Shown here: piece after piece, positions 1 to 46,976 of the stretch
Position numbering within the stretch: position 1 is the stretch's first letter
Layout of the letters: the number at the start of each line of letters is the position of its first letter
Source of the DNA: a virus
Lineage: Duplodnaviria > Caudoviricetes
Strand: one strand, 5' to 3'
IMG/VR virus record: IMGVR_UViG_3300036779_000030
Location: 1-46,976 of that record
Length of the DNA: 46,976 bases
Program-made: the position numbers and the translations under genes
The notes under the pieces: model-generated
Database searches by the model: none
What the model was told of the DNA's origin: nothing
What the model saw: the letters and a program-made list of their open reading frames with translations, nothing else

Positions 1-480
1 CGGCTAATGCGCCATGGTATGGGTCTTTCCGCCTTGAGGGGGTGTCCCCCCACCCCACTGCCCACTGCCTGGCCATCCCCGTTCCACACCCACCACACAC
101 AGCCACCGATGGGCGTGCCCAATGTATGTGTTGGCCACAGGTACCCTGCGCTAGGGGTTCGTATTTGCCCCGCCGGGGGTGTAGTCGACGCCACCCGACC
201 TTCCGCACCGGAGCACGGGCAGTGCCACCGATGGGCGTGCCCCAGGCAGGCACTGCGACCGATGGGCGTCCGCACCAGCCACGAGCCCAGACACCACAGC
301 ACCAGCCACGCCACGAACCGACCCAAACTGCTTGTGACCAGGCGTTTCAATGCTGCCAGTTGCCGCGCGGTGCTGGCGGAGGGTCAGTTTCATGGGCAAT
401 ACCACCCCGCAAAACAGCCACCGATGGGCGCAATAGGAAACAAGATTCTCGACACCCAATCATCTTGGCATCCAAGCTAG

Positions 481-730
481 GCGCACAAGACAATAGGCAA
501 CTTAGCAATAAACAAACTTACTTGTTAAGCAACCAAACCAATAGGCACACAATACAATAGCATTCTAACCATCTTGGCACTCAAGACAATAGGCACTCAA
601 AACAATAGCATCACGAACATCTTGACAACTAAGACATTAACAAACCAAGACATTAAGCAACCAAACAGTCACCGATGGGCGCAAGCAATAGGCAACCAAG
701 ACAATAGGCAAACAATGTAACAAAACAATT
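481..730 (+). repeat. CA-saturated, A-rich degenerate repeat block (CAAGACAATAGGCA-like units)
   Basis: Hand count about 42 CA versus 5 TG on the + strand in 250 bp; CAATAG(G)CA and CAAGACA recur. Confidence 0.85.
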
Positions 731-738
731 AGGGAAAT

Positions 739-772
739 AAAAAAGCGCCCCCGAATTAACGGGAGCGCTTTT
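739..772 (-). terminator. Intrinsic terminator of the 777-1163 gene
   Basis: Minus strand reads AAAAGCGCTCCCG-TTAATT-CGGGGGCGC-TTTTTT (stem plus U-tract) immediately after the stop codon. Confidence 0.85.
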
Positions 773-776
773 CTAA

Positions 777-1163
777 TTACTTACCGTACGAGTTTACGTC
801 GGAATTTTGGAAATACCGGTAAGCCTTACTCGCGACCGTAACTAGCCGCGCGTCGACCTTTCCGAATTCCGGGAACTCGCGCTCTATCCAGGTCGCGAAT
901 TCCCGCATAGCCCTAGGAGCTTCCGCCGCGAGCTTATACCCGTTCGGCTTCCGCGCCGCTAGAGCGGCGTTCTCGGCTTCGATCTTAGCGAGCTTTTCCT
1001 TTAGCTCGGCTAGTTCGATTTCCGCCTTAGTCGGACGCGCGGCGCGCGGCTTAACCGGAGCGGAATTCTTCGCGGACTTTACGGCCGGAGCGGCTTTTAC
1101 CGGCGGGACCGTCTTAACGGTCGCGGCGGGAATAGCGACGACGGGCGTAGAGATAGCGTCGAT
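777..1163 (-). CDS. Hidden 128-aa basic protein, paralog of 4039..4506, probable ATC start (absent from the ORF track)
   Basis: Open frame IDAISTPVVAIPAATVKT...AMREFATWIEREFPEFGKVDARLVTVASKAYRYFQNSDVNSYGK*; C-terminus closely matches 4039..4506; in-frame TAA just upstream and no ATG/GTG/TTG near the 5' end; AAAGGCGA RBS 5 nt before ATC; own promoter and terminator. Confidence 0.88.
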   Translation of the reverse strand: MDAISTPVVAIPAATVKTVPPVKAAPAVKSAKNSAPVKPRAARPTKAEIELAELKEKLAKIEAENAALAARKPNGYKLAAEAPRAMREFATWIEREFPEFGKVDARLVTVASKAYRYFQNSDVNSYGK

Positions 1164-1275
1164 TTTAATCGCCTTTTTCTTTAGTTAGGAAGGGAATTTT
1201 CCCCGGCTACTCGCGCCGCGTACGGGCGCGAGGTTCGCGATTCGCGCGTTTCCGCGTTTTTCGCTTACGAGTAGA

Positions 1276-1304
1276 ACTCTACCGTACCCGAGCCGGAAAA
1301 TCTA
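1276..1304 (-). promoter_or_regulatory. Leftward sigma70-type promoter TAGATT-N17-TAGAGT
   Basis: Same architecture as 12 other candidate promoters; points at the hidden gene. Confidence 0.65.
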
Positions 1305-1565
1305 CGAAATTCGCGAGGATTTTTAGGAATATTCGGGAACCCCGCGACGTTCGCGCCGCCGAAAATCGAGTCGGACTCCGTTTCGCGCGGAGACGAACGC
1401 TACCGGCCGGAAAATCGGGGAGCTACCCGATTACCCGCGACGCGCTAGAAAATCCGCCTACGTCGATTTACGCGCCGTCTAGGCGTACGTCCGGCCGAAC
1501 GCGCTCCTACGCGCGTACGCGCGGCGCGGACGGACGGAAGGAACGCGGGCGCGCGGAACGTCGAC

Positions 1566-1870
1566 GGCTCCGGGAAAATTCCCGAAACTCAATATTTTTT
1601 CCGGGAATTCCGGAGCCGACGGTTCGCGTTCTACCGGCGCGAGGAAAAGTAGTCGACTACCAACGAGCGGAGGCGAAACCAATGGAGTACGACCGATGGG
1701 CGTTTGAGGTAGTCGACTACAGTAGATTGAAAATTTGGGGCCGGACTTCTAGGCGTTCGAAAACAATTTTTGAGTTTGATTCGGCTGTCGAAAATAAGTT
1801 TGAAGTTTGTCTATTGGGCTCGAAAACAATTTTTGAGGTTGACTACCGGCCTAAAAATGTAGTCGACGAC
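1566..1870. repeat. Inverted repeat, palindromes and phased direct repeats (origin- or pac-like)
   Basis: GGCTCCGG...CCGGAGCC inverted repeat 1566-1617; GTAGTCGACTAC at 1649 and 1709 (variant at 1859); TCGAAAACAATTTTTGAG at 1757 and 1820 (variant at 1788). Confidence 0.75.
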
Positions 1871-2042
1871 GGACGACCCCAATTGAGGACAGGCGAGCCA
1901 CCCCGACCGATGGGCGTTTCATCCCGCGCACATGAAAATGAAAAATGGCATCCCGCGCACAGCATGATGTGACTGCCCGCGCGGTAATGGACACCAGTCA
2001 GCCAGCCAGCCAACAAAACGCTCTGACCAGGTGAAACAAGAT

Positions 2043-2071
2043 TCGCGCGAACCGCGCCGGTAAGGTAGAAT
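2043..2071 (+). promoter_or_regulatory. Promoter TCGCGC-N17-TAGAAT
   Basis: CA/TG-free patch upstream of the first rightward gene. Confidence 0.65.
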
Positions 2072-2120
2072 CGACTTAGGCCGCGCGAAAGAGCGCGGCG
2101 ATGAGTAGGCAGGGAGCGAA

Positions 2121-2405
2121 ATGCGTACTGACTTCAGCAACGACGAAAACACCAGCCAGACCAACCCGTACGATGACGAGCCCGCGCGGTGTCTCGTCCA
2201 CTGCCCGAATTGCGGTGATGATGGCTGGTGCCGCACGGACTGTGCCTACTGTGCTGAGATGGAGCAGTCATACAGCGAATGGGTCGCCACGAATGCTCAC
2301 GACTGCCCCAAGCAAGCCTTCATGGACGACCCGATCACGAGCCACTATGGAGTTGGCGGAGACTTCGTAGGGAACATCGCCTGCTCTGTCTGTGATGCCC
2401 AATAG
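2121..2405 (+). CDS. Cys-rich acidic hypothetical protein (possible Zn-binding)
   Basis: RBS AGGGAG; several CxxC pairs. Confidence 0.7.
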   Translation: MRTDFSNDENTSQTNPYDDEPARCLVHCPNCGDDGWCRTDCAYCAEMEQSYSEWVATNAHDCPKQAFMDDPITSHYGVGGDFVGNIACSVCDAQ

Positions 2406-2484
2406 CGAAAGGAGGGTACCCTCCCAAAAGGAGGTCCCGCAATACCACCCCGAATGAATACCACCCCTGAAAGGATAGGCATCA

Positions 2485-2739
2485 ATGGCCTACCAGAAAA
2501 AGAAGTGCCCACATGGCTGGAAAACCACCATTGATGAACTCATCACGGACATGGTGTTCTTCTCCAGTACGGGCGAATGTCCCGAATGCCGCGCGGAAGC
2601 GAAGCAGGCGGAAATCGCCAGGAAGGCAGCACTCAGCCCGCAGACACGAAATGCCGAAACCGTAGCCACGATTATCGCCGGGGTCTTCGCGTTCGTGGTC
2701 GCGGTAGTTATCATCATCCTGTATTTCCACTACAAGTAG
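2485..2739 (+). CDS. Small membrane protein with N-terminal Zn-ribbon-like motif
   Basis: RBS AAAGGA; CPH...CPEC; C-terminal hydrophobic helix. Confidence 0.75.
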   Translation: MAYQKKKCPHGWKTTIDELITDMVFFSSTGECPECRAEAKQAEIARKAALSPQTRNAETVATIIAGVFAFVVAVVIIILYFHYK

Positions 2740-2751
2740 GGAACCGGAATC

Positions 2752-3054
2752 ATGATCCTCAAATTCCGAGTCAACAACTTCACCCTACTCAAGGCGTCGT
2801 TGCCGCCAGGCTACATCGCCGTGCGGGCGAAGTCAGCCGGCCGAAAGGATGCTGTGCGCTACGAGATCTACCATGGCGGTGCTCACACCATGGACAACTG
2901 GATCGGCGACATCGTGTACTGGCAGGACACCGCCATTTGGGACAGCCAGCCAAAGACGAATGAGCCGCAGCCATTCAAGTTCCCGGCGAACGCCGTTGAC
3001 CACATTTGTGGCGCACACCTCATAGCCGAAAGCAAGCTCACTCCACCATTCTAA
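2752..3054 (+). CDS. Hypothetical protein
   Basis: Tight operon packing, RBS-like AGGGA. Confidence 0.7.
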   Translation: MILKFRVNNFTLLKASLPPGYIAVRAKSAGRKDAVRYEIYHGGAHTMDNWIGDIVYWQDTAIWDSQPKTNEPQPFKFPANAVDHICGAHLIAESKLTPPF

Positions 3055-3067
3055 GGACATCACCATC

Positions 3068-3403
3068 ATGCAGAACTCAGCACCAATCCCAGGCACAGAA
3101 CCAACATACTACATCCCAGAGTTTGGACCTGAGGAAACCATAACAATAGCCAACCTTGAGGTTGGTGACTTCGTCATCCGCATCCCGGCGCAAGACATGA
3201 TTCGTGGCCTCCTGGTCAATAGTGCCGTGCGCACCATCCAGGACAAGCATGGCTGGATCAAGCATCACAAAGGACAGAAGGGAGGCACACCAGTCTCGGG
3301 AAAGGAGATCAGCTTCCAGACAGAACGCACCAGGACATTCTCATGGCCTGACCATTACAGCGTCATCGTGCGCAGGCCAATCCTCCAACCTGACCAGGAT
3401 TAG
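3068..3403 (+). CDS. Hypothetical protein
   Basis: RBS AAGGA, operon packing. Confidence 0.7.
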   Translation: MQNSAPIPGTEPTYYIPEFGPEETITIANLEVGDFVIRIPAQDMIRGLLVNSAVRTIQDKHGWIKHHKGQKGGTPVSGKEISFQTERTRTFSWPDHYSVIVRRPILQPDQD

Positions 3404-3429
3404 GAGATTCCTCGCGCGGCGAGTAGACT
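3401..3429 (+). promoter_or_regulatory. Promoter TAGGAG-N17-TAGACT
   Basis: CA/TG-free intergenic patch; TAGACTAGCCCTAGG shared with the promoter at 6486. Confidence 0.65.
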
Positions 3430-3465
3430 AGCCCTAGGTCGCGAACGCCGACGAACGGAGCGGAA

Positions 3466-3708
3466 ATGCCGGAGAATGACGAGTACGAGCTGACGCTGGA
3501 TGAGTGCCTTAGCCAGGTCATCCTAAGGATGTATCATGGCGAGCTGTTGTCGAAGGATGATCCGTCCTACCCGGACGCCGTAGCCAGAATCCGCTTCGAC
3601 AATCCGCACTCGGCGACTGGCTGGGCAACCACGAGCAATCTTGATGGCCGGTTCGAAGATATCAGCTACGTCAGCCAGCCGTGTACCCTGGTCGTGAAGA
3701 TCCACTAG
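3466..3708 (+). CDS. Hypothetical protein
   Basis: RBS GGAG downstream of a promoter. Confidence 0.7.
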   Translation: MPENDEYELTLDECLSQVILRMYHGELLSKDDPSYPDAVARIRFDNPHSATGWATTSNLDGRFEDISYVSQPCTLVVKIH

Positions 3709-3720
3709 GAGCCAAATCGA

Positions 3721-3978
3721 ATGAAACATCCACTCCCGATCGGAACCCTAGTCACCTTTAGCGTCGATGGCATCTTCGATATCGACGGCTACATCTACGA
3801 CACCGTAGGTGCTCCCACCACGGAACAGCCAGACCGTGAATTCGCAGAACATGGCTGGTACTTCGTCATGAGCGACACCAACCTGTATGAGGTTGTCCCA
3901 TCCCTGATCCGCCTGCGAACGCAAACGGACACTACCCCAATGACGACACTTCAGGAGATTGAAGACGAGGAATGTTAA
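3721..3978 (+). CDS. Hypothetical protein
   Basis: RBS AGGAG. Confidence 0.7.
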   Translation: MKHPLPIGTLVTFSVDGIFDIDGYIYDTVGAPTTEQPDREFAEHGWYFVMSDTNLYEVVPSLIRLRTQTDTTPMTTLQEIEDEEC

Positions 3979-3979
3979 C

Positions 3980-4008
3980 TAGACGTACCGCGCCCGATCG
4001 GGTAAGCT
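3980..4008 (+). promoter_or_regulatory. Promoter TAGACG-N17-TAAGCT
   Basis: CA/TG-free intergenic patch with 17-bp spacing. Confidence 0.7.
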
Positions 4009-4038
4009 AGGCGTAGACCGACGAACGAAAGGCGAGAA

Positions 4039-4506
4039 ATGACCACCCAAGCCGAATCAACCACCGTCCCCACGCGCCGTCGTGGCCGCCGTACGGACAA
4101 GAACGCCGAGTCCAACCAGGGACCGTCCGGCCGCTCCGGTCCTGAGACGGTGACGACGACGGGCAAGCCGAAGGTTGTCCCGATCAAGAAGGAAATCCCG
4201 GCAACGCCGCTGACGCCTGCCCAGAAGGCTGCCGCTACCCGCGCGGCGAAGGCGCAGGCGATCAAGGAGCAGTCGGAAGCGCTAGCCGCCGAACTGGAGA
4301 AGGCGAAGCAGAAGGCAGCACCCAAGGAGCCGCGCGTCACCGGACACCGGATGTGGGCAACCAAGGAGATTCCCGGTGCCATGCTGCGGTTCACGAAGTG
4401 GATCAATCGCGAGTTCCCCGAATTCGGCGGCGACGTTGACCCACGAGTGGTTATGGTTGCCTCCAAGGCATACCGGTACTTCCAGAACTCAGACCTGAAC
4501 CCGTAG
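4039..4506 (+). CDS. Basic protein with C-terminal M..F..W...Y..FQ.S..N domain (putative DNA-binding)
   Basis: Own promoter, AAAGGCGA RBS and terminator; paralogs at 777-1163 and 17676-18116. Confidence 0.85.
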   Translation: MTTQAESTTVPTRRRGRRTDKNAESNQGPSGRSGPETVTTTGKPKVVPIKKEIPATPLTPAQKAAATRAAKAQAIKEQSEALAAELEKAKQKAAPKEPRVTGHRMWATKEIPGAMLRFTKWINREFPEFGGDVDPRVVMVASKAYRYFQNSDLNP

Positions 4507-4520
4507 GACTAGCAAACAAT

Positions 4521-4550
4521 ACCCTGCCGTCGGAGGGGCGGCAGGGTCTT
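4521..4550 (+). terminator. Hairpin terminator
   Basis: ACCCTGCCG...CGGCAGGGT followed by CTT. Confidence 0.65.
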
Positions 4551-4571
4551 CCAACTACGGAGAAACGGAAC

Positions 4572-5054
4572 ATGAAGAAACTCAGTCGTGAAGTAAGCTT
4601 CCGCGTCGTGAACAAACAAGATGACCCGGAAAAGGAGGCAATCAGCTTCATCGCCAACGCGCTCATGAATATGAAGCCAAACACCCCTCTACATTTTGAC
4701 GACGAGGGCGACGGCAGGTACACGAATGTGACCAGGCCGGGGAAGAACAAGTGGAAGGTCAGCTTCCGCCCGATCGGTGACAATAACGATCGTCGCCAAT
4801 ACTACGCGAACGCGACTGACACTGCTGTCGCAATCTACTTCAAGGAACACAACCAGCAGGAAACAGTCGAGGCATTCACTCCGGACGATGAATTCATCCG
4901 GAACTTTAACGAGTACATCAACAACCTCCGCAAGACGGCGTTCGACAACAAAACCGATCGCACGGCAAGGTTCCGTGCCCAAGCAGAACTGGAGGACATG
5001 ACCGACGGCCACTGGGATGGCCACCGTACTGACGATCCGCCAGTCCACTGGTGA
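4572..5054 (+). CDS. Two-module hypothetical protein
   Basis: N-terminus resembles 5880..6158; C-terminus shares a 62-bp identical segment with 5438..5743. Confidence 0.8.
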   Translation: MKKLSREVSFRVVNKQDDPEKEAISFIANALMNMKPNTPLHFDDEGDGRYTNVTRPGKNKWKVSFRPIGDNNDRRQYYANATDTAVAIYFKEHNQQETVEAFTPDDEFIRNFNEYINNLRKTAFDNKTDRTARFRAQAELEDMTDGHWDGHRTDDPPVHW

Positions 5055-5096
5055 TAACACCACCCAGCAGCGACTTGAGCAAGCAGTAATCACGAT

Positions 5097-5125
5097 TCGC
5101 TTTCGAGCCGTCGCGCGGGTAGGCT
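5097..5125 (+). promoter_or_regulatory. Promoter TCGCTT-N17-TAGGCT
   Basis: CA/TG-free intergenic patch. Confidence 0.65.
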
Positions 5126-5166
5126 AAGCGTAGTCGCCGCGCGGCGGCCGGAACGGAGAAACAATT

Positions 5167-5433
5167 ATGACCGGAAACTTCGATTGGGCACTCAAGGAGC
5201 CAATCCTAGTCACCGCACTAGATGACGGAAACAGGTATCACGTCGCGCGGATCAATGAATCGGGCGATCTCGATATCTCATTCAGCCAGGACGGCAAGCA
5301 GATGTTGTTCGACGGCGAGTTCATCGATGTCGGCGACGACTTCATCCAGTACGTCTCAATCTTGGACGAATACTACGAACAAGGCGGCGAACCAAACAAG
5401 ACAATTCGCCAGGAACCATTCGAGGAGCAGTAG
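5167..5433 (+). CDS. Acidic hypothetical protein
   Basis: RBS GGAG downstream of a promoter. Confidence 0.75.
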   Translation: MTGNFDWALKEPILVTALDDGNRYHVARINESGDLDISFSQDGKQMLFDGEFIDVGDDFIQYVSILDEYYEQGGEPNKTIRQEPFEEQ

Positions 5434-5437
5434 CAAT

Positions 5438-5743
5438 ATGAAGTACATCCTGATCAGCGTCGAAGACGACAAGTACGACGCGCTCTTGGCGCACTACCAG
5501 AACCTGGCCAAGCATCCGGCCAGTAGTGTTGTGGCTGTGGAAGTCAGCAACCTGGAAGTCCCCGGCCCGTACTCCGAATATATCCACAACCTGATGCGCC
5601 GGTCACTCGACAAGGATCTGACCCGCGAGGAACGGTATCGTGCCCAAGCAGAACTGGAGGACATGACCGACGGCCACTGGGATGGCCACCGTACTGACGA
5701 CCCACCGGCAGCTTGGTGGGACATCAATGACCCGGTGACCTGA
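5438..5743 (+). CDS. Hypothetical protein (start moved from 5222 to MKYILIS)
   Basis: RBS GAGGAG upstream of ATG 5438; shares its C-terminus with 4572..5054. Confidence 0.8.
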   Translation: MKYILISVEDDKYDALLAHYQNLAKHPASSVVAVEVSNLEVPGPYSEYIHNLMRRSLDKDLTREERYRAQAELEDMTDGHWDGHRTDDPPAAWWDINDPVT

Positions 5744-5752
5744 CCCAACAAC

Positions 5753-5787
5753 TGAAACCCAGCCATTCGGGGAGTGGCTGGGCTTCA
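5753..5787 (+). terminator. Hairpin terminator
   Basis: TGAAACCCAGCCA...TGGCTGGGCTTCA. Confidence 0.6.
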
Positions 5788-5804
5788 ACACATAGAAACA
5801 AAAT

Positions 5805-5833
5805 TAGACTTCGCGCGTCCGCTCGGGTAGACT
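5805..5833 (+). promoter_or_regulatory. Promoter TAGACT-N17-TAGACT
   Basis: CA/TG-free intergenic patch, A-rich upstream. Confidence 0.75.
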
Positions 5834-5879
5834 CCTCTTAGGCCGGAAAAGTCCGGCCGCGAGAAAGGCGAAGGAAGCA

Positions 5880-6158
5880 ATGCGACAGACATCACGCAGG
5901 ATGACGATTAACTTCGTCAACGAAAACGGCTTCGATGACGAAGAGGCGATCCGGGCATTGGCGGGACTGCTCAAGGGACTCGATGTCGGTTGCGGTGTCG
6001 ATGTTGAGGCCGGTGCCGACTACGCGGAGATTATCCGCGTCAAGATCGACAGCTGGGTGGTCGTCTTCCGCAATGTCGGAGATGAGCCTAACTCTGCCGG
6101 CTACAGTAAGGCAAAGAAGGCGGCCGTGGCAATCTACTACGGCAAGCACTTCCAGTAA
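5880..6158 (+). CDS. Hypothetical protein, paralog of the N-terminal module of 4572..5054
   Basis: Shared W.V.FR..GD and AVAIY[FY]..H motifs. Confidence 0.8.
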   Translation: MRQTSRRMTINFVNENGFDDEEAIRALAGLLKGLDVGCGVDVEAGADYAEIIRVKIDSWVVVFRNVGDEPNSAGYSKAKKAAVAIYYGKHFQ

Positions 6159-6170
6159 CCAAACCCGAAC

Positions 6171-6194
6171 GCCCGGCTCCCTACGGAGCCGGGC
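6171..6194 (+). terminator. GC-rich hairpin (terminator or processing site)
   Basis: GCCCGGCTCC-CTAC-GGAGCCGGGC, no U-tract. Confidence 0.45.
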
Positions 6195-6208
6195 AGTATG
6201 GAGCAGAA

Positions 6209-6478
6209 ATGCCAATCGACAACAACAAGCTCCAAGAGAAGTGGAAGCGTGAGCGTGACGGCTTTGCGCTTAATCTCTTCGAGTTCAACACGACACTGGC
6301 CGCGCGGGTCGCCCTTGGACACGGAATTGACCGGGAGACCGTGGCGGCCATTCTCCACTCCCTGGCCGAGGCGATCAGAACGCAGGACTGCGCCGAGTCA
6401 ATGTCGCCAGTCGATGACGGCAGGACACTTGAGGAAATGTGCCTGGATGTTCCTTCGGCCCCGTCCGGCGGGAACTGA
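6209..6478 (+). CDS. Hypothetical protein
   Basis: RBS GGAG. Confidence 0.65.
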   Translation: MPIDNNKLQEKWKRERDGFALNLFEFNTTLAARVALGHGIDRETVAAILHSLAEAIRTQDCAESMSPVDDGRTLEEMCLDVPSAPSGGN

Positions 6479-6485
6479 TCAGGAT

Positions 6486-6514
6486 TCGACTTCCGCGCGC
6501 CTAGGGTATAGACT
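6486..6514 (+). promoter_or_regulatory. Promoter TCGACT-N17-TAGACT
   Basis: CA/TG-free intergenic patch. Confidence 0.75.
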
Positions 6515-6562
6515 AGCCCTAGGCGTTCGGGTAGCCGGACGGAACGAAAGGCGAGAAACAGA

Positions 6563-7555
6563 ATGTCTCTTGTAAGCGCGGAGGATCTCGATACGTCCCC
6601 GCCAGAATGGCTAGTGGATGGGGTGATTCCGCTGGTAGGTGCGGGATTCATCTGGGGGAAATCGCGGTCGGGAAAGTCGTTGTTGACCAACGGCGAGCTA
6701 GCTCTGGCTATCGTGAACGGTACCGATTTCTTCGGACGCGAGGTCGCCAAAGGGTCGGTCGCTGTCTGCCTGGGTGAAGGTCTCTACGATGCCGGAATCC
6801 GGAAGCAAGCTCGGCTAGCCAGGGAGATGAATGACCGGACACGGATCGCGGCTCATCTTGCCGAAGCGAGGAATGACGTCAGGGTCGGAACTCAATGGAT
6901 CGATGACCAGCCCCCGTATACGGACGACAACCTGTACTATATGACGGAGCCGTTCATCCTCCCATTGGAGAACAAGGGCAACCCAAGCCAGTCTCTCCGT
7001 GCGGCGGCCGACGCCTTGAAGCAGATTCCAGATCTTCAGCTCGTGATTCTGGACTCATTCTCCGACTTCACTCCTAGCCTGTCCATCTCCAACGACGCGT
7101 CCGCGAACCGGGCGATTGCGGGAATGAAGTTCCTCGTCCGCGAGCTAGACTGTGCGGTCATAGCAGTAGCTCATCCAGTCGGTGACGGCTCTAAGATGCT
7201 CGGTGCGGGCCGTCTCTTTAACGCGGCCGACTTCGTCATCCAGGTTCAGCCGGAGGAAACTCAAGGCAGAAGTGGACCGTCCGGTGCGAGCGTCATCTGC
7301 GAGAAGAACAAATACGGTCGCCCCTTCGAGCCATTCGGCTATTACATCGAGCCGTGTGCCTGGTATGAACCCTATTTGGATGACGATGGTAAGCCGACTG
7401 GCGAACAAGCACTCATCCGTAGCGCGACGATCCGCTCGGCCAACAGTGAAGCCATCACCCAAACCAAGCCGACCGAAAAGCCAGCTCTCCCAACCTTCAT
7501 AACCACTCAAGACGCTAGCCGTAAGAAGCGTACCGGCGTTAGGACAGGAAAGTAA
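6563..7555 (+). CDS. RecA-fold AAA ATPase, RepA-like (AAA_25) replicative helicase
   Basis: PEWLVDGVIP lead-in, Walker A GKSRSGKS, Walker B LVILDS, IAVAH motif. Confidence 0.8.
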   Translation: MSLVSAEDLDTSPPEWLVDGVIPLVGAGFIWGKSRSGKSLLTNGELALAIVNGTDFFGREVAKGSVAVCLGEGLYDAGIRKQARLAREMNDRTRIAAHLAEARNDVRVGTQWIDDQPPYTDDNLYYMTEPFILPLENKGNPSQSLRAAADALKQIPDLQLVILDSFSDFTPSLSISNDASANRAIAGMKFLVRELDCAVIAVAHPVGDGSKMLGAGRLFNAADFVIQVQPEETQGRSGPSGASVICEKNKYGRPFEPFGYYIEPCAWYEPYLDDDGKPTGEQALIRSATIRSANSEAITQTKPTEKPALPTFITTQDASRKKRTGVRTGK

Positions 7556-7803
7556 TGATCTACCTCATCATATGGCTAGTCCCAATGATCTTCAGGCTGG
7601 CCGTCTTCATCCTGACCCTCGTCTTCCGCCTTGTGTGGCTGATCCTGAAGGTCACCTGGTTCGTGACCAAGTGGCAGTATATCATCCTCTGGCTCCTGAT
7701 CTGCCTTCCGTTCCGCCGAACGATGAAGATCCGCGCGACAAATAAGGTCCGCCGGATCGACAACTACGAGTCCCAGATCCGCGAGCACGTGAGGAGTAGG
7801 TAG
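7555..7803 (+). CDS. Small membrane protein
   Basis: Long hydrophobic N-terminal half; TAATG coupling. Confidence 0.7.
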   Translation: MIYLIIWLVPMIFRLAVFILTLVFRLVWLILKVTWFVTKWQYIILWLLICLPFRRTMKIRATNKVRRIDNYESQIREHVRSR

Positions 7804-7805
7804 GA

Positions 7806-8060
7806 ATGAACGGCTTCGATGAACACCTCGACAATTACGGCGATCCAGCACCAAGATGCGATCACCCGGTAGATCAAGACTACCTATGTCCATGGTGCGA
7901 GGCAGAACCAGATGATGAGTACACAGAAAAGTGGCAAATCAACATAGAGCAGGTTACGCAGGAAATTATGGATGGGATGGATTGCTACAATCCGTCCCGA
8001 TTCGAGAAGCACATCCGGAATGTCCTGGCACGGTATGCCGCGCCAGAAAAGGAGCAGTAA
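7806..8060 (+). CDS. Hypothetical protein
   Basis: Operon packing, RBS. Confidence 0.7.
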   Translation: MNGFDEHLDNYGDPAPRCDHPVDQDYLCPWCEAEPDDEYTEKWQINIEQVTQEIMDGMDCYNPSRFEKHIRNVLARYAAPEKEQ

Positions 8061-8320
8061 TGGAAAACAATCACGTACCCGGAGAACAGGCCATCGTGAT
8101 CACCAACCCGGCAAGCATCGAGATGGCGCGGCTAGTGGCCATACGTGGCGCGCTACGGCTCGAAGTCGCCGGAATGAGTCGCAGGGGCCGCAGTGCTCGC
8201 GTCCTAGCCAACGAAGCAATGGGCACGAACATCCGGACAAAGGCCGCGACGTACGAGGCATTCAATACATGGCTGGTCTCGCGCGGTGCTCAGGATCGCC
8301 CGTTGGGGAAGAAGGTGTAG
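8060..8320 (+). CDS. Hypothetical protein (start at MENNHVPG)
   Basis: AAAGGAG RBS and TAATG coupling. Confidence 0.75.
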   Translation: MENNHVPGEQAIVITNPASIEMARLVAIRGALRLEVAGMSRRGRSARVLANEAMGTNIRTKAATYEAFNTWLVSRGAQDRPLGKKV

Positions 8321-8325
8321 GCGTA

Positions 8326-8664
8326 ATGGGCATCAATGTTCGTGGCAATGCGAAGGCTATTGCCGAAGCATATGCCGAGCTAGTCAATACACAGGCCAAG
8401 TACCATACGGCCGAGGTCACCGTCAAGGAGTATGACAATGGCACAATATACTTCCTGAACATCAAAGGCAAGAATATATTTGCTCAGGATCTGTACGCAG
8501 TTGGCTGGCTACAGAAGAAGCCTGGACAGCAAGGACCACAAGTCAGGTTCATACACGGCCTTGCGCAAGGATACGGCAAGCGCGCAAGACAGACAATCAA
8601 TATCAGGAGTATTAGTGAACTCGACTCCTGGATCGCGATCGTCTGTAGTATTTGGGATATCTGA
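8326..8664 (+). CDS. Hypothetical protein (start at MGINVRG)
   Basis: Follows the previous stop by 5 nt. Confidence 0.7.
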   Translation: MGINVRGNAKAIAEAYAELVNTQAKYHTAEVTVKEYDNGTIYFLNIKGKNIFAQDLYAVGWLQKKPGQQGPQVRFIHGLAQGYGKRARQTINIRSISELDSWIAIVCSIWDI

Positions 8665-8666
8665 CA

Positions 8667-8876
8667 AGGCCGTAGGCGGCTCCTACGGCGCGCGGGAACC
8701 GGTACGTACCGGAATACTCCCGATCGGGGAAAACCCCGTAGCGTCCGGCTACGCCGCGCGTAGCGGGTACGGCGGGAAATCCGCGCCCGTAAACGGCTCT
8801 AGGACGAACCCTAGCGCGCCGGTAGCGGGAACCGGTAGGGTAGGTAAGCCGAGCCGTAGAGCGCTTCTACGGTCCT
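8667..8876. other. 210-bp CA/TG-free, hairpin-rich intergenic island
   Basis: No CA or TG; hairpins GCCGTAGG/CCTACGGC, CGTAGC/GCTACG, CCGTAGA/TCTACGG; weak promoter TAGCGC-N18-TAGGGT at 8812-8841. Confidence 0.85.
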
Positions 8877-8894
8877 GACAGGAAGGCGAGCAAT

Positions 8895-9215
8895 ATGTTC
8901 TATGTCCTCGTAAAGTTCAAGAGCTATCCAGAGCCCATTATGATGGGAACCAAGAGTCTTCAGTCAACCCCGATGTTGGCAACAATGGATGACGTCGAGT
9001 GGGTGTCGCCGTCAATATCGAACGGCAATGCTCTAGTGTACAGGCATGAGCTTGGCGGCGATATCCTGGAAGGCGCTAATGACTACTACATCTCGGCGTA
9101 CCGGCCGAAGCCGCCAGTTCCCGCGCGGCAAGATCAGGAGGAGCTAGCCAAGCAAGCCACTAATTGGGAAACAGTCCAGATAACAGCACGCAAGTTCGGC
9201 TTTAGCGCAGAGTAG
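8895..9215 (+). CDS. Hypothetical protein
   Basis: AAGGCGA RBS. Confidence 0.75.
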   Translation: MFYVLVKFKSYPEPIMMGTKSLQSTPMLATMDDVEWVSPSISNGNALVYRHELGGDILEGANDYYISAYRPKPPVPARQDQEELAKQATNWETVQITARKFGFSAE

Positions 9216-9223
9216 GACAGGAC

Positions 9224-10183
9224 ATGGAACTCGACAAGGTACTCGACAAGATCCGCGCCCTCATCAACAAGGCGGAATCACTCGAAGCTAGTGGCGATAA
9301 GCTGGCGATGAATGAGGCTGATGCCTGTCGCAAGCGTGCTGATGAGATGATGCAGAAGTATGCCGTCGAAGAATGGCAGACTGTCCGCGCAGCACCTACG
9401 GCAGCGAAGCCTACCAGGATCAAGATCGATTTGGGAGATGGAGATAACCCATTCCTCCTTGAGATCGCGACTCTGGTCAACATCGTAGCGAAGTTCACGA
9501 AGTGCTCATCCATCTGGATGACCGGGAGCGGTTACCAGAGCTACATCCAGGAGTACGCCTGGGTATATGGGTATGAGTCGGATCTCCGGTACTTTGAAAT
9601 GTTGTTCACCGTCATCCACCTCCACATGGGCGGCGCCATCTTCCCGAAGCCAGATCCCAACAAGACCTTGGGGCAGAACGCCTATGAGCTCCACAACGCA
9701 GGCTTGAATTGGTTCGATATCGCAAAGGCGTACGGCTGGTATCAGGTACCGCCCGCACCGGGAGAGCCCAGAGATATGTACGTGAACCGCGAGACAAACG
9801 TACGGGCGAGCTGGGCCCGATCGATCGGCAGGATTAAGGCGGCCTACTCGGCTGAAGTTTCATCCCGCGCGGAAGTGCCATTGAGAATTCCTCCCTCGGG
9901 ATCAGAGACGTACCGGCGCAACGCGGCCCAGGGCTACCTGGCTCGCATCAACCAGCGGCTTCGCGAGATCTCCGGGCAGCGCGGGTCGGGCGCGGAGCTG
10001 GTGCTGGCGGACAAGAGCCAGAACATCACGGCGGCTATGGCCGAGGACTTCCCAAAGATGAAGGCAGGACTCGGCAAGAAGGTGACGTACAACCAGGCAG
10101 CATGGTCAAAGGGAGTAAGCCACGCTAATACGGCAGCCTTGAACCCGGAAGCACAAGCAGGACAACGCAAGGAACTAGGCTAG
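9224..10183 (+). CDS. DUF2786-type N-terminal domain protein
   Basis: KVLDKIRALINKAE...EADACRKRADEMMQKY matches the DUF2786 pattern. Confidence 0.75.
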   Translation: MELDKVLDKIRALINKAESLEASGDKLAMNEADACRKRADEMMQKYAVEEWQTVRAAPTAAKPTRIKIDLGDGDNPFLLEIATLVNIVAKFTKCSSIWMTGSGYQSYIQEYAWVYGYESDLRYFEMLFTVIHLHMGGAIFPKPDPNKTLGQNAYELHNAGLNWFDIAKAYGWYQVPPAPGEPRDMYVNRETNVRASWARSIGRIKAAYSAEVSSRAEVPLRIPPSGSETYRRNAAQGYLARINQRLREISGQRGSGAELVLADKSQNITAAMAEDFPKMKAGLGKKVTYNQAAWSKGVSHANTAALNPEAQAGQRKELG

Positions 10184-10200
10184 TAACACGCGACTAGGCA

Positions 10201-10338
10201 TCGCGCTAGGATCGTCCCTACCGTTCGCGCGACGCGCGGTTAGGGGTAGCCTACGTTCCGAGTTAACCGGCGCGTACGGCTTCCCTAGCCGCGCGGGAAG
10301 GGCTATAATCGAGAGAGGTAGCCGACGGAAACGGCTAC
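10201..10338 (+). promoter_or_regulatory. 138-bp CA/TG-free island with promoter TTCCCT-N17-TATAAT (10281-10309)
   Basis: No CA or TG; consensus -10; several hairpins. Confidence 0.75.
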
Positions 10339-10377
10339 TGGAAAAAGGAGGGTTACCCTCCTGAGGAGGGATACGCC

Positions 10378-10590
10378 ATGACGACATTTCTAACAGCGGT
10401 ACCGGCGTACGGCCGAGACTACAAGACGAAGACGGAAGTGCTTGCTGCCTGGAACTCTGGCTGTGACTTCCAGATTCAGAGCTACAACAGCAGTGCCTAC
10501 GTAAACAAGGACAGTGACCTTGAAGGAGTGTCCCTGACGATCAGGTACAGCAAACTGTCGAAGATCGTCCAGATCCCAAGCAAGAAGTAA
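10378..10590 (+). CDS. Hypothetical protein
   Basis: GAGGAGG RBS. Confidence 0.8.
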   Translation: MTTFLTAVPAYGRDYKTKTEVLAAWNSGCDFQIQSYNSSAYVNKDSDLEGVSLTIRYSKLSKIVQIPSKK

Positions 10591-10599
10591 GAGCGTGAT

Positions 10600-10806
10600 A
10601 TGGACTACCTTACCGAGGATGCCATCGCGAAGTTCAGAACGATGGAACATCTCCTGTTCCGTCTTGACGTAGCCGAGTACGCACTGGAGAAGGCTCTGGC
10701 CGAACAGATAGACATGAATGCGTACTTCATCGAGACAGAGAAGATCCGTACCGACTTCGAGGCAAGGCGCAAGGCGTATGTTGCTTCCCATAGATTGCCA
10801 CGCTAA
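10600..10806 (+). CDS. Hypothetical protein
   Basis: Operon packing. Confidence 0.7.
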   Translation: MDYLTEDAIAKFRTMEHLLFRLDVAEYALEKALAEQIDMNAYFIETEKIRTDFEARRKAYVASHRLPR

Positions 10807-11021
10807 TGGCACGCATATGCGAAGTCAAGATTAAGCCACTCATGATTCCGTGCGGCAATCCTACTGACATGATGTATGAGGCAACATGCTCCCTAGGGCA
10901 TATCACAATTAAGTGGGCATGTCAGGAATGTGTTGACAAACCGTACCCTACATGTGGCGCTTGTGCGAAAGAAGGCAGGAAGTACTCGCCTGTCGATTTG
11001 AAGAAAGTAGAGGAAGGCTAA
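10806..11021 (+). CDS. Cys-rich (Zn-binding) hypothetical protein
   Basis: CxxC pairs; TAATG coupling at both ends. Confidence 0.7.
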   Translation: MARICEVKIKPLMIPCGNPTDMMYEATCSLGHITIKWACQECVDKPYPTCGACAKEGRKYSPVDLKKVEEG

Positions 11022-11299
11022 TGCCAACAATGCCAATTCTGATAGCCAAACACGATGCCAGCGGTGTTTGGGACTTCGAATGCCCACTTCATGATCCGCC
11101 ATTCACGACTCGCGCGGTAAGCTCACCGCGTCACGCGCCTACCATCCTGAAGGCGCATATGGACGTACAACATCCAGGAGTATCCGTCTGGATACAGACA
11201 ATCAGCCAGTTCTCCGGAACTCACAAGCACAAGTATACCGCGCCCGAAAATGTCACGAGGACTCTGTTATGGATAGGAACATACGAGTCCGCAATGTAG
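11021..11299 (+). CDS. Hypothetical protein (start at MPTMP)
   Basis: TAATG coupling, RBS GAGGAAGG. Confidence 0.65.
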   Translation: MPTMPILIAKHDASGVWDFECPLHDPPFTTRAVSSPRHAPTILKAHMDVQHPGVSVWIQTISQFSGTHKHKYTAPENVTRTLLWIGTYESAM

Positions 11300-11442
11300 T
11301 AGTTTGCGACATCGGCCCGCATCAAGGCATGTACCGGGCGGACGTTACGGCAACTGTCTATCTCACACCGGAAGAATTGGCCGACTACTACGCCAGCGAA
11401 TTCGACATCATCATCAAGCCGAAGGAAGAGGAGATCAAGTAA
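11269..11442 (+). CDS. 57-aa hypothetical protein (MDRNIRVRN...)
   Basis: Read manually; GAGGA RBS; fills the gap and couples to the next gene by TAATG. Confidence 0.55.
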   Translation: MDRNIRVRNVVVCDIGPHQGMYRADVTATVYLTPEELADYYASEFDIIIKPKEEEIK

Positions 11443-11822
11443 TGCCCTACATTGTGACTAGTGTGAATGTTCCGGCCAAGTGGCGCACCATCTACCGGAT
11501 CACGAACGAGTATAGCAATGAGTACGTCGGCAACGTTATCATTCACGGCCGTAGGCGTAAGTGGTCATTCACCTCCGAGACCGGCACACAGCTATCGGCG
11601 AAGACATCCGCGCGACAGATTAACGGCATGAAGCAGGCTATACGCGACTACTTGCTAAAGCCATACCCGATGCCGGGAATCGAGGCCGAGACGTCAAACG
11701 CCAAAAACCCGTGGGCCGGATGGGGTGACAAGGAAGAATCTGAACCCGAGGCACCACAACAAAAGAATCTCTGGGGCGAAGAAGAAACAAGGCCAGACAA
11801 CCCAGAATGGGATTTCGAGTAA
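11442..11822 (+). CDS. Hypothetical protein with acidic tail (start at MPYIVT)
   Basis: GAGGAG RBS. Confidence 0.75.
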   Translation: MPYIVTSVNVPAKWRTIYRITNEYSNEYVGNVIIHGRRRKWSFTSETGTQLSAKTSARQINGMKQAIRDYLLKPYPMPGIEAETSNAKNPWAGWGDKEESEPEAPQQKNLWGEEETRPDNPEWDFE

Positions 11823-11963
11823 ATGCCCGAGCTAATACGAGATGTGGCAACCACTATCTTCAGTCTATGGCTTGCCTGTATCCTTAACGGACCAGAAATG
11901 GGCTTCGTCATCGTACTCGCAGCCACGCGCCCATTCGTCGAATTCGTCAATCGGTACTCATAG
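11823..11963 (+). CDS. 46-aa hydrophobic hypothetical protein
   Basis: Read manually; fills the gap exactly. Confidence 0.45.
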   Translation: MPELIRDVATTIFSLWLACILNGPEMGFVIVLAATRPFVEFVNRYS

Positions 11964-11971
11964 GAGAAACG

Positions 11972-12196
11972 ATGCCGCCAACAAGTAAGATCGGCGACCC
12001 AGTTCGCGACATGATCCGGGCGTCAGTTCAGCACCACCTACTTCCAAAAGACGAGGCACCACCCCTTCATCCAATTCCTGAAGGAGTAGTGTCCGTCGAA
12101 GCAAGAGCAATTACACCACATGGAACACGGATTACAGTCACCATGGAAACCGGCGGCCCACGTTACTTCTGGGTAAAGGTCACGGAGGAATGGTGA
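11972..12196 (+). CDS. Hypothetical protein
   Basis: AGGAG RBS. Confidence 0.75.
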   Translation: MPPTSKIGDPVRDMIRASVQHHLLPKDEAPPLHPIPEGVVSVEARAITPHGTRITVTMETGGPRYFWVKVTEEW

Positions 12197-12197
12197 G

Positions 12198-12410
12198 GTG
12201 AAACCAGGAACACGGGTGACCGTAAAACTACAAGGAAGCGATTCGCTGTTCGGCGGCAGAACTGGCACGGTAATCCCGATGAATAGTGAGCCTTGGGATG
12301 TCTGGGTGAAACTTGACAATCCTGTACCAGGTACAAACAACTACGCATTCGGGTTTATGGAAGATGAAGTTGAAGTCCTTGCGGACGATTCGACTACGCG
12401 GCCGGAGTAG
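12198..12410 (+). CDS. Small KOW/SH3-like hypothetical protein
   Basis: PGTRVTV...GRTGTV...VWVKLD pattern. Confidence 0.65.
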   Translation: MKPGTRVTVKLQGSDSLFGGRTGTVIPMNSEPWDVWVKLDNPVPGTNNYAFGFMEDEVEVLADDSTTRPE

Positions 12411-12418
12411 GCTATACT
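12390..12418 (+). promoter_or_regulatory. Promoter TCGACT-N17-TATACT
   Basis: CA/TG-free patch; upstream of the operon containing the glycosyltransferase. Confidence 0.75.
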
Positions 12419-12465
12419 CGGCTTAGGCGGTAAAGAGCCGTCGAAGAGTAGATATGGAATAGAAC

Positions 12466-13077
12466 GTGGCTATCAAGTGTGGCAAGGGTCACCAGCACGA
12501 GACGATCGCGGAAGTGCGCGCCTGCTATGGCGTGACGGAGCCGAACCTAAATAAGCACCGGCCGAACAAGTACGCAGGCCCATGCGCGCGGTGCGGCTTC
12601 GACGTTCCGGCCGAGACCGGCCAGATCTCCAAGAACAACGATGGCAAGTGGGTAGCTTCCCACCTCCTAGGAGAATGCCCCACAAAGGCGGATGCTCAGG
12701 CCCAAGGTTCATGGCCAAAGCTCGAAGCCCCAAAGTTCCAGGACGCCGATTACTCCGAGATCCCGCGCGGCCACTATGCGACCGTCAGCCGATCCGGCCG
12801 GAATGACTTCGACTTCTGGCGGGTCGATCGCCCCGACAGCGGCACCTACGCCGGGCGTACGTTCGTAAAGCGCATCGTCGGCGGCAAGCCAGACCTGAAC
12901 GTCTCAAAGGCGACCAAGATAGCCGCCCTGGAAGCTATCCTCAAGGAAGGTATTGAGGAGACTGGTTTCCGGTACGGTCAGGAACTCGGCAACTGTCGTC
13001 ACTGTAATCGTCACCTTACTGACGAACTGAGCCGCTCACTCAGCGCCGGTCCCGAGTGCCGCGCTAAGAAGGGGTAG
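12466..13077 (+). CDS. Zn-finger protein with DUF6011-type C-terminus
   Basis: GNCRHCNRHLTDELSRSLSAGPEC motif. Confidence 0.75.
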   Translation: MAIKCGKGHQHETIAEVRACYGVTEPNLNKHRPNKYAGPCARCGFDVPAETGQISKNNDGKWVASHLLGECPTKADAQAQGSWPKLEAPKFQDADYSEIPRGHYATVSRSGRNDFDFWRVDRPDSGTYAGRTFVKRIVGGKPDLNVSKATKIAALEAILKEGIEETGFRYGQELGNCRHCNRHLTDELSRSLSAGPECRAKKG

Positions 13078-13079
13078 TC

Positions 13080-13910
13080 ATGGATGTCGTCTATATCCCA
13101 ACTTTGAGCCGCACAGACATGCTCAAGAAGACCGTGCCACAATGGATCGATCAAGGTCTTCAGATACGGCTCGTGGTCGACCGCGCCGAGTTCAGCATAC
13201 ATGATAAGCTAAAGAGGGCAGAGGATTGGGGTAGGGATGTCTACATCTTGCCTCTCCCACTCTCCGGACGCGGTATGGGTTACGCGAGAAACTTCATCGT
13301 ACAGCACGCAAAGAAGACATCCCTCGTCTCAATCATCATGAGCGATGACGATGTCCACATACACACGAACTCGAACGCAAGCCTCCTCCTAGAAGAGGCA
13401 GAGAAGCCAGGAGTCCTCGGAGTCGGCGCAATCAGATCCCTTCATGACAGATTCACGAATGGCGCGATCTCCAAGAACCACGGCGCTATCCTGTGTCCTG
13501 GCGGATGGGGGTTCACCATCCACGGACTCAACATCGAGACCGCGCTTGCTTGCGGAAACTTTGACCCGAAGCTACATTCATTCGGAGAGGACGCCGAGCT
13601 GGCGCGGATGGGAATCATCAGAGGTATTCCGTGGCGCGTACACTGCGATGTCGAATTCGTATCACTCAACAAGCGGCTCGATCCCGGAGGGTTCTCGGCA
13701 AAATACCAAACACTAGAAGCACGACTAACAGCAGAATTGGAATGCCGGAAGATCATCCACAGAAAGTGGCCCAACTATACTTCCATCCCGGAAAAGAAGC
13801 CGCGTGTGGCATGGCAGAAACTCCTGAATGACTACATACCTAACTGGAAGGAAGCATCCGCAATTCACGGCGGATCTCTCGATCGACTGGAGATGACAGG
13901 TGGCGTATAA
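13080..13910 (+). CDS. GT-A fold glycosyltransferase (TET-associated/GREB1-like, candidate DNA glycosyltransferase)
   Basis: VYIPTLSR, ARNFIV, IIMSDDD (DxD), GEDAEL and PGG motifs. Confidence 0.75.
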   Translation: MDVVYIPTLSRTDMLKKTVPQWIDQGLQIRLVVDRAEFSIHDKLKRAEDWGRDVYILPLPLSGRGMGYARNFIVQHAKKTSLVSIIMSDDDVHIHTNSNASLLLEEAEKPGVLGVGAIRSLHDRFTNGAISKNHGAILCPGGWGFTIHGLNIETALACGNFDPKLHSFGEDAELARMGIIRGIPWRVHCDVEFVSLNKRLDPGGFSAKYQTLEARLTAELECRKIIHRKWPNYTSIPEKKPRVAWQKLLNDYIPNWKEASAIHGGSLDRLEMTGGV

Positions 13911-14274
13911 ACCAGTTGCCCACATGCGTGAGTCGAACAAGACTCTCTCACTGCTGAACGGCGAGTCGAAACCATCCGGAACAAAGAACAAACTTCCAAA
14001 GTACTCCAAACTCATCCATAAAGTTTACGGTGTTGACATCAACGGATTCGTAATCACCGTCGTAGTCATCGAATGCATGGGTACTCGTAGCAGGCATAAA
14101 GAATTCTATGCTATCCAGTACAGGGAAGTAAACCGAGTCATCGACCAGAACAGCAAGATGATTCGGCAATTCAGCGGTATCGACGCGCGCCTACGGATGG
14201 ACGATGAAATGGTGAGTGTACTCTCCCTACTTGAGGGAAGCCGGATCGCAGCAGAAATGAGGGGTAATGCCTAG
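13900..14274 (+). CDS. Hypothetical protein
   Basis: GGAG RBS, short overlap with the previous gene. Confidence 0.65.
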   Translation: MAYKPVAHMRESNKTLSLLNGESKPSGTKNKLPKYSKLIHKVYGVDINGFVITVVVIECMGTRSRHKEFYAIQYREVNRVIDQNSKMIRQFSGIDARLRMDDEMVSVLSLLEGSRIAAEMRGNA

Positions 14275-14434
14275 AAGTGTGTTGATGCTCATAACCGTAT
14301 CCGACATAGGACACATGACGGTCGACGTACGTGGACCGGTCAAGGACAAAGATGGCATCCTCCAGATCCTCGAATCCGCGCGAGAACTCGTAGAACAAGG
14401 CAACTTCAGATCAGGACCGGGAAGGACATCATAA
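14267..14434 (+). CDS. 55-aa hypothetical protein (MPRSVLML...)
   Basis: Read manually; GAGGGG RBS; TAATG coupling to the next gene. Confidence 0.55.
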   Translation: MPRSVLMLITVSDIGHMTVDVRGPVKDKDGILQILESARELVEQGNFRSGPGRTS

Positions 14435-14757
14435 TGGCAAAAAGCAGCCCCGACATCACCGGGGAACGTCGGCTCGCGTACGAGATCAGAAACAAACGTG
14501 ATACGATCTTGTTCGCACTCGACAATCGTGACGCACACCCAAGTACCGCGCGGATCACGGACATACGACGCGAACTGTCTGTTCTACAGGGTATGGTCTG
14601 GGCATACCTATACGCAACCGAGAAATGGACGCATAACACACACCTCGAACTTACGGTATATACCAACGATATGGCTATGCTCTGGCTTAGCGTTGACCTT
14701 CTCAAGATGCGTAACCGGGCGTACGGAAAGCCAAAAACCAAGTCTGCACAAAATTAG
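14434..14757 (+). CDS. Hypothetical protein
   Basis: AAGGA RBS. Confidence 0.7.
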   Translation: MAKSSPDITGERRLAYEIRNKRDTILFALDNRDAHPSTARITDIRRELSVLQGMVWAYLYATEKWTHNTHLELTVYTNDMAMLWLSVDLLKMRNRAYGKPKTKSAQN

Positions 14758-14783
14758 CTTTCGAGCGGTCGGTAGGGTATACT
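14755..14783 (+). promoter_or_regulatory. Promoter TAGCTT-N17-TATACT, probably leaderless
   Basis: ATG at 14791 lies 7 nt after the -10 box; CA/TG-free apart from the ATG. Confidence 0.75.
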
Positions 14784-14790
14784 AGGGGTT

Positions 14791-16737
14791 ATGAAGGCGA
14801 TCGTAACGACGGACGGTAAGCGCGTCCTTGCGAAGATAGATTATGCCGGGGGCAAAGGCCCTCGGGCAGCCAAGAATGTTCCCGGCGCTCGCGCGGACTG
14901 GGACAAATCGGTAACTCCAAACATATTCCTCGGATGGTCGTACCCGCTGACGATGGATACCTGTCGGGCACTCCGTAAGGAATTCGGCGATGAGCTAGAG
15001 ATTATGCCTCGCCTAATTGAATGGGCTCGCGCGGCTGTCGCCAAGGAAAATCAACTCGAAGACATTCGCGAGGAAAAGATCCATAGCGTCACCTTTCCGC
15101 GCGTCGAACAGGAAGCACCGGCGCTCCTCGCGGCGATGCGGAATCGCAAATACCAGCTAGTTGGATCGGCCTTCATACTCGCCGGTAAGCACGTAATCCT
15201 TGGTGATGATCCCGGCCTAGGCAAGACGCTTCAGGCACTAGCGGCCCTGATCGAGAATGATGCCAAGGAGATCCTTGTCGCCTGTAGGCGTACCGCTACC
15301 CGTACCGTATGGGAACGTGAGACGATGCGCTGGGCACCAGGAATCGCAACGTTCGTCGCTCAGGGGAATCACGCTGAGCGCGAAGCGGTAATGAATGACT
15401 TTGCCGATCACTCGGTAGAGATACCCGGTACCCGGAAGATGCTGATCATCAACATCGAGATGGTCCAGGCTAAGCGAACGGAAATCTGCCCATCAAGTCC
15501 GGACGGTATATGCCCATTTGGAGACGGCCGTCCTCCGTACGGACACGAGAAGCATATATACAAAGCAACTCCGAAATGGCCATTCCTTATGGAACGTGAA
15601 TGGGATGCGATCATCTTCGATGAGAGCCATAATCTTCTGGCCAGTACCGCTAATATTCAGAGCAAGCGCATAACACAGGCTAGGTTCGGCGCGGTACAGA
15701 TTCGCAAGAAACTTCGGCCGGGCGGCCTAGCAGTAGCGCTATCCGGCACTCCGTTCCGAAGCAAGCTTGAAAAGGGATGGGGGACGCTCAACTGGCTGGA
15801 TGGCAAGGCGTTCGGTAGCTACTGGCGATGGGCAGAGACGCACTTTGGTGTCGAAGAAGGTCGTTACGGCAAAGTTGTTGGTAACGGTAACAAAGTCCTA
15901 GAACCGCGCGACCCGGAAGCATGGGACCGAATGCTCCGGCCATACTACATCAAGAGAGAGAAGAAAGATGCGGCACCTGATCTCCCGCCAATCAACTACG
16001 CAGGAACTCCAATCGACTCCGACGATCCGAACAGTCAGTGTTACGTTCAGCTTGACATGGAGCAAGTCCAATCCCGAGCATACTGGAGTATGGAGGATCT
16101 CGCCGAGGCAACTCTTCAAGACGGCGTTCGCATCACTGCGGCAGGAGTCCTCGCCGAGATCACCCGACTCCGACAGTTCGCAACAGCCTCTCACGTAGTA
16201 GGGGAAAGCAGGCAACACCTCGTCCCGAGGATGCCGTCGAACAAGATCGAGTGGCTTACCGATTTCATCCAGGAGCGCGAGGATACCGGCGCGAAGGTAG
16301 TCGTCGCGAGCAGCTTCTCCTCCATCGTCCACCTCGCTGCGCAACAGATCAGGAACGAAACCGGCCTGGAAGTTCTGACGCTAACCGGCGATACAAGCGA
16401 CAGGGACCGCATGAATCTCGTCGCGCGGTTCCAGGACCCGAACGATTCCCTCCGGGTAGTCGTTCTGAACCGTGACGCGGGCGGGGAAAGTATAACTCTA
16501 GACGCCGCCGATGAGATGGTTGTCCTGGACATGCCATGGATATCCGACCGGGATGAACAATTGTTCTCCCGTATCCACCGCGTATCCAGGATGCATCAGG
16601 TCACGATCTACCGGCTCGTTTCCATAGGCACTATCGATCAGTGGATCGCGATGCTGAATGAAGATCAGCGCGCGGTCGTAGCTACTGCTAGTCCCAAGAA
16701 GCTCAGCGAGATGGCTATCGCAGGAAAGGAAGCATAA
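14791..16737 (+). CDS. SNF2-family (SF2) helicase/translocase
   Basis: GDDPGLGKT, IIFDESH, LSGTP, GGESITL and QLFSRIHR motifs. Confidence 0.92.
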   Translation: MKAIVTTDGKRVLAKIDYAGGKGPRAAKNVPGARADWDKSVTPNIFLGWSYPLTMDTCRALRKEFGDELEIMPRLIEWARAAVAKENQLEDIREEKIHSVTFPRVEQEAPALLAAMRNRKYQLVGSAFILAGKHVILGDDPGLGKTLQALAALIENDAKEILVACRRTATRTVWERETMRWAPGIATFVAQGNHAEREAVMNDFADHSVEIPGTRKMLIINIEMVQAKRTEICPSSPDGICPFGDGRPPYGHEKHIYKATPKWPFLMEREWDAIIFDESHNLLASTANIQSKRITQARFGAVQIRKKLRPGGLAVALSGTPFRSKLEKGWGTLNWLDGKAFGSYWRWAETHFGVEEGRYGKVVGNGNKVLEPRDPEAWDRMLRPYYIKREKKDAAPDLPPINYAGTPIDSDDPNSQCYVQLDMEQVQSRAYWSMEDLAEATLQDGVRITAAGVLAEITRLRQFATASHVVGESRQHLVPRMPSNKIEWLTDFIQEREDTGAKVVVASSFSSIVHLAAQQIRNETGLEVLTLTGDTSDRDRMNLVARFQDPNDSLRVVVLNRDAGGESITLDAADEMVVLDMPWISDRDEQLFSRIHRVSRMHQVTIYRLVSIGTIDQWIAMLNEDQRAVVATASPKKLSEMAIAGKEA

Positions 16738-16910
16738 TGACGAGCGAGCCGACCGAGTTCGATCTCGATAACAAGTGGTACGAAGCATTCGCCGATGCCG
16801 TCCATAAGACTGGCAAGAAATGGCCAGATCCCCTAACAACAGAAGAATACACGGAGTGTGAGCGTTACGCTGACTCCATCGTGCGCAGGCCAAAGGATGA
16901 CCGGGGATGA
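16737..16910 (+). CDS. 57-aa hypothetical protein (MTSEPTEF...)
   Basis: Read manually; TAATG and ATGA coupling. Confidence 0.6.
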   Translation: MTSEPTEFDLDNKWYEAFADAVHKTGKKWPDPLTTEEYTECERYADSIVRRPKDDRG

Positions 16911-17227
16911 CGAAACTTCAAATCGACTACATCATGGATGGTATCGACACGGAACTGGAAACGTTCCAGTGGTGCTATGGCGTCAACCGGGGCGACAACC
17001 GGGGAGAGGTCACCCTCGACCGCAAACAGGTTAGGCTTGTCCTAGAGGTATGGACATCCGACAATGATGCTCCGGACGATGACGAGCTGAAGCCGCTACT
17101 CGTCTCGATTGACGTCACGTACGAGGAACCGCGCGAGCAGATACGTAACCTGATCCACCAGTACATGTGCCACGAAGCCGACGAGCAGATGTGGTTCGGC
17201 GACGAACGCCCCTTCTACCCGCACTAA
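16907..17227 (+). CDS. Hypothetical protein with HExxE motif
   Basis: MCHEADEQ...FYPH; operon packing. Confidence 0.75.
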   Translation: MTKLQIDYIMDGIDTELETFQWCYGVNRGDNRGEVTLDRKQVRLVLEVWTSDNDAPDDDELKPLLVSIDVTYEEPREQIRNLIHQYMCHEADEQMWFGDERPFYPH

Positions 17228-17238
17228 CAGGAGAGCAA

Positions 17239-17373
17239 GTGACTTCGAAGACCGGCAACATCATCGTCAACGTCTTCCTGGCAGTAGTGATATCAATTGC
17301 CACACTGCTAATCCTGTCTCTACTAACCATAGTCATGTTCCCCGGAATCGTCAATCACTTCATTCACGGGTAG
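17239..17373 (+). CDS. Small membrane protein
   Basis: AGGAG RBS, GTG start, one long hydrophobic helix. Confidence 0.6.
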   Translation: MTSKTGNIIVNVFLAVVISIATLLILSLLTIVMFPGIVNHFIHG

Positions 17374-17378
17374 GAACA

Positions 17379-18116
17379 ATGTCGACAATCGGCGTCATTC
17401 CGACAAGAAAAATTCTCGTATCGCGCTACGGCTTTTCCCCGGCAAACGCACGATTCATTACCGGGTACACGATAGATGACGTGCGAAAACCGTCAAAAGA
17501 ATGGAAGGTTCCGAATTCGGATGGCTTCATTACCCTCCGTTATGTCGATCCGGGCCGATTCGAGCTAGAGGACCACACCGAAAGTTCATCGAGAAAGGGG
17601 GTAGCCATCCTACCGCGTCCGGAGTATAATCGGAAGGGTAACGCGAAAGTGCCCCACCCCAGAAGGGATTCCCCCATGCCAGCCGCACGAGGACGCAGAG
17701 CCGCCCAGGTCGCACCGCCAGAGCCTGAGCCCGAAGAGAATGGCCAGGTCGACTTCCAGCGATACCTGGACAAGGACCTGTCCCCGACGATGACCGACTA
17801 CGTGACCTGGTTCGAGGACAACGTCGCCGCCCTGGAGGATGTCCCCGTGGACAAGCTCCTGTCGCTCGGCTCCGCCCTGTACCCGCACTTCCAGAAGTCC
17901 GAGTTCAATCTCAGTCAGCGCGAAGCGCGCAAGTCCGAACGTGCCGCGCGGGAACCGGAACCCGAGCCTGAGCCTGAGCCCGAACCGGTCAAGCGCGGTC
18001 GCGGGCGTCCGTCCAACGCATCCAAGGCGGCAGCAGCAGCACCGGCACCAGCCCCAGCTCCCGCACGGCGCGGTCGCGGTCGTCCCCCGAAGGCAGCGGC
18101 AGAGGCTCCCTACTGA
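17379..18116 (+). CDS. AT-hook DNA-binding protein with FQ.S..N domain; likely second start at 17676
   Basis: RGRGRP twice; MTDYVTWF...LYPHFQKSEFN aligns by eye with 4039..4506; internal promoter and RBS. Confidence 0.8.
   Translation: MSTIGVIPTRKILVSRYGFSPANARFITGYTIDDVRKPSKEWKVPNSDGFITLRYVDPGRFELEDHTESSSRKGVAILPRPEYNRKGNAKVPHPRRDSPMPAARGRRAAQVAPPEPEPEENGQVDFQRYLDKDLSPTMTDYVTWFEDNVAALEDVPVDKLLSLGSALYPHFQKSEFNLSQREARKSERAAREPEPEPEPEPEPVKRGRGRPSNASKAAAAAPAPAPAPARRGRGRPPKAAAEAPY
17602..17630 (+). promoter_or_regulatory. Intragenic promoter TAGCCA-N17-TATAAT
   Basis: Consensus -10 with 17-bp spacer; AGAAGGGA RBS before in-frame ATG 17676. Confidence 0.65.
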
Positions 18117-18118
18117 CG

Positions 18119-18231
18119 CCAAGCCCGGTCTCTCGGAAGCCCGCCCGCCGATGATTGACCGGGCTTGGTCCAAATGGAATCCTGAGCGTCCTAGACGGTG
18201 ATGTTCCACCCCGGCCTTTGCCGTCTAGGAC
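18119..18231 (+). terminator. Two long tandem hairpins
   Basis: CCAAGCCCGGTC/GACCGGGCTTGG (12 bp) and GTCCTAGACGG/CCGTCTAGGAC (11 bp). Confidence 0.6.
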
Positions 18232-18266
18232 CCTGAAGACTTCAGATGGAAAAGGGGTGATGCCAA

Positions 18267-19243
18267 ATGAATGACCTACCTACGCTACGCACCAGCGAAC
18301 GTTCAGTATTTTTAAGCGATGCCCACAACGTTGGTGGTGGGAATACCGCCAAGGTTACCGGCAGCGTTCCCCGCAAGCGGATGCCCTATGGTTTGGAATA
18401 GGCATTCACGAAGCCCTAGCGCAGTGGTACCTAAAAGGCAAACGTCGCGGTCCACATCCGGCCGATACCTGGGAAGCATGGTGCGGCGAGGAAATAGCGT
18501 TCGCGCGGACATATCTTGACGATACGTTCGATGAGCCGATATGGTATGATGCCAAGGAACTAGGCATCGCTATGCTTGAGGAATACACCGACTATTACGG
18601 CCGCGATACGCAATGGGACATAATCTCAATCGAACAGCCATTCCGTGTTCGCATCACTCGCGACGGTACGCCTATCGCCTACTTCATATCGCGATGGGAT
18701 GGTGTACTTCGCAACGCCGAAGATGGCAAGGTATACCTTCTTGAGAACAAGACTGCCTCGCAAATAACCCTCGCCTATCTTGAACTTGACGATCAGGCCG
18801 GTAGTTACTGGGCAGTAGCATCACAGCTTCTTCGATCGCAAGGCATTCTGAAGCCGAATGAGCCTATCGCGGGCATCATCTACAATTTCCTCCGTAAGGC
18901 GAAGCCGGACGAGCGCCCGATGAACGTAGATGGCCTTCATCTAAACAAAGACGGCAGCGTCTCTAAGAAACAACCTCCGCAGGCATTCGTACGCCAAGTC
19001 ATCGAACGTTCCTCGAAAGAGCAGCGAACTCAACTTGAACGGATAGCCGACGAAGTCGCCGTCATGAATGCCATCCGTAAAGGCATCCTCCCAGTAACCA
19101 AGACGGTAACGAAAGACTGTACGTACTGTCCGTTCTGGACTCCTTGTACCCTTCACGAGCGCGGTAGCGATAGCTACAAAACAGTCCTCCGGAACAACTA
19201 CAGACAAGCAGACCCGTACGCCGACATGAGGAAGGCTGCGTGA
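18267..19243 (+). CDS. PD-(D/E)xK RecB/Cas4-like exonuclease, frame break at the T5 run 18309-18313
   Basis: MNDLPTLRTSERSVF in one frame continues as KRCPQRWWWEY...GIGIHEALA...DGVL...ENKT...CTYCPF in the -1 frame. Confidence 0.8.
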
Positions 19244-19647
19244 TGTACGCAACTGGATGGATCTACCTCGCAGCCCAATACGAGCGGAAGGAGGAAATGC
19301 GCAAATACCGGGATGAACTTTCCAGCCTAGGTCTTAACGTGACATCCCGCTGGATTGACAACGAAGGGCAAGATGAAGGTCTCGGCATAAATGACCTTGA
19401 CGTAGAATACCGTAGAGGTATCCTGCCGGCCCTCACAGACACAGAAGACATCGCGCGAGCGGACGTCTTCATCATGTTCACGAACGGACTCGGCCGAGGT
19501 GGTCACCACACGGAACTCGGCATAGCGCTCGCCATGAACAAGGAGATCTTCATCATAGGCAAGCGCGAGAATGTATTCCACTGCTTGTCGGCAATCACCA
19601 TCTTCCCGGACTGGGAAACCTTCATAGTATGGCTACAGGAGCAATAA
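19240..19647 (+). CDS. Nucleoside 2-deoxyribosyltransferase-like / dNMP N-glycosidase-like protein
   Basis: IYLAA, DTEDIARAD and GHHTELGIA motifs. Confidence 0.7.
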   Translation: MMYATGWIYLAAQYERKEEMRKYRDELSSLGLNVTSRWIDNEGQDEGLGINDLDVEYRRGILPALTDTEDIARADVFIMFTNGLGRGGHHTELGIALAMNKEIFIIGKRENVFHCLSAITIFPDWETFIVWLQEQ

Positions 19648-20567
19648 TGGCACCAACACGAGGCCTGCGCGGTGCTAGGGGAGTTGCCCGCCAGTCAGCC
19701 AAGCAATCCCGAGAAGCCCCGCTCTCAATGATGGAGGCGGATGTCGAAATCAAGGTTGAGAGTCTAGCCGATTCCGGACAAAAAGCAACCAAGAACATCC
19801 TCATTCATGGACCGTCCGGCCATGGCAAAACACTACTCGCGGGCGGCGCGGCCGACGGTACCCGCAATGTCTGGTTCTTGTCGACCGAAACTGAAGGGAT
19901 CGCATCCGCGCGGTCAGTAGGCAGCCAGGCTCAGCTAATCCGCGCGCCGACATGGGAATACGCAGTAGCAGGTGTGAAGTGGGCGGAACAGAACCTTACG
20001 TCCGACGACTGGATCGCGGTCGATTCCGGCACGAAGATGCAGGAATTGTACATGCGGTGGATTCTCTCGTATGAGAACACGGTCAACCCGCTCCGTGACC
20101 TAGACATCCCGGCAATCCAGAACTACCAGAAACACCAGAACGGCTTCAAGAGGTGGGTCGATCGCCTCATCGATGGTCAGTTCAACGTAATCTTCATCAC
20201 GACTTCAATGTCGGCCGACGATGCCGAAGGTGAAGAGCGAGTCATTCCCCACCTTATAGGCAAGAAAGGCGAGATCTCGGATTATGTCTCAGCGCAGTTC
20301 TCCGTAGCACTATATTATGCCGTCGCGCGGGAATCTAGGGATATGCGCGGCCCGGTCGTCCGGCGTGCCCTAGCCCAGCCTTACCCTCCCTGGTACGCGA
20401 AGGACCGCTACATGGCCCTGGGAAAGTTCTGGGACGTTGAGGAAGGTGACTACTTCGCGATGTCCCGCATGATCGAGGCAATCGACAAGAAGGTAGCGAG
20501 CAATGCCCCGACGCGTTCCACTAGCGCCGCACGATCTACTCGTCGATCCCGAAACTCAACTAGGTGA
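19647..20567 (+). CDS. AAA_24 / Sak4-like ATPase (recombination)
   Basis: GPSGHGKT, IAVDSGT; lies between the exonuclease and SSB-like genes. Confidence 0.8.
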   Translation: MAPTRGLRGARGVARQSAKQSREAPLSMMEADVEIKVESLADSGQKATKNILIHGPSGHGKTLLAGGAADGTRNVWFLSTETEGIASARSVGSQAQLIRAPTWEYAVAGVKWAEQNLTSDDWIAVDSGTKMQELYMRWILSYENTVNPLRDLDIPAIQNYQKHQNGFKRWVDRLIDGQFNVIFITTSMSADDAEGEERVIPHLIGKKGEISDYVSAQFSVALYYAVARESRDMRGPVVRRALAQPYPPWYAKDRYMALGKFWDVEEGDYFAMSRMIEAIDKKVASNAPTRSTSAARSTRRSRNSTR

Positions 20568-20694
20568 GTGGCTCAAGAAGCACGTAGCCAAGCGTCACGC
20601 TCACCTTCGGTACGTCACGAAAGGGGAACACACCGCAGATCACCGTCTCCATCAATTCTACCTAGATCACACTCACGAAGCAGAAAGACAGTAA
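20503..20694 (+). CDS. His-rich small hypothetical protein
   Basis: Fills the gap to 20696; overlaps the low-complexity tail of the ATPase. Confidence 0.45.
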   Translation: MPRRVPLAPHDLLVDPETQLGEWLKKHVAKRHAHLRYVTKGEHTADHRLHQFYLDHTHEAERQ

Positions 20695-20695
20695 C

Positions 20696-21493
20696 ATGGT
20701 TAAGCTCCGCAGGGAAGACACCGAAGACCTGGACGTCGAGGAACTGGATGCCCTTGAGTACTCGACCGAGCAATTCGACACCTACGACGGGGAAGTGCCG
20801 CCCAAGGACATCGAGCTGTCCGGCTACGTCAAGAAGATGTGGTGGACCAGGACGCAGAACGGTGACCCGATGCTCAAGGTGCTCTGGGTCGCGGCCGAGA
20901 ACGATGGCGACTTCGAAGAGTACAACGACTGCCCGTTCTGGCTGAACTACGCCCTGATCGGCGGTGCCAAGTTCCGATGGGCACCGTTCATGGAGAACTA
21001 TGGCTTCACCCTGAAGCAGGTGAAGAACAACACTGACGTCCAGGACAAGGACGACCAGAACGGAGCGCCCATCAACAAGATCGGCAGCTTCCGCCCCGGC
21101 GAGGAAAACGACGAAGCCTGGGCGCGTATCATCACCGACCGGGAGCGGTACAACGGGGAATGGAAGTCCGCCGTCAAGGAATGGCTTCCATGGGAGGATA
21201 GTGAGGAGCCGCAGGACGAGGCAGAAGAAGAGGAGGAACCAGAAGAGGAAGAGGAGCCAGAACCCGAGCCGGAACCCGCTAGGCGCGGCGGAAGAACAAC
21301 GTCCCGCGCGGCCCGTAGCGCGCCGGAGAAGCCCGCCGCTAGGGGAGCGCGTACCGGTACCCGATCGGCGGCGAAAGAGCCGGAGAAGCCGTCTCCGCGC
21401 GGCGCGCGAGGTACCCGGACGGCTAAGCCCGCTGCCGCCCCGGCGCGCGGTCGTGGTCGTGCTCGCGGCGACAGCAACGAGCCTCCATTTTAG
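20696..21493 (+). CDS. ssDNA-binding / annealing protein-like
   Basis: Position after Sak4-like gene; OB-like core; acidic then basic tail ending EPPF. Confidence 0.65.
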   Translation: MVKLRREDTEDLDVEELDALEYSTEQFDTYDGEVPPKDIELSGYVKKMWWTRTQNGDPMLKVLWVAAENDGDFEEYNDCPFWLNYALIGGAKFRWAPFMENYGFTLKQVKNNTDVQDKDDQNGAPINKIGSFRPGEENDEAWARIITDRERYNGEWKSAVKEWLPWEDSEEPQDEAEEEEEPEEEEEPEPEPEPARRGGRTTSRAARSAPEKPAARGARTGTRSAAKEPEKPSPRGARGTRTAKPAAAPARGRGRARGDSNEPPF

Positions 21494-21574
21494 CAGACTA
21501 GCCGAAGAGATCAGGGTCATCACGGAAACTACCCACAAGGAATTCCTTGATGACCTCTGGTCCGGGAGGATTTA

Positions 21575-21937
21575 ATGGAAGGTCCACTCGACAGCATCAG
21601 GTATCTCACCGAAGTCATCCGGAGCCTGAACACAGAAAAAGGATGGCGTGAGAAGTTCGGCGGCGACATAGTGCCGCCACGTACCGGTCCTTGGTTCGCG
21701 GCGTACGTCGCCCTGGCCCAGTCGGAACTGTCGGAAGCCCTAGACGCCTACCGGAACAAGATATGGTCTGATACAATAGACCACAAGCCGGTCGGGGTAG
21801 GTCCTGAGCTAGCCGACGCGCTCATCCGGATTCTAGACATGGCCGACATCTGGGGTATCGACCTACACTATGAGCTAGAACGCGTCATCGCGTACGGCCA
21901 TACTCGACCGTACCAACATGGAGGCAGGACTCTCTAG
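21575..21937 (+). CDS. MazG-like nucleotide pyrophosphohydrolase
   Basis: ALAQSELSEALDAYR...ELADALIRILD. Confidence 0.85.
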   Translation: MEGPLDSIRYLTEVIRSLNTEKGWREKFGGDIVPPRTGPWFAAYVALAQSELSEALDAYRNKIWSDTIDHKPVGVGPELADALIRILDMADIWGIDLHYELERVIAYGHTRPYQHGGRTL

Positions 21938-22710
21938 TGGTCTGCATCATGATCCTTGGATGTGGCCCTGCAGGACTGGCGGCAGCGGAAGCTGCCGTCA
22001 GTTCCGGCCATTACGTAGTTATAGCAAGCAACAATAACGCTCCTAGCAGAATATATGGTTGTCAGTATCTTCACGCACCGGTGCCCGGATACGAATGGGT
22101 TCAACATACCCGAGTCGGCTACTGGCTAAACGGTACGCCGGAACAGTACCGACTCAAGGTTTACGGCGAGAAATGGACGGGCAAGGTTTCGCCGGAAGAC
22201 TTTGTCGGAGAACATGACGCATGGGATATTCGTGCGACGTATACAGCTATGTGGGCAAGACTCCACGAACTCAAGAAAGTACGCTTCTTGAAGATTTCCC
22301 AGATCACTAATGGCGAAATTGACAGCAACGTATACCGCTTCCATCCCGAGAAGATCATCTCGACCATACCCGCGCGAGCACTGTGTCACAACAAGGCACA
22401 TGAGTTCTCGTTCCACAATATATGGGCCATAGGCAGTACCTCCAGAGGGCTTGAAGCTGAAGACACGATCATATGTGACGGTACGGAAGACCATACATGG
22501 TACCGAAATGCCTGTGTATTCGGATACCGCACTACTGAATGGTCACATCCACCAACCGGCGGCGAGAATACGGCTACTGTCGTGAAACCACTAGCGACTA
22601 ACTGTAACTGCTATCCACATATCTACCGGATCGGCCGGTACGGAAAGTGGCAGAAGAGCTACCTAGTCCACAAAGCATACCCGGACGTAATGAGGATTCT
22701 CCGTGACTAG
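21937..22710 (+). CDS. FAD-dependent oxidoreductase (UDP-galactopyranose mutase-like features)
   Basis: ILGCGPAGL dinucleotide fold, GCQYLH, IISTIP and GRYGKW motifs. Confidence 0.7.
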   Translation: MVCIMILGCGPAGLAAAEAAVSSGHYVVIASNNNAPSRIYGCQYLHAPVPGYEWVQHTRVGYWLNGTPEQYRLKVYGEKWTGKVSPEDFVGEHDAWDIRATYTAMWARLHELKKVRFLKISQITNGEIDSNVYRFHPEKIISTIPARALCHNKAHEFSFHNIWAIGSTSRGLEAEDTIICDGTEDHTWYRNACVFGYRTTEWSHPPTGGENTATVVKPLATNCNCYPHIYRIGRYGKWQKSYLVHKAYPDVMRILRD

Positions 22711-23365
22711 CCAAATATTTAGGAACGGTGCGCTGCGCGGTGTTGTTGCTCTAGATATCGACGGCACCCTAGGCGACTACCATGGTCACTTCCTGAAGTT
22801 TGCCGAGGGATGGCTCGGCCGCACTATGCCGTCACCGGACACCATAAACCCAGGACTTCGGCTATCGGAGTTCATGAGCATAGATCATGCCGTCTACCGA
22901 AAGATCAAACTAGCTTACCGACAGGGCGGTATGAAGCGAACGATGCCGGTGTACGACGGAGCGAGCGCACTGACTGCCTGGCTCAAGGACCAGGACATCG
23001 AGATATGGATATGTACGACTCGACCGTACAATCGTTTGGACAATATTGACGAAGATACCCAGGAATGGCTAAATCGGAATCTAATTGACTTCGATGCAAT
23101 TCTATGGGATGATTCCGAAGGACATGGGAAATACCACGAACTAGTTCGGCAGGTAGGACTCAACAGAATCATAGCCGCCGTAGATGACTTGCCGGAACAA
23201 CTCCATCAAGCTCGCGCAGCCGGTATACAGAATCTATACCTTCGCGCACAGCCATACAACCTAAGAGGTTCTGACAGGGACGGCATGATTCGTGTCCATA
23301 GTCTTCCAGCACTCAAGTCATTCCTGAGTTTCCATATAGCCGCCTGGAAGGAAAAGACGGGCTAG
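22703..23365 (+). CDS. HAD-superfamily phosphatase (5'-nucleotidase-like)
   Basis: DIDGT, TTR and VDD motifs. Confidence 0.85.
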   Translation: MTSQIFRNGALRGVVALDIDGTLGDYHGHFLKFAEGWLGRTMPSPDTINPGLRLSEFMSIDHAVYRKIKLAYRQGGMKRTMPVYDGASALTAWLKDQDIEIWICTTRPYNRLDNIDEDTQEWLNRNLIDFDAILWDDSEGHGKYHELVRQVGLNRIIAAVDDLPEQLHQARAAGIQNLYLRAQPYNLRGSDRDGMIRVHSLPALKSFLSFHIAAWKEKTG

Positions 23366-23391
23366 TAATCGGCCCGCCCGCGCGGTATAAT
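23363..23391 (+). promoter_or_regulatory. Promoter TAGTAA-N17-TATAAT
   Basis: CA/TG-free intergenic patch; consensus -10. Confidence 0.75.
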
Positions 23392-23419
23392 AGAGGTAGC
23401 CGAACTAGAAAGCCGGGTA

Positions 23420-23695
23420 ATGAAGAAAACATTCTGCGATGTATGCGAAGAACAATGCATCAATACCACGATTACGATGCGCGCGGTAATGGTACATCAC
23501 ACCAGCGACGGGAAGTTTGCTGGCGAAGATGAGTATAAAGAAGTCGAGATTTGCCTAGACTGCTTCAACAAAATCAAGGAACGCGTACCGAAGGCATTCA
23601 TTCTCATCCATCGCGAATTCGTCGATGAGGAAGCAAGAATGTCACCGAGCATAACAGAAGCACCAGTTCGAGTAGAAAGTACAGGACGTGGCTGA
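23420..23695 (+). CDS. Small Zn-binding hypothetical protein
   Basis: CDVC...CLDC. Confidence 0.75.
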   Translation: MKKTFCDVCEEQCINTTITMRAVMVHHTSDGKFAGEDEYKEVEICLDCFNKIKERVPKAFILIHREFVDEEARMSPSITEAPVRVESTGRG

Positions 23696-24263
23696 GTTCC
23701 CTCATCCCATTACGCTCTGGGATCATTTCAATATCGCGATGATCCGCGACTTCGCGCAATGGCAAGATACCGAGCCGGAGCCGAGCGCGGTATACCTCCA
23801 TCTCAGCCACGGCCGTAAGCATATCGTATCGCCTCCCGGCGTCAATTGGATTCATTACGACTTCCCGGAATGGGATGCGAACAGAGGACTTATACCAGCT
23901 AACGACGAATCCGTAAGCGGTATCTTCACCTCGCACGCCATGGACCATTACGCACGTCCCATATGGTTCCTGTCCGAAGTACAGCGCGTTCTGAAGACCG
24001 GAGGCTGGTTCGTCAACATTGCCGGACACTACACCAGCGAGCTAGCACACAACTGCTTCGAACACCGTACGCGGTTCGCGATCGACGTCTGGAAGAACGC
24101 CTTCAGCGACCATTATTATGACCAGACCGGCGCGGTAGATGGCGATACCGGAATGGGATGGAAATTCGAAATCGGCTTTAACATGATCATGGGCCTGAAG
24201 GAAAACAACGTCGTCCTTGTGACGCAACTCATCAAGACCGACCACGTAGTGAGGTACGAATGA
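23688..24263 (+). CDS. Class I SAM-dependent methyltransferase-like protein
   Basis: IPANDESVSGIFTSHAMDH...EVQRVLKTGG; motif I degenerate (HLSHG). Confidence 0.65.
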   Translation: MAEFPHPITLWDHFNIAMIRDFAQWQDTEPEPSAVYLHLSHGRKHIVSPPGVNWIHYDFPEWDANRGLIPANDESVSGIFTSHAMDHYARPIWFLSEVQRVLKTGGWFVNIAGHYTSELAHNCFEHRTRFAIDVWKNAFSDHYYDQTGAVDGDTGMGWKFEIGFNMIMGLKENNVVLVTQLIKTDHVVRYE

Positions 24264-24946
24264 CCACCAACAAGTGTCTCGTTATCGGCGGTACCTCCGG
24301 CATCGGGCAAACAACGTCCGTACTAATCGCCGAGAGGATGAAGTGTGAAATAGACACACCAACGAAGGATGAGCTAGACGTCATGTACGTACTGGATGTC
24401 GAGTCGTACATCCATGCGCATGGACCATACTCACACATCGTCTACTCGGCCGGGCTCAATGGGCTTCATTGGATTAAGGATTCTGACATTTGCGCTATAA
24501 CGCACAATCTGCTCGCGGTTAACTGTACCGGATTCATCAGCACTATCTCCGAGCATATCCGCCTCTTCCCGGAAGCACCAATATCGGCCGTTGCCGTTAG
24601 CTCTGACGCCGCGCGGATTCCGATGCGCGGTTCCGTCGCCTACTGTACTTCTAAGGCCGCCTTGAACATGGCCGTGAAAACTATGGCACGAGAACTAGCA
24701 CCGCGCCACAGGATTAACGCGGTCGCGCCGGGGATGGTCGAGGATACTCCCATGACGAAGTACATTGACGAAACCCTCCCCGGATTCCGTAACTGGAGCG
24801 AGTCATTCGCTCGCAAGTATGAGAAGCGAAATACCCCTACCGGCAGAAGAGCTACCAAACAGGAAGTAGCCGAGACAATATTCTGGGTCCTTATCGGGCC
24901 GCCACAAATGACCGGCGCCATCATCGAAATCAACGGAGGCAAATGA
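24260..24946 (+). CDS. Short-chain dehydrogenase/reductase
   Basis: GGTSGIG, YCTSK, INAVAPG, INGG. Confidence 0.9.
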   Translation: MTTNKCLVIGGTSGIGQTTSVLIAERMKCEIDTPTKDELDVMYVLDVESYIHAHGPYSHIVYSAGLNGLHWIKDSDICAITHNLLAVNCTGFISTISEHIRLFPEAPISAVAVSSDAARIPMRGSVAYCTSKAALNMAVKTMARELAPRHRINAVAPGMVEDTPMTKYIDETLPGFRNWSESFARKYEKRNTPTGRRATKQEVAETIFWVLIGPPQMTGAIIEINGGK

Positions 24947-25257
24947 TGGCCACGAATGAGAAAGGGCAAAGAGGGGTAAAACCATCAAGCGTAAAAGGAC
25001 CAGATAAAACAACAACAACTCCATACGAGGGAATAAACTTGAGATGGCAAACGTGGATCACAGGAATAGATGCTATCAAGAGTGGCTATAAAAATGACTT
25101 TTTTAAAATTATACGAGATTTCCATAGGGAAACAAGTCAAGGATATATCAACAGGAATGGACCTGACAGGAGAGAAAACGCGCAGAAACAGCTAAATGAT
25201 ATGAAGGCAGATCTCGATGACCAACAACGACTACTAGATGAATGGAGCGGCAAATGA
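24943..25257 (+). CDS. A-rich hypothetical protein
   Basis: ATGA coupling on both sides. Confidence 0.6.
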   Translation: MMATNEKGQRGVKPSSVKGPDKTTTTPYEGINLRWQTWITGIDAIKSGYKNDFFKIIRDFHRETSQGYINRNGPDRRENAQKQLNDMKADLDDQQRLLDEWSGK

Positions 25258-26195
25258 TGAGCGAGTGGACTAGTCACGAGGAAATGGAGCAGGATTATAT
25301 GCCACCGACAAAGAAGAACCTTCCAATGAAGTGGGCCGACGAGGCAATGTACGCGGCGGCTCCGCTCTCGGACGGTACCGAGCCGGTACGTCCCCGCGTA
25401 ACCCTCGTATCGATGACGGCCGACCCGCTTCGGGTTATGGCAGCCGCATCGGAGTTGTACCAGGGAGGTGTCTACTCGGACCCACGACTCATCTCACACG
25501 ATCAGGCCTTGAAGTGGCTAGATGGATTCCGGAAGAGCAAGATCAGCGCTCCGCTGGAGTTCATATCCCTCCACTTCTTCATCGAAGGTGTGACGCGGGC
25601 CTTCACGCACCAGCTCGTTCGGCAACGTACGGCGGTGTTCGTCCAGGAGTCAATGCGCTTCGCGGTGAAGGAGAACGCCGCATTCGAGATAGTCATGCCT
25701 CCTAGCATATCAATCCTAGCCGAAGACCATCCTATGCGCGTCCTCTGGAAGCAGGCTGATGAATATGACGCCTGGGTATATAACTCGCTAATCGCCGGCG
25801 GAATACCAGCCGAGGATGCACGAGGCCGCCTTCCAACTAACATCGCAACTCGTATTCACTACCACACCGACCTACGCAATCTAGTCAACCAGTCCGGGAT
25901 GCGGCTCTGCTCACAAGCACAAGCCGAATGGAAGCAGGTCTGGGCCGAATTCATCAAGGCCATCCTTAGCTACGGCCCGCCGGAGGAATCCTGGCAACAG
26001 CGAGAGATCGGCAAGCTATTTAAGCCGGTCTGTTACCAGACGGGCAGCTGCGGCTTTAACGGCCCGGCCGATCGCTGGTGCGTCATCCGCGACCGGGTTA
26101 ATGCGCACTCGGCTGCCGGAGATCCCCCGGACACCTGGACAGACATAGACCCGCGCGAGCCACTAAAGGCGAACGCAGCAAGGATGCCACAGTGA
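25254..26195 (+). CDS. thyX: ThyX-like flavin-dependent thymidylate synthase homolog
   Basis: PLEF, TRAFTHQLVRQR...QESMRF, EDARGRLP and RLCSQAQAEW motifs. Confidence 0.85.
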   Translation: MMSEWTSHEEMEQDYMPPTKKNLPMKWADEAMYAAAPLSDGTEPVRPRVTLVSMTADPLRVMAAASELYQGGVYSDPRLISHDQALKWLDGFRKSKISAPLEFISLHFFIEGVTRAFTHQLVRQRTAVFVQESMRFAVKENAAFEIVMPPSISILAEDHPMRVLWKQADEYDAWVYNSLIAGGIPAEDARGRLPTNIATRIHYHTDLRNLVNQSGMRLCSQAQAEWKQVWAEFIKAILSYGPPEESWQQREIGKLFKPVCYQTGSCGFNGPADRWCVIRDRVNAHSAAGDPPDTWTDIDPREPLKANAARMPQ

Positions 26196-26470
26196 GCGAG
26201 CCGCAAGCCGAACCGGCGAAGCCGTACGACACCATCAAGACCCCCGATCAGCAAGACCACGTACACATGTGGGAAATCCTGGATGTATGGCGCCCGGCTA
26301 CGGAAGCGTATCACCCAAGGATACCACAGAGCCAGGTCACAATCGTCCTAATCAAATGTAGGACGTGTGAACTCCCACAGACCGTAGAACTCCAGGGCGT
26401 ATGGAGTCTCGGGCAAGTTCTCAAAGGCTATGCTCAATCACAACGCAAGGAGAAGGGTAATGTCCTTTAG
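26192..26470 (+). CDS. Hypothetical protein
   Basis: GTGA coupling; HxH...CxxC. Confidence 0.7.
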   Translation: MSEPQAEPAKPYDTIKTPDQQDHVHMWEILDVWRPATEAYHPRIPQSQVTIVLIKCRTCELPQTVELQGVWSLGQVLKGYAQSQRKEKGNVL

Positions 26471-26807
26471 CAATGATGGAATGCACGATGCTGCTTACGA
26501 CTTCATCAAGAAACTAGGGGTAGAACCTACCCCCGACGCGATCGATCAGCTATCCGGCCCATTCTCGATAGCGCTACGCCTTATGTGCGAGCGCGGCTAC
26601 GATCCGCTAGGATCTACCTGGGCGACGAAAGGATGGAAGGGACTCGTCCATGACATCCTAAACAAGGCGGGACGCATTAAGTACCACTCATGGCGGAACA
26701 ATGACTTCGACGGGGACTCCGCCATAGACCTTATCAACTTTACGGGGTTCTATTACCGCCTCACGAACTCAGGATCTCGATGGGGCGACCTAGGGGAACC
26801 GGGATAA
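26460..26807 (+). CDS. All-alpha NTP-pyrophosphatase-like protein (DUF1599 / nucleotide-modification-associated type)
   Basis: ERGYD...W...G..G....NKAGR...DSAIDLINF pattern; context next to thyX. Confidence 0.5.
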   Translation: MSFSNDGMHDAAYDFIKKLGVEPTPDAIDQLSGPFSIALRLMCERGYDPLGSTWATKGWKGLVHDILNKAGRIKYHSWRNNDFDGDSAIDLINFTGFYYRLTNSGSRWGDLGEPG

Positions 26808-26809
26808 CC

Positions 26810-27202
26810 ATGCCAGACAAGAAGAAAATAACGGTAAACAAAACCAACGCCAAGGACATCACAAAAGACCCACGCATCATGGCCGCCATAGACCTCGTCG
26901 GGCGTACCGGAGCAAACGAGTTCCAGTTCCGATTCGCCGATGACGAAAGGCCAACAATATGGATGGCTATCGGCCGCTGGGACGATACATACGAAGTTGG
27001 TGCTAGCACTAGCCCAGATGTAGCAATATTCCGCCTACTCGATGAGATCATTGACGGCGGTACCTGTACGCACTGTAACAAGCCAGCCGGATTCGAGGAG
27101 AGCATCAATCCGATGCCTCTCAGCGACCTAGTGTGTTGGTATCAGTGGGACCCAGAACTCAAGGTGTTCCGGCGCGGATGTGGAGGAGATGATGACAAAT
27201 GA
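26810..27202 (+). CDS. Hypothetical protein
   Basis: Operon packing; CTHC. Confidence 0.7.
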   Translation: MPDKKKITVNKTNAKDITKDPRIMAAIDLVGRTGANEFQFRFADDERPTIWMAIGRWDDTYEVGASTSPDVAIFRLLDEIIDGGTCTHCNKPAGFEESINPMPLSDLVCWYQWDPELKVFRRGCGGDDDK

Positions 27203-28125
27203 AGTACGTATCACTTCATCACCACTCAACCTTCAGCCATGGTGATGGCCACAAGCTTCCTGAAGTACATGTTCAGCGGGCGGCCGAGCTAGGCTATACC
27301 GCGCAGGCACTCACAGAACATGGCGGCACCTCAAGTCACTTCCAGTTCGAGAAAGCCGCTCTGAAGGCAGGCCTGAAGCCTATCTTCGGACTCGAAGCCT
27401 ACACTGGCCCTACAGACGAAACCCGCAGCCAATGGAAGTACCACCTCACAATACTAGCAGGGAGCAATAATGGATACCGTAACCTCAACCGCCTCGTCAC
27501 CCAATCCTGGCGAGATCATCACTATCATCCAACAGTTTCTGGAGAAAATCTCGCAAGTAATTCAGAAGATCTTTACATACTGTCTGGATGTACTGGAAGC
27601 ATGCTTGCCTGCGCTCTCGTCGGTGGCAAGGGAATACCCGAGCCTACTTCCCGAGACGGCTATGGCTGGGATGACGCACGACGCATCATCAGTCGTTTTC
27701 ACAGGCTATTTGGAGCCAATTACTTTCTCGAAGTCCAGCCCTTCTATGAACTGGACAAGACATGTCGAATCAATCCTGCGTACGAACGACTCAGTAATGA
27801 GACAGGTGTACCGCTCGTAGCGACGTGTGACGTTCACTACCCGCGCCCCGAAGACTCGAACATGCAGGCCATCCTCCATGCGGTACATCGGAAGAATCAG
27901 TCAATCGACGACGCGATGCGCTCCTGGAATTATGACGTCCCAATGACCCTCCCAGAATCAGACAAGGCTCTAGGCATTCGCCTCATGAAGACTGGCCTGT
28001 CCCGCACAGCTGCCTGGGAGGCTATCCTGAACTCGGCGTATATAGCCGAGAACTGTAATGTAACCCTCCCGAAAGCCGCCCGGCTAGAATACCCAATATC
28101 CGACGAAGACTGGGAGCCATGGTGA
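27199..28125 (+). CDS. dnaE: DNA polymerase III alpha, N-terminal PHP domain (split gene, part 1)
   Basis: SLHHHSTFS, ALTEHG, KPIFGLEAY, HLTILA, TCDVHY. Confidence 0.92.
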   Translation: MKYVSLHHHSTFSHGDGHKLPEVHVQRAAELGYTAQALTEHGGTSSHFQFEKAALKAGLKPIFGLEAYTGPTDETRSQWKYHLTILAGSNNGYRNLNRLVTQSWRDHHYHPTVSGENLASNSEDLYILSGCTGSMLACALVGGKGIPEPTSRDGYGWDDARRIISRFHRLFGANYFLEVQPFYELDKTCRINPAYERLSNETGVPLVATCDVHYPRPEDSNMQAILHAVHRKNQSIDDAMRSWNYDVPMTLPESDKALGIRLMKTGLSRTAAWEAILNSAYIAENCNVTLPKAARLEYPISDEDWEPW

Positions 28126-28274
28126 TGCCCTGGTGGTTCTGGCTATTCCTAGCCTGGAATATCCTCAACACGATACTCATCCAGATACTTCACCTGACAA
28201 CTCCAACTATGACAAGAATACGGACGCTTCATGGTAAAATACACTCCGGGAATTCATACGGTAAGCATATCTGA
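28125..28274 (+). CDS. 49-aa membrane-type hypothetical protein (MPWWFWLFL...)
   Basis: Read manually; TGATG coupling. Confidence 0.45.
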   Translation: MPWWFWLFLAWNILNTILIQILHLTTPTMTRIRTLHGKIHSGNSYGKHI

Positions 28275-28313
28275 TCTCATAATAGTCATGCTCATAGCGA
28301 GATCGGCATTCAA

Positions 28314-28550
28314 ATGGCTAAGTACAATATTCACATGGGCACTCAAGATTGCGAGGAAGCAATGGCGCCGATAGACATATACATCAGGCACTACGTAGGC
28401 CACTGTGCCATATGCGGATTCCCAGTCTTTGATATGGGCAACAGTGATGAACTGGAGCACGACTTCATGTTTAATCTCACATTCAACAGAGAATACAGTG
28501 GGAACGACTGGTTCTTCAGAACATTCCATATGGATGTGTATCGTGGATAA
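28314..28550 (+). CDS. Hypothetical protein
   Basis: ORF with CAIC in the dnaE gap; weak RBS. Confidence 0.4.
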   Translation: MAKYNIHMGTQDCEEAMAPIDIYIRHYVGHCAICGFPVFDMGNSDELEHDFMFNLTFNREYSGNDWFFRTFHMDVYRG

Positions 28551-28758
28551 AGTCCAATGTCAATGTAAGGCTTTCGCAGCAATACGATGCCTATACCCGG
28601 CAACACAAGAAGACTTCCTCTGTGACACATGTCGCGAGAAGAAATGCGGCCTACTGATAACTACACCAGGACGGCAAGAACGACACGTCATCGCAACATT
28701 CGAAACGAGGCATCTCAATGAATGGACAAAGCCTGTCAAAGACAACCCCCAAGCTTGA
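28543..28758 (+). CDS. Cys-rich hypothetical protein
   Basis: CQC...C...CDTC; start uncertain. Confidence 0.5.
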   Translation: MDKVQCQCKAFAAIRCLYPATQEDFLCDTCREKKCGLLITTPGRQERHVIATFETRHLNEWTKPVKDNPQA

Positions 28759-31015
28759 GGGCAGTAGACCAGAAGCCGAAGAACTCCTATGGCACTGGGT
28801 CCGTCAGGGATGGCGGTACCGCAACATCGGCTCACTACCGCGCGTCGACCAGAATTGGTACGTCGATCGCATCAAGTACGAGATGTCCCTTATCCTGCCG
28901 CGCGGCCTAGCAGACTTCCTCCTATTCACATCCGATACCATGAGATGGGGCAAGGACCATGGCATCCCGTTTGGGCCGGGGCGCGGTTCTACGGCGGCTA
29001 GCGCGGTCGCCTACCTACTCCGGATTACGGAGATCCCGCCACATAAGTATAAGGGTATGCTCTTCGAGCGGTTCATCGACATTACCCGGCCCGACCCTCC
29101 GGACATCGACGTGGACTGCTCTGATGAGGATCGCTGGCGAGTCTGGGAATACCTTGAGAACAAGTACGGTTCGAATCGCGTAGGACATGTAGCCAACTTC
29201 GTCAGGTATCGCGGCAAGAATTCCCTCGCCGATGTCACGAACGTCTACAATATCCCGATCTGGGCGCGGGAAGGTGTAGCGAACCTACTCATCGAACGGT
29301 CGGGAGGAGACTCCCGCTTCAGCTCCACATTGGAAGATACCTTCGAACTGTTTCCTGAAGCACAGAAGATCCGGGAAGAATACCCCGACATCGGAAAAGC
29401 CTGCCGCCTTGAAGGCGACGTCAGAGGCATGAGCATCCATGCGGCCGGACTCGTTATCGCGAACAGCCCACTAACCGACATATGCGCCATCTACGAGAAG
29501 GATGGCGTCAAGGTCATGAGTATTGACAAGTACGATGTTGAGTACGCAGGCGCACTAAAGCTCGACTTCCTTGGTCTCTCAACCATGGGGATGATCGCAC
29601 GATGCCTACACATGGCAAACATAACTCTGGAGGATCTCTATGCGATTCCTGACGATGACGCTAGGACGATCGAGGTATTCGCCACAGGAGATGTCGTTGG
29701 TGTATTTCAATTTGAAGGTCGAGCTACACGGCTCGTCAACCGTGACGTACATCCAGATCACTTCATGCACATCGCCGACATCAATGCGCTATCGCGTCCT
29801 GGACCACTATTTTCCGGACAAACAGCCGCTTATGTGGACGTTCGCCATGGACGGAAGAAAGCTGAGAGACTACATCCGATCGTCGATGAGGTCACCAAGG
29901 ACACGTACGGACAGATCATCTACCAAGAACAGATCCTCCGGATACTCAAGGACATCGGAGGATTCGACTGGTTCTCCGTAAGCCAGATCCGCAGGATCAT
30001 CTCCAAGAAAATGGGCGAAGCCGCCTTCCAGATGTCATACCAGCAGTTCGCAGACGGCGCAAAGAGCCTACACGATATCGATGAAGAACTAGCCGATCGG
30101 ATCTGGAAGCGGCTCGTTACCTCGGGAACCTATAGCTTCAACATAGCCCACTCGATCTCGTACGGAATGCTAGCGTTCTGGACCGCATGGCTGAAGGCTA
30201 GGTACCCGGTCGAATTCTACGCCGCTTCCCTTCAGAAGGCAGCTAGTAACGCCGAGTTGTCATTCCGGCTTATGCGTGATGCCCTAGGCCATTCAATTGA
30301 CGTAAAGCCGCCATCCCTAGCCTACTCCCGAGCTAACTGGCGTCCCGTCCAGAACGTCGGCCTAGTCGCAGGATGGCAGCAGATCCCTAAGATCGGCGCA
30401 ACAACCGCGCAGCGAATCGAAGAACAGGCAGGTGATTACGGCTTCGATGACTGGATCGAAATGGGACAGATCCCCGGAATCGGCGACAAGACGATCGCGC
30501 GGATGGAGGAATGGACCCTAGCGAAAGACCCATTCGGCCTGTACCGTACGGAGAAGCGCCTAGCGTCCGTATCCCGATTCCTGCGCGGTAAGGGGAAGGG
30601 CGAAGCGCCGCTCCCGACGCATGATGGTGATAGACTCGCCAGCATCATAGTTAAGCAAAGTAAGAAGGCGCATACGTGGAATCCAGGACCGCGCGTCATC
30701 TATATGGGAATGGTACGCAAGGTCGAATACAAGGACATAGTGGAAGACGAACGCTCGCGATCCGGCCGAGAGGTTGAGGAGATCCTGAAGACCATCAAGC
30801 GTCCTGACCTAATAAAGCGGGCAACTATTCACTGTTATGACACAAGCGATGAAGAGGTGTACGCGCGAGTTAATAGATGGAGGTATCCTAGACTGCAGAA
30901 GCAGCTCGCACTAATACGGCCGAACCGAGACGTAGTGATTATTGTCGGAAACCGAATCTCTGGATTCGGAACACCGATCACCGTCAATGATATCTACATA
31001 CTAGATCCAGACTAA
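28718..31015 (+). CDS. dnaE: DNA polymerase III alpha, catalytic part (split gene, part 2)
   Basis: GPGRGS, FERF, PDIDVD, HAAG, KLDFLGL, GVFQFE, YQEQ, YSFNIAHS. Confidence 0.95.
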   Translation: MNGQSLSKTTPKLEGSRPEAEELLWHWVRQGWRYRNIGSLPRVDQNWYVDRIKYEMSLILPRGLADFLLFTSDTMRWGKDHGIPFGPGRGSTAASAVAYLLRITEIPPHKYKGMLFERFIDITRPDPPDIDVDCSDEDRWRVWEYLENKYGSNRVGHVANFVRYRGKNSLADVTNVYNIPIWAREGVANLLIERSGGDSRFSSTLEDTFELFPEAQKIREEYPDIGKACRLEGDVRGMSIHAAGLVIANSPLTDICAIYEKDGVKVMSIDKYDVEYAGALKLDFLGLSTMGMIARCLHMANITLEDLYAIPDDDARTIEVFATGDVVGVFQFEGRATRLVNRDVHPDHFMHIADINALSRPGPLFSGQTAAYVDVRHGRKKAERLHPIVDEVTKDTYGQIIYQEQILRILKDIGGFDWFSVSQIRRIISKKMGEAAFQMSYQQFADGAKSLHDIDEELADRIWKRLVTSGTYSFNIAHSISYGMLAFWTAWLKARYPVEFYAASLQKAASNAELSFRLMRDALGHSIDVKPPSLAYSRANWRPVQNVGLVAGWQQIPKIGATTAQRIEEQAGDYGFDDWIEMGQIPGIGDKTIARMEEWTLAKDPFGLYRTEKRLASVSRFLRGKGKGEAPLPTHDGDRLASIIVKQSKKAHTWNPGPRVIYMGMVRKVEYKDIVEDERSRSGREVEEILKTIKRPDLIKRATIHCYDTSDEEVYARVNRWRYPRLQKQLALIRPNRDVVIIVGNRISGFGTPITVNDIYILDPD

Positions 31016-31024
31016 GGTAGAACA

Positions 31025-31252
31025 ATGACTACTCAAGATCAAGAGCAATTCATCACCGTCCGTAATGCTGACGATATGGACCCTTACAACTTCCGCAAGC
31101 ACATGGAATTGAGGCATCCGGATTCCCTCGGGGGATCTCCCCGGCTGTATCCTTTCCCTAGTGAATATGTAGAGGAATGCTGGCGTACGTTTCACGACAC
31201 GCTACACCGCCTAGAGCTGTACGGCAAGATCAACCACGACCACGGCGAATAG
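31025..31252 (+). CDS. His-rich hypothetical protein
   Basis: AAGG RBS, operon packing. Confidence 0.7.
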   Translation: MTTQDQEQFITVRNADDMDPYNFRKHMELRHPDSLGGSPRLYPFPSEYVEECWRTFHDTLHRLELYGKINHDHGE

Positions 31253-31260
31253 GAACACAA

Positions 31261-31536
31261 ATGTCACTTACCGCCCCGGAACGCGAGACGATCATCAACT
31301 TCAATGACGGCGAGGATATCGCCTACATCTATACCGCACAACGCAAGATTATCACCAAGCTCAAGAAAAATCCCTCCGCCACATTGAAAGAAGAGGGCGT
31401 GTTCGAGGGTACTGCTTGGGCAAGATTCACCATACCGGCAAACCTCATAAGCTTCAGGGTCGCCCGGCCTAAGCGCGAACTATCTCAAGAACAGCGAGCC
31501 GAGATCGGGGAGCGACTAAAGCGTAACCGTACGTAG
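31261..31536 (+). CDS. Hypothetical protein (start at MSLTAPERET)
   Basis: AGGA RBS; last rightward gene. Confidence 0.75.
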   Translation: MSLTAPERETIINFNDGEDIAYIYTAQRKIITKLKKNPSATLKEEGVFEGTAWARFTIPANLISFRVARPKRELSQEQRAEIGERLKRNRT

Positions 31537-31716
31537 CCGCCCGCTAGCCTCCGAAACGACGCTAGCTAGCGTATCCGAGAGACCCTACCCCGCCCCGGAG
31601 CGGTTACCGCTTCCCTAGGGGGTTCGCTCCCCGTTCGTCGCCTAGGAACGTCCCCTACGCCCCGTCCCTAGGGGGTCCGCCTAGCCCCCCGGCCCCGGCT
31701 CCGGTACGAACGGGTC
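31494..31716. other. 223-bp CA/TG-free island at the convergence of the two arms
   Basis: No CA or TG; CCCTAGGGGG twice, palindromes ACGCTAGCTAGCGT and AGCGGTTACCGCT. Confidence 0.85.
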
Positions 31717-32307
31717 ATGAGGCGATTGACGGCTGATCATCGCGTCATAGACAGGAGCGACAGGAGCCAATGTCGGATTCAGGGTAGGCTTCATCCAGAT
31801 GCCTCGAAATGGCGCCCGGTAGTAACATGGCCACGTGTATGGCTTAGCCGCCGTGTATGCCATCATGAGTACTGCGCCAGGACGTATGCCATCCCAGACA
31901 GACTTCTCCCAGGCAATCTCTACCTCATCACTCTTGAATGGGCGCGCGGTATAGATGATATCGAACTCGCCCCATGGAGGAGACTCCGTACGCAGGTCCA
32001 TGTACCGCGCATCGACTCCAAGCGCGAGAGCCTTTGTAATGTAGTCATCATTGATCTCATACCCGACTGCCTCAAGACCATGATACTCCTGCGCGAGGTA
32101 TAGTTTTGTGCCTATCCCGCATCCAGCTTCACAGAACTTGATCGTGTGGAACCCTGGCAACAATTGTGTTGCGGCCGAGAGCATCCGGTCGAATTCCACC
32201 AGCTCTAGCGGACTCCACCGCCACATGTCTGGATCAGGCTCAGTAGTCTCCCGCTCCTTGTACAGTTGCTCTAGTTCCATGTCCCAGAGCTGTTGCCTGC
32301 TCAGCAT
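31681..32307 (-). CDS. Class I SAM-dependent methyltransferase
   Basis: CEAGCGIG, GYEIND, FDIIY; AGGAG RBS before MLSRQQ. Confidence 0.8.
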   Translation of the reverse strand: MLSRQQLWDMELEQLYKERETTEPDPDMWRWSPLELVEFDRMLSAATQLLPGFHTIKFCEAGCGIGTKLYLAQEYHGLEAVGYEINDDYITKALALGVDARYMDLRTESPPWGEFDIIYTARPFKSDEVEIAWEKSVWDGIRPGAVLMMAYTAAKPYTWPCYYRAPFRGIWMKPTLNPTLAPVAPVYDAMISRQSPHDPFVPEPGPGG

Positions 32308-32315
32308 GACTTCTC

Positions 32316-32486
32316 CTAATGGCCGAGCTTTTCCCTGTGCTCGGCGAGTCTCTTGAACGGCACCAGCGAGTAACACCCGGGGCACACGACTACCCGAAGC
32401 GTTCCGTCCGACTTGATGATGTCGGCGAATTCCTCTATTCCATCAGTCTCGATGATCAGCCGAACCGGAACATCTATTGTGTTCAC
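32316..32486 (-). CDS. Small C2H2-like hypothetical protein
   Basis: GAGGAG RBS before GTG; CPGC...H...H. Confidence 0.6.
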   Translation of the reverse strand: MNTIDVPVRLIIETDGIEEFADIIKSDGTLRVVVCPGCYSLVPFKRLAEHREKLGH

Positions 32487-32554
32487 TTTCTTCTCCTCTG
32501 CGAGAAGGCCGTAGCAGGCACGTTTCAGTACCTGCCACAGCCATATTGCCGCCC

Positions 32555-33349
32555 TTACGTCACCGGGGCGTTCCACGTCGCGTTCCACGTCTCCGGCCCG
32601 ACTACCCCGTCAACGCCCAGCCCCTTCTCCGACTGGAATTGACGGCAAGTACCTTCTGATCCGTCGCCGTATACGCCATCGACGTCGATCGACCAGCCGC
32701 GCGAGGACATCTTGGATTGCCACGTTATGACATCGGCACACATGTAATTGTGGCCATACCCCGGCCCGAAGTAGTCGACTGTCATGGCTGGCGCGGCACC
32801 TCCCCCTCCACCCCCTCCGGATGGCGGCGGCTCCGGCGTACCACCGCGCGCTAGGTCGAGAACGTAGTCCATGGGGAATCCGTTTCCGCAGTCAGAGTGA
32901 CCGCCACCCCATGAACCTAGATCGCGGTGCTGACACACACCATGACCGCCACCCTGCGCCTGTGAAGAGGAAAGCTTGGTGATCGGGATGCCGAACTTGC
33001 CTGCCTCCTCCTTCACCCAGTCGGCCGCGTTCAGGAGCATGTTGTTGTGGCTGTTCCGCCACGTCGAATCCGACCAGGAGGCAAAGCCGCACAGCTCGGC
33101 GGCTACGGACATCGGGTTGGCATTCCCCTGCGTCCATGCCTTATTGCCGCGCGAGACGTACTCGCCGATCTTGCCTCGCTTGTCGTCGATACCGACGTGC
33201 GAGGAGACGCCGACATCCTGCTGGAAGTATGAGCCCAGCGACTCGTATGTTGTCGAACCCTCCGCCGTATGAAGGACGATGAGGCGCACTGCCGAACCAC
33301 CGCGCGACGAATAGTTTGGCGACGGGATCCATACTCGCTGGAGTGCCAT
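32555..33349 (-). CDS. Endolysin: N-acetylmuramoyl-L-alanine amidase plus peptidoglycan-binding domain
   Basis: IVLHTAEG, SSH, AWTQ, HSDCG; DGVYG...FQ...GLGVDGVVGPETW. Confidence 0.92.
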   Translation of the reverse strand: MALQRVWIPSPNYSSRGGSAVRLIVLHTAEGSTTYESLGSYFQQDVGVSSHVGIDDKRGKIGEYVSRGNKAWTQGNANPMSVAAELCGFASWSDSTWRNSHNNMLLNAADWVKEEAGKFGIPITKLSSSQAQGGGHGVCQHRDLGSWGGGHSDCGNGFPMDYVLDLARGGTPEPPPSGGGGGGGAAPAMTVDYFGPGYGHNYMCADVITWQSKMSSRGWSIDVDGVYGDGSEGTCRQFQSEKGLGVDGVVGPETWNATWNAPVT

Positions 33350-33350
33350 G

Positions 33351-33506
33351 TTACTGCCACCCTTCCTGAATTGTCTCTCCGTGCGCCCAGTGTTCGTTCT
33401 GTTCCTCCGGAGGTGGCTCCCGGAACGGCCGGACCTGCCGAAGTTCCGGTTGTGCCGGGTCGCGCGGTGCCTCGTCCTGCTGCTCGATGTCCTTGTTCTT
33501 AGGCAT
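33351..33506 (-). CDS. 51-aa hydrophilic hypothetical protein (MPKNKDIEQ...)
   Basis: Read manually; abuts the endolysin start. Confidence 0.55.
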   Translation of the reverse strand: MPKNKDIEQQDEAPRDPAQPELRQVRPFREPPPEEQNEHWAHGETIQEGWQ

Positions 33507-33639
33507 CAGACCCTACTTCCTGGTAGCACTTGTACTGTCTTTGCTTGTACAGATTCCATTCGCGCTTCAACTGGTCATAGATGGCAGTGGCTATCACTAT
33601 GACGACACCGCCTATCCCGAACCACATGATCACGACCAT
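33499..33639 (-). CDS. 46-aa single-TM protein (holin-like candidate)
   Basis: MVVIMWFGIGGVVIVIATAIYDQLKREW...; ATG 6 nt after a -10 box. Confidence 0.55.
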   Translation of the reverse strand: MVVIMWFGIGGVVIVIATAIYDQLKREWNLYKQRQYKCYQEVGSDA

Positions 33640-33645
33640 ACCGCT

Positions 33646-33674
33646 AGTCTACGCCATCGAGACGGCTACGTCTA
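33646..33674 (-). promoter_or_regulatory. Leaderless promoter TAGACG-N17-TAGACT for the lysis cassette
   Basis: Matches the promoter consensus; overlaps hairpin ACGGCT/AGCCGT. Confidence 0.7.
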
Positions 33675-33690
33675 GAGCCGTTTCGCCTAG

Positions 33691-34779
33691 CTACGGTCCT
33701 AGGCGTGTACACCTAGAACCGACAGCGTTAAGAGTCTGCCCGGTAGCAGCAGCACCCCATGTACTGTTGATCCTTATATTGTGAGATTTCGTGGTGTCAA
33801 TGGCGACGTTGGACACAGGAGCAGCATTGAATACTGCAGAATTGGTAAACAAGGCATTCATGCCATTTTGCTTTATCGTTCCGTATAGGTATCCAAGTAC
33901 TGTTCCGCTCGCACCGATAGATTGACATTGTATGCCAACCTTAATCTGGCCATTAAGGCCGACTCCAGCAGCAACGATAGCGCCGCCAATGGTATCCGAA
34001 ATTGTATACGTCGTCACGCCATCGATCGAGAGTCCCATTGTTAGCGTTTGGCCTTCCATCGTACATTGCCATGGCATGTCGATCTCGTAAATAGTGCCGA
34101 CCTGTAGGTCGTTTGCTGGGATCGTATATATCGCCGTAATTGTGTTCGGTCCTGACAAGTTATTGTTTGTCCTGATGTTTGCATCAGTCTGGGATGTACC
34201 CGGCAGAACAGACCACACAGATCCATTCCACGAGTACACCTTCATAGTATCTACTTCTAGCCCGAGACGTACATTCGGCGGCGACGGATGGTATGTTGAC
34301 TGCATCGAAATGACGGAACGCGCGGAATACTGTCTTTGGTCAGACAGATTTGTTAGTGTACCATCACTGTTGGATACCCAGTTTGAGATTGGAATGTCCC
34401 ATAGCCCGGCAGGTGTTTGCTGTAGTGGAGGCATTACCGGAGAGCCGCTAGGCGTACCGGTGATGACCACTGGCGAGACTACGCTCGGCGACGTTGATGC
34501 CGTACGATTAAGCCTCAACACGAGACGATCAAGCCGGTTCTGCGATGACGCGGCCGGAATAGGTACTGAAACAGGAGCATCACAGCTCCATAGTTGTCCC
34601 TTGATAAGAGCCTGCCCGGCACTAATAACAGCATTACGCCCGGCTGTATCAAGAGATGGTGTGAGGCTACTAGAACCATCGATGCCATCATATATGCCCG
34701 CCGACGACATAAAGGATTCCCAGTCAGCAGTAGTAGTGAGCTGGTTAAACCCACTCGGCCTAGCATCGTATGTTACCAT
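33691..34779 (-). CDS. Minor tail / receptor-binding protein
   Basis: NRLDRLVLRL...TGTP...PPLQQ...WDIPI baseplate-upper-protein-like N-terminus; position. Confidence 0.8.
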   Translation of the reverse strand: MVTYDARPSGFNQLTTTADWESFMSSAGIYDGIDGSSSLTPSLDTAGRNAVISAGQALIKGQLWSCDAPVSVPIPAASSQNRLDRLVLRLNRTASTSPSVVSPVVITGTPSGSPVMPPLQQTPAGLWDIPISNWVSNSDGTLTNLSDQRQYSARSVISMQSTYHPSPPNVRLGLEVDTMKVYSWNGSVWSVLPGTSQTDANIRTNNNLSGPNTITAIYTIPANDLQVGTIYEIDMPWQCTMEGQTLTMGLSIDGVTTYTISDTIGGAIVAAGVGLNGQIKVGIQCQSIGASGTVLGYLYGTIKQNGMNALFTNSAVFNAAPVSNVAIDTTKSHNIRINSTWGAAATGQTLNAVGSRCTRLGP

Positions 34780-34791
34780 CTCTACTCCTAC

Positions 34792-37521
34792 CTACTTTGT
34801 GCTTAGTCTCTTCTCTACTGCCTTTATCCGGGCAACTAGCTGTGCGATAATCTTATTGTCCGTAGACTGAGAACTGCTAGACAGCCCTATTATAGGTACA
34901 ACATTGATTACCGGCTGCTGCGTAGCGTCGGCCGTTAGCGTTACCCCGGAAACGATGTCGGTATATGAATCACCATTACGTATCTGAACAGATACAATAT
35001 CACCAAGATTGAAATCTCGTCCGAACACCAAGAATGGCGTATCGGTAACGGTAGTATTCATGTTCGGGCCTAGCGTTCCGGAAATCAGCGCGTCCTGCGC
35101 GGCCGCAGTAAGGTTCGGAGTACTTGTTTCCGACGAGTTATCAATATACTGCTCAACCTTATTCCACTGAGTTGTTAGGTTAGATTCTGCCTGTACGAAA
35201 GCCGTAGAACCCTGAACAAGAGCATCAGTACACGTCGGATCAGTTAGCGAGAACGAAATCGACGTCAAGTTACCAGTATCCTCTGAGAACCATGCCGTCT
35301 TAGACAGGTCGCGCGGAATAAAAACATCGAACAGAAGCCGATTGCCGTTCTGCGTTATTCGCAGCCCCATCCTTGTGCCGTCTTGTATACTATTAGTGTT
35401 GTTCTGCGCTATCAGCGACCGAATAACATCAAGCAGATTCAGATCAACGCCAGAGTTAAACTTGGCGACGTAGTTGACGGCAGGACCGCGCCCCTGATCA
35501 GGAGCTATATCAAGCAACGACATCTGCCGAGATGAAATGGCTCCCGAACCTACGTTAAGATTGACGAGGTTCTTAATTGCCGTCTCAAGTTGTACATTGA
35601 CCATGGCATAGGCGTCATTAGTCAATTGTGCTGACCATGCCTTCGTAGGAGCCGGGTATACGATCCTGTTCGCGAGAAGCGAAAGGTAATCCGCGCCAGA
35701 CAAGGAGATGAACGGTCCCGCTAGTCCACCACCAGACGTTATCCCGGTAGAGCCGGGAACCGAGTCCATATACGACGGCTGCTCACATTTACCGCCGAAC
35801 GTAAAGAGACCACGCCAGTTAACACGAATGATAAATTCTCCGTTGATCGGCGCATGCATCATTTGATTCCACAAGGCATCCGAGTACTCAGCAAGAATGG
35901 ACCATGATCCTACAGCATTGTAGTAAAGCTGCGCATTCACGGTCGCGTACTGAATAAGCCCTTGGCTATTGAGATTGTTATCAAGAAGTTCAACCCAGAC
36001 TTCACTAGGCGGTATCGGCGGCGTAACAGCGAGAGAAATTGTGTTCGCCCATGAAGTATAGTGGATAGCTATTTCAGAAGCGCTAAGCGTACGATTGTAA
36101 ATAGCTACATGAGATATGCTCCCGGTAAAGAAACCAGATGGTCCGCTAATACCAGCATTATTGACAAATGTGTTGCCCATACGCCAATATCGAGAACCAG
36201 CCTGTACACCTGGAACTGACAATGTACCGTCTTGTACGCCATCTCGGTAAATTGCCATATTATAGCCATCAAATGTTGCTGCGCAATGATGCCACTTCCC
36301 ATCATTCGACGTGGATGAATCAACACAATACAGAGCACCAGGACCCTGATAATATTGGAACGTGGCCAATGTTGTTCCTGGACTATTTCTCATATGTACA
36401 CTAGGCGCAGCAACTGAGCCACCAGGAGGCGAACCAGGCGCAGCAGCATTAAGCTCTACCATACCACTTATCGTACCGGTAGTCTTGTAGAAGAATTCAA
36501 CAGTATATGACGAACGATTAGTAGCAATAGTCCATGCTGTTGAATCAACAATACCGCCGGAAACACCATCGAAAGTTGCCGCATAAGGCTGACCCCATGG
36601 ATCACGAGTACCAAGAACAACCCCGCCGTATATGATTCCTGTTGAATTTGACACAAGTTCATGCGCGGTAGCGGAGCCGGAGGAATCAGTTAGTGGCCAA
36701 TACCGCGACGGACCTGCGGAGACGATGTTGTTCTGGTAGCTTAGGTATGCTGGCGGAGGAGCTGGAGTCACCCATGTATTATAATAAACACCATAGTGAG
36801 CAGCAACTTCATTCGCACTTATCGCACGGCTGTAGATCGCTACATGCGATAGGCTTCCGGTAAACCAGCCATCACCACTACTAGTACCTTGACTTGTTCG
36901 CCTTGTATGGCCCATACGCCAGTACGACGTAGCCACAAAATCGTTAAGACTAGATGCTGTATTATTTAGGATACCATCCCGATACAGCGACAGTTTAGCA
37001 GATCCATCAAAAGTTATTACACAATGATGCCAATTATTGAAATTAGTGACGGAAGAATCAGCAACAGTAACTGCTCCGTGCGCAGTAGAGTAGTCAGTAC
37101 ATGATAGAATTGTACCGTTCGTTGCCATATATACCGTCGGCGCAAACGATCCACCTATACCACTACCAGAACCGGAACCACTATTGAACTCAATCATGCC
37201 ACCAACAGCACCAGGCGTCCTGTAAAAGAACTCAATCGAATATGGCGAATTGACAGTAGCAATACTCCACGCAGTAGAATCGATAATCTCCCCGGTAGCA
37301 CCATCAAAAGCAGCAGCACTATACTGATCCCATGGATCACTAGCCCCAAGAGTAACTCCGCCATAGATATTCCCGGATGAATTAGATGCCAAGTCCGTAA
37401 CGGAACTAGAGCCTACAGCATCATCAAGCGGCCAATAGCGAACGGGATTCGATGCCATCACAGCAGACTTGTACGGACTAGATAGCGTCGTGACCGCTTG
37501 CTGCTCAGCGCTCTCGCTCAT
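34792..37521 (-). CDS. Tail hub-type minor tail protein (ReqiPepy6 gp37-like) with two LamG/ConA domains
   Basis: Two RYWPL.D...WHHC..TFDG...G..SHVAIY.R repeats; C-terminal GRDFNLGDIVSV. Confidence 0.85.
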   Translation of the reverse strand: MSESAEQQAVTTLSSPYKSAVMASNPVRYWPLDDAVGSSSVTDLASNSSGNIYGGVTLGASDPWDQYSAAAFDGATGEIIDSTAWSIATVNSPYSIEFFYRTPGAVGGMIEFNSGSGSGSGIGGSFAPTVYMATNGTILSCTDYSTAHGAVTVADSSVTNFNNWHHCVITFDGSAKLSLYRDGILNNTASSLNDFVATSYWRMGHTRRTSQGTSSGDGWFTGSLSHVAIYSRAISANEVAAHYGVYYNTWVTPAPPPAYLSYQNNIVSAGPSRYWPLTDSSGSATAHELVSNSTGIIYGGVVLGTRDPWGQPYAATFDGVSGGIVDSTAWTIATNRSSYTVEFFYKTTGTISGMVELNAAAPGSPPGGSVAAPSVHMRNSPGTTLATFQYYQGPGALYCVDSSTSNDGKWHHCAATFDGYNMAIYRDGVQDGTLSVPGVQAGSRYWRMGNTFVNNAGISGPSGFFTGSISHVAIYNRTLSASEIAIHYTSWANTISLAVTPPIPPSEVWVELLDNNLNSQGLIQYATVNAQLYYNAVGSWSILAEYSDALWNQMMHAPINGEFIIRVNWRGLFTFGGKCEQPSYMDSVPGSTGITSGGGLAGPFISLSGADYLSLLANRIVYPAPTKAWSAQLTNDAYAMVNVQLETAIKNLVNLNVGSGAISSRQMSLLDIAPDQGRGPAVNYVAKFNSGVDLNLLDVIRSLIAQNNTNSIQDGTRMGLRITQNGNRLLFDVFIPRDLSKTAWFSEDTGNLTSISFSLTDPTCTDALVQGSTAFVQAESNLTTQWNKVEQYIDNSSETSTPNLTAAAQDALISGTLGPNMNTTVTDTPFLVFGRDFNLGDIVSVQIRNGDSYTDIVSGVTLTADATQQPVINVVPIIGLSSSSQSTDNKIIAQLVARIKAVEKRLSTK

Positions 37522-38426
37522 GCTCGTCCCCACCTATTCGTCCATGTTACCGAAACGCTTGATGCCGGAGTAGCTCCAGCAAGCGTTATCGTCACACTAT
37601 TGTTGCCAGACACTAGAGGCCACAGATCTCTAGGCGAATTGGTAACAAGCTGACTCCACACATTAGCTCCGGTCGAAAGGTTTACTGCCTTCTGCTGCCC
37701 TCGCTTAGTGACTACTTGTACCTGTTGTCCGGTCGGTACCGGAGCACTAAGGCTCCATGAACGGTTAGGGCTGACAGTATTGTTTGTTATCGTAGGTGTG
37801 CCAGGACCAGTAATTGTCCATGTCGGGAAAGCTAGTGATGTACCCTTATTGATAATCACATTATTGCCAATAATAGCTGCGCCATTAAATGCTACCGGCA
37901 GCAACGGAAGAATGCCAACTGCTGCCTTAGACTGAGCATAAACTATTCGATTGAGAACTAGATCACTCCAGAATGGATCCGGAGTCGAAAGCGAGAACGA
38001 ATACAATGACATATTATTAAGACCAACATCAGGAGTATCAAGGCCTGATGTCGTGTACGTCGTTATCTGTCGCGCACTTCCGTCCGGACGCTGTATTATT
38101 AGCGTGCCTGGTTGTGGATTCTCGTTGCGTCGAGTCAGGAACGCACGCACTATACCATCTAGCAAAGTATAGTAGTCATTCTCGCTATCGCTTGCGGGAC
38201 GCGTGACAAGAACCGCGAGGCCGATCGTCCCCGGCTGTGGAATGTAAACGTTAGGAATCGCGGTACCGTCCAGGAATGGGATAATCTGCATCATAACCGG
38301 GAATCCCTCGATCCCCGCGATGGCCGAACATACATACCCATTCTTCATCGTGCGATCCGACAGATTCCACGTATTGCCATCCGGATCAATATACGTAATG
38401 GTCAACGGTATCGGCGCAATAGACAT
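37518..38426 (-). CDS. Distal tail protein
   Basis: Follows the tape measure gene; PDPFW, N.G...AFPTWTITGP, LWPL..G.N. Confidence 0.85.
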   Translation of the reverse strand: MSIAPIPLTITYIDPDGNTWNLSDRTMKNGYVCSAIAGIEGFPVMMQIIPFLDGTAIPNVYIPQPGTIGLAVLVTRPASDSENDYYTLLDGIVRAFLTRRNENPQPGTLIIQRPDGSARQITTYTTSGLDTPDVGLNNMSLYSFSLSTPDPFWSDLVLNRIVYAQSKAAVGILPLLPVAFNGAAIIGNNVIINKGTSLAFPTWTITGPGTPTITNNTVSPNRSWSLSAPVPTGQQVQVVTKRGQQKAVNLSTGANVWSQLVTNSPRDLWPLVSGNNSVTITLAGATPASSVSVTWTNRWGRA

Positions 38427-41400
38427 CAAGACCGCCTCCCTTGCCTAAACATAGCACCTTGCTGCATATTCATCAACTGGAACGCGGTACGCACATGAGA
38501 CTCAATAGCCGCGCCGGTTAGGCCATCGAAGTGTGCATGGTACTGAGTGCCTCCGACGGCCATTGTCTTTGATTCCGCTGGTGACAGAATTCGCTCCGGC
38601 TGTCCTGTCATATTATACGCGAGCGTTACGCCGGTAGGCAGCCATCCTCCAGAATCATACCCGTGACCGGAACCCATACCGCGCCCGCCACTCATAAGAC
38701 CAGCACCGTATACGTGCCTTGCGTAGTTAATTGCGGAAGCAACATTAGCGAGCGGGTCATATATATTGCTGGACGTACCCGGAACATGGTACTGCGCAAA
38801 CGTCGAGCCGATCACCTGTAGAAGACCGCGCGACGGGTCACCCATCTTTGCATTGATGTCCGAGAGGTTGATGGCATACGGATTACCTCCAGATTCAGTT
38901 TGCATTTGATATAGAACCTGTCGACCCAAGGACTGCGGCAGCCCCAGCAGGGTAAGTGCCTTTGACACTATGCCGGCCCACTGCGCCACACCCTTCGTTA
39001 CGGCCCCTATGCCGCTTACCGTACCACTAGTGCCACCACCTCCGAATAGCCAGCCCCATGCGCTCTTGACGGCACTGCTAGCAGTACCCCACACACTAGA
39101 AAGTGCACTCATCGCCGCCTTAGGCAACTTCGAGACGTCTATCGCGCCCTTCTGAATATAATTCAGCAGAGCCTTCGGCCAGCCGCCGAATATGTCGCCG
39201 ACAAACTTGTCGAGATGCTTGCCCTGCTCAATCATGCCGGAAATAACACCAGTTATGAGTTCCTTGCCTATAGGCTTCATAGACGTAGCAGCTGAATGAA
39301 TGCCAAACACAGACTTAACAGCCCTGAGGAGCGGTTCATAAATGTATTGCTTAATCCAGTTTGTAATGTCCTTGAAGACATTAAGCATGCCCTGAAGCAA
39401 ACCGTTGATGATAGCTTCGCCGGAACTAAGCAGCCATGTACCGGCGTCGCTGAAGAAGCTCTTGATATTGTTCCATATTTGCTCGACGACTGTCTTGATT
39501 GTATCCCATGCGTTCCTCCACCGACCGGTAAGCAAGTCGAGGCCGACGGTAATGATGCCAACGACAATATCCCACGCCGTCTTGATGATTAGCTTAATAG
39601 CATCAAAGCCGAATATAACGGTACTCTTGAATACTCCCCAGAATATATTCCAAGCAGCGCTGATGATATCCATTGCTACTTTGAAGATAATCTCAATAGT
39701 GCTCCAAGCACCTTTAGTCAATATGACGATGATGTTCCATGTTGTAGACAAAAAGTTCTTTAGTATATTGAATCCGGCCGTAAGAAATTGCCACGCTATT
39801 TGAGCAGCACCCTTAATAGCAGTCCACATAAAGTTCCATACAATTACGGCTGACTGCCCGTTCGTCTGCCACCACTTCTGGAAGCTATCATATGCTTTCC
39901 GAATGGGATTGAATACAGCACCCGCAAAACTAGCGACATTATGCCTAATATCATCAAATGTAGTAGATACCCAACTCCTCATACCATCAAACGCAGCCCT
40001 AGTATCAGACGCAACACCATCCCATACTGCGGCAACATCATGCCTGATAAGATCGAACCAATGAGCTATGTCATGATGGAACTTAATGACCAATGTGATA
40101 ATGGTGTCGAATACCCCGACCGGGAATACGAGCCACTTATCCCATGCCCAGTTCTTCTTGACCCAATCTGCTATATTCTTGAAAGCGGTTTCAACCTTCG
40201 GGAAGTTCTTCTCAATCCAGTCGGCAAATAGCGTAAGGTAAGCGATAGCATTAACCATAGCTATAACGATTTGGAATAGGAAGTTGACGAAGTCGGCAAA
40301 CGCCTTTGGGTTCTTCGCAACAGCATCCGCAACTCGCGTTATAGATTGTGCCAGCGATACCATTCCACCAGTAACATCCGGAGACATCGCCTTCATCAAC
40401 GCCGCGAACGCACCAGCTATAGCAAGGATTGATTGCTTAACAGCAGGCTGCATAAACGCCTTAATTAGTGTACCGGCGAATACCTGAATCGGCCCGGCTA
40501 TAGTAGCCATAGCCAGCTTGAATATTGGAGACATCACCTTGGTAGCATCAATAAGCAACTTCAAAATATTCTGAATTACTGGAACGAATGGAGTTCCTAT
40601 ATCTTTGATCTTACTCTTGGCTACATTAGAGAAGTCAGTGAAATTCTTAGTGAGCCTCCCAGTCATTACCGCGCCGAGAATACCTACGCCAGCAAGAGCC
40701 GATCCTAGCCCAGCAACTATCCCACCAGCAATAGCCTGTACGATAAATGGAACCGCTACTGCGCCAGCACCAACAAGAGCAGCAGTAAGAGAAGGCACCG
40801 CAGCCGCACCAGCGCCAGCAGCGGGACCAGCCGCCGGAGCAGCCGCTGCCGGAGCAGCCGCCGCACCACCACCACCACCACCTCCGCCAAAGAAACCGCC
40901 AAGACCACCAAAAAAATTCATGATGTTGCCAAGAACACCGCTACCGGCCGACGCAGCACCCGACACCGTCGATACGGCACTTTCCGCGCCAGACAGGGTA
41001 AGGTCCTTCTTGCCACCTACGCCTCCAGCGCTTACGCCGACTTTATCCCCGAGCAACTTCAGCTCAGCAAGCTTAGCTAGCGCACCTTTCGTATTGAAAT
41101 CTAGCTTGATGTTTTTCGACGCATCAGCTAGTGCCTTAACATCACCCTCGATAAGCGCTAGGTGAACAGCAGCCTTATCAGAATCGATAATGTTCATATG
41201 GCCAAGAAGATCAAGATCCTTGCGCAATCGCTCTATCTTGGCATCTACATCAGTTGCGTCACCACCAATCTTCGCCTTCGGAAGCGAATCAAGGATCTCC
41301 TTCATTCGCTCCTTGAACGTCGTACCGAAATCCTTGGCCGAGTCATCCCCGGCTCCGGACATCTTGTCGGTAATGCCGCTACCGATCTCATCACCGACAT

Positions 41401-41512
41401 CATCACCGATTTTCCGGGAATCCGGAATCAATTGCTGACGAAGCTTGTCTTCCCAACCGCGAGCATCAGGAACGACGCCGACCGAAACGGAACCTACGAA
41501 GATGTCGGTCAT
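38426..41512 (-). CDS. Tape measure protein with C-terminal lytic transglycosylase domain
   Basis: 1028 aa; W-periodic amphipathic repeats; QMQTESGGNP...GLLQ...DPLAN. Confidence 0.93.
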   Translation of the reverse strand: MTDIFVGSVSVGVVPDARGWEDKLRQQLIPDSRKIGDDVGDEIGSGITDKMSGAGDDSAKDFGTTFKERMKEILDSLPKAKIGGDATDVDAKIERLRKDLDLLGHMNIIDSDKAAVHLALIEGDVKALADASKNIKLDFNTKGALAKLAELKLLGDKVGVSAGGVGGKKDLTLSGAESAVSTVSGAASAGSGVLGNIMNFFGGLGGFFGGGGGGGGAAAAPAAAAPAAGPAAGAGAAAVPSLTAALVGAGAVAVPFIVQAIAGGIVAGLGSALAGVGILGAVMTGRLTKNFTDFSNVAKSKIKDIGTPFVPVIQNILKLLIDATKVMSPIFKLAMATIAGPIQVFAGTLIKAFMQPAVKQSILAIAGAFAALMKAMSPDVTGGMVSLAQSITRVADAVAKNPKAFADFVNFLFQIVIAMVNAIAYLTLFADWIEKNFPKVETAFKNIADWVKKNWAWDKWLVFPVGVFDTIITLVIKFHHDIAHWFDLIRHDVAAVWDGVASDTRAAFDGMRSWVSTTFDDIRHNVASFAGAVFNPIRKAYDSFQKWWQTNGQSAVIVWNFMWTAIKGAAQIAWQFLTAGFNILKNFLSTTWNIIVILTKGAWSTIEIIFKVAMDIISAAWNIFWGVFKSTVIFGFDAIKLIIKTAWDIVVGIITVGLDLLTGRWRNAWDTIKTVVEQIWNNIKSFFSDAGTWLLSSGEAIINGLLQGMLNVFKDITNWIKQYIYEPLLRAVKSVFGIHSAATSMKPIGKELITGVISGMIEQGKHLDKFVGDIFGGWPKALLNYIQKGAIDVSKLPKAAMSALSSVWGTASSAVKSAWGWLFGGGGTSGTVSGIGAVTKGVAQWAGIVSKALTLLGLPQSLGRQVLYQMQTESGGNPYAINLSDINAKMGDPSRGLLQVIGSTFAQYHVPGTSSNIYDPLANVASAINYARHVYGAGLMSGGRGMGSGHGYDSGGWLPTGVTLAYNMTGQPERILSPAESKTMAVGGTQYHAHFDGLTGAAIESHVRTAFQLMNMQQGAMFRQGRRS

Positions 41513-42323
41513 TACGGAGCACCCCTCCCGGACATGCGTTCACGCACTTCGTCATCATCTAGGCCACGTAGACGTGGGTCTAGTGTTCGCGCGGCTTCGA
41601 TACTCATCACCTTACCGCGCGGAGCCTCCATGCCGGGACGGCGAACAAATACAGGCTTTGGGATATTCTTCTTGTCCGAATTCGCGTTCGCGAACATCCA
41701 GTTCAGCTGCCGCATTTCATCGATGAGTGCGGCAGTAAGCATCTCAAGAACACTCCACGGTGCCTGCGCGGAATCGCCAGCAGAGATAGCGAGCATCTCA
41801 GCTGATGTCGAGTTCCGTATCGCAGTATTCAAGGCACTCTCCGGTGGGAGATGGTCTACCAGTACCAGTAGCCTACGCCAGGAAAGATCGCTTCCCAAGC
41901 TGGACAAGGCTACTCCGTAATAGCGCTGTAGGTCTGCTTCTACCTCCTCCGGGAATGATTCTGTGACCCAGAGCGCCTTCTGGATTTTCCCGTGTTCAAC
42001 CTCGATTGCCTACCGCACTCGTTGAACACTGCCTCGACTTGGTAGTTGAACAGGTCAGCATCGACCCACACCTGGAACTCCGCGTCGTCATCGATGACTT
42101 CACGTGCCCATGTGTCCCAGTCTCCGTTGGAAGCCGCGCGCATAGCAGTTGATGACCACTCCTTCGCATGCGCGACATGAACGATCTTGCCGTCCAGGCG
42201 CACCGTCGTCTTCTCCCCGACGTTCTCTCTGCGCAGAACTTCATCGAGTGCATCAAGGTCGACATCGACCGGCATCTCATCATCAACCGTCTCCGGTGAC
42301 GGCACCCACTCGTCGGCGCTCAC
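41512..42323 (-). CDS. Tail assembly chaperone pair, G (41940-42323) and GT via -1 frameshift
   Basis: Slippery GGGAAAA at 41985-41991; -1 frame KIQKALWVTESFPEEVEADLQRYYG runs into 41512..41907. Confidence 0.88.
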
Positions 42324-43231
42324 GTGAAGTACGCAGACATGTCTTGGCCGTAACTGATGTAGCGCTGCGCTACGGCGTTTTGAACGGTACCGATCGTACC
42401 GGGGTAGAACGTGAACGTCAGGTCGGTCATGACGATGTCGCCCTGCTGCGTCTGGTCGTTACCGCGCGCCGTCACCTTGGCGAATGGCGCATAGAGACGA
42501 CTCCGCTTCACGCCGTCGATCGAATCGAAGATCAGCGAGTACCGGTTGTCGGCCGGAGGGTCCGGGATGATGTAAACGGCCGTGAAGTTGCCGATGGTCA
42601 GCGAGACAGCAGCGCCGGTCGCGGTAGCAGGTATGGACATCACGAAGCTTGTGCCTGCCGTAACCGACACGACAGTTGCGCCCGGCGGTACTCCGGTGCC
42701 TGACACGCTCTTGCCGACGTCAGTAGCGACACACGCCGAGTCGGTAACGAGCGTGCTGTTGATGGTAGTGCCACAAGCGGCGTCCACACGACCTGGCGCT
42801 GGCTTGAGCGGCGACGATGCGACCGGGAAGATCGTCACATCGTCGTACAACGACTGAACGTATGGATTCATTGCCTCCAGGAAAACCGCCTGACAGGTCT
42901 TGACGCCGCCGGTGAGAATCGACCGGATCGGAGTCAGCACCCCGGCCGCCGGAATGTCCTTGATGGTCTCGTCGAGCTTGAAGATGTAGCCGGATACGTC
43001 CGACCAGCCACAGCACTTGTAGGTCGCGCCGGTAATAGACGATGGGTCTTCGAACGCGGTTGGCGGATAGAGGTTCGGCGGGCCGACCCACACGACGACA
43101 TCGCCCGCCGCGTAGAGAAGCTGGTTGTTCTTGTAAGGACCGGTGCCGGGAAGTGGCAAGCCAGTGAGCGGCGTAGGGCTATTAACCCCATACCCTTCGA
43201 CTTCTGCTGTTTGCTGCCTTGCGGGTGACAT
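42320..43231 (-). CDS. Major tail protein
   Basis: Position before the chaperones; GW.DVSG..F and DLTFTFYP. Confidence 0.85.
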   Translation of the reverse strand: MSPARQQTAEVEGYGVNSPTPLTGLPLPGTGPYKNNQLLYAAGDVVVWVGPPNLYPPTAFEDPSSITGATYKCCGWSDVSGYIFKLDETIKDIPAAGVLTPIRSILTGGVKTCQAVFLEAMNPYVQSLYDDVTIFPVASSPLKPAPGRVDAACGTTINSTLVTDSACVATDVGKSVSGTGVPPGATVVSVTAGTSFVMSIPATATGAAVSLTIGNFTAVYIIPDPPADNRYSLIFDSIDGVKRSRLYAPFAKVTARGNDQTQQGDIVMTDLTFTFYPGTIGTVQNAVAQRYISYGQDMSAYFT

Positions 43232-43242
43232 TTTGTTCCCTC

Positions 43243-43632
43243 CTAGGGATGTACGCTAAGTTCGTAAGTTGCCGAATAACGGACTAGCTTTGGGTTGACC
43301 TCCGGAAGTTGTCGCGGACTGCTTACCGTTGTTACGTGCTGAATTACTCCATTCGATACGATCGCACTCATGAGCGACATCATCTGTGACTGGATCTCTC
43401 TCGCGGCATTCGAGACGTTGCCAATCTGGGACTTAAAGCCAAACACATCAATATCAACAACTGGACGATCAAGACCAACATGAACAACCGCGCCGCCAGT
43501 ACGCCGAATCCGGACTGTGATTCCGGCCGGATCGCCGAACGGCATAACAGTAACGAAACGAATGCCTGGATTCTGCGGGATTAGTGCGTACATCAACATC
43601 GTTTCCGGATCGGGAAATACTGGGTATGTCAT
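43243..43632 (-). CDS. Tail terminator protein
   Basis: FPDPE, RRTGG, DRPVVDIDVF; synteny. Confidence 0.8.
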   Translation of the reverse strand: MTYPVFPDPETMLMYALIPQNPGIRFVTVMPFGDPAGITVRIRRTGGAVVHVGLDRPVVDIDVFGFKSQIGNVSNAAREIQSQMMSLMSAIVSNGVIQHVTTVSSPRQLPEVNPKLVRYSATYELSVHP

Positions 43633-43970
43633 CAGCCAGCAACTCCCTTCCATGGAATGAATGCCGCGCGCTGAAGTATGTGCTCCGGCTCAGCACCCCA
43701 GTGAGCAAACTCTACATAGAACGCTTCTGGCGCATCATTATACACGACCGCTTCCGCGCGGTCATTCGTAGCGCCCGCATGAAGGCTTGATCGCACATGG
43801 AAGCTCGCCTTATACCGGCCCGGATGCTTGCTCTTGTAATCAACTGGAGCTATAACTTCCGCGCGCAGCTTGATCTCATTAGCGTACTGCTCCATAGCAA
43901 AACGCATTTCCTCGGAATTGAGCATTTGGCCAATTCCACTATGACTAGGAGTATACACAACATCACTCAT
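43632..43970 (-). CDS. Neck / tail completion protein (HK97 gp10-like)
   Basis: APVD...GRYKASF...A.YVEF; synteny. Confidence 0.75.
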   Translation of the reverse strand: MSDVVYTPSHSGIGQMLNSEEMRFAMEQYANEIKLRAEVIAPVDYKSKHPGRYKASFHVRSSLHAGATNDRAEAVVYNDAPEAFYVEFAHWGAEPEHILQRAAFIPWKGVAG

Positions 43971-44320
43971 GATGGTGATCCTCCTGAAACTAGCAACACG
44001 TTAATGCGGATGGGAGATATACGGCCGGAGAATGGCGATGTCCATGCCGAGATCGCACCTGTGACCTCGTAAGTATCTCCATTGTACTGAATTGCATCGA
44101 GAGCCGAGACATCCGTACCGCCAGGCATAAAGATTGTGTCCGTCGTCGACACCTGATCGGCGAAGATGAGATTCTCGGTACTTCCCGCAGGCTGGAATAC
44201 GCACTGTTGAATAGTCACCGGCGTTTCGGTGTATGTGTCGTTGCCGTACTCATCCTGCCCAGACACCGCACGCTTCAATAGCGTCATCGGCACGGCGAAC
44301 GGCATATATGGCATCGACAT
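43967..44320 (-). CDS. Head-to-tail stopper
   Basis: DEYGN...QP..STE...YEVTG; synteny. Confidence 0.8.
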   Translation of the reverse strand: MSMPYMPFAVPMTLLKRAVSGQDEYGNDTYTETPVTIQQCVFQPAGSTENLIFADQVSTTDTIFMPGGTDVSALDAIQYNGDTYEVTGAISAWTSPFSGRISPIRINVLLVSGGSPS

Positions 44321-44331
44321 GATTACACCTC

Positions 44332-44979
44332 CTACATCGCTATCCTCATAGTGCCCAAGCTCTTGCGGTAATCGGCAAGTACGGTCTTCATTCCGGCGTC
44401 AAGAAGCGCGGCATTCAAACCCGCGCCGGACGTACGCCGCATCGAGTACGAGTAAGCTCCGACCGACTCGCTCATCAAGGTTGCCGACATCGTAGGCGTC
44501 GCTAGCTCGGACGTAACAGCCGAACACAACACTGACGACACATCATCAGGAACATCCGAATACCCGTGAGAGCCGGTGATCTTGAAACTGCCACCCCACC
44601 AGAACGTCTCCTGGTACCATATTTCCGGAAGGTTGATTACCCCGGAGTACGCCGGGTTGAATACAACAATCTTGTCAACGCCATCAAAGTTGTACCAGGT
44701 AATCGGGATATCGGCAATACCCTGCGTTCCGGAAAGCGCAATAACCTCGGTAATGCTGATTATCGGTCTCCATGACGTCAGGACGATAACCCCGCCATCA
44801 GCCGCAAGAACGGTAGTGTCGGTGTCATAGAACTGAAAGTCCCTACGACAGAACCGCCTAAGAATCGCACTGCCATCATCGAGAAGCCCCTGTACCCGTG
44901 CGGCCTCGTTCTGATTCAGGTTGCGGCCCAGCCTCGCCGCAATATCATCCGGCGTGGCGAGACTGGGCAGCGTCGACAT
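44332..44979 (-). CDS. Head-to-tail adaptor
   Basis: LATPDDIAARLGR...SESVGAYSYS. Confidence 0.8.
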   Translation of the reverse strand: MSTLPSLATPDDIAARLGRNLNQNEAARVQGLLDDGSAILRRFCRRDFQFYDTDTTVLAADGGVIVLTSWRPIISITEVIALSGTQGIADIPITWYNFDGVDKIVVFNPAYSGVINLPEIWYQETFWWGGSFKITGSHGYSDVPDDVSSVLCSAVTSELATPTMSATLMSESVGAYSYSMRRTSGAGLNAALLDAGMKTVLADYRKSLGTMRIAM

Positions 44980-44991
44980 TGAATTTCCCTT

Positions 44992-45825
44992 CTACCTGTG
45001 GTGAGCAACTTCCGGCGGGGGAGTGGTGGCGGTCTCGGCTGACGGGATCCAGCACCATGTCATCAGCCCGAACGGCCCAGGCCCTGGCGGTACCGAAACC
45101 AGAACCCACTTGCCAGGCAGGCCCTGCTCCGGATAGTCCGGCTCATAATCCGGATGCGTGATCGCGAGCGGCCACGGGATGAACCCGTGAACAACCGCTT
45201 CGGAATCGGGATCTTCCACGAATGCCCAGTTACCGGCATTCAGGTCTGGAAGTTCCGGGTGATCCGGCAGGTCACTCGGATCCAAAGTTGGCAGCCCCGG
45301 CTGCGGTTGCGGCGGCGTGACATCGACCCACGGAGGTGCGCCGCCCCAGATTCCGGGAGGTGGACCGCCGGGCGCGATTGGGTGCGCCGGGTATCCTGGC
45401 CCGGGCCATACAGACGGCGGCACCGGAAGCCCTTGGTCCGGACGGCCAGGTCCAGGCCATACTGAAGGAGGTGGACCGCCGGGCGCGATGGGATGAGTTG
45501 GGGCGCCAGGACCGGGCCAAACTCCTGGAGGCGGCCCTCCCGGCGCAATCGGGTGTGCCGGATAGCCGGGATCTGGCCAAACACCGACCGGCGGTTGCGG
45601 ATAGTAGATCGGCGGCGTCGGAACACCAGGCCCCGGCCATACTGATGGTGGCGAACCACCAGGAGCGATCGGATGTGCCGGGTAACCTGGACCGGGCCAG
45701 ATACCTACCGGCGGCTGAGGTGGAGTGGGCCACACTTCTGGTGGATAGTAGATTGGCGGAGTAGGCACTCCACCGCCGGGCAAATCAGGAACCCACGCTT
45801 CAACTAGTACATACCGCCTAGCCAT
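44992..45825 (-). CDS. Pro/Gly-rich repeat protein (start at MARRYVL)
   Basis: AAAAGGAG RBS; six WP[GD]PG and four HPIAPGG units. Confidence 0.8.
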   Translation of the reverse strand: MARRYVLVEAWVPDLPGGGVPTPPIYYPPEVWPTPPQPPVGIWPGPGYPAHPIAPGGSPPSVWPGPGVPTPPIYYPQPPVGVWPDPGYPAHPIAPGGPPPGVWPGPGAPTHPIAPGGPPPSVWPGPGRPDQGLPVPPSVWPGPGYPAHPIAPGGPPPGIWGGAPPWVDVTPPQPQPGLPTLDPSDLPDHPELPDLNAGNWAFVEDPDSEAVVHGFIPWPLAITHPDYEPDYPEQGLPGKWVLVSVPPGPGPFGLMTWCWIPSAETATTPPPEVAHHR

Positions 45826-45854
45826 TACTCTCCTTTTTAATCGTTGGGTTGACC

Positions 45855-45894
45855 TGTACGTGGCTGTCGACACGGACAACGACAGCCACGTACA
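45855..45894 (-). terminator. 15-bp perfect inverted repeat after the capsid gene
   Basis: TGTACGTGGCTGTCG / CGACAGCCACGTACA. Confidence 0.7.
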
Positions 45895-45900
45895 TGACAT

Positions 45901-46976
45901 CTACTCCTTGCTGGTTGAGCGCGCCGTCCGGCCGCGAGTGTGAGTGCCGCTATTGCCGCCAGCAGATTCCTCTTCCGCTTCGGCTTCCGCGTCGGTGGTG
46001 CCTGCGGTAACCCCAGCCTCCAGAAGCGTGCCGCCGGGATACGACTGGATGACGTTGATCGCGCCACCAGCAGGCGGGGCGGTGCCGACGCCGAGAACCG
46101 TGCCGAACGGCCACCGTGCGGTGATACCGACGCCAGGTTGCATGATGGTGACAGGGTTGACGGTCGCGTAGGCGAGACGCATGACCATGCGCATTGCCAC
46201 GGCGTCCTGCTGCATGAGGTTGAGGATGACCTTGCCGGTGTTGTCCGAGATGACGCCCTCGGTGAACATCTTGAAACTGATGTCCTGCCGGATTCCGATG
46301 ATCGCCTTGCTGAAGTCGCCAGCCAGCATAAGCGCTCCGGCAGTCGGGTTCTGCCAAGAACCATTGTTGACCTCGGCCATCTGGTACCCGTAGAGCTTGC
46401 CTCCCGGCGTGGCAGACATGTCCGACTGGAAGATGGGGATGCCCTGCGCCGACCGGATTCCGGCCAGCATCCAGCTCATACCCGGCATCGCAGCGAAGCC
46501 GCTGACCGTGTAGCCGGATTGCGCCATCTGCTGTCCCAGCTTGGTGACGTCCTGCCCAAGGTCAATACCGGTACCTTGGATCTCAAAGTGGCCGGACTTC
46601 GTTGCGCCCACGAAAACCGACTCACCCCAGGTAGTAGGCTTGTTGATGCCCCAGAGCACCGCCGAGTCGATCAACGCACCGACCGCCTCTGTGATGCGAG
46701 GCTGAACTTGCGACCACAACGGCACTTCCGCGTCGTCAAGATACGCAATCGGAATCGGCACGATACAGGCAAGTTCCTCGACAACCATGATGACGTTTTG
46801 CCACGCCATCTGGGAAGTCTGCTTGAGACCGGTGTCCCCGCCGACCCAATACGCTAGCGGCAGCACGTCCATGACGGGCATACGTTGCGTCTTGGATGAA
46901 AGAGTGGTCTTGTTCATGAGCGCGAGTGCGGCAGAGGCTTTGGGAGCCTCCTGGATAATCGCCGTAGCGAGAGGCT
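45901..46976 (-). CDS. Major capsid protein (HK97 fold), 5' end beyond the window
   Basis: Frame open to the window edge (PLATAIIQEAPKASAAL...); AYWVG, ELACIVPIP, GDFS, NLMQQDAVAMR. Confidence 0.92.
   Translation of the reverse strand, partial: PLATAIIQEAPKASAALALMNKTTLSSKTQRMPVMDVLPLAYWVGGDTGLKQTSQMAWQNVIMVVEELACIVPIPIAYLDDAEVPLWSQVQPRITEAVGALIDSAVLWGINKPTTWGESVFVGATKSGHFEIQGTGIDLGQDVTKLGQQMAQSGYTVSGFAAMPGMSWMLAGIRSAQGIPIFQSDMSATPGGKLYGYQMAEVNNGSWQNPTAGALMLAGDFSKAIIGIRQDISFKMFTEGVISDNTGKVILNLMQQDAVAMRMVMRLAYATVNPVTIMQPGVGITARWPFGTVLGVGTAPPAGGAINVIQSYPGGTLLEAGVTAGTTDAEAEAEEESAGGNSGTHTRGRTARSTSKE

Follow-up and report, generated by a model that had tools for sequence, protein, structure and literature searches.

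Several phages, among them M6, ViI, phiW-14 and SH-Ab 15599, carry thymidine that is hypermodified through a 5-hmdU kinase and an amino acid or amine transferase (PMC8989533, PMC6449724, PMC13458397). The reported context of the modification is TG/TC in M6 and TG in SH-Ab 15599, and the precedent of partial thymidine hypermodification that an earlier, sequence-only reading of the present DNA had invoked thus extends to TG specificity (PMC6449724, PMC13458397). Base J has been tied to transcription termination (PMC10057400). Little is understood of how the RNA polymerase of the host deals with phage DNA that is heavily modified. Here we analysed a stretch of 46,976 nucleotides (the window) from a soil phage. 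The phage has purged TG and its complement CA from promoter-like sites and one small hidden gene, and we consider it reasonably probable that this is because a bulky adduct on virion DNA, probably a sugar on the T of TG, would hinder host RNA polymerase.

Across the window, CA and TG occur near expectation (odds 0.97 and 0.99; density 0.122), and their density is normal over 95% of the genome. Positions 731-1660, however, contain 4 in 930 bp, where ~112 were expected (111.7 when adjusted for composition over 727-1660), and 8667-8876, 10201-10338, 21299-21432 and 31494-31716 contain none. These counts reproduce those of the earlier reading, which had described CA/TG-free islands in discrete places. 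For a gap as long as the longest one, 906-1590 (684 bp), the expected number is ~1e-35; the longest in 40 Markov-2 simulations was 89 bp. Gaps of at least 60 bp numbered 18, against a simulated mean of 1.0 (n=40). Within the islands, all eight trinucleotide classes containing CA/TG were depleted, the next lowest dinucleotide was AT at 0.46, and CG and TA rose 1.96-fold and 1.54-fold, respectively. Because both CG and TA replace the lost pairs, selection fits better than one mutational direction. Gaps of at least 60 bp in CG and AA were also about twice as frequent as under a geometric null, so a few small CA/TG patches (25349 in ThyX, 28973 in DnaE) may be due to chance. The sequence facts on the islands hold whichever mechanism is right.

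Table 1. Islands, promoter-like patches and genes in the window.
Feature	Position	Strand	Basis or remark
Large CA/TG-free island with hidden gene, its 5' non-coding region and likely terminator	727..1660	.	4 CA/TG vs 111.7 expected
Likely intrinsic terminator after hidden gene	739..772	-	9-bp stem, one mismatch, then T6; read from sequence
Hidden gene, 130 codons, predicted ATT start	777..1169	-	open frame, 73% identity to that of G002
Purine-rich RBS directly before ATT	1170..1182	-	within 33-nt block identical in G002
Weak candidate promoter of hidden gene	1276..1305	-	GTAGAT, 18 bp, TAGAGT; read from sequence
CA/TG-free promoter-like patch	2038..2101	+	-10 at 2066
CA/TG-free promoter-like patch	3396..3466	+	-10 at 3424
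CA/TG-free promoter-like patch preceding paralogue	3974..4039	+	-10 at 4003
Paralogue of hidden gene, ATG start, internal control	4039..4506	+	45% identity; CA/TG 51 observed vs 50.7 expected
CA/TG-free promoter-like patch	5092..5161	+	-10 at 5120
CA/TG-free promoter-like patch	5800..5877	+	-10 at 5828
CA/TG-free promoter-like patch	6481..6558	+	-10 at 6509
CA/TG-free intergenic island, many short palindromes	8666..8876	.	base count
CA/TG-free island with promoter-like site	10200..10339	+	-10 at 10304; counterparts in G001 and G002
CA/TG-free promoter-like patch preceding DUF6011 and TAGT genes	12381..12454	+	-10 at 12413
TAGT-family glycosyltransferase, GT-A fold	13080..13910	+	PF20691 E 1.9e-8; phrog_842
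Nearly CA/TG-free promoter-like patch over SNF2 start	14750..14829	+	-10 at 14778
SNF2-type helicase	14791..16737	+	PF00176, PF00271
Remote third paralogue of hidden-gene domain	17379..18116	+	HMM E 0.0075; CA/TG 70 vs 71.6 expected
Nucleoside 2-deoxyribosyltransferase-like protein	19240..19647	+	weak match, PF05014 E 0.0013, under cut-off
CA/TG-free island in Arg/Ala/Pro-rich 3' end of gene 20696-21493	21298..21433	.	base count
Nucleotide/sugar cluster	21575..26195	+	profile matches
Cluster genes: pyrophosphatase, HAD/5'-nucleotidase, methyltransferase, SDR	21575, 22703, 23688, 24260	+	
FAD flavoprotein resembling UDP-galactopyranose mutase	21937	+	
CA/TG-free promoter-like patch	23346..23420	+	-10 at 23386
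ThyX, RQR instead of RHR	25242	+	Thy1/ThyX PF02511 E 2e-29
CA/TG-free island at early/late operon convergence, over both gene ends	31493..31716	.	base count
Nearly CA/TG-free promoter-like site preceding lysis genes	33646..33706	-	-10 at 33651; counterparts in G001, G002

The largest island holds an unannotated gene that the sequence-only reading had overlooked. ATG, GTG, TTG and CTG each contain TG, and the apparent start codons of this gene and its homologues are ATT (window and G002), ATC (G015) and GTG (G021); gene callers overlook the gene because its start appears to be ATT or ATC. The coding sequence retains three CA/TG (in one Met, one Trp and one Gln codon), the minimum that its protein permits. 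In the codon-preserving comparison that the earlier reading had proposed, the expectation was 37.2 ± 4.5 and the lowest of 20,000 synonymous draws was 20, far above the observed count; the 59 other genes tested and the paralogue all had z above -2.8. The view of the islands as control elements was thus upheld where they coincide with promoter-like sites and has to be widened for the largest, in which the constraint spans a transcribed gene body in addition to protein-binding sites. Consensus terminator scanning made no call at 739..772, and the candidate promoter at 1276..1305 was not among the sites reported by the promoter matrix scan; a strong promoter-like site (score 24.1) lies upstream of the G021 homologue.

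The hidden protein has a Lys/Ala/Pro-rich N-terminal tail, a long helix and a two-helix domain (model pLDDT 83, pTM 0.44). As a predicted homodimer this domain scored 0.48 (best control 0.00), beyond the mark that 20 of 30 solved pairs attained, as against 1 of 23 single chains. The runs had at least 65% of contacts in common, with pLDDT at least 72 and an interface mainly of residues 86-128. Among solved folds the best match was the TraM N-domain (VIA Z 4.0, rmsd 5.1, 51 aligned), followed by several ribbon-helix-helix (RHH) and HU rows at VIA Z 2.6-3.2, and Foldseek with the model gave no match at E 0.001 or better. The product is predicted to be dimeric and is likely DNA-binding.

At ten promoter-like sites CA/TG are purged over a stretch that begins near -38 and ends immediately ahead of the start codon. 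Most lie upstream of small early-type genes, and the genes downstream have normal CA/TG content. Two patches of the earlier reading stood in modified form: that at 14755 consists of one gap of 43 bp and another of 37 bp, parted by the ATG, and that at 33646 is depleted over 51 bp, while its promoter-like site retains one TG in the spacer. The islands at 8666, 21298 and 31493 were not promoter-like by the matrix scan; the first is possibly an origin or a protein-binding site. The island at 21298..21433 is partly due to amino-acid composition (whole-gene z only -1.4) and has counterparts in gaps of 106 and 107 bp in G001 and G002, and that at 31493..31716 corresponds to 175-bp gaps in both. At the 14 sites found in G002 with a matrix that scored only the -35 and -10 regions, the core contained 16 CA/TG versus 98.6 expected, compared with 81 versus 75 just upstream.

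The DNA-type glycosyltransferase noted earlier is a TAGT-family GT-A enzyme, and the nucleotide/sugar cluster includes a ThyX and a mutase-like flavoprotein. The TAGT protein matched PF20691 with 34.9 bits (cut-off 27.5), its model (pLDDT 93.5) resembles GT-A enzymes, and R70, D89-D91, D171 and the E-D motif are conserved in the alignment. Phage DNA glycosyltransferases and JGT are reported to carry this R..DDD..ED motif, in which the window protein has EDA instead of EDY/F (bioRxiv 2023.12.21.572611). ThyX was the sole synthase match by Pfam on window proteins, which included no ThyA-fold dUMP hydroxymethylase; its RQR motif is also present in island-free relatives. No TET/JBP was found among window proteins, and PF12851 was found in 0 of 5 relatives (four at least 90% complete) by a scan run without a known positive. 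No Pfam or PHROG match to a C5 DNA methyltransferase was found in the window, nor, among the 76 window proteins of this incomplete genome and with general profiles only, to 5-HMUDK or aGPT-Pplase/AADT.

We compared the purge across relatives. G002 has a CA/TG-free gap of 689 bp at the matching position. Yet the island alignment of the two shows differences at 286 of 817 positions, and a new CA/TG would arise from 36% of possible substitutions. Purged homologues of the hidden gene occur in three diverged viral contigs: G002 (4 vs 36.7 expected), G021 (1+3 vs 20.6+13.7) and G015 (1+2 vs 28.6+18.7). In the G012 homologue only template-strand TG was depleted (CA 5 vs 18; TG 22 vs 17.6); this implicates the TG strand if blocking adducts lie on the template. 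In two distant relatives, TG is avoided only where the next base is not C: G018 lacks TG-not-C for 958 bp (~1e-38), across a gene that is not homologous to the hidden one, and G017 lacks it for ~400 bp (1e-14); the window has lost all flanking contexts, whereas G018 retains TGC. That the avoided word differs by relative (TG, TG-not-C, HTGD) suggests a drifting, enzyme-like specificity.

The idea that islands track the modification genes was not borne out as it stood. TAGT is present in each of the five large-island relatives, four of which had been found through it, but the TAGT carriers G005, G011, G013 and G014 (97-100% complete) lack such an island, and Gordonia phage Gibbin (Lambovirus) has a weaker HTGD island in its first gene without a TAGT match. 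Promoter-like sites of G011 were nevertheless depleted (26 vs 82.8). Hidden-gene homologues were not purged in G003 and G011 or at 11 of 12 metagenome loci, many of which may be the ordinary paralogue, and the 50 kb examined in each of seven phages of the related actinophage group contained no large strict CA/TG island. No TG-free islands occurred in the whole genome of M6 or in the 100 of 143 kb covered of SH-Ab 15599, so TG hypermodification alone is insufficient to produce them. The proposal that the target word is selected out at control sites is supported by its recurrence despite divergence; its link to TAGT is loose.

In the mechanism that we favour, the promoters and a first-read "pilot" gene would have lost TG because the adduct hinders host RNA polymerase. 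The ThyX homologue, with a presumed hydroxymethylase activity, would make a hydroxylated pyrimidine such as hmdUMP, and TAGT would attach a sugar after replication in TG context, perhaps supplied via the mutase-like flavoprotein and SDR. At entry, unmodified promoters would be the only ones that host holoenzyme opens, and the purged gene the only one that it reads in full; the product of this gene may aid reading of the modified genome or may simply be needed first. The purge extends over a promoter segment at the promoter-like sites and over the whole unit at the hidden gene. Against this mechanism stands the normal CA/TG content of the genes that follow purged promoters, which means that elongation has to traverse modified sites at some stage; in addition, the hidden gene's own promoter in the window is weak. 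A bolder version, which we regard as tentative, is a self-imposed epigenetic lock with its key: every TG would be glycosylated (hmU from a ThyX-fold hydroxymethylase, sugar by TAGT), host polymerase would stall, and the dimer from a pilot gene stripped down to a non-TG start would free it.

The same sequence signature is expected if the adduct were placed late, on progeny genomes, silencing them for packaging; the islands would then serve, at that late stage and not at entry, to leave the promoters, one regulator and an origin or packaging site active. The three islands that are not promoter-like, the nearly purged lysis promoter and the location of the large island close to one end of the contig in the window, in G015 and in G021 agree with such timing. 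We consider it unlikely, as early-type genes follow most purged promoters and the first early gene of cultured relatives appears remotely homologous to the hidden gene (E 1.3e-4 in Yara, but only E 7 in Gibbin). A host defence or DNA-modifying toxin could instead target the word on incoming DNA, with the hidden gene as an anti-defence factor that has to be read ahead of the attack and the phage's glycosyltransferase incidental. First-entering regions of T5 and T7 reportedly avoid host restriction sites, and both the failure of islands to follow TAGT and the island-free TG-modified phages would suit this scenario. It is quite unlikely, given a dinucleotide target at normal density over most of the genome, promoter-patch limits that sharply match a polymerase footprint, and TAGT in 5/5 large-island relatives, biased as that sample is.

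A modification of the C, the A or the G of the CA/TG pair in place of T, for instance a hydroxymethyl- or hydroxy-cytosine that is glycosylated in CpA context, appears very unlikely. In its favour, the two complementary dinucleotides give a symmetric signal, some phages glycosylate 5hmC with TAGT-like GT-A enzymes (bioRxiv 2023.12.21.572611), and 5-hydroxy-dCMP can be a product of thymidylate synthase homologues (PMC13326640); against these stand the missing matches to C5 DNA methyltransferase and TET, the G012 strand bias and the published TG context of T adducts. An origin of the islands without any modification, through DNA-shape selection, low complexity or a mutation bias that acts locally, is highly improbable. 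The islands are indeed rich in CG repeats and palindromes, a 141-bp gap in PBI1 is an acidic low-complexity repeat, and unrelated words reach 1e-7 to 1e-10 in multi-pattern scans of other genomes. However, significance here is 1e-35 to 1e-38, the hidden coding sequence sits at its exact CA/TG minimum with an altered predicted start, CG and TA both rise, and TGC is lost in the window yet kept in G018.

If the favoured mechanism is right, the genome reveals the DNA that a phage cannot afford to have modified, a polymerase footprint and one whole gene, and this makes a testable question. It also puts forward a candidate factor, the hidden protein, which belongs to no known family. The findings suggest that modified phage genomes and their target motifs might be spotted by sequence alone; under the lock version, each avoided word would give the enzyme specificity of its phage. 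They also raise a possible ThyX and TAGT route to base J-like thymidine without TET/JBP.

The likeness to the 5-hmdU kinase phages lies in partial, sequence-specific T modification, mainly at TG (or TG/TC), which is only inferred here; the window instead has a ThyX-fold synthase and a glycosyltransferase as the transferase, and avoids TG but not TC. With base J (JBP/TET and JGT) and phage 5mYOX and GT-A clusters it shares the TAGT/GT-A motif (PMC10057400, bioRxiv 2023.12.21.572611, PMC13229309). JBP2 has a SWI2/SNF2 domain and the window an SNF2 helicase near TAGT, although TET/JBP was found neither in the window nor in five relatives. The placement is also reversed, with a putative genome-wide adduct and unmodified islands as the exception. 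Compared with pre-replicative ThyS and glycosyltransferase systems (T4, RB69, DLP3), the window has a ThyX homologue whose RQR is shared with island-free relatives. DnaE, SNF2 helicase, flavoprotein, HAD and ThyX are shared, in similar gene order, with actinophages PBI1 and PLot (Mycobacterium cluster D), Onyinye, Gibbin (Gordonia Lambovirus), Microbacterium EF, Streptomyces Yara, Nocardia P3.1 and Arthrobacter Wollypog; this group, unlike the window, has no TAGT match, and Lambovirus has a weaker, HTGD-poor first gene. In vertebrate CpG islands, too, a DNA word is placed by function and marks DNA that stays unmodified. T5/T7 and CpG islands thus resemble the window in distributing a word according to what is read first or stays unmodified, whereas here the word is a dinucleotide that has been purged along an entire coding sequence, the predicted start codon included, and the modifier is likely the phage's own.

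CA and TG occur at expectation across the window as a whole (odds of 0.97 and 0.99). The sequence-only reading had counted four CA/TG in 731-1660 and none in four other large islands, and these counts were exact. Such gaps were also more frequent than in simulated sequence: 18 gaps of at least 60 bp were observed, compared with a mean of 1.0 in 40 Markov-2 simulations, where the longest gap was 89 bp. For the longest gap in the window (906-1590), the expected number is ~1e-35. When 17 islands were pooled, each of the eight trinucleotide classes that contain CA/TG was close to zero, and CG and TA were raised 1.96-fold and 1.54-fold, indicating that the dinucleotide is the avoided unit and is lost through transitions affecting either base. 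Because CG rose as much as TA, a RIP-like CA-to-TA mutation process was ruled out. Avoidance of TC and of the degenerate word TS was tested in the window and was absent. In the related viral contigs G001 and G002, the gaps matching islands 21298 and 31493 span 106-107 and 175 bp.

Alignment of the large island to G002 revealed a minus-strand codon-like pattern, corresponding to a hidden gene (Table) with a hairpin and T run 3' of its stop. The predicted protein is 73% identical to its G002 homologue and 45% identical to the product of the ordinary gene at 4039. The only CA/TG in the hidden gene lie in the codons for its one Met (ATG), one Trp (TGG), and one Gln (CAA), and dynamic programming confirmed that three is the minimum for this protein. 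The codon-preserving shuffle proposed earlier gave 37.2 +/- 4.5 CA/TG and never fewer than 20 in 20,000 synonymous draws, against 3 observed. The paralogue at 4039 contains 51 CA/TG against 50.7 expected, and none of 60 genes tested fell under a z of about -2.7. Between the window and G002, 286 of 817 aligned island positions differ, and 36% of possible substitutions in the island would create CA/TG; the purge is thus maintained, not merely inherited.

Searches with the hidden protein gave no tblastn match in 50,697 phage records (E 1), no family for this member in Pfam or PHROG, no usable match in the ESM Atlas, and nothing significant by fold, the weak hints being ribbon-helix-helix and HU-like (Z at most 4.0). 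Clustering at 50% leaves its family with 62 representatives. In the structural model, a disordered basic tail is followed by a long helix and two short ones. Residues 45-130 were predicted as a homodimer with a score of 0.48 (0.00 for the best control), a mark attained by 20 of 30 pairs of known structure and by 1 of 23 single chains; runs agreed on at least 65% of contacts, and pLDDT was 72 or higher. The protein is most likely small, dimeric, and either DNA-binding or nucleoid-like.

Several repeats surround the large island (Table). The 10-nt repeat CCGATGGGCG, which itself contains TG, occurs seven times here and seven times at the equivalent place in G002, and is present in the contigs G003, G012, and G021; a phage protein may bind it. 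The CA-rich stretch, with comparable stretches close to where G011 begins and beyond the island of G015, may perhaps be a densely modified insulator, and the A/T-tract repeats are possibly a bent-DNA element.

Table. Positions of features and CA/TG counts in the cores of matrix-selected sites
Feature	Sequence	Position	Strand	Detail
Hidden gene	Window	1169 (ATT) to stop at 777	minus	130 residues; purine-rich ribosome-binding site directly before ATT
CCGATGGGCG	Window	106, 228, 259, 421, 672, 1693, 1907		Around large island
CA-rich stretch	Window	481-726	plus	41 CA vs 5 TG in 246 bp; just downstream of hidden gene's terminator
A/T-tract repeats	Window	1757-1842		Three of 23 nt, spacing 31-32 bp; just outside island
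Direct repeat	Window	4959-5041, 5624-5706		83 nt, 90% identical; 3' ends of two small early genes
Split DNA polymerase III alpha	Window	27199-31015		PHP gene and catalytic gene, ~590 bp apart
Methyltransferase-like gene	Window	31684-32307	minus	End of late operon; 3' end inside 31493 island; kept in relatives (weak Pfam matches)
Pro/Gly-rich repeat protein	Window	44992-45900	minus	Adjoins major capsid gene
TAGT genes	G004	3018-4798		Two, in tandem
Island	G018	59498-60456		Covers 202-residue gene unrelated to hidden gene
Gene 42	Gibbin (L153)	15933-16538		First early gene
Core CA/TG, matrix sites	G001			17 observed, 68.9 expected
Core CA/TG, matrix sites	G015			25 observed, 81.5 expected
Core CA/TG, matrix sites	G011			26 observed, 82.8 expected
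Core CA/TG, matrix sites	G021			8 observed, 33.9 expected
Core CA/TG, matrix sites	G012			12 observed, 31.3 expected
Core CA/TG, matrix sites	G003			14 observed, 28.8 expected
Core CA/TG, matrix sites	G005			15 observed, 19.5 expected

The proposal that islands mark control elements applied to part of the set. Ten islands contain a promoter-like site of the form TT(C/A)GNN or CTAGNN, 18 bp, TAnnnT, but the islands at 8666, 21298, and 31493 match no promoter well. The -35 boxes of these sites lack the TG and CA of TTGACA. CA/TG usually returns just 5' of the -35 box and again close to the start codon (at it or slightly upstream), limits that roughly match a holoenzyme footprint plus leader. A consensus sigma-70 scan of 600-2200 found no promoter. 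As the window sites had been chosen from gaps, relatives were tested with a matrix scoring the -35 and -10 regions only. In G002, the pooled cores of all 14 matrix matches held 16 CA/TG against 98.6 expected, and the sequence just upstream held 81 against 75. Of the 56 core positions scored in each contig, 20 are biased by the matrix itself.

We surveyed 21 viral contigs, mostly found via TAGT or flavoprotein genes; two were read without their final 111 and 654 bases. A large island is present in five, and the specificity of the purge drifts among them. TG is avoided in G002, G021, and G015, where each island holds a purged homologue of the hidden gene (apparent starts ATT, GTG, and ATC, respectively), while TG is avoided unless C follows in G018 (958 bp, ~1e-38) and G017 (~400 bp, 1e-14). 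The G018 island gene is unrelated to the hidden gene, so the purged slot is filled by a different protein. In the G012 homologue, only template-strand TG is depleted (CA 5 vs 18; TG 22 vs 17.6), and the G003 and G011 homologues are not purged. Of the 13 loci from metagenomes, 11 were unpurged and one was purged (L102, which has the same island as G021); the other was a false match. The remaining surveyed contigs were fragments or had no large island. Islands had been expected to track the modification cluster; all five large-island contigs do carry TAGT, but G005, G011, G013, and G014 (97-100% complete, TAGT-positive) have no large island.

The nearest cultured phages are actinophages at some distance, with 35-49% protein identity (cluster D, Onyinye, Lambovirus, EF, Yara, P3.1, and Wollypog), and a megablast search with window 1-24000 matched none of 50,697 phage records. 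Neither TAGT nor a large strict island was found in 50 kb of each of seven cultured relatives, and a TAGT search of five whole cultured-phage records, run without a positive control, found none. A 141-bp gap in PBI1 was ruled out as an island, being an acidic repeat, and CG-repeat-rich intergenic stretches of P3.1, Wollypog, and Yara showed no single avoided word. In Gordonia phage Gibbin, the degenerate word HTGD is missing over 330 bp of gene 42 and its leader (1e-8.6), a pattern picked post hoc in a scan whose background attains similar values. The gene has 7 HTGD against 23 (z -4.7), the lowest of 22 genes. Applied unchanged, the pattern again placed this gene lowest, of 13 in LuckyLeo (z -4.2; 90% DNA identity to Gibbin) and of 12 in Rumi (z -3.3; 79%). 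No depletion was seen in the first early gene of P3.1, Wollypog, or Onyinye. On visual comparison gene 42 is similar to the hidden domain, but it scores only E 7; the Yara counterpart scores 1.3e-4. Gibbin gene 42 provides a cultured model in which the phenomenon can be tested.

The window record is an incomplete phage genome of 46,976 bases, with the early and replication arm rightward and structural genes leftward. Its glycosyltransferase belongs to the TAGT family (PF20691, confident GT-A model), reportedly defined by Iyer et al. in 2013. It had no tblastn match in 50,697 phage records (E 1e-3), and its profile matched no solved structure by sequence below E 0.37. Other genes encode an SNF2 helicase, pyrophosphatase, flavoprotein, HAD nucleotidase, methyltransferase, SDR, ThyX, and split DnaE, the split also occurring in Onyinye, RikSengupta, and Wollypog. 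The flavoprotein, without a solved relative by sequence below E 0.2, resembles a mutase on feature scores of 0.92.

We consider it probable that a modification explains the islands: ThyX would produce a hydroxylated pyrimidine, TAGT would glycosylate T in TG, the adduct would hinder host polymerase, and the purged gene would be the first read. The ThyX step is proposed because hmdUMP is a trapped ThyX intermediate and no other source was present; the ThyX RQR motif is non-discriminating. That the modified base is C, A, or G is very unlikely in our view. T is reported to be modified at TG in SH-Ab 15599 (PMC13458397) and at TG/TC in M6, ViI, and phiW-14 (PMC6449724). As positive controls, M6 (whole) and SH-Ab 15599 (100 of 143 kb) showed no significant CA/TG or TS gap, so an amine adduct at TG is insufficient for islands. 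If modification is the cause here, the adduct must be more obstructive, and a sugar or oligosaccharide would fit; YerA41 is reported to carry an oligosaccharide-like T adduct of ~1 kDa (PMC9023294), and base J has been tied to Pol II termination (PMC10057400). Genes behind purged promoters retain TG, so under this reading elongation must pass adducts, either at a cost or after the purged gene's pilot protein is made.

The islands could instead belong to a late silencing switch, which we regard as unlikely. Avoidance of a host defence target seems quite unlikely. CG and AA gaps are also ~twofold above the geometric null, so a few small CA/TG patches may be chance; a compositional artefact as the general explanation is highly improbable.

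Searches of mostly open full texts turned up no modified phage described as having promoters or genes free of a dinucleotide, and the passages or abstracts of PMC8989533, PMC13229309, PMC13326640, and PMC11550810 describe none. The accessible description of cluster EF (PMC7302621) names ThyX but not DNA modification. On the features tested, the system falls outside both the kinase/AADT and the TET/JBP pathways, and TET/JBP was not found in the window or five relatives. The enzymes of the window are of known kinds, and its TAGT shares the R..DDD..ED motif with phage DNA glycosyltransferases and trypanosome JGT (bioRxiv 2023.12.21.572611). A gene recoded to its dinucleotide minimum, start codon included, appears to match no kind in the literature found.

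Follow-up and report, generated by a model that had tools for sequence, protein, structure and literature searches.

A gene of 128 codons that is almost free of the dinucleotides CA and TG, and that is apparently read from an ATC codon, was identified on the minus strand (777-1163) of the window, i.e., the whole stretch of 46,976 nucleotides analysed here (IMG/VR record IMGVR_UViG_3300036779_000030), which represents a partial siphophage genome. The feature is real and conserved, and apparently convergent: not only the gene but its transcription unit is purged of CA/TG, frame and start region are kept in a related phage, promoters elsewhere in the genome are purged likewise, and a second CA/TG-free copy is present in a distant phage. 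The explanation favoured here, which is held to be rather probable, is that a conserved gene, its whole transcription unit being purged of CA/TG, escapes a mark that hinders polymerase and is thus readable early. With the ThyX-like, DnaE and oxidoreductase proteins taken as reference, the closest cultured relatives include PLot, MoiGyank, Leopard, Gibson, Wollypog and AnnaSerena (<50% identity); as these are actinophages, the host is presumed to be an actinobacterium.

The CA/TG desert (727-1660, without strand) spans the whole unit and extends over ~400 nt of upstream non-coding DNA, beyond the promoter. Between 727 and 1589 only three CA/TG sites occur, namely at 808 (Gln), 889 (Trp) and 906 (Met codon), so the claim of an earlier note on this DNA, that the gene keeps CA/TG only in codons which force it, was confirmed. 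The CA/TG-free gap 907-1589 measures 683 nt as compared to 223 nt for the second-longest CA/TG gap in the window, and when ten dinucleotide classes were compared for the rarity of their gaps, the -log10 expected count was 34.8 for CA/TG and 2.1 for the runner-up class. Synonymous recoding of the frame with the phage's own codon usage yielded a mean of 36.7 and a minimum of 21 CA/TG, and none of 20,000 draws reached the observed three. Within the desert GA and TC are undepleted (o/e 1.29 and 1.02, respectively) and no class other than the CA/TG-containing trinucleotides is absent, hence the constraint is specific to the CA/TG pair. As both CA and TG are gone from one strand and as untranscribed -35 regions are hit too, the constraint was concluded to act on double-stranded DNA. 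Two causes were ruled out, i.e., an mRNA nuclease, as the mRNA lacks UG as well as CA and as the purge extends to untranscribed boxes, and a logic of CpG decay, as CG is undepleted genome-wide (o/e 1.16). Pressure from the host, with a methyltransferase, silencer or defence factor that acts at CA/TG-containing sites and blocks promoters, is regarded as quite unlikely: host motifs usually comprise 4-8 bases, but the CA/TG-containing trinucleotides are depleted in eight of eight classes, and CA/TG is normal genome-wide (o/e 0.97 and 0.99) and enriched in the neighbouring DNA, even if phages are known to purge host motifs (PMC12707154, in its accessible part) and avoidance does not track the phage glycosyltransferase or methyltransferase, the related genome G001 having no methyltransferase match.

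The non-coding flank next to the unit (1-726, without strand) is rich in repeats and CA/TG-enriched (132 sites vs 94 in shuffles, z 5.1). Corresponding flanks are CA/TG-rich in G001 (z 5.7) and G007 (z 11.2) and weakly so in G003, and that of G006 is not (z -2.8). Dispersed short repeats flank the unit at 1-726 and 1680-1930, among them a 9-mer occurring seven times and several palindromes containing a SalI site, and G003, G006 and G007 begin with repeats that resemble them.

Translation of 777-1190 on the minus strand yields an in-frame stop (TAA) and, after six intervening codons, the ATC that opens the frame of 128 codons, in which Met occurs once (codon 86) and His and Cys are lacking, in agreement with the hidden frame that had been described in the earlier note. 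The ribosome-binding motif AAAGGCGA is located at 1176-1169 (minus strand), 5 nt before the ATC (1163-1161), and also precedes the ATG of three other genes at spacings of 3, 8 and 8 nt. It belongs to a 35-nt block (1148-1182, minus strand) comprising the in-frame TAA, an A-rich leader, the RBS and the candidate starts ATT and ATC, which is identical in G001, whereas the DNA upstream of it aligns poorly. The arrangement of RBS and ATC was thus borne out, with the addition that an in-frame ATT (1169-1167), two codons upstream of the ATC, is a second candidate; it overlaps the RBS and, judged from the sequence, could possibly serve as alternative start by using the A-rich leader. A real conserved gene lacking an NTG start codon is therefore supported by the comparison of these sequences. 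In E. coli AUC and AUU initiate at 1-2% of AUG, as given in the accessible text of 10.1101/063800. As AUC is weak, as three sites are tolerated elsewhere in the unit and as the G006 copy keeps a GTG start, the ATC is hard to explain by a cost per site, and a low or regulated output is the likelier reason for it. By the same token, ATC is a high price for the removal of one TG, which counts against the favoured reading. Avoidance of TG at the start holds for the window and G001, both without NTG, but it is not general.

The promoter of the unit is predicted at 1276-1304 on the minus strand (-35 TAGATT, 17 nt, -10 TAGAGT), which leaves a leader of ~105 nt. With a matrix built from six other promoters of the phage it ranks 21 of 93,894 positions, a moderate match, and its G001 counterpart is a weak one (rank 239 of 121,376), whereby the matrix is not independent of the purge, as its six training sites came from CA/TG-free gaps. 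The promoter proposed in the earlier note was hence recovered by the phage matrix, but not by a generic sigma-70 scan, which found no promoter for the unit. The proposed terminator was substantiated as an intrinsic terminator-like hairpin with U tract (736-775, minus strand) with a fold z of -5.7, which none of 200 shuffles equalled, although it is absent from the output of a generic scan. For the leader, no stability beyond that of shuffled sequences was observed (z -1.1), and an Rfam search over 1-2500 returned three matches, all far below the gathering scores.

A match to the recoded gene was found in two of five related contigs searched. The G001 orthologue shows 74% identity, lies inside a 688-nt CA/TG gap and contains 4 CA/TG as compared to 36.2 expected. 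For this one genome pair, dN/dS amounts to 0.28 across 123 aligned codons; the part preceding Met86 (80 aligned codons) gives 0.34, and residues 45-85 taken separately give 0.20. Decay of orthologues, which had been named as an outcome that would speak against the gene, was thus not what G001 revealed, as its frame is kept. That translation starts from Met86 only, or that the frame is a decaying copy, is considered highly improbable: selection before Met86 is purifying, the RBS block at the ATC is invariant while no conserved RBS precedes Met86, and an N-terminal arm of similar kind is present in every homologue, against which stand the weakness of non-NTG starts (10.1101/063800, accessible text) and three database proteins of 40-45 aa (P0018, P0026 and P0030) whose first residue is the corresponding Met. 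In run X2, which belongs to a different study, 915-1086 is present without any difference, alongside a short contig from a third variant, the loose end of which is CA/TG-free too. Run X1 gave no coverage of ~205-1911, to which no weight is attached. Neither of the full-length ATC proteins was among the eight matches of a search, and pattern scans for further ATC orthologues returned two and three matches; L136 and L139 were rejected as such, being chance matches in tape-measure-like genes.

The second CA/TG-free member of the family resides in G006 (also L048 and L051; 44% identical). It contains 4 CA/TG in 471 nt, at the GTG start and at Met, Trp and Gln codons, with the GTG being the sole unforced TG, and it comes with a purged leader region of 553 nt, a terminator-like hairpin and a promoter of its own that was ranked top; an ordinary paralog follows 3 kb further on. 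Just upstream of this desert, L061 427-724 comprises 297 nt without CC/GG and with tandem palindromic repeats. In the tree each recoded copy groups with ordinary ATG homologues, and a single clade of recoded copies was rejected by the AU test (p 0.00024), which included 16 of 33 domain rows and 74 columns, 17 more distant Cas4-neighbour rows having been left out. Two independent recodings would accordingly appear to be the better fit to this alignment, which is short and in which recombination could mislead. The strand of the recoded gene relative to the early genes is opposite between the window and G006 lineages.

A different origin of the desert would be a DNA element, such as an origin, an entry or a protein-loading site, that is kept unmarked with the gene as passenger. 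This is improbable, since the purge ends shortly after the terminator in all three genomes compared (window, G001 and G006), since the strand of the gene is opposite in the two lineages, since the G001 gene lies ~8 kb away from predicted packaging genes and since the upstream sequences of window and G001 align poorly, although ~400-550 nt of non-coding DNA upstream are purged as well and a gap between convergent genes (31493-31716) is CA/TG-free in several relatives. The latter stretch, purged also in G001, G002, G004, G005, G008, G010 and G011, may correspond to an origin or encode a small RNA.

The earlier note had reasoned that the product may enable expression of the modified remainder of the genome. 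As a pioneer factor, for instance one that recognises the mark or assists elongation, it would let RNA polymerase read the modified remainder. This is thought to be unlikely despite the recoding having arisen twice within one family, the occurrence of the family in phages with the oxidoreductase/ThyX-like cluster (it was not found in Predator and Papyrus) and the position of its members, which are often first in the early region and are the first genes after the early promoter in G003, L055 and L056. The claim was weakened by G007 (98% complete), the promoters of which are CA/TG-free, yet which has only family members in ordinary codons and lacks a recoded copy at the syntenic position; on this ground the product is probably not indispensable for reading the modified remainder. 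Furthermore, 10 of 11 metagenome loci have an ATG start, with 29-70 CA/TG per frame, the frame of L055 carrying CA/TG at about half the average of its locus.

Beyond the recoded unit, most CA/TG gaps of at least 60 nt in the window precede genes and hold promoter-like boxes, with a few located inside genes, and the -35 boxes read TAGACT or TCGACT rather than TTGACA. CA/TG-free promoter gaps were likewise identified in G001, G002 and G007, and G003 has no CA/TG gap over 52 nt. Intergenic CA/TG, computed on the annotated parts of the genomes and, for the window, on gaps chosen from ORF limits, shows an o/e of 0.71 in the window (z -7.0, 21 gaps), 0.67 in the cultured Gordonia phage MoiGyank (z -6.7, 15 gaps), and 0.79 in Wollypog (based on no more than 2 gaps); PLot (0.95), Gibson (0.90), Predator and Papyrus lie at 0.90-1.02. 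Intergenic CA/TG-free stretches at 8666-8876 and 10200-10339 are longer than one promoter needs. A CA/TG-free stretch (21298-21433) encodes the Arg-rich tail of the gene following the Sak4-like annealase, likewise in G001, G002, G008 and G010, and may act as internal promoter of the nucleotide cluster. An undescribed CpA/TpG mark as genome-wide expression code, in which marked repeats form barriers, promoters lie in unmarked islands and the product of a pioneer gene, recoded at least twice independently and down to its start codon, opens the marked genome to transcription, may be entertained as a speculative idea with a small but appreciable chance of being true.

The recoded protein consists of an Ala/Lys/Pro-rich N-terminus and a conserved two-helix domain (84-119); its structure model predicts helices at 46-70, 84-96 and 105-119, with pLDDT >90 in the domain, in a monomer without strand. 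Its paralog 4039-4506 (plus strand) has an ATG start and a CA/TG-free promoter ahead, and two further statements of the earlier note hold for it, namely the match to the recoded gene (34/53 identical, E 3e-21) and its free use of CA/TG (51 vs 49.5 expected). A third family member, 17379-18116 (plus strand; domain at 17745-17924), was found by profile and is located upstream of the Cas4-like exonuclease gene, as it is across relatives; its product carries two RGRP motifs in the tail, which we take to resemble AT-hooks. Inside this gene a CA/TG-free promoter-like stretch (17607-17676) is followed by an in-frame ATG at 17676, so that a shorter isoform with the shared domain appears possible from the sequence. 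A library search identified 33 relatives with a common 50-residue domain behind a low-complexity arm. Within cultured phages the profile matched PLot gp55, Gibson gp68 and gp82, AnnaSerena gp42 and MoiGyank gp43, all annotated as hypothetical, with probability 86 and E 5e-6 in one profile comparison and E 2e-6 to 4e-3 in others. Four of nine cultured genomes were thus matched and Predator, Papyrus, Wollypog, Onyinye and P3.1 were not; as the Wollypog member was missed by the profile and later reached through the Gibson copy, absences of the family are weak evidence. MoiGyank gp67 did not match the profile. Searches gave no match for the recoded gene in INPHARED (47 weak matches of the paralog at E 0.5-0.6 were taken as chance), none in IMG/VR with single-protein patterns, no Pfam or PHROG family for the gene or paralog 4039-4506 and one NCBIfam match for the two, far below cut-off; the PDB sequence search returned nothing for the glycosyltransferase, the family of the recoded gene or the oxidoreductase, Foldseek against PDB nothing at E 0.001 and the Atlas nothing of use. 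The best BFVD match of the family was a Wollypog protein (E 3e-3). Fold matches were weak (Z 3-4; best Z 4.2, rmsd 3.1 over 45 residues, TraM N-domain), with many of them being small DNA-binding domains, and hence it is from composition and motifs that DNA binding is suggested.

Candidate genes for DNA modification are found further on. A TAGT-like glycosyltransferase (13080-13910, plus strand; phrog_842) matches PF20691 with 34.9 bits (cut-off 27.5) and is a candidate DNA-modifying enzyme; in L009 316-2093 (G010) such a gene occurs in two tandem copies. A nucleotide-metabolism cluster (21575-26195, plus strand) encodes a pyrophosphatase, an FAD oxidoreductase, a HAD/NT5C-like hydrolase, a methyltransferase, an SDR and a ThyX-like synthase. 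The canonical ThyX motif is RHRx7S; in the ThyX-like synthase RQR replaces RHR in 22 of 22 rows, and TIGR02170 scores 85 bits, below its cut-off of 87.9. A weak nucleoside 2-deoxyribosyltransferase match (E 0.0013, below cut-off) is located at 19240-19647, and DnaE (27199-31015) is split into PHP and catalytic genes ~600 nt apart, as it is also split in Wollypog. Among the genes scanned of this partial genome, in which many ORFs are without family, no match to a dUMP hydroxymethylase or 5-hmU DNA kinase was obtained. The glycosyltransferase was found in none of nine cultured relatives, MoiGyank included, which is purged without the enzyme, and G003 has it, yet little purge, hence it is neither needed nor enough for avoidance. 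PLot and Gibson possess oxidoreductase and ThyX-like genes, yet show no intergenic depletion. The oxidoreductase occurs in 126 cultured phages.

For the favoured explanation, that of a purged unit escaping a mark, we infer a bulky and likely phage-made modification at CA/TG of the phage DNA, which would most simply sit on the T of TpG, be made via the ThyX-like cluster and be finished by a transferase. This mark is predicted to hinder the host RNA polymerase, so that the purged unit could be transcribed from the DNA soon after its entry. The product, a predicted small basic DNA-binding protein of nucleoid type, may aid early expression or protect the incoming DNA and is likely useful, not required. 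With the lineage-specific ATC (or ATT) start, protein output would be low and possibly tuned. Against this explanation, CA/TG use is normal in the remaining genes, which likewise have to be transcribed from the incoming DNA. If it is true, the DNA chemistry of the phage itself would have moulded its promoters and, within one gene, the codons, the residues encoded and even the start codon, and sequence alone could reveal the context of an uncharacterised DNA modification; the avoidance points to a mark in a phage group with cultured members, of which MoiGyank offers a direct test, and the recoded gene exemplifies a class of genes missed by gene callers.

Within the literature searched, outside of which lay most subscription papers and preprint supplements, no report of the avoidance, the family or a modification in these phages was found. 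A close parallel to the predicted mark is the thymidine modification of phages M6, ViI and phiW-14, which is context-specific at TG/TC (PMC6449724, accessible part). In both cases a TG-containing dinucleotide context is singled out and nucleotide-modifying genes reside in the phage; those phages target TG and TC, whereas in the desert described here GA/TC is undepleted, the genes scanned yielded neither an hmU kinase nor a ThyA-type hydroxymethylase, and avoidance in promoters or genes, as seen in the window phage, is not mentioned in the accessible part of that source. The glycosyltransferase, by passing the PF20691 cut-off, links the window to the TAGT enzymes of T-even phages (PMC13390438, accessible part). 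Different from these and from base J, no TET/JBP or hmC pathway was detected and the putative glycosyltransferase does not predict avoidance across relatives. Base J hinders RNA polymerase II. The cultured actinophage homologues (phrog_10024, 34140 and 20596) share the same small domain, often in multiple copies and with low-complexity tails, and have ordinary starts, with none being CA/TG-free (MoiGyank gp43: 34 in 417 nt). Avoidance of restriction sites in phages (PMC12707154, as far as accessible) is likewise the purge of a motif by selection; in the window, by contrast, what is purged is a dinucleotide, the effect is limited locally to promoters and a single gene, and its consequences extend to codon choice, amino-acid composition and the start codon. 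Finally, the AUU starts of infC and pcnB (10.1101/063800, accessible text) are likewise AUH codons behind a good RBS, and what sets the window gene apart from them is that its start coincides with a dinucleotide purge, while the distant copy uses GTG.
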